A stretch of 32,000 bases of DNA, taken from NCBI GenBank assembly GCA_022646745.1, contig CP060262.1, positions 2,250,001-2,282,000 of the forward strand. The letters are read 5' to 3'. Every line of letters starts with the position of its first letter. Positions within the stretch are counted from its first letter, which is position 1. Below, piece after piece: positions 1-32,000 of this stretch. This DNA comes from Planctomycetales bacterium (GTDB taxonomy: Bacteria > 4484-113 > JAFGCY01). A program made the position numbers and the translations under genes. Under the pieces are notes generated by a model. It had not been told where the DNA came from, ran no database searches, and worked only from the letters and a program-made list of their open reading frames with translations.

Positions 1-161
1 ATGGCCTGCCGGACAAGGTGCTGCACAGTCCGTGGGAAGCCTCGCCGCTGGAGCTGCAGGCTGCCGGGGTGCAGCCGGGCCGGAACTATCCGAAGCCGCT
101 GGTGGAGCACAGCTTTGCGCGCACGCGCGCGCTGGCTGCGCTGAAAGCCGTGAGCAACTGA
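1..161 (+). CDS. C-terminal fragment of a deoxyribodipyrimidine photolyase / cryptochrome-family protein (5' end outside window)
   Basis: Frame 3 is open from the window edge to TGA at 159-161. It translates to GLPDKVLHSPWEASPLELQAAGVQPGRNYPKPLVEHSFARTRALAALKAVSN. The H.PW....L..AGV..G..YP.P(I/L)V(D/E)H...R.RAL.A pattern is the conserved extreme C-terminus of class I CPD photolyase/cryptochrome proteins. It is absent from the ORF track because there is no start codon in the window. Confidence 0.6.
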   Translation, partial: GLPDKVLHSPWEASPLELQAAGVQPGRNYPKPLVEHSFARTRALAALKAVSN

Positions 162-205
162 ATGCGCACGCAGCTGCCCTGCAATAGAATTGGGGTGGAG
201 GCAGC

Positions 206-2650
206 ATGGACGATTCGCAGAAGCAGATACCGGACCCTGGTGTATTCGAGAAGCTCGGGGTGTTCTACCTCGGAGCCGAGCGGGACAGCGTGGCCAGCGG
301 GACGATGGAGCCCGTACTGTACGACTCGCGGGACCTGACGACGCACGCGGTCTGTGTCGGGATGACCGGCAGCGGCAAGACCGGGCTGTGCACTTGCCTC
401 TTGGAGGAAGCCGCGCTGGATGGCGTGCCGGCGATCATCATCGACCCGAAGGGCGACCTGGCCAACCTGCTGCTGAGCTTCCCGGACCTCTCGGCGGAGA
501 GCTTCGAACCCTGGGTTGATCCTGGCAACGCTGAGCGCAAGGGCCAGAGCGTGGCGGAGTATGCCGCAGCCACCGCTGAGCTGTGGCGCAAGGGCCTGGC
601 CGGCTGGGGCGAGGACGGTGAGCGGATTGCCGCCCTGCGACGCGCCGTCGAGATGCGCATCTACACCCCGGGCTCTGACAGCGGCCTGCAGTTGTCGGTG
701 CTGAAATCATTCAGTGCGCCGCCTGCTGAGATAGTGAATGATGGCGACGCCTTCCGCGAGCGGATCTCAGGCAGTGTGAGCGGGCTGTTGACCCTGCTGG
801 GCATCGATGCTGACCCGCTGCGCAGCCGCGAGCATATCCTGCTGGCAAGCATCCTCGAACATGAATGGAAGGCCGGGCGCGACTGCGGCCTGCCGGAGCT
901 GATCCGCATGATCAGCACGCCGCCCTTCACGCAGGTCGGCATCCTCGACCTGGAGAGCTTCTTCCCCGGCAAGGAGCGGATGGACCTGGCGGTGACGCTC
1001 AACAATCTGCTGGCCTCACCGAGCTTCGGGGCCTGGGCCGTCGGTGAGCCGCTGGATGTGCAATCGCTGTTGTGGTCGCCGGAGGGAAAGCCGCGCCTGT
1101 CGATCCTCTACATCGCGCACCTGAGCGAGGCGGAGCGGATGTTCTTCGTGACCCTGCTGCTCAACGAGGTTGTCAGCTGGGTGCGCCGCCAGACCGGCAC
1201 CGGCAGCCTGCGGGCGCTGCTTTACATGGACGAGGTGTTCGGCTACCTGCCGCCGGTTGCCAACCCGCCGAGCAAGGCGCCGATGCTGACCCTGCTCAAG
1301 CAGGCCCGTGCCTTCGGGCTGGGGCTGGTGCTGGCAACGCAGAACCCGGTGGACCTGGACTACAAAGCCCTGTCCAACGCCGGCACCTGGCTTTTGGGCC
1401 GGCTGCAGACGGAACGTGACAAGCAGCGCATGATAGACGGACTGATCGGGGCGCAGGGTGGCAGCGGGCTGGACCGCGAGGCATTGCTGGCAACGATCAG
1501 CGGACTGGACAGCCGCGAATTCCTGCTGCACAACGTGCATGATGACGGGCCGCAGGTGTTGGCGACGCGCTGGGCGATGAGCTACCTGCGCGGCCCGCTC
1601 AGCCGCGACCATGTGCGCAGGCTGATGCAGGGTGCTGAGCCGGATCCGGTGGAACAGTCCCCAGTGCAGGCTCCGGCACCGGAGAAGCATGCGGTGCAGG
1701 AAGCGGCGGATATCGAGCAGGCCGGAGTCGCTGAACGGCCACTGTTGCCTAAGGAGGCCGGTGAGTGCTTCCAGCAGGGCGCACTGCCGGAAGGTGCCGC
1801 TGTGCATTATGCACCGGCGCTCTGGGGCAGCCTGACCCTGCACTACGTTGACAGCAAGCGGGGCTGGGATGAATGGCGCGAGTGTGATGTGCTGGCCAGG
1901 ATCAACGAGGACTCCGGGGCGGACCCCTGGGACGACGCGGTCCTTAGTGAGAAGCTGGATTGCAGTGACCGGCCGGCCAGCGAGGCTGGATATGGCGAGC
2001 TGCCGGCACGAGCGCTGCAGGCTGATGGCTACGGCACCTGGCGCAAGTCGCTGGAGGGGCATGCCTACCAGGCACTGGGGATGGAGCTGCTTGAGTGCCC
2101 TGAGCTGAAGCTGTATTCCAGGCCGGGTGAGAACCAGCGCGACTTCACGGCGCGGCTCAGCCAGCAGCTGCGTGAGGAACGGGACGGCGCAATGCAGAAG
2201 CTGCGTGCGGAGTATGACCGGAAGATTGACAGGATCGAGGAGCGGCTGGACAGCGCTGAGCGCAAGCTGGCGGAGGAACAGCAGGACTACGCCGAGAAGA
2301 AGATGGACAGTTACTTCTCCGTCGGCGGGGCGATCCTCGACACGGTGTTCGGCACCCGGCGGGTGACGAAGCGCAAGCTTGACAGGGCGCGCACGGCGGC
2401 CCGCAGCGTCGGGCGGGCCGGCCGCGGGAAGGGTGACATCGCCGAGGCGCAGGAGAAGGTGCACAAGTACGAGCTGGAGCTGGATGAGCTGAAGAGCGAG
2501 CTGGAGGAGAAGCTGTTCGAGCTGCAGCAGGCACATTCCGTTGACAAGCTGAAGGTTGAGACGCTCAGCCTGGCGCCGCGCAAGAGCGACATCACAGTCA
2601 ACTCACTGCGCCTGGTCTGGCTGCCGCGGAATGCCGGATCAAGCAGCTAG
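206..2650 (+). CDS. HerA-like / DUF853 (YjgR-like) FtsK-HerA superfamily P-loop NTPase with long C-terminal coiled-coil extension
   Basis: 814-aa ORF with a GGTGGAGG Shine-Dalgarno about 5 nt upstream of ATG 206. Motifs: Walker A GMTGSGKTG (nt 359-385), AIIIDPKGD strand, Walker B-like ALLYMDEVF, and VLATQNPVDLD. The C-terminal ~300 aa is charged and heptad-like (REERDGAMQKLRAEYDRKIDRIEERLDSAERKLAEEQQ; YELELDELKSELEEKLFELQQ). The segment GGAILDTVFG...ARTAARSVGRAGRG resembles the tail of E. coli YjgR as I recall it. Confidence 0.8.
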   Translation: MDDSQKQIPDPGVFEKLGVFYLGAERDSVASGTMEPVLYDSRDLTTHAVCVGMTGSGKTGLCTCLLEEAALDGVPAIIIDPKGDLANLLLSFPDLSAESFEPWVDPGNAERKGQSVAEYAAATAELWRKGLAGWGEDGERIAALRRAVEMRIYTPGSDSGLQLSVLKSFSAPPAEIVNDGDAFRERISGSVSGLLTLLGIDADPLRSREHILLASILEHEWKAGRDCGLPELIRMISTPPFTQVGILDLESFFPGKERMDLAVTLNNLLASPSFGAWAVGEPLDVQSLLWSPEGKPRLSILYIAHLSEAERMFFVTLLLNEVVSWVRRQTGTGSLRALLYMDEVFGYLPPVANPPSKAPMLTLLKQARAFGLGLVLATQNPVDLDYKALSNAGTWLLGRLQTERDKQRMIDGLIGAQGGSGLDREALLATISGLDSREFLLHNVHDDGPQVLATRWAMSYLRGPLSRDHVRRLMQGAEPDPVEQSPVQAPAPEKHAVQEAADIEQAGVAERPLLPKEAGECFQQGALPEGAAVHYAPALWGSLTLHYVDSKRGWDEWRECDVLARINEDSGADPWDDAVLSEKLDCSDRPASEAGYGELPARALQADGYGTWRKSLEGHAYQALGMELLECPELKLYSRPGENQRDFTARLSQQLREERDGAMQKLRAEYDRKIDRIEERLDSAERKLAEEQQDYAEKKMDSYFSVGGAILDTVFGTRRVTKRKLDRARTAARSVGRAGRGKGDIAEAQEKVHKYELELDELKSELEEKLFELQQAHSVDKLKVETLSLAPRKSDITVNSLRLVWLPRNAGSSS

Positions 2651-2652
2651 CC

Positions 2653-4290
2653 TCAGCCCCCGGCACTGCCAAAGCAGTACAGCTTGTTGTCAGCACTGCC
2701 AACATAGATCGCTCCGTCCGGCCCGATGCTCGGGGAAGAGACCACCGGCTCACCGGTGTCGTATTCCCATTTCAGCATCCCATCGGACTTGATCGCGCGG
2801 ACGATGCCATCGAAACTGCCGATGTAGAGTGTGCCTTCCGCATCGAGCGCAGCACTGCTGGTGACCACATCATCCGCATCATAGCTCCAGAGGAAGTTGC
2901 CATCCTTGTCCACGGCGTAGATCTTCATGTCAGCACTGCCGAAGTACAGGTTGCCGCTGCCATCAATTGCCGGGGTCGAGACGATTTCATCTCCGGCGGT
3001 GTAGGACCACTTGAGGGTGCCGTTCGGATTGAAGGCGTAGAGCTTGTGGTCAGCACAGCCGACATGGATTGTGCCGTCTTCGGAGATCGAAGGGGAGCTG
3101 ACAACGGCATCCCCGGTTTCGTATGACCAGCGCAATTCCATGTTCGGTTTCAGCGAGTAGAACGAATCACCGAAGCCGCCACCGCCTTCAGTGCCGAAAT
3201 ACAGGTTGCCATCATTGTCGAGGGCCACTGATGAGGAGACATCATTGCCGGTGAAGTAGGTCCACTTGGAAGTGCCGTTCGGGTTGATCGCGTACAGCGT
3301 TCCGTCCCAGCTGCCGCAGTAGATGGTGCCGTCGGTGGCAATCACAGGGCTGGCGGTCACCTCCGCACCGGTGATGAACTCCCATTTCTTGTTGCCATCG
3401 GAATCCAGCGCGTAGATGCTGCCATCGTAGCTGCCGAAGTAGATCGTGCCGTCGTCGGCAATTGCGGCCGAGCTTTCAACTTCGCCCTCAGTCGGGAATG
3501 ACCACTTGAGGGTGCCGTTCGGATTGACTGCATAGAATGAGAAGTCATAGCTGCCGAAATAGACCGTGCCGTCAGCTGCAATGGAGGGAGAGTCCACGCA
3601 GGGACCGGTTGCGGTGTAGGACCAGCGTACATTGTTGTCAGCCGGCCCGGTGAATGGGCTGCGACGCTGGTGGCGCTCATCTCGGCCGAACATGAACCAG
3701 TCGCCGGGGCCGACCGGGTCTCCGCCGGATTGCTCGATGGACATCCCGTTGAGCACGGCCGGGCTGCTGCCCGACACGAAGATGCCAAGGAACATCCGCT
3801 GGTTTTCATCTGCGTAGTCCAGGATGCCGGGCACGCTGACCAGGGCATTGTCAGACGCCATGATGAAGTGCCAGCGGTTGCTTCCCCATTCACTGAGTGC
3901 GATCCACAGGCTACCGGACGCCGGGGCGCTTTCCCAGTCCAGGCTTACCTGCGGCAATGGGCTGATGCCGGTGAGGTCCAGTTCGTACAGCGCATAGGCC
4001 ATATCACTGATCAGCAGCGGGGAGCTGCTGGATGGCGAATAGGTCCCCTTTGCTCCGTTGGCGCTTACCGACTGGATGGGCAGGTCAGTGCGATAGGAGG
4101 AGCCATCAGCGCTGATGCCGGCCGCGCTGCCGGAGCGGCCAAGTTCCTGCAGCCGTGGAAGTGAATCAGTATCCAGCGGCAGGTTGTCACCGGAGCCGCC
4201 TGTGTTCACTGGCTGGGCCTGGCCTGCGCATCCTGCAAGCAGGACGACCGCGGCAAGCACTGCCAGGATGACGGGAATGTTTTGTCTCAT
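2653..4290 (-). CDS. Secreted lipoprotein: shared N-terminal module + 8-bladed PQQ-like (BamB/PQQ_2-type) beta-propeller
   Basis: 545-aa ORF with a GGAGAG SD 5 nt upstream of ATG 4290. Signal peptide with lipobox LLAG|C (Cys21, nt 4228-4230). aa ~80-186 (nt 3733-4053) is the family N-module (AYALYEL...SLDWE...ALSEWGSNRWHF). After that come eight tandem ~40-aa blades with the motif DGT(I/V/L)Y(F/C/V)GS.D..(L/I)YA(I/V/F).(P/S/K).G..KW(S/E/T)(Y/F). Confidence 0.85.
   Translation of the reverse strand: MRQNIPVILAVLAAVVLLAGCAGQAQPVNTGGSGDNLPLDTDSLPRLQELGRSGSAAGISADGSSYRTDLPIQSVSANGAKGTYSPSSSSPLLISDMAYALYELDLTGISPLPQVSLDWESAPASGSLWIALSEWGSNRWHFIMASDNALVSVPGILDYADENQRMFLGIFVSGSSPAVLNGMSIEQSGGDPVGPGDWFMFGRDERHQRRSPFTGPADNNVRWSYTATGPCVDSPSIAADGTVYFGSYDFSFYAVNPNGTLKWSFPTEGEVESSAAIADDGTIYFGSYDGSIYALDSDGNKKWEFITGAEVTASPVIATDGTIYCGSWDGTLYAINPNGTSKWTYFTGNDVSSSVALDNDGNLYFGTEGGGGFGDSFYSLKPNMELRWSYETGDAVVSSPSISEDGTIHVGCADHKLYAFNPNGTLKWSYTAGDEIVSTPAIDGSGNLYFGSADMKIYAVDKDGNFLWSYDADDVVTSSAALDAEGTLYIGSFDGIVRAIKSDGMLKWEYDTGEPVVSSPSIGPDGAIYVGSADNKLYCFGSAGG
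3005..3527 (-). repeat. Intragenic direct repeat pair from propeller blade duplication (28-nt perfect copies at 3005-3032 and 3500-3527)
   Basis: GACCACTTGAGGGTGCCGTTCGGATTGA occurs identically at 3005-3032 and 3500-3527. A degenerate third copy lies near 3261-3287. On the coding strand these encode the NPNGTLKWS blade motif. Confidence 0.9.
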
Positions 4291-4344
4291 CTATCTCTCC
4301 AATCTGTACAGGAGTTATTGCCAGAGTCCCCAATCGCAGGTGCA

Positions 4345-5064
4345 TTATAGCGTGCCGGATACTGGATTTCCCCTGCTCCAGTTCCTGAAGGAAAGCAGCA
4401 GCAGGCACAACGCGACCAGGGAGAGTGGCCACATCCCCGGAATCGACAGGGCGATGATGCCGTAGAAGCCCAGGATTGACAGTGCTGCCATAACCGAGCG
4501 CCGAGGGACGACTGTGCGGCGCGGAAGCAACAGGGCCGGCAGCAGGCTGACAATGAACCAGCCGAGGAAGTTGTGCAGCGGCACGCCGTAGTAAGGGCCA
4601 CCAGCGGGCCATTGCCAATAACCCAGTGGTCCGCTGGCCAGTGGGTCGATCAGCAGGTCGGCACAGACCATCCAGAGTGAGACGGGGATGGCGCCAAGCA
4701 GGCGCTTGCCGGGTGATGCCAGCGAGGCGGCACCGGCCATCAGTACTCCCCAGGCGGCAGCAATGGAAAGTGGCACACCAAGGAGTTTCGGCCCGAGCGC
4801 TTCACCATAGTGGTAGCTGCCAAACAGGATGCCGGTATGCAGGCCCAGCAGCTCGGCGAGGAATCCGCCGAGGGCTGCCAGCAGCAGCCAGCGGCGCAGG
4901 GCAGGTGAGGCCGGCAGCAGGGCGATGGCGAAGGCGCACCACAGGAACAGCGGCCCGGCCCAGGCCGCGGCTGGTGAGGGGCTGTCGAACAGGGTGTAGT
5001 TGGCAATCCCACCGAGCCAGAGCAGGCCGTACAGGATCCACAGGCTGGTCTCAAGCGCCTTCAT
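4345..5064 (-). CDS. cruF: Carotenoid biosynthesis membrane protein, DUF422/Caroten_synth family (CruF-like carotenoid C-1,2 hydratase)
   Basis: The ORF track extends to 5451, but that extension overlaps the crtD-like gene in another frame and is Arg/Ala/Ser-rich junk. The internal ATG at 5062-5064 gives a 239-aa polytopic membrane protein. FLAELLGLHTGILFGSYHYGEALGPKLLGVPL and VPLHNFLGWF match my recollection of the DUF422 family. The start overlaps the crtD-like stop by 14 nt. Confidence 0.7.
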   Translation of the reverse strand: MKALETSLWILYGLLWLGGIANYTLFDSPSPAAAWAGPLFLWCAFAIALLPASPALRRWLLLAALGGFLAELLGLHTGILFGSYHYGEALGPKLLGVPLSIAAAWGVLMAGAASLASPGKRLLGAIPVSLWMVCADLLIDPLASGPLGYWQWPAGGPYYGVPLHNFLGWFIVSLLPALLLPRRTVVPRRSVMAALSILGFYGIIALSIPGMWPLSLVALCLLLLSFRNWSRGNPVSGTL

Positions 5065-6523
5065 ATCGCTCCACCAGTCTATCGACAATCGCCGCCGACA
5101 GCAGCACGGTCGGGGTGCCGCCGCCTGGATGCGAACTGCCGCCGACGCGGTACAGGCCGCGGACCCGGCGGTGGCGGTTGGCAGGGCGCAGGAAGGTGTT
5201 GCGCCAGCCGTGGCTGTCCTGGCCGTAGATCGCGCCGCCGGGCATGTCGTAGGCGGAGCTGATGCAGGCCGGTGTCCAGAGCTGCTCGACGCGGATCCGA
5301 TCAGTGATGTCCGGGAAGCCTGAGCGTTGCAGGCGCTGCAGCACCAGCCGGCGGGCACGCTGCGTCTTCTCCTCGTTCCAGTCGTCGTCAGCCGGGCAGT
5401 TGGCCATGATGAACAGGCTCTCGCAGTCCGGCGGGGCGAGCGTATTGTCACTAGCTGATGGCATGTTCACATAGACGGTCGGATCTTCCGGGAAACCTGG
5501 GCCGCCATTGGTAATGCCATTGAGCTGGTCGAACTCGAGGCTGTAGTTGTCACTGAAGTAAACGGAGTGGTGCGGCTGGGTCGGCAGCTTTCCGTCAATA
5601 CCGAGTAGCATCACGAAACCGCTCATGCTGCGCCTGTCCTCTGCTGGTGATTCACTCTCGCCCAGCAGCATCGGCAGCCTAGCACTGTCGCCGTTGAAGA
5701 TGACAATGTCACCGTCCAGCTCCATGCCGTCCTCCAGCGAGACTGCCGCTACACCGCCGTTGCGCTGGATGATGCGGCTGACACTGGCCCCGCAACGGAT
5801 CTCGACGCCGTACTGCAGCAGCAGTGCATGCAGGGCTTCCACCAGGCTGTAGAGCCCGCCCTGGAAGTACCATGCGCCATGCGCGTATTCGAGGTAGGGG
5901 ATTGCCAGCAGGGTGGCCGGTGCCTGGTAGGGTGAGCTGCCGACGTAGGTGGCATAGCGCCCGAAGAAGCTGATGAGGCGCTCGTCACGTACGAAGGAGC
6001 GTACCGTTGCATCGTAGTTTCCCCAGCCGTGGCGAAGCGGCATGTACTTCAGCGCGCCGGCCATGGAAGGGTCGGGTGGCTCGCCGGGGGTGTCTGCAAA
6101 GAAGGTGCGGCGGCTGAGTTCGAACAGCCGGCCGCCAAGCGCCATCAGCCGGTGGAAGCCCTCGATGTCATACGGGAATTCGCGTTGCAGCTCTGCCTGC
6201 AGCAGTGGCAGGGACTGTCCGTAGCGAAAGCTGCTGCCATCGGCGAAGCGGTAGCTGGCAACGGGGTCCAGCCGCCTGAGCTGCAACTGCCGATGAATGT
6301 CAGCGCCGGCCAGGCTGAACAGTTCGGCGAACACCTCCGGCATGGTAATCAGGGAGGGGCCGGTGTCGAAAGTGTAGCCATCCCGCTGCCAGCGGTTCAT
6401 CTTGCCGCCGATCCGCTCGCCGCGCTCCAGCAGAGTTACGGAATGTCCGCGAACGGCGAGGCGCAGTGCAGTGGCAATCCCGCCGAGGCCAGCGCCGACC
6501 ACCAGCACCCTGCCGGGCGCCAT
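5051..6523 (-). CDS. crtD: CrtI-family FAD-dependent carotenoid desaturase, probably CrtD-type (hydroxycarotenoid 3,4-desaturase)
   Basis: Start trimmed to ATG 6521-6523, so the Rossmann motif sits at the N-terminus (MAPGRVLVVGAGLGGIATALRLA). This ATG overlaps the upstream TGA as TGATG (6521-6525). CrtI-family signatures present: GGK....Q.DGYTFDTGPSLITMPEVFAELF and C-terminal GLYRVGGSSHPGGGTP. The CrtD subfamily call is an inference from it being the second CrtI-like copy and lying next to cruF. Confidence 0.75.
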   Translation of the reverse strand: MAPGRVLVVGAGLGGIATALRLAVRGHSVTLLERGERIGGKMNRWQRDGYTFDTGPSLITMPEVFAELFSLAGADIHRQLQLRRLDPVASYRFADGSSFRYGQSLPLLQAELQREFPYDIEGFHRLMALGGRLFELSRRTFFADTPGEPPDPSMAGALKYMPLRHGWGNYDATVRSFVRDERLISFFGRYATYVGSSPYQAPATLLAIPYLEYAHGAWYFQGGLYSLVEALHALLLQYGVEIRCGASVSRIIQRNGGVAAVSLEDGMELDGDIVIFNGDSARLPMLLGESESPAEDRRSMSGFVMLLGIDGKLPTQPHHSVYFSDNYSLEFDQLNGITNGGPGFPEDPTVYVNMPSASDNTLAPPDCESLFIMANCPADDDWNEEKTQRARRLVLQRLQRSGFPDITDRIRVEQLWTPACISSAYDMPGGAIYGQDSHGWRNTFLRPANRHRRVRGLYRVGGSSHPGGGTPTVLLSAAIVDRLVERYEGA

Positions 6524-7671
6524 CAGCTGGCCTCCGAGCCGGCAGCGTGGTAGGTGCGGCCTTTCCAGCGTACGCCGCGTCCCGTGACCGTACGCCACCA
6601 GGAGTTGAGGGCAATCGCCAGCAGCAGCAGTTCAGCCAGTGGATGCAGCAGGATGCTCCACAGCGGATGTCGGAAGCGCAGGCTGAGCACCAGCCGGCTG
6701 GCCAGTACCAGCAGGCTGGCTGTGAGCGCGGCTGGCAGCAAGGAGGAGTTGCCCGATGAGAGACTGCCAACGAGCAGGATGAAGGGCAGCAGGAACAGCG
6801 CGAGGTGGAACAGCAGGAAGGCGAAGAAGCCGAGGCTGTTGCCAAAGGCACTGTAGAAGTTCTTCTCGAAGCCGAGGAAGATTGCCGGCAGTGAGTCGTA
6901 CATGCGCACGCTGACCAGCCGGCTGCCATCGATGCAGCAGGACTGCAGGTTGATTTTGCGCCAGTGCCGGGCCAGTTTCGTGTCCTCGAACAGGGCGTCC
7001 CTGACAGCAGCATGGCCGCCGGCGTGGTGGTATTGCTCGCGGCGCAGCAGGATGCATGCCCCGTGCGCCAGTCCGAGTGATGCATCGTTGCGGCGGATAT
7101 AGGCCAGCGGCGCGGGATACATCGTGAAGGTGAGGAAGTTCAAGAGCGGCATCAGCAGCTGCTCCCAGAAGCCGAGCATCTGCATGCCGGGCCAGGCGGA
7201 AAGCATAGTGCAGTTGAAGTGGCGTGCGGTGGCCACGATCCGTCCGGCGGCCTGGGGGGCCAGCCGCGCATCTGCATCAAGGAACAGCATCCACTCGGAT
7301 GTAGCATTGTCAGCCAGCTGCTGGCAGGCCCAGCACTTGCCGGACCAGCCTTCAGGCAGCGGGCTGCCGCTCACGAGCCGGATGCGCGGGTCCAGTGTGG
7401 AGATGTTGCGCACTATCGCCGCCGTGTTGTCCTCGCTGTTGTCATCAAGCACAATCACTTCGCAGACCTGCTTGCCCTGCTGCAGCACGCTTTCAAGGCA
7501 GGCCTCGATGTTGTGCTTCTCATTGCGGGCCGGGATCAGCACTGTAATGAGGTCGCCAGCATCCTCATGCCGGGCAGTGCGTGCAGCTGGCCAGCGCAGG
7601 GCGGTCCAGCAGGCAAGACCGAGGAACAGCAGCAGGAGCAATGGCAACAGCCAGGGCAGCTCGAAACTCAT
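6523..7671 (-). CDS. Membrane-bound family 2 glycosyltransferase (CrtQ/CruC-like carotenoid glycosyltransferase candidate)
   Basis: 382 aa with an N-terminal TM helix. VLIPARNEKHNIEACLESV...VIVLDDNSEDNT and LFLDADA (DxD) indicate a GT-A fold GT2. Several C-terminal TM helices follow. The ATG overlaps the upstream stop as ATGA (7668-7671). Operon context is carotenoid genes. Confidence 0.8.
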   Translation of the reverse strand: MSFELPWLLPLLLLLFLGLACWTALRWPAARTARHEDAGDLITVLIPARNEKHNIEACLESVLQQGKQVCEVIVLDDNSEDNTAAIVRNISTLDPRIRLVSGSPLPEGWSGKCWACQQLADNATSEWMLFLDADARLAPQAAGRIVATARHFNCTMLSAWPGMQMLGFWEQLLMPLLNFLTFTMYPAPLAYIRRNDASLGLAHGACILLRREQYHHAGGHAAVRDALFEDTKLARHWRKINLQSCCIDGSRLVSVRMYDSLPAIFLGFEKNFYSAFGNSLGFFAFLLFHLALFLLPFILLVGSLSSGNSSLLPAALTASLLVLASRLVLSLRFRHPLWSILLHPLAELLLLAIALNSWWRTVTGRGVRWKGRTYHAAGSEAS

Positions 7672-8441
7672 CGGGCGACCTCCTGCGAGACCGGGATGTT
7701 GCTGAACAGCGCTTCACACAAGCCTTCAGGTGCCTCGCGGATCGGCAGGTGGCCGCAGGCCGGGATACTGGTGACAATCGCGTGTGGCCAGAGATCCTGC
7801 CACATCTGCACTGACTTCTTCACTGCGGCGAAAGTTCGCTCGCCGGTGGCGATGCGTACCTCGCAGTCCAGGGATGAGAAACGATCGATGCCGGGATGCG
7901 TGCCGAACATCTCGAGGTAGCGGTATGTCACCTCGTGGTCGACGGAGCGGAAGCTCTGGGTCATGTCGGTGGAACGGTCCTCCCGGCCGGAGGCTAGGAC
8001 ATTCGTCAGCCAGCGGCCGACCGGGTTGGCAAATGTGCTGTTGTAGGCATGGCGGCCGAAGTCACGCCTGAGGAACACGCGGAAGTAGCCGGGCAGGAAG
8101 GCGAATGGATCGACCAGCAGCAGGCGGCGAGGGGCCGGGTCCAGCCGCAGCGCGAGTTCACAGGCGAACAGCGCGCCGCTGCAGTTGCCGAGCAGGGTGT
8201 CAATCGGACGGCCTTCCAGCCGCGATGCTTCTTCATATTCGCGCTGCAATAGTTCGGCTACTGCCTCGAAGCTGTATTCAGGCGGAGGGGCCGTGTTGCC
8301 ATAGCCCGGCGGGTCAACCGAATACAGGCAGGTGCCGGGTCCGAGCTGCGCGACCAGGGGCAGGTAGCAGTTGCGGTCCTCTCCCCAGCCGGGGATCGCG
8401 AAGCAGGCGTGGGTGCCGTTGCCAATACGCTCAGCGGGCAT
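7668..8441 (-). CDS. Alpha/beta-hydrolase fold protein with Cys nucleophile elbow (G-N-C-S-G)
   Basis: 257 aa. IPGWG lies near the N-terminus in the oxyanion region. Nucleophile elbow is LLGNCSGALFA with Cys87 at nt 8181-8183. C-terminal GHLPIREAP has a candidate catalytic His231 at nt 7749-7751. The start overlaps the crtI stop by 11 nt. Confidence 0.75.
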   Translation of the reverse strand: MPAERIGNGTHACFAIPGWGEDRNCYLPLVAQLGPGTCLYSVDPPGYGNTAPPPEYSFEAVAELLQREYEEASRLEGRPIDTLLGNCSGALFACELALRLDPAPRRLLLVDPFAFLPGYFRVFLRRDFGRHAYNSTFANPVGRWLTNVLASGREDRSTDMTQSFRSVDHEVTYRYLEMFGTHPGIDRFSSLDCEVRIATGERTFAAVKKSVQMWQDLWPHAIVTSIPACGHLPIREAPEGLCEALFSNIPVSQEVAR

Positions 8442-9918
8442 GCTGCATCACCCTCTCCGCGGTCATCCGGCCACCGAGTGTCACGAGCGGCATGCCCGTG
8501 CCGGGGGTGGTGGAGGCACCGGTGTAGTACAGTCCCGGCAGGCGGCGGCTGTAGTTCTGCGCGCGCCAGGGGCCGAGCATCAGCAGGCGGTGGCTGGCGC
8601 CGAAGGCGCTGCCGTCGTACAGGCCGAAGTTGTCACGCCAGTCAGCCGGGGTGTAGCAGCGCTCCATTTCGATGTCGTCCGCGGAGATGTCACTGCCCTC
8701 CGCGCGCAGCCTGGCAATCACGAACTGCCTGAGGCGCTCGCGCTGGGCCTGCCAGTCCACATCACCAAGGCGACTTAACACCGGTGTCGGCAGCAGCACG
8801 AACATGGTGGACTTGCCCTCCGGTGCCAGCGAGGGGTCAGTCTCGCTGGCCAGCGAGACGTAGAAGGGCGGTTCACTGCTGATTGAGTGGCCCTGCATCA
8901 GTTGGTTAAAGGATTCGCGGTAGTGCTGCGGGAAGAAGATGCTGTGGTGCCCGAGCCCGCTCACCTTACGCTTGAGCCCCCAGTAGAAGGTCAGCACGCC
9001 GGGGGTCATCGCCATCCGCGCCGCTCGCTTGCCGCCGCCGTTGGCGGAGATCACTTCCGGGGCGAGCAGGGTGTCCGTGGTTGGCACGTCCACGTTGCTG
9101 ACGATTGCATCGGCTGCCAGCAGGCTGCCGTCCGCCAGTTCAACAGCCCGGCCCCGTCCACCGTTCTCGCGGATGCGCTTCACCTCGCAGGAGGTGCGGA
9201 TCTCCACTCCGTTGTCAGCAGCCAACCGGGTCATCGCCTCCACGAGGGCGTAGATTCCGCCGCGCGGCAGCCAGAGGCCGTAGTTCAGTTCCCCGAAGGG
9301 CAGGATCTCGAACAGGCCCGGCAGGTCGAAGGGCGAGCCGCCGAGGTACATCGCGTAGCTGCCGAGCGCCTGCTTGATGCGCTCACTGCGGAAGGACGTG
9401 CCGAGCTGCCCATACACGCTGCGCTGCAGTCCGAGCCCCAGTAGCTCATTGAGGCGCAGGGCGCCGAGCCATCTGAGCGGATTGTCAGCATTGGAAGTCA
9501 CCAGCCTGTCGAAGCTCAGCCTGTAGTTACGCCCGGCGCGCTCCAGCCAGGCGCTGAGGCGCGGTCCGACTGAGGGGTCGAAGCGTTCGAACTCGCTGCG
9601 CAGGCGGTCGAAGCGGCTGGAAAGCTGCAGGCTTTCTCCGTCCGGCCAGTGGAAGCGGATGCCGGGCTCGACTTCCAGCAGCTCGAGCTGTTCATGCAGG
9701 TCGGAACCGTTGTCAGCGAACAGTTGCTCGAACACCCAGGGATAGTTCAGCAGCGAGGGGCCGGTGTCGAAGCGGAAGCCGTCCTGCTCGATCAGGTTTG
9801 CCCGGCCGCCGGTGCCCGCATTCTTTTCCAGCAGCGTGACTTTGCAGCCCATGCGGGCCAGGTGGGTGGCGGCGGACAGGCCTCCGAGGCCTCCACCGAT
9901 CACTATCACATTTGTCAT
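8431..9918 (-). CDS. crtI: Phytoene desaturase (CrtI family)
   Basis: Start trimmed to ATG 9916-9918 (MTNVIVIGGGLGGLSAATHLARMG, GxGxxG at the N-terminus), overlapping the crtB TGA as TGATG (9916-9920). Signatures: GGRA.....DGFRFDTGPSLLNYP..FEQLF and C-terminal GLYYTGASTTPGTGMP. Confidence 0.85.
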   Translation of the reverse strand: MTNVIVIGGGLGGLSAATHLARMGCKVTLLEKNAGTGGRANLIEQDGFRFDTGPSLLNYPWVFEQLFADNGSDLHEQLELLEVEPGIRFHWPDGESLQLSSRFDRLRSEFERFDPSVGPRLSAWLERAGRNYRLSFDRLVTSNADNPLRWLGALRLNELLGLGLQRSVYGQLGTSFRSERIKQALGSYAMYLGGSPFDLPGLFEILPFGELNYGLWLPRGGIYALVEAMTRLAADNGVEIRTSCEVKRIRENGGRGRAVELADGSLLAADAIVSNVDVPTTDTLLAPEVISANGGGKRAARMAMTPGVLTFYWGLKRKVSGLGHHSIFFPQHYRESFNQLMQGHSISSEPPFYVSLASETDPSLAPEGKSTMFVLLPTPVLSRLGDVDWQAQRERLRQFVIARLRAEGSDISADDIEMERCYTPADWRDNFGLYDGSAFGASHRLLMLGPWRAQNYSRRLPGLYYTGASTTPGTGMPLVTLGGRMTAERVMQHAR

Positions 9919-10916
9919 CAGAGCAACCCCGTCATGGCCAGCGGGACACGCCAGTACTTGCTGGCCGGCAGCACGGAGAACTTGCGCGCACCGGACACGC
10001 TCAGGCGGGTGTCCAGCCGGCCTTCTGAATCGAGGATCATGCCGTTGAGCAGCGAATAGACATTGATGCAGCACTCGATCGCCACCCGGCTGTCGCGGCT
10101 GAAGCTGGCAACCCCGGCCTGGGCCCGGGCGTATCCTTGCTGGGCATGCTGGGCCAGCTCGATGCGGGCCTGCACGAGGTCGGCATCACTCAGTTCCGCC
10201 GCAGCGATGCCGTCCGTCCAGCCGGACTGCGGCAGCATCGACAGCGGGATGTAGATCCGCCCGCGTTCGCGGTCATCCGCCACGTCGCGGGCGAAGTTGG
10301 TTAGCTGCAGGGCGATTGCCAGTTCCCGGGCGCAGTCCAGCGCGGCACTGAAGTTGCCACTGCCGCTGGAGCCATATACATATGTGAGGAAGTAGCCGAC
10401 CACAGTGGCACTGCCGTAGATGTAGCGCTCGACAAGGTCTTCCATGGTCTGGAACTTGCGCGGCTGGAGGTCACTCTCCATTGCATCAAGGAAGGAGCGG
10501 TAGTACTCGCGCGGGATGCCGAGCCCGTTGACAAGCTTGGCGAAGACGGCGATGTAGGGATTGCAGCCCAGCTCCACGGCCTGCTGCAGCCCGCTGCAGC
10601 CCAGTGCCCGTTCGTAGTCCCGACGCCAGGCTGCCATCTCCGTCTCGACATCGATCCCCTGGGGGGCAAAGGTGTCAACCAGTTCGTCGGGGTAGCGCAC
10701 GGCGGCGTAGATCAGTTCCACCTGCCGGCGCTTGTGCGGTGGCAGGAAGCGGGTGACGAGATAGAAGCTGGTGCTGTAGGCACGCAGCACTCCGCGGGAT
10801 GACTCGGCTACGAGCTGCATGGCTTCCTGCTCATCCGCGGCCGAAAGCACCGTCTCGGCAAGAATGGCCGCGCGACTGCGCCATGAGACGATTGACCAGA
10901 CCTGTTGTGCTGCCAT
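9918..10916 (-). CDS. crtB: Phytoene/squalene synthase family protein (CrtB)
   Basis: STSFYLVTRFLPPHKRRQVELIYAAVRYPDELVD is the first Asp-rich motif (DELVD). LQLTNFARDVADDRERGRIYIP is the second Asp-rich region. Start chosen at ATG 10914-10916 because GGGGA lies 6 nt upstream. ATGs at 10994 and 11018 remain possible alternatives. Confidence 0.85.
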   Translation of the reverse strand: MAAQQVWSIVSWRSRAAILAETVLSAADEQEAMQLVAESSRGVLRAYSTSFYLVTRFLPPHKRRQVELIYAAVRYPDELVDTFAPQGIDVETEMAAWRRDYERALGCSGLQQAVELGCNPYIAVFAKLVNGLGIPREYYRSFLDAMESDLQPRKFQTMEDLVERYIYGSATVVGYFLTYVYGSSGSGNFSAALDCARELAIALQLTNFARDVADDRERGRIYIPLSMLPQSGWTDGIAAAELSDADLVQARIELAQHAQQGYARAQAGVASFSRDSRVAIECCINVYSLLNGMILDSEGRLDTRLSVSGARKFSVLPASKYWRVPLAMTGLL

Positions 10917-11085
10917 CTGATTTCCCCGCTGGCCTTCGCGCTGCTGGATAATGCGCTGCGCTGGCCCAGATCGCACCGGGAACGGGAGGACCATTTGCCC
11001 GCCCGCTTCCTGGCACATCAGATGCTATTGGGCAAACCTTGCGCTTCTGAGGCGGGAGTCTGGTGAAAGTATGGAGAAAGTCCGC

Positions 11086-11703
11086 TCAGGCAGCGACAGT
11101 GCGGCTGGCAATCACAAGGCACATCGTCGAATTGGCAGTGGCGTGCAGCAGCCAGGGAGCCAGGATGGAACCGCTGCTGATGCGCAGCCAGCCGGCGTAC
11201 AGGCCGCCCGCGAAGATCACAATGAGCAGCGGCCAGGCCTGCGGTGCGATCGCCAGCAGGATGAGGTGCGGCAGCAGGAAGATGAGCGCCTGCAGGATGT
11301 TTGCCCAGGGCGCTTTCACCCGGCGTGATAGGCTGCCGGCTATCAGGCCGCGGAAGAACAACTCCTCGCAGAAACCGGTCTGCAGGAATCCGTATAGCAG
11401 CGCCAGCAGGAAGGTCAGCGGCTTGATCCCGGCTCCGGCGAATCCGGCCATTGCATTGCCTTCATGTGTCATCAGCGAAAGGTCGAAGGGAACTAGGAAC
11501 AGGATGATCGCAACAGCCAGGCTGGCGATGGCGGCCTGCAGCAGGTAACGAGTCTCGCCAATGCAGAGACCGGCACGTTCAAGCACTGCCCTGATTCCAC
11601 GCTTGTGCTTCAGGCTGTGGAACAGGGCATAGATGCCGAGCGGGATGCCCGCCAGCACAATCAGGTTCACGACAGCGGTAGAGATAGCCTTGCTCGTGTC
11701 CAT
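11086..11703 (-). CDS. CPBP family intramembrane glutamic endopeptidase (CAAX/Abi-like)
   Basis: 205-aa polytopic membrane protein. Motif 1 is EELFFRG, motif 2 is FLLPH (FxxxH), motif 3 is LLHATANS. GGGGGA SD lies 5 nt upstream of ATG 11703. Confidence 0.85.
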   Translation of the reverse strand: MDTSKAISTAVVNLIVLAGIPLGIYALFHSLKHKRGIRAVLERAGLCIGETRYLLQAAIASLAVAIILFLVPFDLSLMTHEGNAMAGFAGAGIKPLTFLLALLYGFLQTGFCEELFFRGLIAGSLSRRVKAPWANILQALIFLLPHLILLAIAPQAWPLLIVIFAGGLYAGWLRISSGSILAPWLLHATANSTMCLVIASRTVAA

Positions 11704-11779
11704 GCAATCCCCCGATGATAGCTGGGTGTACTACGCAGTGTAAGCCACTCCTGTTTCAGCTGATCCGGAATCCTGCGCT

Positions 11780-11788
11780 TGTTACAAT
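11780..11788 (+). promoter_or_regulatory. Candidate extended -10 promoter element (TGtTACAAT) for the 11842 lipoprotein gene
   Basis: TG-n-TACAAT at 11780-11788 in the divergent CPBP/peptidase intergenic region. The -35 is poor (CTGATC at 17-nt spacing). It lies about 40 nt upstream of the GGGGGAGG SD at 11826-11833. Confidence 0.35.
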
Positions 11789-11841
11789 GGACACAGCCCG
11801 GAAAGCCGCAGTCTGGCGGCTCCGTGGGGGAGGACCCTTTA

Positions 11842-14800
11842 TTGCTTTATCTCAGACAGGCCTGCGCGCTCATCAACATTGGAATCCTACTCATTCTTGC
11901 CTCCTGCGGCGGATCGCAGCAAACGCCGGACGCTGGACAGGCTGGACAGCAGCAGGCAGCCCTGCAATCAGACGCAAAAGTGGAAGACAACAGTGTCGAC
12001 GGATTGCTGGAGGTGCTGATGCAACCCCAGCTGCCACTGGCGGATGGCCTGCGCGGGGTCAGCATTGCCGCACCGCAACAACTATTGGGAAGGCTGGATG
12101 CGCAATTCGATGCGAAGACCACATTGTGTGCTGGGTCTGGCTGGTTCATCGAAGGAGCGGCCTACCAGGATGGATTGCCAAACAGCAATGTCTCGCGCGA
12201 CGGTGTCGAGCTGACCGAAGGCCTCTATTCGCCGAGCTATGACGGGATGGCGCTGGAAAGCGGATCGTATGCGATCTACCGCTGGAACCTGCGCGGCTAC
12301 AGCGGTGAGCAGACCATCGGCTTCAGCTGGGTGCCGGATATGGCACCGGAGGATGCGGGGAACTGGTACATCGGGCTCGCCAACCTGCAGGATGACCGCT
12401 GGGAGTTCTTCGAGGGCCCGGATGACAACGTGCTGTCGATCAGCAGTTTCGGCCCCTACCGCAGTGCCACCGGTGATGTGCTGCTGGCCTTCGTGCTGCT
12501 GGGCAGTACGGAAGCGGCGCTGGCCCACATGGAGGCCGGCGTGCCGGAGAAGCGCGCCACCGGCGAGCTGGGCCTGCCGGAGACGGCACCGGATTTCCCG
12601 CTGCTGGCCAAGGCGAGCGTGCTGCCGGCGGCCGTGGACCTGTCAGCGGAGTGCGCCCCCGTCAATGACCAGATGCAGTGGGGTGCCTGCACGGCATTCG
12701 CCGTCGGCGACAGCGCATACAACCACGAACTGGGGCAGGTCTACGGAGCCTACGGCTGGAACCTGCAGTCCCCCGCCAACCGGGTCAGCCCGAAGTACCT
12801 CTACATCAAGAGCGGTGAGCTGGGCGGCTTCCCGGCCAGCGGGGATTACGGCCGCTACACGGATGAAGTGATTGACAACCTGATGAACTACGGCACCGCC
12901 ACGGATGCCAATGCACCCTACGACATGGTGTATGACAACAACTGGAGCAGCGCGGCGCTTGAGGATGCCAAGGTGCTGAAGATTGAGTCCTGGCGCGAAG
13001 TGCCCTGCAACACGGATGACGGCATCGACACTGTCAAGCGCATCCTCGCCGAACAGGGCAAGGTGCTGCCGATGCGCGTCAACCTCGACATCACCTTCCC
13101 CTCGCTGCTGCCGGGCCAGGTCTGGTACTACACCTGGGGCACGATTGGCGGGCATGCGATGTGCATTGTCGGCTATGACGACAGCAAGGGTGCCAGCGGT
13201 GCATTCAAGGTGCGCAACAGCTGGGGCCGCTTCTGGGGTGACAAGGGCTACTGCTGGATCGCCTACGAAAGCTTCCGGAACCCCTATGCCTTCATCCGCT
13301 GCTACACGATGACGGAGGATTACGGAACGGATGTTGTCGACCGATTCGGGCTGAATGCGCCAGCCATCCCGCCGGTGAGTGGGCTGTCCGCCACGCAGGG
13401 CACCGAGGAGGGCGGCATCCACCTGGCATGGGATGCATACAGTGGCGGCGGTGCGCTGCATGTGATGCGCGACTCAATTGGCAACGAAGTGGCCGTGCTT
13501 GACCCGTCCGAGACTGAGTGGCTGGACGACACGGTCAGCGATCCGTACGGGCATGTTTACTGGGTGCAGGCTGATGGTGCACAGTCCAGCCCGGCAGTGA
13601 CGGGATACATCGCGGCCCTGCCGCAGGTGCTGGAGGTGCTGCCGCTGGAAGGTATATCAGATGAGGGGCTGAGCATCGGCGCGTCGGTGACAGGCAGCGG
13701 TCCGATGAGCTTCGTCTGGGACTTCGGGCTGGGGGCCACGCCTGCCAGTTCTATCCAGCAGCGGCCTTACATCACGCTGAAGAACCCCGGTACCTATGGC
13801 GGCACACTGACTGTCAGCAATGCGATCGGCAGTGATGAGTTCAGTTTCCAGTACACGGTGCTGCCGCAGCCGGTGCTGATTGACCACGTCTACGGCACGA
13901 GTGGCTACAGCGGGGACCAGGCGATCATCGGGATTGTCAGCGACGGGCCGCCGCAGGGCTACAGCTGGGATTTCGGCGATGCCTGCACGCCCTCCACAAG
14001 CACCGATGGGGAACCATTCGTGACCTATGGAGCACCGGGCGTGTATGAGGCGACGGTGACAATCACCAACCTGGTCGGCGAAGATACGCTCAATTTCCTG
14101 ATCGCGGTGCTGGACCCGACTGAAACGAAGTGGAGCCAGCCCGGCTTTGATTCCCGCCGCAGCCGCCAGAGCCCGCTGGTTGGTCCGCAGGACAATTCGC
14201 GGCGCTGGCGCTTCATGGCCAGCTACCCCGAAGTGAATGTCAACAGCAGCCATGTGATGGATGTGCTGGAATTGCCGTCCGGCGACCTGATCGTGCCCTG
14301 CAGCACGAATGGCAATGGCAACAAGCTTTTCCGGATCACCCCCGCTGGCGCGGTGGTCTGGAAGAATGAGTACCCATTCCCGCTGAAGGGCTACCTGACG
14401 CAGCCGGTCAGCTCGGCGGATGGAGCGAAGCTATACCTCACCAGCGGGCGCAGTGTGTATTGCCTGGACAGCGCTGACGGCGCGGAGATCTGGCGCAATG
14501 ACGGTGACTTCAGTGAGAGCTACCACGTGCTGCTGGAGAATGCCAACGGCGAGGTTTACGTCGTGCGTAACGGCCGCTGGCTGGGCGTGTTTGACGGCGA
14601 GGACGGCAGCCAGCTCGGGGAGGAGTTCGTGCTGTCGGACAGGAATGGCAGTGTCGCCAATGCCGTGCTGGCCCCGAATGGCACGCTGTTCATCAGCACC
14701 GAGTTCAACCATGAGGACCGGCTGGTCAGCTTCGACACGGTGGAAAACGTGCCGCTGCATTCGATCTTCATGCCGCAGCTGGTACGCGGGATGGCAATCA

Positions 14801-15522
14801 GCCCGGACGGCCTGACCATCTACACGCTTGACGACCAGTGCGATACGCGGGCCTTTGACACCAATACCTGCAACATGGTCTGGTGGCAGAAGGGCACCCG
14901 CGGGGCCTTCAGCTTCAACCGCAATGCACCGGCTGTGATGGCTGACGGCACGGTGGTGGTTGCCAACCAGGGTGGCAAGGTCTCTGCGCTGGATCCGGCT
15001 ACGGGCGCGATCATCTGGGACTACGACCTCGAACTGGACCCGGACTGCCGCAGCACGCCGGCCATCGGGCGTGATGGCACCGTCTACTTCGGCGGCTGCG
15101 ACACGCGGCTGTATGCGGTGAAGGAAGGTGCACTGGTCTGGCAGTCCGATCCGGCAGGCACCTTGTACTTCAGCGGTTCGCCAACGATTGCCAGTGACGG
15201 CACGCTGTACTGCGGCTCTGACAATGGCATGCTGTGGGCCTTCGGGACCGGCTCGGACGAGCTGTTCTACCCGGCCTACGTCAACTCGGTCAGCCCGCTC
15301 AGTGGAACGCCTGGCAGCATGCAGACCTTCATGGCTGACGTGGCCGGCAGCGGAGTGATCAGCTACCAGTGGGACTTCGACGGCGGGGCCACGCCTGACA
15401 AGCCGACGGATGCGGCCCCGGAGGTGACGCTGGGCCTGCCCGGCACCTACGACTGCAAGCTGACGGTCAGCAATGAGCTGGGCAACCATACCTTTGACTT
15501 TGAGCTGGTGGTGGGCAGCTAG
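11842..15522 (+). CDS. Giant lipoprotein P1: N-module + papain-like C1 cysteine peptidase + Fn3 + 2 PKD + PQQ-like beta-propeller + PKD
   Basis: The track ORF starts at TTG 11779. I prefer TTG 11842 because GGGGGAGG lies 8 nt upstream and the candidate -10 box sits inside the longer version. Signal peptide with lipobox ILAS|C. N-module at nt 12220-12543. C1 head at about nt 12631-13308, with Gln (NDQMQWGAC), catalytic Cys in GACTAFA (12688-12690), His in GGHAMCIVGYD (13153-13155) and Asn in VRNSWG (13216-13218). Fn3-like segment (GIHLAWDAY...YWVQA). PKD motifs FVWDFGLG, YSWDFGD and YQWDFDGG. Propeller blades DGTVYFGGCDTRLYAV and DGTLYCGSDNGMLWAF. Confidence 0.85.
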   Translation: MLYLRQACALINIGILLILASCGGSQQTPDAGQAGQQQAALQSDAKVEDNSVDGLLEVLMQPQLPLADGLRGVSIAAPQQLLGRLDAQFDAKTTLCAGSGWFIEGAAYQDGLPNSNVSRDGVELTEGLYSPSYDGMALESGSYAIYRWNLRGYSGEQTIGFSWVPDMAPEDAGNWYIGLANLQDDRWEFFEGPDDNVLSISSFGPYRSATGDVLLAFVLLGSTEAALAHMEAGVPEKRATGELGLPETAPDFPLLAKASVLPAAVDLSAECAPVNDQMQWGACTAFAVGDSAYNHELGQVYGAYGWNLQSPANRVSPKYLYIKSGELGGFPASGDYGRYTDEVIDNLMNYGTATDANAPYDMVYDNNWSSAALEDAKVLKIESWREVPCNTDDGIDTVKRILAEQGKVLPMRVNLDITFPSLLPGQVWYYTWGTIGGHAMCIVGYDDSKGASGAFKVRNSWGRFWGDKGYCWIAYESFRNPYAFIRCYTMTEDYGTDVVDRFGLNAPAIPPVSGLSATQGTEEGGIHLAWDAYSGGGALHVMRDSIGNEVAVLDPSETEWLDDTVSDPYGHVYWVQADGAQSSPAVTGYIAALPQVLEVLPLEGISDEGLSIGASVTGSGPMSFVWDFGLGATPASSIQQRPYITLKNPGTYGGTLTVSNAIGSDEFSFQYTVLPQPVLIDHVYGTSGYSGDQAIIGIVSDGPPQGYSWDFGDACTPSTSTDGEPFVTYGAPGVYEATVTITNLVGEDTLNFLIAVLDPTETKWSQPGFDSRRSRQSPLVGPQDNSRRWRFMASYPEVNVNSSHVMDVLELPSGDLIVPCSTNGNGNKLFRITPAGAVVWKNEYPFPLKGYLTQPVSSADGAKLYLTSGRSVYCLDSADGAEIWRNDGDFSESYHVLLENANGEVYVVRNGRWLGVFDGEDGSQLGEEFVLSDRNGSVANAVLAPNGTLFISTEFNHEDRLVSFDTVENVPLHSIFMPQLVRGMAISPDGLTIYTLDDQCDTRAFDTNTCNMVWWQKGTRGAFSFNRNAPAVMADGTVVVANQGGKVSALDPATGAIIWDYDLELDPDCRSTPAIGRDGTVYFGGCDTRLYAVKEGALVWQSDPAGTLYFSGSPTIASDGTLYCGSDNGMLWAFGTGSDELFYPAYVNSVSPLSGTPGSMQTFMADVAGSGVISYQWDFDGGATPDKPTDAAPEVTLGLPGTYDCKLTVSNELGNHTFDFELVVGS

Positions 15523-15651
15523 GCTGGATGCGTAAGGCTGTCAGTGCAAGTTAGGGAACGGAGAGTAGAGCTGACAGTTTCTCCACACTTTCTCCGGGGA
15601 GCGACCATTGCCGCGTGGTTTGATTCCCCATCGCACAGAGAGGAAGCAAAC

Positions 15652-16257
15652 ATGCAAGACAGACTGCGCAGGACGATTGGCCTGCTGATCGTGGCCATGC
15701 TGGCCATTCCCACGGGCGTGGGGGCAAGCATGGAATGGACTGACGGACTGCTGGATGACTGCTCGGCCACCGGACTGCAGGCCAGCATCGGCACCAGCTG
15801 GGAAGCGGTGCTTGACAACGATCGCGGCGGCCGCAGTTCAATTGAGATAGAGTCCGGGGAAGGAACGATCAGGGCCTCCGGCAAGCTTGCACGTGGCAGC
15901 CTGTTCGGTGGGCCGGGCACTGCCGGAATCATGCTGCCGCTGGCGACGGACGGCGGTGAGTACGACATCAACCAGTGGGACGGGATCCGCGTCACGGTGC
16001 GGCGCAGTGGTGCATCAATGCTGCTGCGCATCCACGGGATGGAAATCGAGAATGGCGACCACTTCGCCGTCGACATCCCGGCGAGCACTGAGTTCGCCAC
16101 CTATGAGTTCCCCTTCAGCCGAATGGGCCAGGTGATGTCGCCGCAGATGCCCTGGCGCGGGGACCGGGTGACCGCCGTCGAGTTGATCTGCTGGAGCTTC
16201 CCGGCTGACAGCTTCAGTTTTGAGCTGGACAGCATCGAGTTCTATCGCAGCGAATAG
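15652..16257 (+). CDS. Small secreted protein, CIA30/CBM11-like beta-sandwich (tentative)
   Basis: Trimmed to ATG 15652 (GAGAGGAAG SD 5 nt upstream), giving 201 aa with signal peptide MQDRLRRTIGLLIVAMLAIPTGVGA. W.AVLDNDRGGRS, DINQWDGIRVTVRR, FATYEFPFSRM and FSFELDSIEFYR resemble the CIA30-family pattern as I remember it. The family call is unverified. Confidence 0.6.
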   Translation: MQDRLRRTIGLLIVAMLAIPTGVGASMEWTDGLLDDCSATGLQASIGTSWEAVLDNDRGGRSSIEIESGEGTIRASGKLARGSLFGGPGTAGIMLPLATDGGEYDINQWDGIRVTVRRSGASMLLRIHGMEIENGDHFAVDIPASTEFATYEFPFSRMGQVMSPQMPWRGDRVTAVELICWSFPADSFSFELDSIEFYRSE

Positions 16258-16272
16258 ACAGAGAAAATGCCG

Positions 16273-16310
16273 AAGCGGCAGACCGGTGCTCCATGGCCGG
16301 CCTGCCGCTT
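16273..16310. terminator. Hairpin between convergent genes (candidate bidirectional/intrinsic terminator)
   Basis: AAGCGGCAG (16273-16281) pairs with CTGCCGCTT (16302-16310), giving a 9-bp stem and a 20-nt loop. On the minus strand it is followed by CGGCATTTTCTCT (a U-rich tail for the 16321-19656 gene). The plus-strand tail is not U-rich. Confidence 0.45.
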
Positions 16311-16320
16311 GCCTTGCTGC

Positions 16321-19300
16321 CTAGTTCTCCACTTCAGGGTTGAACTTGACGATCATCAGGTCATCCTTGCCGCCGCCGTTGTCAACCGTGCCCTCCAGGT
16401 TGACCGCGCTGAGCGGGTAGCTGGTGGCGGATGCCCCGGAGCCGCTGGCGCTGATCGCCGGGCTGGCCTCAGTCACTCCGGGATTGCCGAAGTTGCCCTG
16501 GCCCATCTGCACCGGGTCCCAGAAGGGGGTGAAGCGCTTGGCACGGGTGCCGGCCACGTAGAGCTTGCCGGCTGCGCTGTAGGCCATGTCCTCCAGCTGC
16601 GGGTAGCCGGTGCCGTCCTCGTAGCGCTCCTCCCTGAGCAGGGTGCCCTCAGAGCTGATCTTCGCCATCACGTGGAAGTACTCACCGCCGACTTCGTCGT
16701 CAAGGAAGGTCACTGCGAACAGGTCGCCCGCCGAGTCCACGGAGATGCCGCGGCCGTAGGTGTTGACATTGCTGCCGCCGCGAGCGTCGTAGGCCCGCAC
16801 CCAGCTGAGCTCGGGGTTGCTGATGTCGTAGCGCACCACCAGGATGCCGTGCTCACCGAAGATGTAGTTCTCGCCGGTGGCGGTCAGGTAGACATTGCCG
16901 AAGTCGTCAGTCATCACGTCCGTGTCGTACTCGTTCTGGCTGTTGCCCCAGCTCTTCTGGGCCAGCACATCGCCGTTGGCCGGGTCGAACTGCAGCATCA
17001 GCAGGTCGCTGCCGCGGGAGGAGTTGACCACCGCCTGCCCGGCGACGAACACCTGGCCGGCGGAGTTGACATCGATGCCCTCGCCGAAGTCGTTGCCCGA
17101 GGTGCCCCAGCGCTTGCTCCACAGCAGGCTGCCGGCCGGGCTGATGCCGTGCACGAGGATGTCGATGTTGCCCTCGCCGAAGATGTTGTTGCCGACGGCG
17201 AACACGTTGCCGTTCGCGTCAGTCGCCACATCGGACAGCCTGCCGATGCCCAGTGAGATGCTCCACTCCTCCTGGCCGTCCGCCGCGTCCAGGCGGGAGA
17301 GCACTGAGGTGACGGCTCCGGCCTTGATCTCGGAGTATGCCACGTAGATGTTGCCCAGGTTGTCAGCCACGATCCCGCGGGCGTTGTCACGGCCGCCGGT
17401 GCCGTAGGCGCGCGACCAGATCACGTTGCCGCCGGCGTCGTACTTGACCACCAGTGCATCCCGGTCACCGAGGCCACCGATGGTGCTGCCGGCCACGTAG
17501 GCCGCGCCGGTGTAGTCCACGCAGACCGCCTCGATCTCCTCGTCATCGCCAAGCCCCCAGCTGTGGGCCCATTCCTCCTGCACCGGGTCGACGACGAGCT
17601 GGAACTCGTAGGTGGCGGTGCCGTTTGCGCCGGTCACTTCAAGGGTCGCATCGTAGATGTCATCACCAGTCAGCACAACGGTCGGGCTCGGCTCAGTGCT
17701 GGTATTGGGAACCGCTCCGCCGCCGAAGTCCCAGGCGTAGGTCAGGGTGCCGTTGCCAATCACGTCAGCGCTGAACTGGATCAGGGACTCGCTGCGGCCG
17801 CTGAGCGGCAGCACATCGCGGATGAAGGGGTCGGCGGCACGGAAGCCGGTGTCGCTGGCCGCCACGCTGGCGAAGCCGCCCACCTTGGTCTTGATCCAGT
17901 AGGCATAGGGCACGCCGGGGACGGCGGTGGTGTCGTCGTAGCTGGTGCTCTCCGGGGAGATCTCATCAATCAGGTTGTCATCGGTGCCGCGGTAAATCTC
18001 GTAGGAGGTCGCGCCGCTGGCCGCCGTCCAGCTCAGGCGGACCTTGTCAACGAACTCGCCGCTGCTGGCCTGGAAGTTTGCTGGCGGGTAGATGGTGGCG
18101 GTCTGGTTGCAGTACGGGGCTGCCACCAGGTCCGGGTTGAAGTCGAGGAACAGCTCGACCGCCGTGACGTAGTTGCTCTTGCTCGCCGCATTGGTGAAGG
18201 TGCTGTAGCCGATCCAGCAGTTGCCGTCATTGCCCCAGTCGGAGCCCCAGCTGTTGCGGACGTAGAAGGCCTGCTTGGCGTCGTTGTAGCCGATGATGCA
18301 CATCGCGTGGCCGCCGATGGACGGGCCGTTGTAGTTCCAGACATTGCCCTTGTCATACTTGGTGCTGCTGAAGTCGTCATCCAGCGAGGTCGTCATGTAG
18401 ACGGGCTTCTTCAGGATGGCAAGCGTGTGCTTGATGCGGTCGACATCCTGCAGCGTGGAATTGCCGGTGGAGAAGATGTACTGGAAGTTGGAGATGCGGA
18501 ACTTGTCAGCCTCGTCATGCGTGGCCTGGGTGAAGTTGTCCGCGCAGCTGAAGGAGCTGCCGTAGGGGGCGAGGATCACCGGCGGGGTGCCCTGGTTCAT
18601 CAGGGTCGCCATCACGTCGCTGGTGTAGCGTCCCGGTGAGGGGCAGCCCAGCCCGCTCAAGTCGGACTCAAGGTACAGGTAACGCGGGCTGACCTGGTTC
18701 CAGCCGCTCTGCGGCCAGCTTGCAAGGTTCCAGCCGGCGGCCTGGTACATGAAGTTCAGCTGGTAGTCCAGTGCGCCGTGGCCTGCGGCCCAGGCGGTGC
18801 AGGAACCGACGCTGCCCTGGTTGCCAACCGGGGCCATGCCGGCCTCGACGGATGCCGAAGAGGGCAGGCTGACGGTGCCGAACGGCGGCATGTAGTCGCC
18901 GGCGATCATCTCACCGGGCTTCGGCAGGAGGCCGGTGCCACGCAGCTCAGGGTCACCGAGGCTTATGCGCCCCAGTTCGAGCTGCTTCTCGCCCATCATC
19001 ACCAGTGCGACGAGGATGGTGCCGTCCTCACGCTCGTAGGGGGCAAGGCTGTCGACGGTCAGGGTGGAGTCATCCGGACCCATGTACCAGGTCCAGCGGC
19101 CCTCGTCCCAGTTGGCGAAGCCGACATACATGTCCTGCGGGAAGTCCGGGTCGTAGCCCTTGGACCACTCGAAGCCAACGGACTGCAGCTCAGTGCTGGC
19201 GGCGTAGCCCGGTGCGACGAAACGGTAAGTGGCCATCGCAAGGCCGGCACCGCCCTCGCCGGGCAGCCAGTCCGGGGAGAACACGGCATAGCCGGCGTCC

Positions 19301-19656
19301 ATCACCACATTCTGGCTGGGCAGCGTCGGGTCATAGTCCGCACCTTCCTTGTCCAGGTCATCCTGCACGAAGGAGACGGACTTGCCGGTAAGATCCGGCA
19401 GGCTGAGCTCACCGGGCTGGGCAAAGGATGCGCCCTTGCCGGACAGGCTGAAGGGGTCATCATCGACCGGGGCGTCAGGCCGGACCGGGACGGCGACCAG
19501 GCCATCCTCGGTCAGGCCGAAGTTGCCTGCAATCAGGTCGGAGGAGGAGCCCTCCTGGGATGCATCCAGCCCGGCGGTCCCGCCGCCACCGCCGCATCCC
19601 GCGACAATCACCATAATGACCAGCCCACACAGCAGGCTGTACAACAGATTCTTCAT
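16321..19656 (-). CDS. Giant lipoprotein P2: N-module + papain-like C1 cysteine peptidase + Fn3 + PKD + SBBP-type beta-propeller
   Basis: Trimmed to ATG 19654-19656 (GAGGTG SD 6 nt upstream), starting MKNLLYSLLCGLVIMVIVAG|CGGGGG (lipobox). N-module at nt 18955-19293. C1 head has Gln (GNQGSVGSC), Cys (18799-18801), His in GGHAMCIIGYN (18307-18309) and Asn in VRNSWG (18253-18255). Fn3 (VRLSWTAASGATSYEIYRG). PKD (YAWDFGGG). The C-terminal ~400 aa repeats the pattern G(T/N)(G/S)G.D.(A/G).GI.VD..G(N/Q)(I/V)(Y/F)VAG ... (L/V)V(K/R)YD..G...W, typical of SBBP beta-propeller repeats. Confidence 0.85.
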   Translation of the reverse strand: MKNLLYSLLCGLVIMVIVAGCGGGGGTAGLDASQEGSSSDLIAGNFGLTEDGLVAVPVRPDAPVDDDPFSLSGKGASFAQPGELSLPDLTGKSVSFVQDDLDKEGADYDPTLPSQNVVMDAGYAVFSPDWLPGEGGAGLAMATYRFVAPGYAASTELQSVGFEWSKGYDPDFPQDMYVGFANWDEGRWTWYMGPDDSTLTVDSLAPYEREDGTILVALVMMGEKQLELGRISLGDPELRGTGLLPKPGEMIAGDYMPPFGTVSLPSSASVEAGMAPVGNQGSVGSCTAWAAGHGALDYQLNFMYQAAGWNLASWPQSGWNQVSPRYLYLESDLSGLGCPSPGRYTSDVMATLMNQGTPPVILAPYGSSFSCADNFTQATHDEADKFRISNFQYIFSTGNSTLQDVDRIKHTLAILKKPVYMTTSLDDDFSSTKYDKGNVWNYNGPSIGGHAMCIIGYNDAKQAFYVRNSWGSDWGNDGNCWIGYSTFTNAASKSNYVTAVELFLDFNPDLVAAPYCNQTATIYPPANFQASSGEFVDKVRLSWTAASGATSYEIYRGTDDNLIDEISPESTSYDDTTAVPGVPYAYWIKTKVGGFASVAASDTGFRAADPFIRDVLPLSGRSESLIQFSADVIGNGTLTYAWDFGGGAVPNTSTEPSPTVVLTGDDIYDATLEVTGANGTATYEFQLVVDPVQEEWAHSWGLGDDEEIEAVCVDYTGAAYVAGSTIGGLGDRDALVVKYDAGGNVIWSRAYGTGGRDNARGIVADNLGNIYVAYSEIKAGAVTSVLSRLDAADGQEEWSISLGIGRLSDVATDANGNVFAVGNNIFGEGNIDILVHGISPAGSLLWSKRWGTSGNDFGEGIDVNSAGQVFVAGQAVVNSSRGSDLLMLQFDPANGDVLAQKSWGNSQNEYDTDVMTDDFGNVYLTATGENYIFGEHGILVVRYDISNPELSWVRAYDARGGSNVNTYGRGISVDSAGDLFAVTFLDDEVGGEYFHVMAKISSEGTLLREERYEDGTGYPQLEDMAYSAAGKLYVAGTRAKRFTPFWDPVQMGQGNFGNPGVTEASPAISASGSGASATSYPLSAVNLEGTVDNGGGKDDLMIVKFNPEVEN

Positions 19657-19759
19657 GACATTCACCTCACGTTCTTGTTCAGCGATCCCGGCGGGCTTCC
19701 TGACCCGGCTTGGAATCAACCGTTCGTTATAGGCAAATGCAGAAATTTCTAAACCTCGA

Positions 19760-19765
19760 ATTATA
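19760..19765 (-). promoter_or_regulatory. Candidate -10 box (perfect TATAAT on minus strand) in an AT-rich island upstream of the 16321-19656 gene
   Basis: Plus-strand ATTATA at 19760-19765 reads TATAAT on the minus strand. It is embedded in the palindrome GAATTATAAAATTC (19758-19771), within the only AT-rich stretch (about 19735-19790) of this region, roughly 105 nt upstream of ATG 19656. No convincing -35. Confidence 0.35.
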
Positions 19766-19956
19766 AAATTCTCGAAAAATAGTCGAAATGACCCGTGGTT
19801 GCGCTCTTGCGGTGCTACAAGTTATATGGGGGTACTGCGAGTGTTTGGAGGGAATCAGGTGAACCTGTGCCATGCACGCAAGGCTTATCCACCTGCGGCC
19901 TGGAGGACCGGGGTACTCCAGGTTGTATCACTCCGGTTGATTCCTACGCATCTGAC

Positions 19957-22917
19957 TTACGGCGCAGCACTCTCGAAGGCGAACAGCGTGCCGTTGGCGC
20001 CAAGGATATAGACCCGGTTGTCCGGCCCGATGGCCACGGAACTGTAGGCCAGGTCCGTTTCCGTGTCATAGTCCCATGCGATGTCGCCGTTGGGGGCCAC
20101 ACAGCGCAATATGCCGAGGTTGTCGCCGTAGTAAATGTAGCCGTCCTTGTCAACGCTGGGCATTGCGTACTGCGTCTTGCGGGAGAGTGTGCCGGTCCAG
20201 AGTTCCGCACCAGCCAGGTCAATCCGGCTGCATTCGTCGCCGATTGTCACGAGATTGTCGAGGCCGGGCATCAGTGCGATGCCGGTCACGTCGTCATTGT
20301 CTACAGGGTAGCTGAAGACGAAGCTGCCATTCTTCCATGCGTAAAGCTTAGGACCGCTGGTTGCGGCCACGAAGTCGCCATTAACCACATCATGCAGGAT
20401 CACTGCGGTCTCATCCACGGTTCCGCTTGCTCCCAGTTCCCCACCGGCGGAGCCATCGGTGTTGACGATGTAGACCCGGTTGCTGCCGCCACAGACGTAT
20501 ACACGGCCGTCACTGCCGATCGATGGCGCGCCGAAACGGCTGCCCTTGCTGTAGGACCAGGTCTCCGAACCGTCGCTCATTGCCAGCTTGAGTGTGAGGT
20601 CCGGTCCGCTGAAAATCTCGCCGCTGTAGTAGACACTGTCTTCGAAAAGGGTCGGCGGCCCGAAGTTTCCATTGGTATATGTGACTGACCAGTCCTCGGA
20701 GCCGTCCGGCTTCAACCTGAAAATGTAATCCGATTCCGAACCGTAGATGTACCCGTTGTCATCGATCGCAAGGCCGGCGCTGATGCTCTGGTTGCGCGCG
20801 GTGGCCCAGCGCAGCGAGCCGTCCTGCGCCAGCGAGTAAACATAGGGGTTATCCACACCGACGGTGAAGTAGATTTCGCCGAATGCACCGATCACCGGGC
20901 TGCTATGGCCGGTGATGCCGGTTTCGTAGCTCCAGTCCAGCTGTCCGTCATGCGGACCCGCCAGGCTGCTCAGTCCGGTATGCGCGGGGTCTGCACAGTA
21001 CATGTTCCAGTCACCGGCGCCGGGGTCAATGCCGATCGCCCAGCCCTCGGCGGATTCACTGGCGATGCTGCTGCCGGTCTCATTGGTGGCAACGATGGTG
21101 TAGGTGTGGTGTGTGTCATCAGACAGGCCCTCGTCGAGCCAGCTGAACAGGCCGACCACGGAATCGACGGGGCTGCCGCTGCCATCCCGGTAGATGTCGA
21201 AGCCGTTGGCATCGAACTGCTCATCCCAGCTGAGCTGGACATAGTCGGCGAATGTGCCCTGGCTGGCGGTCAGCCCGGTCGGCTGGGCGGGGATGACTGC
21301 ATCGTTGGGGGCAAAGGCCGTCAGGGTGCCGTCCGTCGCCGGGGCCAGCAGCATGCCGCCCTCGCAGATCGCGAATCCACAGCGGTAGCTGACAGCCGAG
21401 TCGTACTGCCACTGCAGCTGCAGGTCAGGGGTGACCGCATAGACGCTGCCGGAGGCCGTGCCGAAGAACACGGTGCCGTCCGCATCGATCACCACGCTGC
21501 CCTCGATCGGGCTGCCCGTGATGAAGGTGTCAAGCAGGTTGGCATCGCTGTCGTACTTGTACAGCTTGCCGTCCATGTTGGCGATGTAGATGTTGCCGTC
21601 CGGGCCCTCCGCGGGAGCACCCTCGAAGCTGGTTCCCGCGGCATGGGTGCCGATCTGGTTGCCATCGGCATCGACAGAGTAGAAGTTGCCATCCTGTGTC
21701 CCATAGACCAGCTTGCCGGTCGAGGTGATGCAGGGGCTGGCATGCGCCTCGCCCGTGCCGCTGTGCTCCCAGTTGAGTTCGCCGCCAGGGCTGACGCTGG
21801 CCAGTGCGCCGCCGGCCGTGCAGACATAGATCGTGCCGTCGGCCGCGATGGCAGGCGGGCAGTAGATCCCGCTTGAGGTGTCGAGGTGCCACTGCTCAAT
21901 GCCGAGGTAATCCAGCTTGTAGAGCTGGCTGCCCTGGGTGCCGACGATGATCGAACCGTCCTCGAGGATTGCCGGGCTGGAGTAGACCTCACGCGGCAGC
22001 TTGGTGTGCCAGGCGCGGATGCCGGCGCGGTTGACGGCGTAGACGTAGTCGGCGATGTCACCGAACACCACATGCCCCTGCGGGCCGATTGCGGGCGTTG
22101 AGCTGATCTGGTCCAGCACCTCGTGCTGCCACAGCAGGCTGCCATCGGTGTCCAGCGCAAACAGCGAGCCCTTCTGCTCCACCGGTTCATAGGACCCGAG
22201 GAAGATCGTGCCGTCCGCATTCTGCACCGGGGCGGAATGCAGCAGCGATTTCGGCAGCACGGTCTTCCAGTGCACGTTGGCACTCTCCACCACGTTGTCT
22301 GTGGAGTAGCCGCGCCGCTGGTTGGAACCACCAGCCGTTGGCCAGGCGCCGAGGTCCGTCGGGATGTTGGAGAAGTAGACCTCCACGCTGTCCAGCAGGT
22401 AGTACTCGCCGTCGTAGCCGAGCATTGCGAGGTAGGTGTAGCCGCCGGGGCTGGTGTACTGGCCGGGATCACCGCCGACGGAGAAGTTGTCAGCGGGCTG
22501 GTTGAACTCGATCATGCGCCAGCGGCCGTAGGTGTAGTCAGCCAGCAGCATGTAGATCGGGGAGAAGCCGGTGGCCTTTTCACTGGTGGTGTAGCCGACG
22601 GAAGCCAGCTCATCCACCGCACTGGAGTCGAAGCGGTAGATGGCGTAGGTCTGCTGGCCGATCAGCGCACCGAGGCGGATGCTCGTGTTTTCCACGCTGC
22701 TGAGGGCATTCGAATCCTGGAACTCATTGCCGAGGCGGGTGAAGCCAGCTAGGCTGGCTCCCTTCATTGCATCGAGCTCACCGATGCCGGGCAGTGCACT
22801 ACCGGCCGGAGTGGAATCCAGTGCTTCCGCATCGCCGGCGGGGTTGTGCCTGGCGGCCCCGCAGGCCGTAAGCAAACAGATGATTGCGATGGTCAGGGTG
22901 CTAAAGAGCAGTTTCAT
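19957..22917 (-). CDS. Lipoprotein with N-module + PQQ-like beta-propeller + Fn3 + second beta-propeller (no peptidase domain)
   Basis: 986 aa. GGGGAGACGA lies directly before ATG 22917. Signal peptide with lipobox MKLLFSTLTIAIICLLTA|C. N-module at nt 22372-22695 (TYAIYRF...VGYTT...LLADYTYGRWRM). Blades DGTIFLGSY, DGSIIVGTQGSQLYKL, DGTIYVCTAGGAL, DGNIYIANMDGKLYKY and DGTVFFGTASGSVYAV. Fn3 (YVQLSWDEQFDANGFDIYRDG...YTIVATN). A second, more degenerate propeller follows (GEIYFTV, NGYIYGS, DGRVYVCGGSNRVYIV, DGYIYYGDNLGILRCV, DNRVYILGANGTLFAF). Confidence 0.85.
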   Translation of the reverse strand: MKLLFSTLTIAIICLLTACGAARHNPAGDAEALDSTPAGSALPGIGELDAMKGASLAGFTRLGNEFQDSNALSSVENTSIRLGALIGQQTYAIYRFDSSAVDELASVGYTTSEKATGFSPIYMLLADYTYGRWRMIEFNQPADNFSVGGDPGQYTSPGGYTYLAMLGYDGEYYLLDSVEVYFSNIPTDLGAWPTAGGSNQRRGYSTDNVVESANVHWKTVLPKSLLHSAPVQNADGTIFLGSYEPVEQKGSLFALDTDGSLLWQHEVLDQISSTPAIGPQGHVVFGDIADYVYAVNRAGIRAWHTKLPREVYSSPAILEDGSIIVGTQGSQLYKLDYLGIEQWHLDTSSGIYCPPAIAADGTIYVCTAGGALASVSPGGELNWEHSGTGEAHASPCITSTGKLVYGTQDGNFYSVDADGNQIGTHAAGTSFEGAPAEGPDGNIYIANMDGKLYKYDSDANLLDTFITGSPIEGSVVIDADGTVFFGTASGSVYAVTPDLQLQWQYDSAVSYRCGFAICEGGMLLAPATDGTLTAFAPNDAVIPAQPTGLTASQGTFADYVQLSWDEQFDANGFDIYRDGSGSPVDSVVGLFSWLDEGLSDDTHHTYTIVATNETGSSIASESAEGWAIGIDPGAGDWNMYCADPAHTGLSSLAGPHDGQLDWSYETGITGHSSPVIGAFGEIYFTVGVDNPYVYSLAQDGSLRWATARNQSISAGLAIDDNGYIYGSESDYIFRLKPDGSEDWSVTYTNGNFGPPTLFEDSVYYSGEIFSGPDLTLKLAMSDGSETWSYSKGSRFGAPSIGSDGRVYVCGGSNRVYIVNTDGSAGGELGASGTVDETAVILHDVVNGDFVAATSGPKLYAWKNGSFVFSYPVDNDDVTGIALMPGLDNLVTIGDECSRIDLAGAELWTGTLSRKTQYAMPSVDKDGYIYYGDNLGILRCVAPNGDIAWDYDTETDLAYSSVAIGPDNRVYILGANGTLFAFESAAP

Positions 22918-22976
22918 TCGTCTCCCCTAGGTGCAGCATCCGGATTGGTCCCGGCTGCCAGGCATAGCCGGGTTCC

Positions 22977-22982
22977 ATTATA
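22977..22982 (-). promoter_or_regulatory. Candidate -10 box (TATAAT on minus strand) for the 19957-22917 gene
   Basis: Plus-strand ATTATA at 22977-22982 reads TATAAT on the minus strand, about 60 nt upstream of ATG 22917 in the 112-nt divergent intergenic region. The -35 is weak. Confidence 0.3.
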
Positions 22983-23017
22983 AGGTGCGGGCAGTACGGA
23001 TGCGGCTTCCTGACCGT

Positions 23018-23023
23018 TATAAT
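23018..23023 (+). promoter_or_regulatory. Candidate -10 box (perfect TATAAT) 6 nt upstream of ATG 23030, implying a leaderless or near-leaderless transcript
   Basis: TATAAT at 23018-23023, followed by GGGCGG and then ATG 23030. The usual -10 to TSS spacing would put the transcription start on or next to the A of the ATG. The -35 is weak. Confidence 0.3.
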
Positions 23024-23029
23024 GGGCGG

Positions 23030-26000
23030 ATGAGCTACAGGGACAGGACAGTGAGGAATTGCAGGATCGGATTGGTGATCCTGCTATGCAGCATCGCCGC
23101 AGGCTGCGGTGGTGGCAACGAACTTCCCGCAGCAGGACCGTCGCAGCAGGCTGCCCAGCCACTGCCGGAAGCGCCTGCCAATGCAAGGCAGGTCAAGCTG
23201 GCGGTACGGATGAATCCGCAGCAGGAAATCAGCGAGCAGCCGGGCGGATTGAAGGCCGCCAGCGCGATCAGCATGCAGCTTTCCAGCATGCCACTGCCCG
23301 GGCGCAGCACTTCCGCCTCGGAAGTCGAGGTCGCTGCGGTGGATTACCGCACGGACCTGCTGAACAGCCGGGTGGAGGTGAAGGGCGATTACCTTGTTTA
23401 CCGTCCGGTCTGGAACAATGCGATCTTCGACGACCTGAGTGATGCGGCCTATGCAATCTACCAGGTGGACCTGACCGGATACACCGGTGATCCGACCATC
23501 GGCTTCAACTGGGCTGAGAACGGCCTGCCGCGCATTCCGGACAAGTACTTCGTCGGCCTGGCGAACTGGGATGCCAACCGCTGGAGCTGGTTCGACGGCC
23601 CGCTGGACCAGGTGCTGACACTGGATGACCTGGCTCCCTATACGGATGCCAACGGCAAGCTGCTGCTCAATGTGCTGGCCCTGCAGCGCGAAAGTGTGGT
23701 GGTGCTGCGCAACATGACGATTGGTGCGCCGGAGATGCGTGGTACCGGCTTCGAGTATGAGGACATCCCGGTGCAGACCAGTGCGCCTGCGCTGTATGTG
23801 CCGACCCTGCCGGGCAGTGTCGACCTGCGCGCCGGCTGTGCACCGATCAATGACCAGGGTTACTGGGGCAGCTGCACGGCCTTTGCGGTTGGCGACGGCG
23901 CCTACAACTATGAGCTGTACAGCATCTACGAATCACTGGGCTGGGACCTGACGGGCACAGCCTTCCGGGTCAGCCCGAAGTTCCTCTACATCGAAAGTGG
24001 CAAGGACCAGGGCTTCCCGCCGGGTGGCGACTACGGCCGCTGGACTGATGTGGTGGCCGACGGCCTGACCCGTTTCGGCATTGCCACCGAGCTGAATGCC
24101 CCCTATGACTATGACTACAATGACAACTGGTCGATCGCGGCACTGAATGACGCCGCGGTGCTGAAGAGCACCGGCTATGTCCCACTCGCCAGCCACAGCA
24201 CGGCGGCGATCGAGGGCATCAAGTCCGTGCTGGCCTTCCAGCAGCGCCCGGTGCTGGTCAGCACCCAGGTGGACTACGGCCTGATCACCTACGCCCCCGG
24301 CCAGGTCTGGCATTTCCAGGGGCCGAGCTTCGGCGGGCATGCGATGCTGATCGTCGGTTATGACAATGGCAAGGAAGCCTTTCTCGTGCGCAACAGCTGG
24401 GGCACGGACTGGGGCGAGGACGGCTACCTGTGGATGGCTTACGACACCCTGACGCATCCCTACAACTGGTATGTGCAGTGCGGCTACATCACGGATGAGT
24501 ACAACGAGGCCACGGCCCAGCGATTCACCGGCAACTCGATCAGCCTGCTGCCGCCTGACAACCTGGAGGCCTCGCAGGGCACCGCTGGCAGCAGCATCGC
24601 GCTGAGCTGGACGCCTGTGGACGGTGCCGACGGCTACCGCATCTACCGTGACACCCGGCAGAACCTGGTGCAGCAGGTCGGGGCGGTCAGTGAATACACC
24701 GACAACAGCGTGCTTGATGAACTGGCGCACTCCTACTGGGTGACGGCGCTGAAGGACAGCTCGGAAAGTGCCCACAGTGCACCGGACCTCGGCTATGTGG
24801 CGCAGTCCCCGCAGGTCAGCGGCGTGTCCCCGACGAGCGGGGCCGAGGGCCAGACGATCCGCTTCATCCCGCAGGTCAGCGGTGACCCGCAGGCCACCTT
24901 CAGCTGGGACTTCGGCGGTGGTGCCAGCCCGAACACAAGCAGCGATCCAGGGCCGGTGGTCGTGCTCGGCAGCGAGGGCAGCTACGACGCCAGCCTGACG
25001 GTGATTGGCGCGGAAGGCAACCAGAAGTTTGACTTCACACTCGAGGTCAAGCTTAACCAGCCGCCGGCTGCCTACCTGTTCGACCCGAACAACGGCAAGG
25101 CCATCGCACCCTATGAGTGCACATTGGATGCCACCAGTGGCGACAGCGACGGCTGGATTGTGCTGTACGAGTTTGACTGGGAGAATGACGGCATCTATGA
25201 CCTGGTGACAACCGAGCCGGTTGTGCAGCATACATACACGGAGCTCGGTACAGTCACAGCGAAGGTGCGCGTAATGGATGATGCCGGGCTGTATGACACG
25301 GCGACGGAGCAGATCACTATCGAACCGGATAACTTCGCTCCATACCCGACGATCACCGCCACCCCGCCGTCCGGGCCTGCCCCGCTTGATGTCGAGTTCG
25401 ACTCTGCGGGCAGCTATGACCAGGACGGCTTCCTGATCTACTACGAGTGGGACTTCGAGAATGACGGCACGATCGATGCCGAGGGCGACAGCCTGACAAC
25501 GACTGACCATGTCTACCCGGCGGACGGCACCTACACCGCCATGCTGCGGGTGACTGACAACGAGGGAGCGACGGGTGAGATCACCACGGAAGTCGCGGTC
25601 GGCCTGCCTCTGATCGGGGGCTGGACCAGCCACGCGATCCGAACCTGGACGGACGGCACCAACTCGCGCCGCATCAATGCAACCCTCGTCGGTGGCAACC
25701 CGGCGGTCAGTGTGACAACGAACAACACCGGCATGGAGTATGTCAGCAGCGGCGTGGCCGTGCCGGATGACAGTTCCGACTGGTCCGTAATGACGGCGCT
25801 TGCCAACGGCAGCCTGCCGAACTCCACGAAGCCCTATGGACTGTGCAACCTCTCAGGTGTGCCGCTGGTCAGCTACTCCGGGGGCTCGCTGTCGTCCATC
25901 AAGTGGACCGGTGCGAGCTGGCTGGACATGAATGTGGACGGCACGGCGAACTGTGGTGAATCCAGCAGCATTGCAATCGTTGCGGGCAAGCCGGCGATTG

Positions 26001-26701
26001 CCTACACCTATCCCAGTAACCCGAACAGCATCTACTACGCCTATTCGACTGAGTCTGATCCTGCGTTGGCTGGCGACTGGGTGGTGACGGAACTCGAGAC
26101 GGACGGCAACCCCGTTGTCAGCGACACCCTGCAGCTGATCGAGATCGGCGGAATGCCGTATGTGGCTTATGGCAAGAATGGCGAGGCACCGAATACGCAG
26201 AAGCGGCTGTGGCTGGCCCGCGGCCTGACTGCCACCCCGACCGGTACTGCTGACTGGGCGCGGCATGAAGTCGACCCGGCGAAGAATACCGGGCTGTACA
26301 TGTCGATCACGGAACTGGGCGGCCGGCCCGCGATTGCCTATGGCTTCGCCGACGGCCCGCTCGGGATGCGCTTCGCCTGGGCGGACAGTGCGAGCCCGGC
26401 AAGCACGGATGACTGGAACATCATGGCGGTCGAGACCGGCAAGCGCGGGATACCCTCGCTGGCGGTGGTCGGCGGCGTGCCGATGTTCAGCTACGTTGCC
26501 AACTCACCGAACGGCGGACTGACGCTGGCGAAGGCCAGCAGCAGCACTCCGGCCGGTGACGGGGACTGGAGCTTTGAGCGGCTGATCCCGCAGGACATCG
26601 GCGGCGGCCAGAGCCCGCTGCTCGAGGTCAATGGCCTGCCGGCGATCATCTACGGCTGGAACGCCGCTGCCAATGTGGTGTTCATCACACCTGCACCCTA
26701 G
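23030..26701 (+). CDS. Giant lipoprotein P3: N-module + papain-like C1 cysteine peptidase + Fn3 + 3 PKD + unassigned 7x GxPAIAY-repeat (propeller-like) domain
   Basis: Trimmed to ATG 23030, starting MSYRDRTVRNCRIGLVILLCSIAAG|CGGG (lipobox). ATG 23000 and GTG 22931 are alternatives. N-module at nt 23384-23725. C1 head has Gln (NDQGYWGSC), Cys (23873-23875), His in GGHAMLIVGYD (24338-24340) and Asn in VRNSWG (24392-24394). Fn3 (IALSWTPVDGADGYRIYRD). PKD motifs FSWDFGGG, YEFDWENDG and YEWDFENDG. The C-terminal repeats occupy nt 25613-26698. Confidence 0.85.
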   Translation: MSYRDRTVRNCRIGLVILLCSIAAGCGGGNELPAAGPSQQAAQPLPEAPANARQVKLAVRMNPQQEISEQPGGLKAASAISMQLSSMPLPGRSTSASEVEVAAVDYRTDLLNSRVEVKGDYLVYRPVWNNAIFDDLSDAAYAIYQVDLTGYTGDPTIGFNWAENGLPRIPDKYFVGLANWDANRWSWFDGPLDQVLTLDDLAPYTDANGKLLLNVLALQRESVVVLRNMTIGAPEMRGTGFEYEDIPVQTSAPALYVPTLPGSVDLRAGCAPINDQGYWGSCTAFAVGDGAYNYELYSIYESLGWDLTGTAFRVSPKFLYIESGKDQGFPPGGDYGRWTDVVADGLTRFGIATELNAPYDYDYNDNWSIAALNDAAVLKSTGYVPLASHSTAAIEGIKSVLAFQQRPVLVSTQVDYGLITYAPGQVWHFQGPSFGGHAMLIVGYDNGKEAFLVRNSWGTDWGEDGYLWMAYDTLTHPYNWYVQCGYITDEYNEATAQRFTGNSISLLPPDNLEASQGTAGSSIALSWTPVDGADGYRIYRDTRQNLVQQVGAVSEYTDNSVLDELAHSYWVTALKDSSESAHSAPDLGYVAQSPQVSGVSPTSGAEGQTIRFIPQVSGDPQATFSWDFGGGASPNTSSDPGPVVVLGSEGSYDASLTVIGAEGNQKFDFTLEVKLNQPPAAYLFDPNNGKAIAPYECTLDATSGDSDGWIVLYEFDWENDGIYDLVTTEPVVQHTYTELGTVTAKVRVMDDAGLYDTATEQITIEPDNFAPYPTITATPPSGPAPLDVEFDSAGSYDQDGFLIYYEWDFENDGTIDAEGDSLTTTDHVYPADGTYTAMLRVTDNEGATGEITTEVAVGLPLIGGWTSHAIRTWTDGTNSRRINATLVGGNPAVSVTTNNTGMEYVSSGVAVPDDSSDWSVMTALANGSLPNSTKPYGLCNLSGVPLVSYSGGSLSSIKWTGASWLDMNVDGTANCGESSSIAIVAGKPAIAYTYPSNPNSIYYAYSTESDPALAGDWVVTELETDGNPVVSDTLQLIEIGGMPYVAYGKNGEAPNTQKRLWLARGLTATPTGTADWARHEVDPAKNTGLYMSITELGGRPAIAYGFADGPLGMRFAWADSASPASTDDWNIMAVETGKRGIPSLAVVGGVPMFSYVANSPNGGLTLAKASSSTPAGDGDWSFERLIPQDIGGGQSPLLEVNGLPAIIYGWNAAANVVFITPAP

Positions 26702-26703
26702 GT

Positions 26704-28650
26704 TCAGGGGCGGTAGCAGCGGATCGTGTCGTCACCGTTGGTCCTGATCAGCAGGCTGCCGTCGGACAGCATGATCAGCGGCACGACTGACTCCGCCGTG
26801 GTGTAGTCATAGGTGAAGCGCCAGCGCTCATTCTTGTTCGGCTTGAGGCAGACCAGGTCCTTGAAGATGCTGACGTAGATATCCTCACTGGCATCCACGA
26901 TCGGTGCCGCCGGGCCTGCACTGTCTTCTGTCAGGGACCAGTCCTTCAGGCCCTCCATGTTGAGTGCATACATGATCTTGCCCTCTCCCGGCAGCAGCAG
27001 GTGTTCGGTATCCAGCTCGAAGCCGATGGCGGGATAGCTGAGCGGGTGATTGCCACTGGGAAGTTGGAAGTCCCCGAGCTTGGTGCAGTTCTGGTCGCAG
27101 AACATCACGTATGCGGCTGAACCGGCGACGAGCATAACGTTGCCAGTGCTGCCGATCACCGGCGAATTGAGCAGCTTGGAATTGGCTGAAGTGCTGTCCA
27201 GCAGGCTGCCGGACATGTCCAGCGCATAGCAGTCCGAAAAGTCGGTGCCAAAGTAGACCTGCCCGCCGTCACCGATGGCGGCAATGTTCCTCGGCAGTCC
27301 GCTCGGTGTGGTGTAACTCCAGTTGACAGTGGAGGTCGCTTCAGGGTCAACGCTGCGCAGTTCATTCGTGCCGTAGCTCAGCAGCAGGCCGCCATCCATC
27401 GTGAAGCCGTGCATGTCCCGCACACCGGAGGAGGCCAGCAGGCGCCAGTCCTCGGTCAGGTCGCTGTTGAGCGCCAGCACGGCATTGTCCGCCGTCGGCG
27501 AACCGTTGTCAACAAGGGCATAGACCCGTCCGTCCGGGCCGATGGCGCGCAGGCGAAGGAACTTGCCGCTGCCTTCATCGAAGTGGGTGATCTCCATTCC
27601 CGTGTCGGGGTCAATCGCATAGACCTTGCCATCATGGTTGGCGGTGTAGATCGTGCCATCGGCGGCCTGCAGAATTCCGTCCGGGCCATCTATCACATCA
27701 AAGCTCCATGCCGGTTCATCTGTGGCACTGAGCAGGGCGGGGCCGCTGGCCGGGCTGCGGCGGTTCTGGTAGCGGTTCGCACCGGCGCACCACCAGGGAG
27801 CATGGGCCAGTGTATTGAATTCCAGCAGCAGTTCGGACTTAGCGCCGATGTTGTCAGTCGCACTCAGGCGCAGGCTGGTCCGGCCGCCGAGGTAGCACTG
27901 CCAGTCGTCAGTGCCGGGCGCGGTGCCCTGGTGCTCGATGCTGCCATCGGCATTCCAGTCCCAGCTGAAGTCGGCCAGCGTGCCGTCGACGTCGCGGCTG
28001 GCAGTGGCGTCCACACTGATCATGGACGGGGCAGTGCCTCCGTCACCATTGGTCACAACAGAAATCACGGGCGGGGAATTCTCGCCGAGCCGGATCCACT
28101 CCAGCCGGCCACCACCCGCAGTGGCAATCATCACGACGGCCAGCACCAGCCCGTCATTGCGGCGGTAGGGCGCGGAGTCGCCGAAGTCCCAGCTCGGGCC
28201 GTTGACTGGCTGCCAGTCCCAGCGGTCGCTGTCCCAGTTGGCCAATGCCGCGAGGACCGTGCCGTTGGCGGGGGTGGCAGCGTCATTCCAGTTCAGGTTC
28301 AGCTTGCTGGTAGTGGTGCCGGGATCAAGCTGGAAGTCATACATCGCGTAGCAGATCTCGGAGCGCAGCGGCGGATCACCGGCAGGGCTGAGGGAGAACA
28401 CCGCCTGGTCAGCATCCGCTGTGACATTCTGCGATGAAGCAGGCATGAATTCCGCTCCGCTGTGGATCCGCAGCTCGAGCACGGCACTGCTGCTACGCTC
28501 GACGGCTGACGGGGCGGGCAGCCCATTGCCTGGGCCGGCGGATGCTTCGGGCGGGGTGGCCGGGGTGGCTCCTGAGCTGCATGAGACGGCCGGCAATGCC
28601 AGGGAAAGCAGCAGTGGAAGTGCAAGCACCAGGGTGGTATATCGCTTCAT
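26704..28650 (-). CDS. Lipoprotein with N-module + PKD + PQQ-like beta-propeller (no peptidase domain)
   Basis: Trimmed to ATG 28648-28650 (GGGGAGACGA then CT then ATG), starting MKRYTTLVLALPLLLSLALPAVS|C (lipobox). N-module at nt 28084-28410 (CYAMYDF...LNLNWN...ALANWDSDRWDW...APYRRNDGLVLAVVM). PKD motif FSWDWNADG. Blades DGTIYTANHDGKVYAID, DGRVYALV, GGQVYFGTDFSDCYALD and EDIYVSIFKDLVCL. Confidence 0.85.
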   Translation of the reverse strand: MKRYTTLVLALPLLLSLALPAVSCSSGATPATPPEASAGPGNGLPAPSAVERSSSAVLELRIHSGAEFMPASSQNVTADADQAVFSLSPAGDPPLRSEICYAMYDFQLDPGTTTSKLNLNWNDAATPANGTVLAALANWDSDRWDWQPVNGPSWDFGDSAPYRRNDGLVLAVVMIATAGGGRLEWIRLGENSPPVISVVTNGDGGTAPSMISVDATASRDVDGTLADFSWDWNADGSIEHQGTAPGTDDWQCYLGGRTSLRLSATDNIGAKSELLLEFNTLAHAPWWCAGANRYQNRRSPASGPALLSATDEPAWSFDVIDGPDGILQAADGTIYTANHDGKVYAIDPDTGMEITHFDEGSGKFLRLRAIGPDGRVYALVDNGSPTADNAVLALNSDLTEDWRLLASSGVRDMHGFTMDGGLLLSYGTNELRSVDPEATSTVNWSYTTPSGLPRNIAAIGDGGQVYFGTDFSDCYALDMSGSLLDSTSANSKLLNSPVIGSTGNVMLVAGSAAYVMFCDQNCTKLGDFQLPSGNHPLSYPAIGFELDTEHLLLPGEGKIMYALNMEGLKDWSLTEDSAGPAAPIVDASEDIYVSIFKDLVCLKPNKNERWRFTYDYTTAESVVPLIMLSDGSLLIRTNGDDTIRCYRP

Positions 28651-28873
28651 AGTCGTCTCCCCACGAAGCAATATCCTAGCAGAATCGACCTCTCGTGCCT
28701 GATTCGGGCGAATTCAGAGAAAAACCGCCAGTCTCATCTTGTGGAGCCAATGAAAATATGATAATTTTCTGCGCATCGGGAAACGGCAATGCGGAGATGG
28801 ATCCGATGTCGCTGCGGCGGCACTACTTACGGCAGTTCCCCGGCACTTATCACCAGGATGGGAGTTGGAAATC

Positions 28874-29692
28874 ATGCGTCATTTCACTAACCTTCGCGCG
28901 CAGGCATGTATCTGCCTGCTGGCGCTGAGCATTGTCCTGCTGGCGGCATCGTGCCAGCAGCCGGCGGAGTCACAGGGCAGTGCTGATGTGGCTGCCGTGC
29001 CAAAAGTTGAAACCAGGCCGGCGAGTTTTGCCGACATCAAGGGTGGCGAGAAGGTCTACTATGAGAACTGCGCTGCCTGCCACCACCACGAGGGGCGCGT
29101 CGGCCCACCGCTGATCAAGGACGCCGGCTACTTCATCTGGGCCGGAGTCAGTCCCGAGGAGCTCGGTGCACTGCTGTTCCAGCCGGTGCGCATCAAGCGT
29201 GAGGGCTCCTACATGCCGGCATTCAGCCCGGAGGACCTCAGCGACCAGGAAGTGATGGAGCTCGGCGCATGGCTGGCCGGATTCCATGAGCCGGCGGCTG
29301 AGCTGCCGCAGCTTGGTGACCCGGAGAACGGTGCCACGCTGTATGCCGCGAACTGCGCGATGTGCCATGGTGCGAACGGCGAGTCCACCGCGGCCGGTGC
29401 ACCGCTGGCTGCGATCGTCGGTGAGCTGCACGCCCATGAGATGTCCACCGGCACGATCATCGGCTTCACCTACCTTTCCACCCGCAACAACGCGATGCCG
29501 AGCATGCCCGCCTTCAGCGAGGAGGACCTGTCCGACAGTGACCTGCTGGATATCGCAGCCTTCATGTGGAACTTCCCGCCGATGGGCCCGCCGCCTGCGG
29601 AGGGTGGTGACGCCCCCGCGGAAGGTGGCGAGTCTGCCCCTGCTGAAGGTGGTGAGGCTGCTCCGGCTGAGGGTGGCGAGGGTGCGGCCTAG
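28874..29692 (+). CDS. Lipoprotein-anchored diheme c-type cytochrome with acidic Pro/Ala/Glu/Gly repeat tail
   Basis: ATG 28874 with GGGAG 9 nt upstream; the track starts at TTG 28865. Signal peptide with lipobox LLAAS|C. Two CxxCH motifs: CAACH (29069-29083) and CAMCH (29354-29368). Each is followed about 45-55 aa later by a candidate axial-ligand Met segment (YMPAF, MPSMPAF). Confidence 0.9.
   Translation: MRHFTNLRAQACICLLALSIVLLAASCQQPAESQGSADVAAVPKVETRPASFADIKGGEKVYYENCAACHHHEGRVGPPLIKDAGYFIWAGVSPEELGALLFQPVRIKREGSYMPAFSPEDLSDQEVMELGAWLAGFHEPAAELPQLGDPENGATLYAANCAMCHGANGESTAAGAPLAAIVGELHAHEMSTGTIIGFTYLSTRNNAMPSMPAFSEEDLSDSDLLDIAAFMWNFPPMGPPPAEGGDAPAEGGESAPAEGGEAAPAEGGEGAA
29594..29689 (+). 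repeat. In-frame tandem coding repeat, 4 copies of PAEGG(D/E)xA (21-27 nt units)
   Basis: CCTGCGGAGGGTGGTGACGCC / CCCGCGGAAGGTGGCGAGTCTGCC / CCTGCTGAAGGTGGTGAGGCTGCT / CCGGCTGAGGGTGGCGAGGGTGCGGCC, at the extreme C-terminus of the cytochrome. Confidence 0.9.
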
Positions 29693-29745
29693 CCGCTTTC
29701 CCGACCAACCGCACAGCCTGCGGACTCAATTCTGACAACATGACT

Positions 29746-29773
29746 GCCCCCGGGAAACCGGGGGCTTTCATTT
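29746..29773 (+). terminator. Rho-independent terminator downstream of the cytochrome c gene
   Basis: GCCCCCGG (29746-29753), a GAAA tetraloop, then CCGGGGGC (29758-29765), followed by TTTCATTT. This is an 8-bp all-GC stem 54 nt after the stop codon. Confidence 0.8.
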
Positions 29774-29900
29774 GCATGAGACCAGGTTTCAATTAGCTCC
29801 AGCGGGTCCCGCCGTCAACGCGGCACTGTATAATCTGCATATCAAGGAGGAGACCGGCCGGGGCCGCTTCTCCAAAGTGGTTTCCGCCGGCAACTTGGGC

Positions 29901-31337
29901 ATGATTACGCATCAGTCCAGCTACACGATCACAATGCGGATCAGCGGGCCACACGGAATCGGGCTGATCCACCGCATCCTCGGTGAGATCGCCGCTGCCG
30001 GGGGCATGATGGGGGCCATCGACGTTGCCGAGATTGACAGCAGCGGCTGGGTGCGCGACTTCACCGTGCACTGCAATGATCCCGAGCATGAGAAGCGCAT
30101 CACCGAGGCTGTGCGCGCAATGCCGGGCATCCACGTGCTGGCCGTGTCTGACGAAACCTTCCGCATGCACCTCGGTGGCAAACTGACCGTCGAGAGCAAG
30201 CTGCCGATCCACAACCGCGCCCAGTTGTCAATGGCCTATACCCCAGGTGTCGGGCGGGTCTCGCGCTACATCGCGGATGACCCGCAGCGGGCCTGGTCAC
30301 TGACGATCAAGGCCCACACCGTTGCCGTGGTGTCCGATGGCAGCGCCGTGCTCGGGCTCGGTGACATCGGGCCGGAGGCGGCGATGCCGGTGATGGAGGG
30401 CAAGGCGCAGCTGTTCAAGGAGTTCGGCGGTGTGGATGCCTTCCCGCTCTGCGTCAACACACGCGACCCCGAGGAGATCATCCGCTTCTGCGAACTGATC
30501 GCGCCGACCTTCGGCGGGATCAACCTGGAGGACATCTCCGCCCCGCGCTGCTTCCAGATCGAGCGCGAGCTGAAGCGGCGCGTTGACATCCCGGTGTTCC
30601 ACGACGACCAGCATGGTACTGCGGTGGTGCTGCTGGCCGCTGCCAAGAATGCGCTGAAGCTCGTTGGCAAGGAAATGCAGGACATCCGCGTGGTGGTTGT
30701 CGGTGTCGGTGCCGCCGGGGTGGCCTGCAGCAAGATGATGATGGCGGCCGGAGTGCGCGACCTGGTCGGCGTCGACCGCCACGGCATCATCTGCGAAGGG
30801 GCGGACTGCCATGGCAGCGCCGTGCACGAGGAGTTCGGGCGCGCCACCAATCCGCGCCGGATCGAGGGCAGCATAGAGGAGGCGCTGCGCGGTGCCGACC
30901 TGCTGGTCGGGCTGTCATCCGCCGGCGCGGTGCGGCCGGAGTGGGTGCGCAACATGGCAAAGGACCCGATCGTGTTCACGATGGCCAACCCGGTGCCGGA
31001 GGTGATGCCGGAGGAGATCGAGGAATATGCAGCCGTTGTGGCAACGGGGCGCAGCGACTACCCGAACCAGATCAACAACGTGCTCGCCTTCCCGGGGATC
31101 TTCCGCGGCGCACTGGATGCGCATGCGACGGACATCAACGAGGAGATGAAACTGGCGGCGGCGGAGGCGATCGCGGCCTGCGTGGACCCGAAGCGCCTCA
31201 GCCGGGACTACATCATCCCATCACTGTTCAACAAGCATGTGGCCCGCGAGGTGACACGTGCGGTGGTGCACGCTGCGCATGAGACGGGAGTGGCACAGCG
31301 CAGGCGTAAGCCGACGCAGATCATGCCGAAGGTATGA
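29901..31337 (+). CDS. NAD(P)-dependent malic enzyme (oxaloacetate-decarboxylating malate dehydrogenase) with N-terminal ACT domain
   Basis: Signatures: AYTPGVGRV, VVSDGSAVLGLGDIGPEAAMPVMEGKAQLFKEFGGVDAFP, FGGINLEDISAPRCF, PVFHDDQHGTAVV, VVVGVGAAGVA, ANPVPE and NNVLAFPGIFRGALD. The N-terminal YTITMRISGPHGIGLIHRILGEIAAAGG looks like an ACT fold. The track start at TTG 29772 lies inside the upstream terminator tail, so I chose ATG 29901. GTG 29877 is possible, and the RBS is weak either way. Confidence 0.88.
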   Translation: MITHQSSYTITMRISGPHGIGLIHRILGEIAAAGGMMGAIDVAEIDSSGWVRDFTVHCNDPEHEKRITEAVRAMPGIHVLAVSDETFRMHLGGKLTVESKLPIHNRAQLSMAYTPGVGRVSRYIADDPQRAWSLTIKAHTVAVVSDGSAVLGLGDIGPEAAMPVMEGKAQLFKEFGGVDAFPLCVNTRDPEEIIRFCELIAPTFGGINLEDISAPRCFQIERELKRRVDIPVFHDDQHGTAVVLLAAAKNALKLVGKEMQDIRVVVVGVGAAGVACSKMMMAAGVRDLVGVDRHGIICEGADCHGSAVHEEFGRATNPRRIEGSIEEALRGADLLVGLSSAGAVRPEWVRNMAKDPIVFTMANPVPEVMPEEIEEYAAVVATGRSDYPNQINNVLAFPGIFRGALDAHATDINEEMKLAAAEAIAACVDPKRLSRDYIIPSLFNKHVAREVTRAVVHAAHETGVAQRRRKPTQIMPKV

Positions 31338-31340
31338 GGC

Positions 31341-32000
31341 TTACTTGAGCGTCCACTTGATGTTGACGTTCTCGAAGTCGTCATCCATCTGCGATACCTC
31401 AGCTTTCGCCTCATATGAATTGCCGTTGTAATGGACTGTTACGTAGACGGTCCTGCCAATGAACTGGCTGCAGGGTGCCCTGATTCCATCCCACTGGTAG
31501 TCATACTGGCTGTTGCTGGCCTGGTACCAGTCTCCGCCCAGACTGAAGAAGACCTTGTCAAGGGTCACATCAACGCACATCAACTGCAGTTGCCATTCCG
31601 TATTCTCACGCTTGTATATGTCACCTTTCAATCCCTTGATCCCGAGCGTGGCGGAAATCACCTTGCCTGCGTCCGGGGTTGGATTTCCCTTGTTGCCATC
31701 CTTGCGAGGCTGCTGCTTGTCGCCTCCCTTGTTTCGCGGGGCAGTCTTGCGAGAATTATCCGGCAGCTCAACATTCACATTGAACCATTTCTCGGTTCGG
31801 GAACCGGATTCATCCACCACGAGCAGTCCGATGTTGTAATCCGCGCTCTTGTTGACGTAGAAATACTCGCCGGTCAGGCTGGCCGGGTCGCGCCAGCCAC
31901 CGCCATCGGGTATCCAATAGGTGTACTGCACGATCTTGTATCCCTTCGGTGAATAGCTCTTTGAGCAGTCAAGGACGAGGTAATATCTGCCTGATTCCTG
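31341..32000 (-). CDS. Partial hypothetical protein (5' end outside window), two beta-rich segments joined by a Lys/Pro/Asn-rich linker; lower GC than neighbours
   Basis: The frame stays open upstream of the track's GTG (31929-31931) all the way to nt 32000 (…QESGRYYLVLDCSKSYSPKGYKIVQYTYWIPDGGGW…). Stop TAA at 31341-31343. YTYWIPDGG resembles a PKD/Ig-like Y.WDFGDG strand. Linker: PDNSRKTAPRNKGGDKQQPRKDGNKGNPTPDAGK. Confidence 0.6.
   Translation of the reverse strand, partial: QESGRYYLVLDCSKSYSPKGYKIVQYTYWIPDGGGWRDPASLTGEYFYVNKSADYNIGLLVVDESGSRTEKWFNVNVELPDNSRKTAPRNKGGDKQQPRKDGNKGNPTPDAGKVISATLGIKGLKGDIYKRENTEWQLQLMCVDVTLDKVFFSLGGDWYQASNSQYDYQWDGIRAPCSQFIGRTVYVTVHYNGNSYEAKAEVSQMDDDFENVNIKWTLK

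Follow-up and report, generated by a model that had tools for sequence, protein, structure and literature searches.

A cysteine-type alpha/beta-hydrolase in a bacterial carotenoid operon as a candidate carotenoid-glycoside acyltransferase

Introduction

In bacteria, carotenoid glycoside esters make membranes stiffer and protect them, and the acylation of the sugar in carotenoid glycosides has so far been assigned to the LPLAT-type enzymes CruD and Orf9 and to staphylococcal CrtO. Glycoside esters are made by CruF-CruC-CruD systems (PMC13704108, PMC7414004); in Thermomicrobium roseum, an acyltransferase domain is fused to CruF (PMC2615216), and in Myxococcus xanthus, the slot before carH is held by orf9, which encodes a PlsC-type 'possible acyltransferase' (PMC9304148). 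Here we analyse a gene, denoted ABH (P0001), that encodes a cysteine-type alpha/beta-hydrolase in the carotenoid operon of a Planctomycetales bacterium. The window under study is the whole stretch of 32,000 nucleotides in which this operon lies. A literature search returned no paper that describes the ABH family, and nothing was found on alpha/beta-hydrolases in carotenoid clusters or on the pigments of Lucifugimonas.

Results

The carotenoid operon

ABH starts within crtI and ends on the start codon of a gene for a GT2 glycosyltransferase (Table 1). Its ATG (8441-8439) precedes the crtI stop codon TGA (8433-8431), giving an overlap of 11 nt, with a Shine-Dalgarno-like run, GGAGAGGG, about 9 nt upstream of the ATG; at the other end, its TGA (7670-7668) and the GT2 ATG (7671-7669) together read ATGA. 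A TGATG joins crtB to crtI (9920-9916) and GT2 to crtD (6525-6521), and crtD and cruF overlap by 14 nt (5051-5064). The first-pass annotation of this DNA had described ABH as interlocked with crtI and GT2 and had listed the further operon junctions; all of them are present in the sequence. The gene, its overlaps and its cysteine elbow are far beyond chance. For cruF, a 368-aa reading frame with an N-terminal extension was rejected as over-extended: translation begins at the ATG at 5064, which leaves no hidden N-terminal domain. Among the NCBIfam models, GT2 scores 189 bits with HpnB and 142 bits with CruG, both below cut-off, the crtD-like gene has CrtD as its best equivalog (300 bits, below cut-off), and the cruF-like gene stays below the cut-offs of the CruF families.

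Table 1. Genes of the carotenoid operon and predicted catalytic codons of ABH, in window coordinates
Feature	Position	Strand	Remarks
crtB-like phytoene/squalene synthase family	9918..11018	-	Pfam SQS_PSY E 7e-49; start codon uncertain
crtI, phytoene desaturase family	8431..9918	-	NCBIfam crtI_fam 415 bits, above cut-off
ABH, Cys-type alpha/beta-hydrolase	7668..8441	-	ORF and translation, 257 aa
Cys87 codon, predicted nucleophile	8181..8183	-	tgc in G85-N86-C87-S88-G89 elbow
Asp111 codon, predicted triad acid	8109..8111	-	directly after strand beta6, LLLVD-PFA
His231 codon, predicted triad base	7749..7751	-	G-H-L-P; after model strand 222-226
GT2 glycosyltransferase (CruG/HpnB-like)	6523..7671	-	Pfam Glycos_transf_2 E 8e-26
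crtD-like 3,4-desaturase (CrtI family)	5051..6523	-	NCBIfam crtI_fam 337 bits
cruF-like carotenoid 1,2-hydratase	4345..5064	-	239 aa from ATG 5064; Pfam Caroten_synth E 2e-28

Synteny and distribution

ABH carriers comprise many bacteria, mostly uncultured, and the order crtB-crtI-ABH-(crtE)-GT2-crtD-cruF is repeated in loci whose taxonomic labels span six phyla or more (labels: Planctomycetales, Acidobacteriota, Dehalococcoidia/SAR202, Hydrogenedentota, Verrucomicrobiota and Myxococcota). A cultured carrier, Ca. Lucifugimonas marina JH545, contains the whole cluster (locus L071). The gene directly upstream of ABH is crtI in 66 of 70 testable loci; in 28 loci, crtI extends as far as the start of ABH. 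Of 62 testable loci, 54 have GT2 no more than 2.6 kb downstream. Among 351 genomes of one acidobacterial class, ABH occurs in 62 and the orthologous GT2 in exactly the same 62, whereas a CrtI-family gene is found in 169; ABH is thus specific to the glycoside cluster and is no general partner of CrtI. The claim that ABH is part of the carotenoid pathway, which the first-pass annotation had drawn from the overlaps, is supported because synteny extends across several phylum labels and co-occurrence with the cluster GT2 is perfect.

The tightest physical link of ABH is to crtI, not to GT2. In split clusters (L006, L010, L012, L020), the pieces are crtB-crtI-ABH-crtE and GT2-crtD-cruF. In the Myxococcota locus, ABH follows crtB, not crtI, and stands just before a carH-like regulator gene. 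A gene for a CarH-like light-sensor regulator and a photolyase-domain gene are found near the ABH cluster in many loci. The gene families conserved next to ABH across 80 loci include no PKS or NRPS. Some MAGs of unknown completeness contain ABH without crtI, GT2 and cruF (G005, G028) or without GT2 (G027), and two genomes that are 93-94% complete (G016, G017) carry a divergent ABH paralogue beside DUF2461 and no crt genes.

Family, fold and predicted catalytic triad

In Pfam, ABH matches Abhydrolase_6 (PF12697; E 5e-17; 63.6 bits, with the cut-off at 26.3), as well as Abhydrolase_1 and, weakly, Thioesterase, a match that is stronger in the ABH paralogues; by these matches, ABH does not have the LPLAT fold, and it could resemble CruD/Orf9 in function alone. 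The NCBIfam equivalog for BioH (TIGR01738) gives 30.1 bits, below its cut-off of 206.95. Neither Pfam nor NCBIfam returns a PhaC-family match, and the DLH family is absent both from the Pfam matches at E <= 0.01 and from the best 50 fold matches, although a distant relation could escape such a list. In the protein atlas, ABH falls only in generic 'alpha/beta fold hydrolase' clusters. The search for fused forms yielded one 453-aa protein without an extra domain, probably a miscalled start, and no Rosetta-stone fusion.

The AF2 model of ABH (pLDDT 91) has the canonical fold with a helical cap at residues 118-190. Cys87 is modelled at the canonical elbow, as the first residue after strand 82-86 and ahead of helix 89-99, and Cys87, Asp111 and His231 sit at the loop positions expected of a catalytic triad. 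The G-N-C-S-G box reported in the first-pass annotation is encoded by 'ggc aac tgc agc ggc', with the Cys87 codon at 8183-8181. In an alignment of 120 close homologues, C87, D111 and H231 are invariant (120/120), as are G85, N86 and G89 (120/120); 6 of the 120 have Ala or Gly in place of Ser88, and residue 201 (E201), the canonical acid site after beta7, varies between E, A and G. Across the wider clade, the Cys nucleophile is kept to about E 1e-7, with Ser enzymes only beyond, and the triad acid position holds Asp or Glu. This conservation argues for an active enzyme with a Cys nucleophile. That Ser88 might occupy the nucleophile position had been named at the outset as grounds for giving up the proposal; BioH Ser82 (profile alignment) and the catalytic Cys of NcmC (pairwise alignment) both stand opposite Cys87, not Ser88. 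On alignment and model, the predicted nucleophile is Cys87 and not Ser88, and ABH is predicted to be a soluble alpha/beta-hydrolase-fold enzyme with a Cys87-Asp111-His231 triad.

Fold searches (Foldseek on the PDB and VIA-align wide; best 50 matches considered) returned generic small hydrolases only, with no standout family: small esterases, BioH and RsbQ match with Z 22-23 over about 240 residues, and NcmC, PhaC and DLH lie outside the best 50. BioH-type small hydrolases emerge as nearest to ABH, along with NcmC, a thioesterase-like enzyme with a Cys-Asp-His triad. The label 'PhaC-like' had to be dropped. ABH has 257 aa and lacks the PhaC_N domain, and its acid follows beta6, as in thioesterase-like enzymes, instead of beta7, so that its likeness to PhaC is limited to the Cys box.

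Search for a conventional acyltransferase

CruD is taken to be of the LPLAT type, a family that forms no covalent Cys intermediate and has a fold unrelated to that of ABH. None of the clusters checked encodes a CruD/Orf9-type (LPLAT) acyltransferase, either within the cluster itself or in the flanks conserved around it, and no acyltransferase of a type known from carotenoid glycosides is encoded in the operon analysed here. In the genome containing the window, the only PF01553 and PF03279 genes are more than 1 Mb from the cluster, and in each of two Dehalococcoidia genomes of 3.1 and 3.5 Mb (a complete genome and a MAG chromosome), the single PF01553 gene lies far from the cluster. CruF reading frames mostly span 223-340 aa and are thus too short for a fused acyltransferase domain. 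A search with the staphylococcal CrtO family PF18927 gave no match, and its control also matched nowhere, hence the result is uninformative. Two further candidates were rejected: the gene that separates ABH from GT2 in acidobacterial loci, considered as a possible acyltransferase, is crtE, and five weaker GT2 matches in ABH-negative genomes, considered as alternative LPLAT clusters, have no crt genes around them. ABH is the only cluster gene without an assigned step.

Discussion

Because of this hole in the pathway, and by analogy, we tentatively propose that ABH may esterify the carotenoid glycoside as an acyl-Cys acyltransferase, the likeliest of the roles considered and one that we judge plausible if not quite probable. 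CrtB and CrtI would produce lycopene, the ends of which CruF would hydrate, with CrtD desaturating at the 3,4 position and GT2 adding the sugar. Acting late in the pathway, ABH would replace the unrelated LPLAT-type CruD/Orf9 enzymes: Cys87 would be acylated by a thioester donor, presumably acyl-ACP or acyl-CoA, and would hand the fatty acyl group on by transfer, rather than hydrolysis, to a hydroxyl of the sugar, so that a fatty-acid ester of the carotenoid glycoside would result. What is established of this proposal is the fold, an invariant triad, the place of the cysteine within it and the genetic linkage. Precedents among Cys-Asp-His enzymes that form acyl-Cys from thioester donors (NcmC-type, BAAT), together with the kinship to BioH, argue for it by analogy, as does the Myxococcota locus in which ABH holds the orf9 slot. 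Counting against it, ABH stays with crtB-crtI-crtE, not GT2, in split clusters, and it also occurs in genomes without detected carotenoid genes. Moreover, several bacterial carotenoid glycosides are not acylated, and a Cys triad is also found in pure hydrolases such as dienelactone hydrolase.

Alternatively, ABH could release or trim an acyl group as a thioesterase or esterase, with Cys87 as a hydrolytic nucleophile. We consider this unlikely, and likewise its possible forms, such as supply of free fatty acid, deacylation of the pigment or editing of a carrier protein. The nearest relatives in sequence and fold are BioH, small esterases and type II thioesterases, ABH has a weak Pfam Thioesterase match that strengthens in its paralogues, and the clade extends beyond pigments, with paralogues in genomes that have no carotenoid genes. 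However, it is hard to see where a purely hydrolytic step would fit in a biosynthetic cassette of seven genes, no acyltransferase turned up whose product ABH could trim, and a nucleophile that is Cys and never Ser across the whole clade fits thioester exchange better than plain hydrolysis. It is distinctly unlikely that the acyl-Cys serves a carotenoid modification without a known enzyme, and not plain fatty-acyl transfer; examples would be indirect installation of a 2-hydroxyl, an unusual acyl group, or a glycoside tied to a membrane lipid or protein. Were that so, ABH would represent a new class of carotenoid-tailoring enzyme across many phyla.

Very unlikely, in our view, is that ABH performs another tailoring step that lacks a known enzyme, for which the 2-hydroxyl of oscillol/myxol-type 2-O-glycosides is the main candidate, or that it joins the pigment to another molecule or to a group other than a fatty acyl. 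Such a role would suit the only cluster gene left over in a set (cruF, crtD, a GT2 with a full-length CruG match of 142 bits, below cut-off, and no CrtY/CrtL-type cyclase, PF05834) that is expected for an acyclic oscillol-type glycoside, CruG being a 2'-O-glycosyltransferase, and no 2,2'-hydroxylase had been identified in T. roseum (PMC2615216). On the other hand, cyanobacteria make myxol 2'-glycosides and yet contribute no ABH member to the matches, and the invariant nucleophile suggests covalent acyl chemistry. To our knowledge, there is also no chemical precedent for a cofactor-free Cys-Asp-His enzyme of the hydrolase fold that hydroxylates a polyene allylically. We regard it as most improbable that ABH works with the early enzymes, as a partner of CrtI/CrtB or a handler of prenyl intermediates, and not on the glycoside. 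ABH does overlap or abut crtI in most loci and remains with crtB-crtI-crtE when clusters are split, but more than 100 genomes of the same acidobacterial class have CrtI-family genes without ABH, the Myxococcota ABH lies behind crtB rather than crtI, and we know of no Cys-triad chemistry on phytoene or lycopene.

If the acyltransferase proposal is correct, a second, unrelated type of enzyme acylates carotenoid glycosides via a covalent acyl-cysteine, and one unassigned gene is explained in the pigment cassette of soil Acidobacteriota, marine SAR202, Hydrogenedentota and others. Pathway engineers would also gain a small soluble acyltransferase.

Among characterized alpha/beta-hydrolases, BioH (PDB 4nmw, 4etw) ranks first in both the profile search (E 6e-14) and Foldseek, and it has the size and cap architecture of ABH. 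Its nucleophile is Ser82 and its Asp follows beta7, whereas ABH has Cys87, an acid after beta6 and no biotin context. BioH is the pimeloyl-ACP methyl ester esterase and acts on acyl-ACP. The best solved-structure match by single-sequence search is NcmC (PDB 6e6t; E 3e-6), whose 'GFCAG' and 'FDPE' ('VVFDPE') stand opposite 'GNCSG' and 'VDPF' of ABH in an alignment that covers only residues 20-113. NcmC, TrdC and BpdE are thioesterase-like Dieckmann cyclases with a Cys-Asp-His triad, and the C89S mutant of BpdE, an NcmC homologue, is inactive (PMC10956176). As in ABH, their Cys lies on the elbow and their Asp immediately follows beta6; in contrast to ABH, whose neighbours are crt genes in most loci, they have carrier-bound PKS/NRPS chains as substrates and C-C bonds are what they form. 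The PHA synthase PhaC combines the alpha/beta-hydrolase fold with a Cys-Asp-His triad and passes an acyl group from a CoA thioester via acyl-Cys to an acceptor. The G-x-C-x-G lipase box of PhaC is shared by ABH (G85-N86-C87-S88-G89), but PhaC has about 350-600 aa (about twice ABH), an N-terminal domain and its acid after beta7, compared with 257 aa and D111 after beta6 in ABH. BAAT, the bile acid-CoA:amino acid N-acyltransferase, has the same fold and kind of triad, forms a covalent acyl-Cys from acyl-CoA and likewise hands the acyl group to an acceptor (PMC6934887). Both PhaC and BAAT serve as a mechanistic model for ABH, with a sequence relationship undetectable beyond the superfamily.

With respect to genetic context, the closest counterparts are CruD (Chlorobaculum, Chloroflexus, Rhodothermus, Salinibacter), Orf9 of M. 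xanthus and the CruF fusion of T. roseum. Orf9 is annotated as PlsC-type, with a fold unrelated to that of ABH, whose role we infer. All of these occupy the slot proposed for ABH, that of sugar esterification beside CruF and GT2, and in one Myxococcota locus, the very position that orf9 has in M. xanthus is occupied by ABH.

The ABH gene and its operon

ABH (P0001), the Cys-type alpha/beta-hydrolase, is encoded in an operon whose order, by Pfam and NCBIfam matches, is crtB-crtI-ABH-GT2-crtD-cruF. The window sequence bears out the first-pass annotation at the operon junctions. The ABH ATG (8441-8439) and the crtI stop codon (8433-8431) give the proposed 11-nt overlap, an ATGA is indeed shared by the ABH stop and the start of the glycosyltransferase gene GT2, and the remaining junctions are as described, thus fixing the true starts of crtI, the crtD-like gene and cruF. 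A GGAGAGGG run lies 5' of the ABH ATG. The gene just ahead of crtB, in the same orientation, encodes a CPBP/Rce1-like intramembrane protease, as it does in the window's closest relative (59% identity).

Coordinates of features in the window and at related loci (L-numbers)
Feature	Location	Strand	Remark
ABH (P0001)	7668-8441	(-)	ORF, 257-aa translation
crtI, true start	9918	(-)	operon junction
crtD-like gene, true start	6523	(-)	operon junction
cruF, true start	5064	(-)	operon junction
'crtB'	9918-11018	(-)
GT2	6523-7671	(-)
CPBP/Rce1-like protease gene	11086-11703	(-)	just upstream of crtB
CPBP/Rce1-like protease gene	L001:1870-2469		closest relative
CarH-like gene	L006:3435-4412	(-)	example
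CarH-like gene	L062:10707-11651	(+)	example
NAD-epimerase/DUF1731 (YfcH-like) gene	L004:148-1086	(+)	example
NAD-epimerase/DUF1731 (YfcH-like) gene	L045:6355-7278	(+)	example
CruF homologue	L002:13396-14625	(+)	Planctomycetales-labelled MAG
ABH paralogue directly upstream of DUF2461 gene	L085:8025-9842		G017
ABH paralogue directly upstream of DUF2461 gene	L086:8092-9907		G016

Fold and predicted active site

ABH belongs to Pfam Abhydrolase_6 (E 5e-17), and its NCBIfam matches all lie far below cut-off (BioH, 30 bits vs 207). An AlphaFold model built with 36 homologues (mean pLDDT 91) has the canonical sheet and a helical cap at residues 118-190; strand 82-86 leads into Cys87, and helix 89-99 follows. 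In fold searches the matches at Z 20-23 comprise many small esterases, BioH, RsbQ, D14/KAI2 and type II thioesterases, with no specific family prominent. The ABH family is a narrow one, matched at E <= 1e-3 by 226 of 1.84 billion cluster representatives, and full-text literature searches returned no description of the enzyme.

The elbow codons ggc-aac-tgc-agc-ggc encode G85-N86-C87-S88-G89 with the Cys87 codon at 8183-8181, exactly as first proposed. All 120 ABH homologues keep G85, N86, C87, G89, D111 and H231; six have Ala or Gly in place of S88, and E201, at the canonical acid position after beta7, varies. BioH Ser82 pairs with Cys87 in the family profile alignment, and NcmC, which ranks first among solved structures in the single-sequence search, aligns its catalytic Cys and following Asp with C87 and D111; both place Cys87, not Ser88, at the nucleophile position. 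Given these invariant residues, the variable E201 and the two alignments, we predict from sequence a Cys87-Asp111-His231 triad with the acid after beta6. Such an arrangement would be thioesterase-like and not that of PhaC, so that the likeness to PhaC is confined to the G-N-C-S-G box. Cys is kept across the wider clade (G-x-C-x-G, D/E-P-F, G-H), and Ser enzymes appear only from about E 1e-7.

Conserved neighbourhood and distribution

Scanning a single genome for each species turned up relatives of ABH at 147 loci. The best 80 of these, to which the neighbourhood counts refer, carry the labels Planctomycetales, Acidobacteriota (Blastocatellia, Pyrinomonadaceae, Bryobacterales), Dehalococcoidia/SAR202 (including Ca. 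Lucifugimonas marina), Hydrogenedentota, Verrucomicrobiota, Myxococcota and others. crtI lies directly upstream of ABH in 66 of 70 testable loci. In 54 of 62, GT2 follows downstream of ABH at no more than 2.6 kb, and 42 of those 54 have a polyprenyl synthase gene (crtE) between ABH and GT2. In genomes where crtB-crtI-ABH-crtE stands alone, a different contig carries GT2. Recurrent in the flanks are genes for a CarH-like MerR/B12-binding regulator (adjoining the cluster in 22/80 loci), a photolyase-domain protein (24/80) and, upstream, an NAD-epimerase/DUF1731 protein (22/80). Together these genes suggest a light-responsive, protective pigment cluster, the first two suggesting light control. 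The epimerase/DUF1731 gene also lies beside an 'orphan' ABH in a Gemmatimonadota MAG without crt genes nearby.

In the class of one acidobacterial carrier, 62 of 351 genomes have ABH, and the same 62 have the orthologous GT2 (E <= 1e-75); CrtI-family genes scoring above cut-off occur in 169 of the 351. One of the 351, G358, is unpublished, and none of the conclusions depends on it. By these tallies ABH tracks the glycoside cluster and not carotenoid synthesis in general. Five more genomes have a weaker GT2 match outside a crt context. Searches for crtI, GT2 and cruF found none in two ABH-bearing MAGs; another has crtI-crtD and cruF, with GT2 not found. Just 22 species represent the window's phylum in the genome collection, three of them with the whole cluster including ABH, though the closest MAG is labelled 'Planctomycetales' at NCBI. 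Two genomes of this phylum, G016 and G017 (93-94% complete), have only a divergent ABH paralogue, and crtI, GT2 and cruF were not found in them. Both belong to the same family as the window's genome; their Cys-Asp-His paralogue lacks His169 of the carotenoid-linked subfamily.

By sequence the carotenoid could be either C40 or C30, since NCBIfam scores 'crtB' and GT2 highest against HpnD and HpnB of the hopanoid pathway rather than against CrtB and CruG, with all of these matches below cut-off, and crtE between ABH and GT2 in acidobacterial loci scores best as FPP synthase.

Proposed function and known systems

Work in E. coli demonstrated the known scheme CruF -> CruC -> CruD for Chloroflexus, and the scheme has been proposed for Rhodothermus and T. 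roseum (PMC13704108, PMC7414004, PMC2615216), the last of which makes acylated oscillol diglycosides with a cluster that lacks a cyclase gene (PMC2615216). Mapped on this scheme, the operon would leave ABH as the sole unassigned gene and acylation as the sole empty step. ABH may thus be an acyl-Cys acyltransferase working on the carotenoid glycoside. PhaC, of the same fold and with Cys-Asp-His, passes an acyl group from a thioester to an acceptor. So does BAAT (PMC6934887), and NcmC-type enzymes use this triad with an acyl-Cys intermediate (PMC10956176). Because of the empty step and these precedents, we tentatively regard acyl transfer as the likeliest reading, although short of an even chance. 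That ABH is hydrolytic instead seems unlikely; that it serves another tailoring step, such as the still unassigned 2-hydroxylation, is improbable, and that it partners early-pathway enzymes slightly more so.

The window's genome (a single 4.11-Mb contig, 93.5% complete) has three genes of the LPLAT acyltransferase families (one PF03279, two PF01553), each over 1 Mb away from the cluster, and no CrtY/CrtL-type lycopene cyclase (PF05834) was found in it. Five other carriers have no PF01553 gene near the cluster, the two Dehalococcoidia genomes have just one apiece, and no LPLAT acyltransferase is among the conserved flanking genes of the best 80 of 147 loci. CruF ORFs are mostly 223-340 aa and therefore show no CruF-acyltransferase fusion of the kind found in Thermomicrobium roseum (PMC2615216). 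One CruF homologue (L002) has a C-terminal SRPBCC (Polyketide_cyc) lipid-binding domain, for which most others are too short. In a Myxococcota locus ordered crtE-crtI-crtB-ABH-carH-like, ABH stands just before the carH-like gene, whereas in M. xanthus it is orf9, a PlsC-type 'possible acyltransferase', that precedes carA/carH (PMC8156234, PMC9304148).

Follow-up and report, generated by a model that had tools for sequence, protein, structure and literature searches.

An N-terminal family outside current domain databases, with a predicted jelly-roll fold, in modular lipoproteins of an uncultured bacterial lineage

What is the N-terminal module that six lipoproteins of one locus have in common, and what might it do beside so varied a set of C-terminal domains? 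The window analysed here (the whole stretch of 32,000 nucleotides) contains six open reading frames that the initial annotation had described as sharing a module preceded by a signal peptide, a lipobox Cys and a low-complexity linker. Translation confirmed the six frames and their positions, and all of these elements were present in 6/6:

2653..4290, minus strand: paralogue A, 545 aa (UNM06985.1); module and PQQ-like beta-propeller
11842..15522, plus strand: paralogue B, 1226 aa; module, Peptidase_C1, Fn3-like, two PKD, PQQ propeller, PKD
16321..19656, minus strand: paralogue C, 1111 aa (UNM06995.1); module, Peptidase_C1, Fn3-like/PKD, SBBP-type propeller
19957..22917, minus strand: paralogue D, 986 aa (UNM06996.1); divergent module, propeller, Fn3-like, propeller
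23030..26701, plus strand: paralogue E, 1223 aa; module, Peptidase_C1, Fn3-like, three PKD, family-less 7-repeat C-terminal domain
26704..28650, minus strand: paralogue F, 648 aa (UNM06998.1); module, PKD-like, PQQ-like propeller

Paralogue B starts with a TTG codon at position 11842, with GGAGG 8 nt upstream. Lipoprotein signals were read directly from the translations as a charged n-region (+), a hydrophobic h-region and a lipobox of the form [LVI][ASTVI][GAS]C, whose Cys falls at aa 21 in A (LLAGC), 22 in B (ILASC), 21 in C (VAGC), 19 in D (LTAC), 26 in E (AAGC) and 24 in F (AVSC). All six proteins are predicted to be made as lipoprotein precursors and to be substrates of signal peptidase II.

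The array of paralogues comprises A (2653..4290, minus strand) and, within a 17-kb stretch (11842-28650), B to F; a scan of all six reading frames of the window found no seventh copy of the module. This stretch had been described as almost without other genes, and it does hold five copies, though one unrelated gene also lies inside it:

15649..16257, plus strand: gene for an unrelated secreted CIA30-like protein (Pfam CIA30, 1.1e-06), inside the array and not a family member

The signal-peptide-like N-terminus of this protein begins at Met36, and an ORF 68% identical to it occurs in L002. It is a second jelly-roll protein within the array; as a possible relative of the module it was rejected, hhalign giving no relation between the two. 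GC content is flat across the window (0.61-0.66), which rules out a horizontally acquired compositional island.

At NCBI, A, C, D and F are each called a 'PQQ-like beta-propeller repeat protein' after their propellers, and the annotation passes over the N-terminal ~240 residues, module included. The C-terminal parts resemble those of the C1 peptidase, PKD and PQQ-like propeller lipoproteins annotated at NCBI and are ordinary members of these families; paralogue A, for example, matches Pfam Beta-prop_ACSF4 (1.7e-66) and PQQ_2 (1e-27). The papain-like domains of B and E are as follows:

12625..13269, plus strand: Peptidase_C1 catalytic domain of B, PF00112 at 2.7e-09; motifs Q..WGACTAF, GGHAMCIVGY, RNSWG
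23807..24448, plus strand: Peptidase_C1 catalytic domain of E, PF00112 at 3.3e-15; motifs QGYWGSCTAF, GGHAMLIVGY, RNSWG

PF00112 scores for B, C and E are 37.9, 35.2 and 57.2 bits (cutoff 20.7), and all three carry the catalytic Cys, His and Asn motifs (G(A/S)CTAF, GGHAM.I(V/I)GY and RNSWG) that place them in peptidase family C1. The gap between module and catalytic domain is only ~25 aa in these proteins, and none has a Pfam match to an I29-type propeptide.

The module itself was delimited with a family HMM and with profiles from which the window's own sequences were held out:

3727..4131, minus strand: module of A, aa 54-188; family HMM 1.5e-37, 3.8e-34 with the HMM built without window sequences
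12136..12555, plus strand: module of B, aa 99-238; family HMM 2.4e-41, 1.9e-38 held out
18940..19374, minus strand: module of C, aa 95-239; family HMM 2.2e-42, 9.4e-40 held out
22363..22752, minus strand: module of D, the most divergent, aa 56-185; profile of the other five 2.7e-4, profile without window sequences 1.8e-7
23306..23740, plus strand: module of E, aa 93-237; family HMM 2.5e-41; the sequence modelled by AlphaFold2
28069..28479, minus strand: module of F, aa 58-194; family HMM 1.6e-31, 1.2e-25 held out

Computed pairwise comparison of the six segments was significant (E 1e-20 to 1e-7, with D reached at 1.8e-7 by the window-free profile), which establishes that the six modules are homologous and belong to one domain family. 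The motifs quoted in the initial annotation were all found in the translations. The length it gave, ~110 aa, was too short: the module spans ~140 aa (135-145) because ~28 conserved residues, G..(F/Y)(D/E)..LP.N(R)V....F.P.W, lie upstream. Conservation is strong, with an invariant Trp, a GLANW..RWDW hairpin and AYA.Y, and aromatics are prominent among the conserved columns (W70, W83, W89, W94, W96, Y50 and Y53). Conservation peaks in columns that belong to strands; the loops differ in length.

The earlier failure to place the module in a named family was borne out, as it has no Pfam, NCBIfam or PDB-sequence assignment. Nothing in Pfam or NCBIfam covered it in the six proteins (E<=0.01); 69 module sequences scanned singly against Pfam (E<=1) gave scattered single matches to unrelated families only and no match to a CBM; and a profile search of PDB sequences gave a best E of 0.18. 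The module is a sequence family so far outside Pfam and NCBIfam and missed entirely by current annotation. It is not rare, as an HMMER search of 1.84 billion representatives recovered 1028 clusters at 50% identity with E<=1e-3 and 491 with E<=1e-10. A word-indexed protein search with module alignments returned one weak match in one run and none in another, which reflects a limit of sensitivity and not rarity, because the exhaustive HMMER search finds the family abundant. A metagenome scan with a 10-sequence module alignment gave 8 loci. The carriers found are all MAGs with candidate-phylum or unclassified labels, and the module was absent from 77 C1-peptidase-encoding loci of other phyla. Host records are labelled UBP7 or 4484-113 and come from uncultured bacteria of activated sludge and sediments; the genome encoding UNM06985-UNM06998 is 4.11 Mb.

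Across the family the arrangement is constant at one end and varied at the other. All 156 proteins examined carry the module once, as their first domain; they have 19 architectures, and the module starts at a median residue of ~92. A lipobox-like motif is present in 120/156, and the low-complexity linker between the lipid Cys and the module has a median length of ~55 aa; a few members, such as P0069, have an apparent type-I signal peptide and no lipobox. The first domain after the module is PKD in 65 of the 156, C1 in 56, a PQQ propeller in 15 and an SBBP propeller in 5, and the downstream domains are all of extracytoplasmic types. Sixteen of these proteins were scanned with Pfam, revealing Peptidase_C1, PKD, propeller and Y_Y_Y domains only and no glycoside hydrolase, lyase or esterase. 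For the remaining 140, domains were assigned only by HMMs made from those of the window. The proposed design of a constant N-terminal handle with varied domains (Peptidase_C1, PKD, PQQ-like and SBBP propellers) is therefore found family-wide, and clustered copies are also typical, with tandem arrays of three to four recurring on other contigs. No recurrent neighbour gene that could encode a partner or translocon was found in ~15 loci (greedy ORF calls and precomputed Pfam).

Two further suggestions of the initial annotation, that the copies were locally amplified and that their effector domains were interchangeable, did not survive. The six modules are mutually 15-36% identical, whereas their counterparts in other genomes are 42-68% identical per module (with the exception of D, at 27% at best), and the D-E-F gene order is kept in one MAG, where the proteins resembling D, E and F show 50-66% identity to them. 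Recent tandem amplification is ruled out by these paralogue and orthologue identities. The nearest-neighbour module has the same downstream architecture in 116/141 cases (38% by chance), so modules group by architecture and domain shuffling must be rare; as the module co-diverges with what follows it, the six are old paralogues and not recent copies. Among orthologues of E, the module is 75-80% identical, the protease domain 74-75% and the linker 35-42%. The dN/dS of the module is 0.06-0.16, and purifying selection acts on it as strongly as on the catalytic domain.

Structure prediction indicates a folded beta-jelly-roll domain of ~140 aa. The AlphaFold2 model of the E module, made with a 69-sequence alignment, is all-beta with ten beta-strands (pLDDT 93.5, pTM 0.87); a single-sequence model of the E N-terminus was unusable (pLDDT 41). 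Foldseek neighbours are CBM86, 35, 6, 36 and 65, lectins, and phage tail receptor-binding domains (TM 0.45-0.52), with match probabilities up to 0.99-1.0 and E>=1.5e-3. With TM only 0.45-0.52 at such E values, the likeness to CBMs and lectins is at fold level only. The module shares with the jelly-roll CBMs and the Nictaba/PP2 lectins the overall sandwich and a size of 120-150 aa, but differs from them in TM (only 0.43-0.50), identity (8-14%), E (>=7e-3) and the lack of a CBM Pfam match, and in being fixed at the N-terminus and not joined to carbohydrate-active enzymes. Of the features of a CAZy-type CBM it has the jelly-roll fold, and not the sequence membership of a CBM family or the CAZyme context. 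Sequence profiles gave no family; the modelled fold is a common jelly-roll of CBM/lectin type and not an exotic one.

As to function, we tentatively prefer, at rather less than an even chance, a membrane-proximal base or adaptor domain of modular lipoproteins, possibly glycan-binding. Each protein runs from its predicted lipid-anchored Cys through a flexible low-complexity tether to exactly one module and on to the working domains (protease, PKD/Fn3-like spacers, propellers). Beside the membrane anchor, the module may dock to a constant component of the envelope, or it may only keep the distal domains at a distance from the membrane and orient them; given the CBM/lectin-like fold, a glycan ligand would be plausible, and the distal domains would do the substrate-specific work of extracellular protein proteolysis and ligand binding. 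Because the N-terminal position is fixed whatever the partner, the role is more likely to be linked with the anchor than with one substrate. Counted against the base or adaptor role are a conservation (invariant Trp, GLANW..RWDW, AYA.Y) that exceeds the needs of a passive spacer, the few members with an apparent type-I signal peptide, and the lack of a recurrent partner gene in the ~15 loci; moreover, a CBM-like fold would suit the binding of an external substrate equally well.

It is possible, if doubtful, that the module is a carbohydrate-binding or lectin module that aims proteases and propellers at an external glycan-bearing substrate; within sludge flocs this could be EPS, glycoproteins, or the walls of foreign cells or of necromass. 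The best structural neighbours (CBM86, CBM35, CBM6, CBM36, CBM65, Nictaba and PP2 lectins, and phage receptor-binding tail domains) point this way, as do the aromatic-rich conserved residues (W70, W83, W89, W94, W96, Y50, Y53) and the CIA30-like jelly-roll protein inside the array. Against this, the structural matches are distant (TM 0.45-0.52, E>=1.5e-3), no Pfam CBM matches the module, and the 16 Pfam-scanned proteins contain no glycoside hydrolase, lyase or esterase. CBMs also typically vary in position and number, whereas the module is always N-terminal and single, and its top conserved columns are in strands, with loops of variable length.

We regard as unlikely a lineage-specific display system for surface lipoproteins in which the module is the handle, recognised by a dedicated envelope machinery or an envelope polymer of these candidate-phylum bacteria that exports or docks a repertoire of proteases and binding proteins. 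Such a system would parallel the sorting and anchoring of the T9SS or SLH type, but at the N-terminus, and one jelly-roll would serve the whole repertoire. Also unlikely is that the module acts as a tag for sorting or export, a folded domain recognised by dedicated outer-membrane machinery that flips or translocates the lipoproteins to the surface, which would make it the N-terminal equivalent of T9SS C-terminal domains or Slam-dependent lipoprotein domains. Its strictly conserved place beside the lipid anchor in one copy per protein, its occurrence with unrelated cargo, the strong and cargo-independent selection on it, and its being found only in candidate-phylum or unclassified MAGs, with none in the 77 C1-peptidase loci of other phyla, would all be consistent with a tag. 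However, no translocon candidate recurs beside the arrays (~15 loci), no cleavage motif was found, and a 140-aa jelly-roll that stays on after maturation differs from the known export signals of lipoproteins, namely short motifs or barrels at the C-terminus. The T9SS C-terminal domain and Slam-dependent barrels likewise place a constant folded domain on unrelated cargo within one lineage, but theirs is C-terminal with known translocons, whereas the module sits at the N-terminus and the ~15 loci gave no candidate for a translocon. Finally, the module might act within its own protein on the papain-like protease, as a prodomain, an inhibitor or a chaperone in place of an I29 propeptide: it stands right before Peptidase_C1 in B, C, E and 56/156 proteins, and these C1 domains have no canonical propeptide. 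This role is very improbable and was rejected, being largely refuted by the architectures, as ~100/156 members (A, D and F included) have PKD or propellers and no protease after the module; in addition, the jelly-roll is not the helical I29 fold.

The base or adaptor role preferred here has a precedent, and the design is not, as had been supposed, undescribed. The BACON/DUF1735 domains of Bacteroidota stand at the N-terminus of lipoproteins, before diverse C-termini, and have been proposed as membrane-bound spacers or presenters (PMC11216935). BACON (PF13004) and DUF1735 (PF08522) resemble the module in being beta-sandwiches placed right after a lipoprotein signal and linker and followed by diverse C-terminal working domains, and in having many paralogues per genome. 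In contrast, the module matches no Pfam family by sequence, is modelled as a jelly-roll of ten strands and ~140 aa and not an Ig-like sandwich of ~80-100 aa, is partnered with proteases, PKD domains and propellers where theirs are CAZymes, and occurs in UBP7/4484-113-labelled MAGs without PUL context. The domain family is new, then, while the architecture (an N-terminal lipoprotein handle with variable C-termini) is familiar and the fold is common, and the family overturns no concept. The HMM and the high-confidence model are ready for a new Pfam/DUF entry. The family offers a clean test case for how bacteria beyond the model phyla present lipoproteins at their envelope, and it probably marks the main extracytoplasmic repertoire of proteases and binding proteins in a poorly known lineage of sludge and sediment.

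Translation of the six paralogous lipoproteins of the window (A–F) supported the initial annotation in that each combines a lipoprotein signal, a linker and a common N-terminal module. In all six, the basic n-region and hydrophobic core of the signal lead up to a lipobox (LLAGC, ILASC, VAGC, LTAC, AAGC and AVSC, from A to F), after which comes a Gly-, Ser-, Gln-, Pro- and Ala-rich linker; B starts from TTG at 11842, with GGAGG upstream. GC content was 0.61–0.66 throughout the window, and the features are as follows.

206-2650, forward: HerA-like ATPase
2653-4290, reverse: lipoprotein A
4345-11018, reverse: carotenoid biosynthesis cluster, between A and the B–F array
11086-11703, reverse: Rce1-like CAAX protease
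11842-15522, forward: lipoprotein B
15649-16257, forward: secreted CIA30-like protein (PF08547, E 1e-6), unrelated to A–F
16321-19656, reverse: lipoprotein C
19957-22917, reverse: lipoprotein D
23030-26701, forward: lipoprotein E
26704-28650, reverse: lipoprotein F
29772-31337, forward: malic enzyme
Residues ~530-590 of B, ~540-610 of C, ~545-640 of D and ~520-590 of E: Fn3-like segment

Motif sharing, first proposed by eye, held in pairwise comparison for A, B, C, E and F (~1e-7 or better): the B, C and E modules matched one another at 1e-16 to 1e-20, A matched E at 3e-11, and F matched A, E and C at ~1e-7. The D module gave marginal pairwise matches only (0.005–0.012) and was recovered by profiles, at the homologous position with a profile built from A, B, C, E and F (E 2.7e-4) and at 1.8e-7 with a profile of 63 outside homologues, built without window sequences, that retrieved 6/6 modules. 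Profile searches found no seventh copy in any frame of the window. Conservation starts ~28 residues before the boundary originally reported (consensus G..(F/Y)(D/E)..LP.N(R)V....F.P.W), and the shared segment, confirmed as real, is therefore ~140 aa long rather than ~110 aa. The array was also described as almost devoid of other genes; its five copies stand, with one unrelated gene among them, encoding the small jelly-roll CIA30-like protein. This gene is absent from the corresponding place in the MAG HKST-UBA01, and in another compared locus (L002) a counterpart with 68% amino acid identity follows an F-like gene.

Pfam and NCBIfam recognise the downstream parts of A–F only, and no model from either covers the module, as the initial annotation had proposed. 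Scanning 69 module sequences one by one at E<=1 returned scattered noise only, and module profiles found nothing better than E 0.1 among all PDB sequences. The family is nevertheless large in metagenomes: when 1.84 billion cluster representatives were searched exhaustively with HMMER, 1028 proteins scored E<=1e-3, 491 of them <=1e-10, and source records carry no module annotation, using names such as ‘hypothetical’, ‘PKD domain-containing protein [bacterium]’ and ‘BamB’. A confident AlphaFold2 model built from the 69-sequence alignment (pLDDT 93.5, pTM 0.87) contains ten beta-strands. Its Foldseek neighbours in the PDB were jelly-roll CBM86, CBM35, CBM6, CBM36 and CBM65, the lectins Nictaba and PP2, Cry-toxin domains and phage baseplate proteins (TM 0.43–0.50, identity 8–14%, E>=7e-3), and among viral models tail proteins (TM about 0.5). 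This structural check, proposed at the outset, thus gave a generic jelly-roll likeness; the predicted fold is of the CBM/lectin beta-jelly-roll class, with membership of no characterised family. In sequence the module forms a new family; its fold class and its architectural logic are both known.

Architectures were surveyed in 156 proteins, comprising the best 150 of the HMMER matches and the six window proteins. The module was the first domain and never repeated in 156/156, starting at a median residue of about 92; a lipobox was recognisable in 120, and the tether linking the Cys to the module had a median length of 55 aa. The first domain after it was PKD in 65, Peptidase_C1 in 56, a PQQ-like propeller in 15 and SBBP in 5, and in 15 mostly short proteins, several resembling fragments, no domain of a type seen in the window was detected; ten representatives scanned with Pfam showed these same architectures. 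In the window, whose products (NCBI UNM06985-UNM06998) are encoded on a 4.11-Mb contig, B, C and E carry Peptidase_C1 with intact catalytic Cys, His and Asn motifs and no I29 propeptide in Pfam/NCBIfam scans, and the remaining downstream parts of A–F are PKD domains, PQQ/BamB-like propellers and SBBP-type propellers (A, C, D and F are named ‘PQQ-like beta-propeller repeat protein’ by NCBI). The Fn3-like segment (L.A(S/T)QG....I.L.W....GA..Y.IYR) is found C-terminal to the protease domain in B, C and E, and in D between the two propellers; Pfam (E<=0.01) gave a weak Ig_3 match in E only. The C-terminal ~360 aa of E (residues 861-1222, window 25610-26698) hold about seven repeats with the core G(G).P(A/V)..Y and no Pfam match, probably representing an unannotated propeller type, which also occurs in 13/156 family proteins.

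The six window modules share only 15–36% identity. Closer counterparts occur in other genomes for B (68%), E (52%), A (45%) and C (42%), while nothing closer than 27% was found for D, or than 34% for F, its own cluster representative aside. Nearest-neighbour modules had the same first downstream domain in 116/141 cases (38% expected by chance). Together these observations indicate old paralogous subfamilies rather than recent local amplification or free domain shuffling; ‘locally amplified’ and ‘interchangeable effector domains’ were therefore overstatements, and a novel ‘system’ is at most a candidate reading. Between E orthologues the module (75–80% identity) is as conserved as the protease domain (74–75%), with the linker at only 35–42%, and module dN/dS against HKST-UBA01 was 0.06–0.16. 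A divergence hotspot against that MAG at 25300-27700 (73–88% nucleotide identity without gaps, versus 93–100% outside it) coincides exactly with the convergent 3' ends of E and F, encoding their distal C-terminal domains; dS and dN were 0.82 and 0.20 for the E C-terminal domain, with dS about 0.2–0.3 elsewhere. From sequence, it looks like a recombination tract or an allelic replacement of distal domains.

The closest genomes are HKST-UBA01 (‘UBP7’ label; 92–96% nucleotide identity over 16118-31333) and an ENA bin labelled ‘Bacteria_4484_113’. MAGs with the HKST prefix stem from work on saline activated sludge that reports three UBP7 MAGs (PMC8495973), and phylum 4484-113 has been reviewed as having genomes of 1.5–4.1 Mb with 44–64% GC, from activated sludge (PMC11382960), with which the window is consistent. 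The ENA bin repeats the order B-like, D-like, E-like, F-like, its D-, E- and F-like proteins being 50–66% identical to those of the window; a further locus (L098) has four copies in rearranged order, and tandem sets of three or four copies are present on other contigs. The module was absent from 77/77 loci of other phyla encoding C1-peptidase relatives. An 1827-bp contig binned as ‘Anaerocolumna sp.’ (JBAVPE010000092.1) encodes part of a protein with 64% identity to E, module included, and is most likely mis-binned rather than a Firmicutes occurrence.

No neighbouring gene recurred across about 15 loci inspected. In GCA_041395205.1, the A orthologue is directly flanked by the malic enzyme, HerA-like ATPase and Rce1-like protease genes, with neither the carotenoid cluster nor the B–F array, so the array is a variable insert between conserved anchors; compared with that genome, the window shows insertion and inversion between these anchors. 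The carotenoid cluster encodes a phytoene/squalene synthase, two phytoene-desaturase-like FAD oxidases, a GT2 glycosyltransferase, an alpha/beta hydrolase and a PF04240 carotenoid synthesis protein, a content that suggests a glycosylated, possibly acylated carotenoid.

The module is thus a constant, folded and selectively constrained jelly-roll at the anchor-proximal end of lipoproteins with varying distal domains. A role tied to the membrane anchor is our tentative preference, in which the module would sit near the membrane as a common base or adaptor, either docking to a constant envelope component or spacing and orienting the distal domains, while the targets of the protease and propeller parts would be extracellular protein and further ligands. 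A glycan ligand of the module is plausible given the modelled fold. Targeting of the attached domains to substrate, as by a CBM, is rather unlikely: the module resembles jelly-roll CBMs in structure but matches no CBM family by sequence, and its fixed position and single copy whatever the cargo favour the anchor-related role. No carbohydrate-active enzyme was attached in 16 family proteins scanned with Pfam. A sorting tag is improbable and has no translocon candidate, and a protease prodomain is all but ruled out, since some 100 of the 156 members lack a protease. The functionally nearest described design to this anchor-proximal module is BACON/DUF1735, an N-terminal lipoprotein domain ahead of diverse C-termini (PMC11216935), from which the module differs in lacking a Pfam match, in its jelly-roll rather than Ig-like fold, and in its partner domains and host lineage. 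The concept itself is unsurprising, and the module family merits a Pfam entry.

Follow-up and report, generated by a model that had tools for sequence, protein, structure and literature searches.

If genes lying close together encode one catalytic head joined to different C-terminal domains, it is natural to ask how the combinations arose, and whether the tails direct a single activity to different targets. This question is raised by P1, P2 and P3, a trio of neighbouring genes in an uncultured bacterium from wastewater. They lie in the 32,000-nucleotide stretch of DNA that we analysed (the window), and a sequence-only reading of positions 11842 to 26701 had explained them by modular shuffling of recognition domains among three papain-like lipoproteins. 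Inspection of the open reading frames showed all three genes to be real, as first described. P1 (11842..15522, plus strand; candidate starts TTG 11842 or TTG 11779) encodes a C1A peptidase lipoprotein with the order N-module, C1, Fn3-like, two PKD domains, a PQQ-type propeller and a final PKD. P2 (16321..19656, minus strand, from ATG 19656) combines N-module, C1, Fn3-like, PKD and an SBBP-type propeller. P3 (23030..26701, plus strand), whose frame is open from GTG 22931 and which has a normal signal peptide from ATG 23030, combines N-module, C1, Fn3-like, three PKD domains and a 7-bladed propeller.

The window also holds three paralogous lipoproteins that lack the peptidase, all on the minus strand: P4 (19957..22917; N-module, PQQ propeller, Fn3-like, PQQ propeller), P5 (2653..4290; N-module, PQQ propeller) and P6 (26704..28650; N-module, PKD, PQQ propeller), the last convergent with P3. 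P4 and a CIA30-like reading frame fall inside the interval of the sequence-only reading, which mentions neither.

Catalytic heads and membrane anchors

Pfam Peptidase_C1 (PF00112) scored 37.8 bits in P1, 35.1 in P2 and 57.1 in P3 (cut-off 20.7), over domains at 12610..13317 (plus), 18157..18885 (minus) and 23798..24520 (plus). The catalytic set had been placed in canonical order in each protein, and it is there: the codons for Cys, His and Asn-Ser-Trp begin at 12688, 13153 and 13216 in P1 and at 23873, 24338 and 24392 in P3 (TGC, CAT and AAC for Cys, His and Asn in both), and Cys, His and Asn of P2 are read at 18799-18801, 18307-18309 and 18253-18255, the positions first given for P2 being the low coordinates of these minus-strand codons. 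The oxyanion Gln lies six residues before the Cys (QMQWGAC, QGSVGSC, QGYWGSC), and the GGHAM and VRNSWG motifs are also present. This is the order of subfamily C1A, Gln(19)-Cys(25)...His(159)...Asn(175)-Ser-Trp(177), and its columns are conserved across the family. The absence of an I29-type propeptide was likewise borne out, there being no match to Inhibitor_I29 (PF08246) in P1-P3 at E≤0.01, and the impression that the heads of P1 and P3 agree at about half of their positions, with P2 more divergent, corresponds to computed C1 identities of 50% for P1-P3, 42% for P1-P2 and 41% for P2-P3.

The triad could have proved to be of another type, but the alignment and a structural model of the P3 head both agree with papain. 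The AF2 model (pLDDT 89.7, pTM 0.88) gives the P3 catalytic domain the papain-like two-lobe fold, and a Foldseek search returned xylellain (3OIS, E 7e-15), procathepsins L and K, papain and cathepsin S as its best matches, with TM values of about 0.8 to cathepsin S (on the target) and about 0.71 to xylellain; a sequence search of the same head named the same proteins (xylellain, E 2e-12). Because the C1 domains are 41-50% identical, we infer the same fold for P1 and P2. By domain and by intact catalytic residues, all three are probably papain-family (C1A) cysteine endopeptidases.

Each had also been called a lipoprotein. When signal peptides ending in the pattern [LVI][ASTVI][GAS]C were sought, a signal peptide with lipobox was found in all six family members of the window: LASC in P1 (11899-11913, plus), VAGC in P2 (19588-19602, minus), AAGC in P3 (23099-23113, plus), and LTAC, LAGC and AVSC in P4, P5 and P6. 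P1-P3 are thus probably lipid-anchored and exposed outside the cytoplasmic membrane, with a lipobox that fits the surface and the periplasm alike.

The N-module and possible latency

Between the tether that follows the lipobox and the C1 domain lies a beta-rich module of about 145 residues (P1, 12130..12567, plus, E 5.5e-53 with a local HMM; P2, 18928..19368, minus; P3, 23312..23752, plus, modelled at pLDDT mostly above 90) that has no match in Pfam, NCBIfam or PDB sequences. The window contains six copies, three of them in the peptidase-less P4, P5 and P6. With a threshold of E≤1e-3, 1,154 protein clusters worldwide contain the N-module; it sits near the N-terminus in each of the 150 matches listed. 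We sampled the family as 156 sequences, namely the 150 top-scoring representatives and the six window proteins, of which 88 lack a peptidase. By this distribution, a larger lipoprotein family has the N-module as its constant N-terminal domain, and the module is not specific to peptidases. It would then be a common anchoring, docking or export domain rather than a prodomain. Neither the family nor its combinatorial architecture was found described in the literature.

The sequence-only reading had put the N-module in the place of the missing propeptide, which is correct as to position; its role as a stand-in does not hold, since the same module heads so many lipoproteins without a peptidase. A functional prodomain that covers the active-site cleft, replaces the I29 propeptide and keeps the enzyme a zymogen until removed would explain this position, the conserved junction with the C1 domain described below, and the fixed packing of N-module against C1 that the pTM of the modelled three-domain head suggests. 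However, in addition to its presence in P4-P6 and the other peptidase-less members, the N-modules of C1-bearing proteins are barely closer to one another (34-39% identity) than to the rest (19-35%), a slight difference, and we consider this explanation unlikely. The neighbour-joining tree of the N-module was itself unresolved.

Two short motifs are specific to the members that have the peptidase. The first, VxM(R/Q/N)PQ, lies upstream of the N-module, within the tether (VRMNPQ in P3, 23204..23221, plus; 12013-12030, plus, in P1; 19474-19491, minus, in P2) and occurs in 46 of 57 C1-bearing but only 4 of 66 C1-less members; in the P3 model the strand just before it reaches a pLDDT of about 90, the rest of the tether being disordered. 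The second, ExR(G/A)TG, marks the junction of N-module and C1 (EMRGTG in P3, 23732..23749, plus; 12547-12564, plus, in P1; 18931-18948, minus, in P2) and was found in 45 of 57 C1-bearing and none of 66 C1-less members. In the family alignment (A2), the columns G..E.RG.G are invariant and the Thr is present in at least 90% of rows. In xylellain, an N-terminal segment reportedly blocks the active site. By analogy, the tether motif and the motif preceding the catalytic domain may control latency, acting as latency or autoprocessing elements.

The conserved, substrate-like motif in the tether also allows the peptidases to be maturases or sheddases of their own family, which would cut the tethers of N-module lipoproteins (their own or those of P4-P6) and so free or activate propellers instead of degrading external proteins. 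Members with and without the peptidase are indeed interleaved, both at this locus and in related genomes. But the near-absence of the motif from peptidase-less members implies that a cleavage site at this motif would be of use to the peptidases alone, which makes this second alternative as improbable as the prodomain. A more elaborate proposal would make the N-module a new domain that sorts or docks surface lipoproteins in a poorly known lineage, whose MAGs are of the UBP7 / 4484-113 kind and carry the NCBI labels 'Planctomycetales bacterium' or 'bacterium'. The module would define a combinatorial set of surface-binding proteins and enzymes, and in the peptidase members a pseudo-substrate in the tether, VxM-(R/Q/N)-P-Q, with a hydrophobic P2 and Pro at P1', would be the latch that keeps the enzyme latent, a zymogen mechanism unlike that of the I29 propeptide. 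We regard this proposal as speculative and rather doubtful.

Tails and the origin of the architectures

P1, P2 and P3 are collinear from residue ~22 to ~710, through the signal, N-module, C1, Fn3-like region and PKD1. A common Fn3 and PKD spacer had been proposed, and the collinearity is real; the domain assignments are weaker. Fn3 (PF00041) stays below its cut-off of 25 in P2 (22.2 bits, E 1.6e-4) and in P3 (20.8 bits, E 4.5e-4; 24545-24778, plus), and its Pfam profile has no match in P1, where the corresponding region is 13363-13602 (plus), or in P4; in the P3 head model the region forms a 7-strand sandwich. PKD (PF00801 / PF18911) is above cut-off over three stretches each in P1 (66-72 bits) and P3 (88-89 bits; 24806-25609, plus), and the P2 domain falls below it (20-21 bits), yet shares 37-45% identity with PKD1 of P1 and P3. 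P1 was credited with one extra PKD besides its PQQ propeller; the propeller is there, and the PKD domains number three, two before it (13621-14130, plus) and one after it (15274..15516, plus).

The propellers had been taken as three different tails. That of P1 (14128..15255, plus) is PQQ_2/BamB-like (PF13360, 84.3 bits against a cut-off of 27.6) and is not a BamB equivalog, TIGR03300 giving a weak match of 44 bits where 285 are required. That of P2 (16540..17574, minus) is of SBBP type, as first stated (PF06739, 31.8 bits, cut-off 20.5), and matches the LipL53-family model NF047494 at E 7.5e-15, with 55 bits against a cut-off of 400. The P3 tail (T3prop; 25610..26698, plus), previously described as a sevenfold repeat of unnamed type behind two extra PKD domains, is predicted by AF2 to be a 7-bladed propeller of 28 strands (pLDDT 90.9, pTM 0.91); it belongs to a family without a Pfam model, and among 106 homologues, most of which carry no Pfam annotation at all, none is annotated over this domain. 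Profile comparison by hhalign related the P1 and P2 propellers at 99% probability (E 5e-18) and the P3 type to either of them at 0-0.3%. On this evidence the tails of P1 and P2 are remote homologues and that of P3 is unrelated to both, so there are two propeller superfamilies and not three.

If the three genes had descended by plain whole-gene duplication from one ancestor with one propeller, their tails would differ through drift alone, with no exchange of domains. The collinearity over about 700 residues, the remote homology of the P1 and P2 propellers, and the fact that the nearest relatives of each tail sit in proteins of like overall architecture all accord with this model. The unrelated propeller largely refutes it for P3, however, and other observations count against it more generally: The number and order of PKD domains vary; by blastp the P1 propeller matches those of the peptidase-less P5, P4 and P6 (E down to 4e-19; 26% identity to P5) and has no match to the P2 or P3 tails; and P1 ends after its C-terminal PKD where its closest relatives go on into a T3-type propeller. 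Moreover, in a census of the 150 N-module representatives, the three propeller types occurred with and without the C1-Fn3 cassette in many orders (e.g., N-C1-f-k-k-Q-k-T), and each tail type was also found directly behind an N-module without C1. Duplication without exchange is therefore very unlikely.

This free combination of N-module, C1-Fn3, PKD and the three propeller types shows that shuffling, as originally proposed, is real across the family. It did not take place among P1, P2 and P3 themselves, because full-length collinear relatives of every architecture exist in other genomes (46-50% identity for P1, 32-37% for P2 and 42-45% for P3), which makes the shuffling ancient. Synteny extends to two other MAGs (L001 and L003), where, as in P3-P6, a gene of the P3 type has a convergent N-PKD-PQQ gene behind it. 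The domain-wise neighbour-joining trees were weakly supported, with bootstraps of 31-60 for the key head clades, and in the T3 propeller tree the C1-linked propellers group together (bootstrap 58), except for those of P0181 and P0184. As judged from sequence comparison, P1, P2 and P3 are paralogues of long standing with old, stable architectures in a lineage-restricted family of modular lipoproteins, and we hold this description of the domain anatomy and evolution of the family with considerable confidence.

Proposed function and known relatives

The constant part of such a protein is the lipobox, a disordered tether and the N-module, and its variable part is drawn from a few cassettes: C1 with Fn3-like domain, PKD spacers, and propellers either of PQQ/SBBP type or of a second type, lectin-like and 7-bladed. 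The PKD domains could form a stalk and the terminal propeller could bind a glycan or protein ligand, and binding of this kind would take the peptidase to a specific surface or substrate. It is plausible, as first suggested, that one activity is aimed at different targets, although we give tail-directed proteolysis as the function only an even chance; the account as a whole, of old paralogous, lipid-anchored C1A peptidases acting in this way within a modular family, is the one we moderately favour. Among 64 family heads the Gln is invariant and Cys, His and Asn are kept in 57, 61 and 63, and the seven with Ser, Gly or Ala as nucleophile (three of which also have Gln for His) imply that some relatives function without catalysis, but with Gln, Cys, His, Asn, Ser and Trp all in canonical motifs, it is scarcely credible that the C1 domains of P1, P2 and P3 are dead binding modules.

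Cwp84 of Clostridioides difficile is similar in that a bacterial surface peptidase of the papain family is fused to beta-rich domains without catalytic function, which place it at the envelope. It joins a C1A peptidase to a lectin-like domain and cell-wall-binding repeats, whereas P1-P3 have a lipobox, N-module, PKD stalks and beta-propellers. In Cwp84 the anchor is formed by CWB2 repeats and an I29-like propeptide is present; P1-P3 have no Pfam match to CWB2 repeats and are not of the Cwp84 type. For the catalytic domain, the best match in both sequence and fold is xylellain (PDB 3OIS), together with the 'short bacterial C1A peptidases' (PMC10380794). Like P1-P3, xylellain has no I29 propeptide and a short N-terminal extension before the LP..VDL start of the domain, but it is a single-domain protein of ~290 aa and they are lipoproteins of 1,100-1,250 aa.

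The modelled P3 tail most resembles the Photorhabdus PLL/PHL lectins (PDB 5C9O, 6RFZ, 8Q83), which also have seven 4-stranded blades (TM ~0.70 over ~350 residues), with GH145 and sialidase-like propellers nearly as good; at 13-16% identity to the fucose-binding PLL lectins there is no relationship at the sequence level, and the likeness is one of fold only. BamB-like PQQ_2 proteins and Leptospira LipL53-type SBBP proteins are propeller-bearing lipoproteins that resemble the P1 and P2 tails, respectively, but theirs are stand-alone propellers, and those of P1 and P2 are C-terminal modules of peptidases that score far below the equivalog cut-offs.

A large number of prokaryotic C1A peptidases have a complex, multidomain build; genomes have one to three copies, and among the multidomain proteins only Cwp84 has a solved structure. 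The survey that reported this explicitly left them unanalysed, and bacterial multidomain papain-family peptidases are numerous and essentially unstudied (PMC10380794). The present locus offers a clean natural experiment: the recognition tail varies while the catalytic head stays the same, and sister lipoproteins alongside have tails without the head. Should the tails prove to determine which substrates are cut, the targeted extracellular proteases of uncultured bacteria would have a compact model in this family. The locus has also uncovered two domain families without a Pfam model, the N-module (~1,150 clusters) and the lectin-like 7-bladed propeller. At NCBI, P3 is named only 'PKD domain-containing protein', and present annotation thus hides the enzyme.

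Papain-like domains in three lipoproteins

Three open reading frames of the window (G+C about 63%) encode lipoproteins with a papain-family C1 peptidase domain: P1 (11779/11842-15522, plus strand), P2 (16321-19719, minus strand, with an ATG at 19656) and P3 (22931-26701, plus strand, with an ATG at 23030). By every computational test that we applied, all three are C1A members. Their Pfam Peptidase_C1 scores are 37.8, 35.1 and 57.1 bits, respectively, against a cut-off of 20.7, and Pfam returns no I29 propeptide in any of them, in agreement with the sequence-only reading. The codons it assigned to the catalytic Cys, His and Asn are indeed TGC, CAT and AAC (its figures for P2 being the low coordinates of minus-strand codons), and the Gln six residues before the Cys and the GGHAM and VRNSWG motifs are found in each protein. 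Its estimate by eye that the P1 and P3 heads are about half identical, with P2 more divergent, matches C1-domain identities of 50% for P1-P3, 42% for P1-P2 and 41% for P2-P3.

At the sequence level, xylellain (3OIS, E 2e-12) is the best match to the C1 region of P3, ahead of ficin and cathepsins L/S/B. Residues 58-625 of mature P3 were modelled with AlphaFold2 from an alignment of 71 sequences, giving a pLDDT of 89.7 and a pTM of 0.88. In Foldseek, this head matched xylellain (E 7e-15), procathepsins L and K, papain and cathepsin S at target-normalised TM scores of about 0.8. In this model, the P3 catalytic domain has a genuine papain fold. Across 64 heads of the family, the Gln is invariant, and the Cys, His and Asn are retained in 57, 61 and 63, respectively. 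In the seven heads that lack the Cys (P0004, P0249, P0208, P0231, P0202, P0213 and P0221, all from outside the window), Ser, Gly or Ala replaces the nucleophile, and in three of these Gln also replaces the His; such heads are probably pseudo-peptidases or Ser variants. P0004 is annotated by JGI as a thiol-disulfide isomerase/thioredoxin, apparently owing to its C-terminal region.

A modular family defined by its N-terminal domain

The proposal of a common head with differing tails is borne out: P1, P2 and P3 share one collinear stretch (residues ~22-710, 33-37% identity) that runs from signal peptide to first PKD domain, and do not align with one another beyond it. The proposed domains are likewise present, except that P1 contains three PKD domains and that the Fn3 spacer falls below the Pfam threshold, while forming a seven-strand sandwich in the model. 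The P1 tail is a PQQ_2/BamB-like propeller (84 bits in Pfam) and that of P2 an SBBP-type propeller (31.8 bits) that also weakly matches the model for the Leptospira lipoprotein LipL53. The third tail, previously described as a sevenfold repeat, has 106 homologues, most of which lack Pfam annotation and in none of which does Pfam cover this domain, and it has no match in NCBIfam. Its predicted structure (pLDDT 90.9, pTM 0.91, 28 strands) is a seven-bladed propeller, and the nearest solved structures are the fucose-binding PLL lectins of Photorhabdus (TM ~0.70), followed by GH145 and sialidase-like propellers. In profile-profile comparisons, the P1 and P2 types are remote homologues of one another (probability 99%, E 5e-18), whereas the P3 type, at a probability of 0-0.3% against either, is unrelated to both.

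What the N-module is, the domain of about 145 residues that precedes the C1 domain, is revealed by three paralogues in the window that the sequence-only reading overlooked. P4 (19957-22917), P5 (2653-4290) and P6 (26704-28650), all on the minus strand, have the same lipobox, tether and N-module as P1-P3 and no peptidase: P4 and P5 lead straight, and P6 leads, into a PQQ-type propeller. A six-frame scan of the window finds exactly six copies of the module. Searches at E<=10 against PDB sequences and Pfam yielded only chance-level matches (a phage Hoc Ig domain, E 0.016), NCBIfam gave no match, and the 50 Foldseek matches listed for the P3 head were to C1 domains only, none naming an N-module fold. 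Among 1.84 billion representative proteins, a profile search recovered 1,154 clusters at E<=1e-3.

We classified the best 150 of these 1,154 clusters by local HMMs, and in all 150 the module lies near the N-terminus. It is followed either by C1-Fn3, then 0-3 PKD domains and a propeller of the PQQ (Q), SBBP (S) or P3 (T) type, or Q plus T; or, in proteins without C1-Fn3, directly by the same PKD and propeller tails. Within this set, the exact architecture of P3 occurs in 10 representatives and that of P2 in six, and C1-less arrangements include N-PKD-S (24), N-PKD-T (8), N-Q (7) and N-PKD-Q (6). Many of the ~540-residue homologues of the P3 tail also start with a divergent N-module. This census is strong evidence that the proteins were assembled from modules. 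Because the N-module heads P4, P5, P6 and so many other proteins devoid of a peptidase, a dedicated role as propeptide, in whose place it had been put, is argued against.

Two motifs do track the peptidase. VxM(R/Q/N)PQ, which precedes the N-module by some 40 residues, occurs in 46 of 57 C1-bearing and 4 of 66 C1-less proteins, and ExR(G/A)TG, at the N-module/C1 junction, in 45 of 57 and none of 66, being near-invariant in an alignment of the family. The strand just ahead of the former has a pLDDT of ~90 in the head model, in which the rest of the tether is of low confidence, suggesting that this strand docks on a folded domain. The glycine of ExRGTG aligns with a conserved Gly in the N-terminal extension of short xylellain-type enzymes, and the active site of xylellain is reportedly blocked by its own N-terminus. 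By analogy, the two motifs may constitute a latch or an autoprocessing site.

Multidomain C1A peptidases are numerous in prokaryotes, but the survey that reported them left these proteins unanalysed; genomes usually hold one to three C1A genes, and Cwp84 is the sole multidomain structure (PMC10380794). Cwp84 resembles P1-P3 in principle, as a surface C1A peptidase with positioning domains, but none of its accessory domains occurs in them. Our literature search found no description of the P1-P3 architecture or of the bacterial lineage; neither this architecture nor the N-module and T-type propeller families seem to have been described. That the tails would direct proteolysis is a reasonable reading, with about an even chance of being correct.

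Age of the architectures

The description given by the sequence-only reading is accurate, apart from the small corrections above. It had attributed P1-P3 to modular shuffling, and in spirit this was right; it erred in scale and timing. Each protein has full-length collinear relatives in other genomes: P0183, P0199 and P0181 for P1 (46-50% identity), P0207, P0219 and P0192 for P2 (32-37%), and P0190, P0209 and P0196 for P3 (42-45%). The pairing of P3 with P6 recurs in two other MAGs (loci L001 and L003), where an N-PKD-PQQ gene follows a P3-type gene in convergent orientation, and the best matches of each tail lie in proteins of the same overall architecture. These observations place P1-P3 in three old, vertically inherited groups, and the domain rearrangements predate the source genome of the window. 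C1-linked T propellers also cluster together (bootstrap 58), with the exceptions of P0181 and P0184.

Rearrangement continues, more slowly: the full-length proteins closest to P1 (1,500-1,670 residues) carry an extra terminal T-type propeller, whereas P1 itself stops behind its third PKD domain (15274-15522), and no remnant of such a propeller was found downstream, to 16320. An NJ tree of heads recovers P1-type and P3-type clades with bootstraps of 31-60, and in that of N-modules, for one clade of C1-bearing modules, the best split has a bootstrap of 0; given this modest support, we claim no order of events.

Among the species-representative genomes searched, full relatives combining N-module and C1 were found only in a few MAGs of the same kind as the source of the window. 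Tandem pairs of family genes in other MAGs (L007, 6958-13314; L006, 5775-11008) show further architectures, such as N-C1-Fn3-PQQ followed by PQQ-PKD-SBBP or two adjacent N-C1 genes, and indicate that clustering of family members is general.

Source and neighbourhood

Database entries identical to P4 and P6, and 99.9% identical to P3, come from GCA_020440665.1 (JAGRNS010000029.1), in records labelled 'bacterium' or 'Planctomycetales bacterium'. The adjacent series of accessions belongs to a UBP7 MAG recovered from activated sludge in Hong Kong (PMC8495973), from which we infer a UBP7 affiliation. At NCBI, P3 is named just 'PKD domain-containing protein', which conceals the peptidase. Its public call (P0180, 1,208 residues) begins at residue 49 of the ORF, 11 residues ahead of the lipobox Cys (22931-23113); translation from the ATG at 23030 yields a signal peptide of normal form whose n-region is positively charged.

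The flanking genes have no obvious functional link to P1-P3. A HerA/DUF87-type ATPase (206-2650, plus strand) occupies the left end of the window, and a carotenoid biosynthesis cluster (4345-11018, minus strand) comprises phytoene synthase, two phytoene-desaturase-like oxidoreductases, a GT2 glycosyltransferase, an alpha/beta hydrolase and a 'carotenoid biosynthesis protein'. An Rce1-like/CPBP intramembrane protease (11086-11703, minus strand) adjoins P1 upstream, cytochrome c and malic enzyme genes are also present, and between P1 and P2 lies a gene (15544-16257, plus strand) whose small secreted product has a CIA30-like (CBM-like) domain (E 1e-6).
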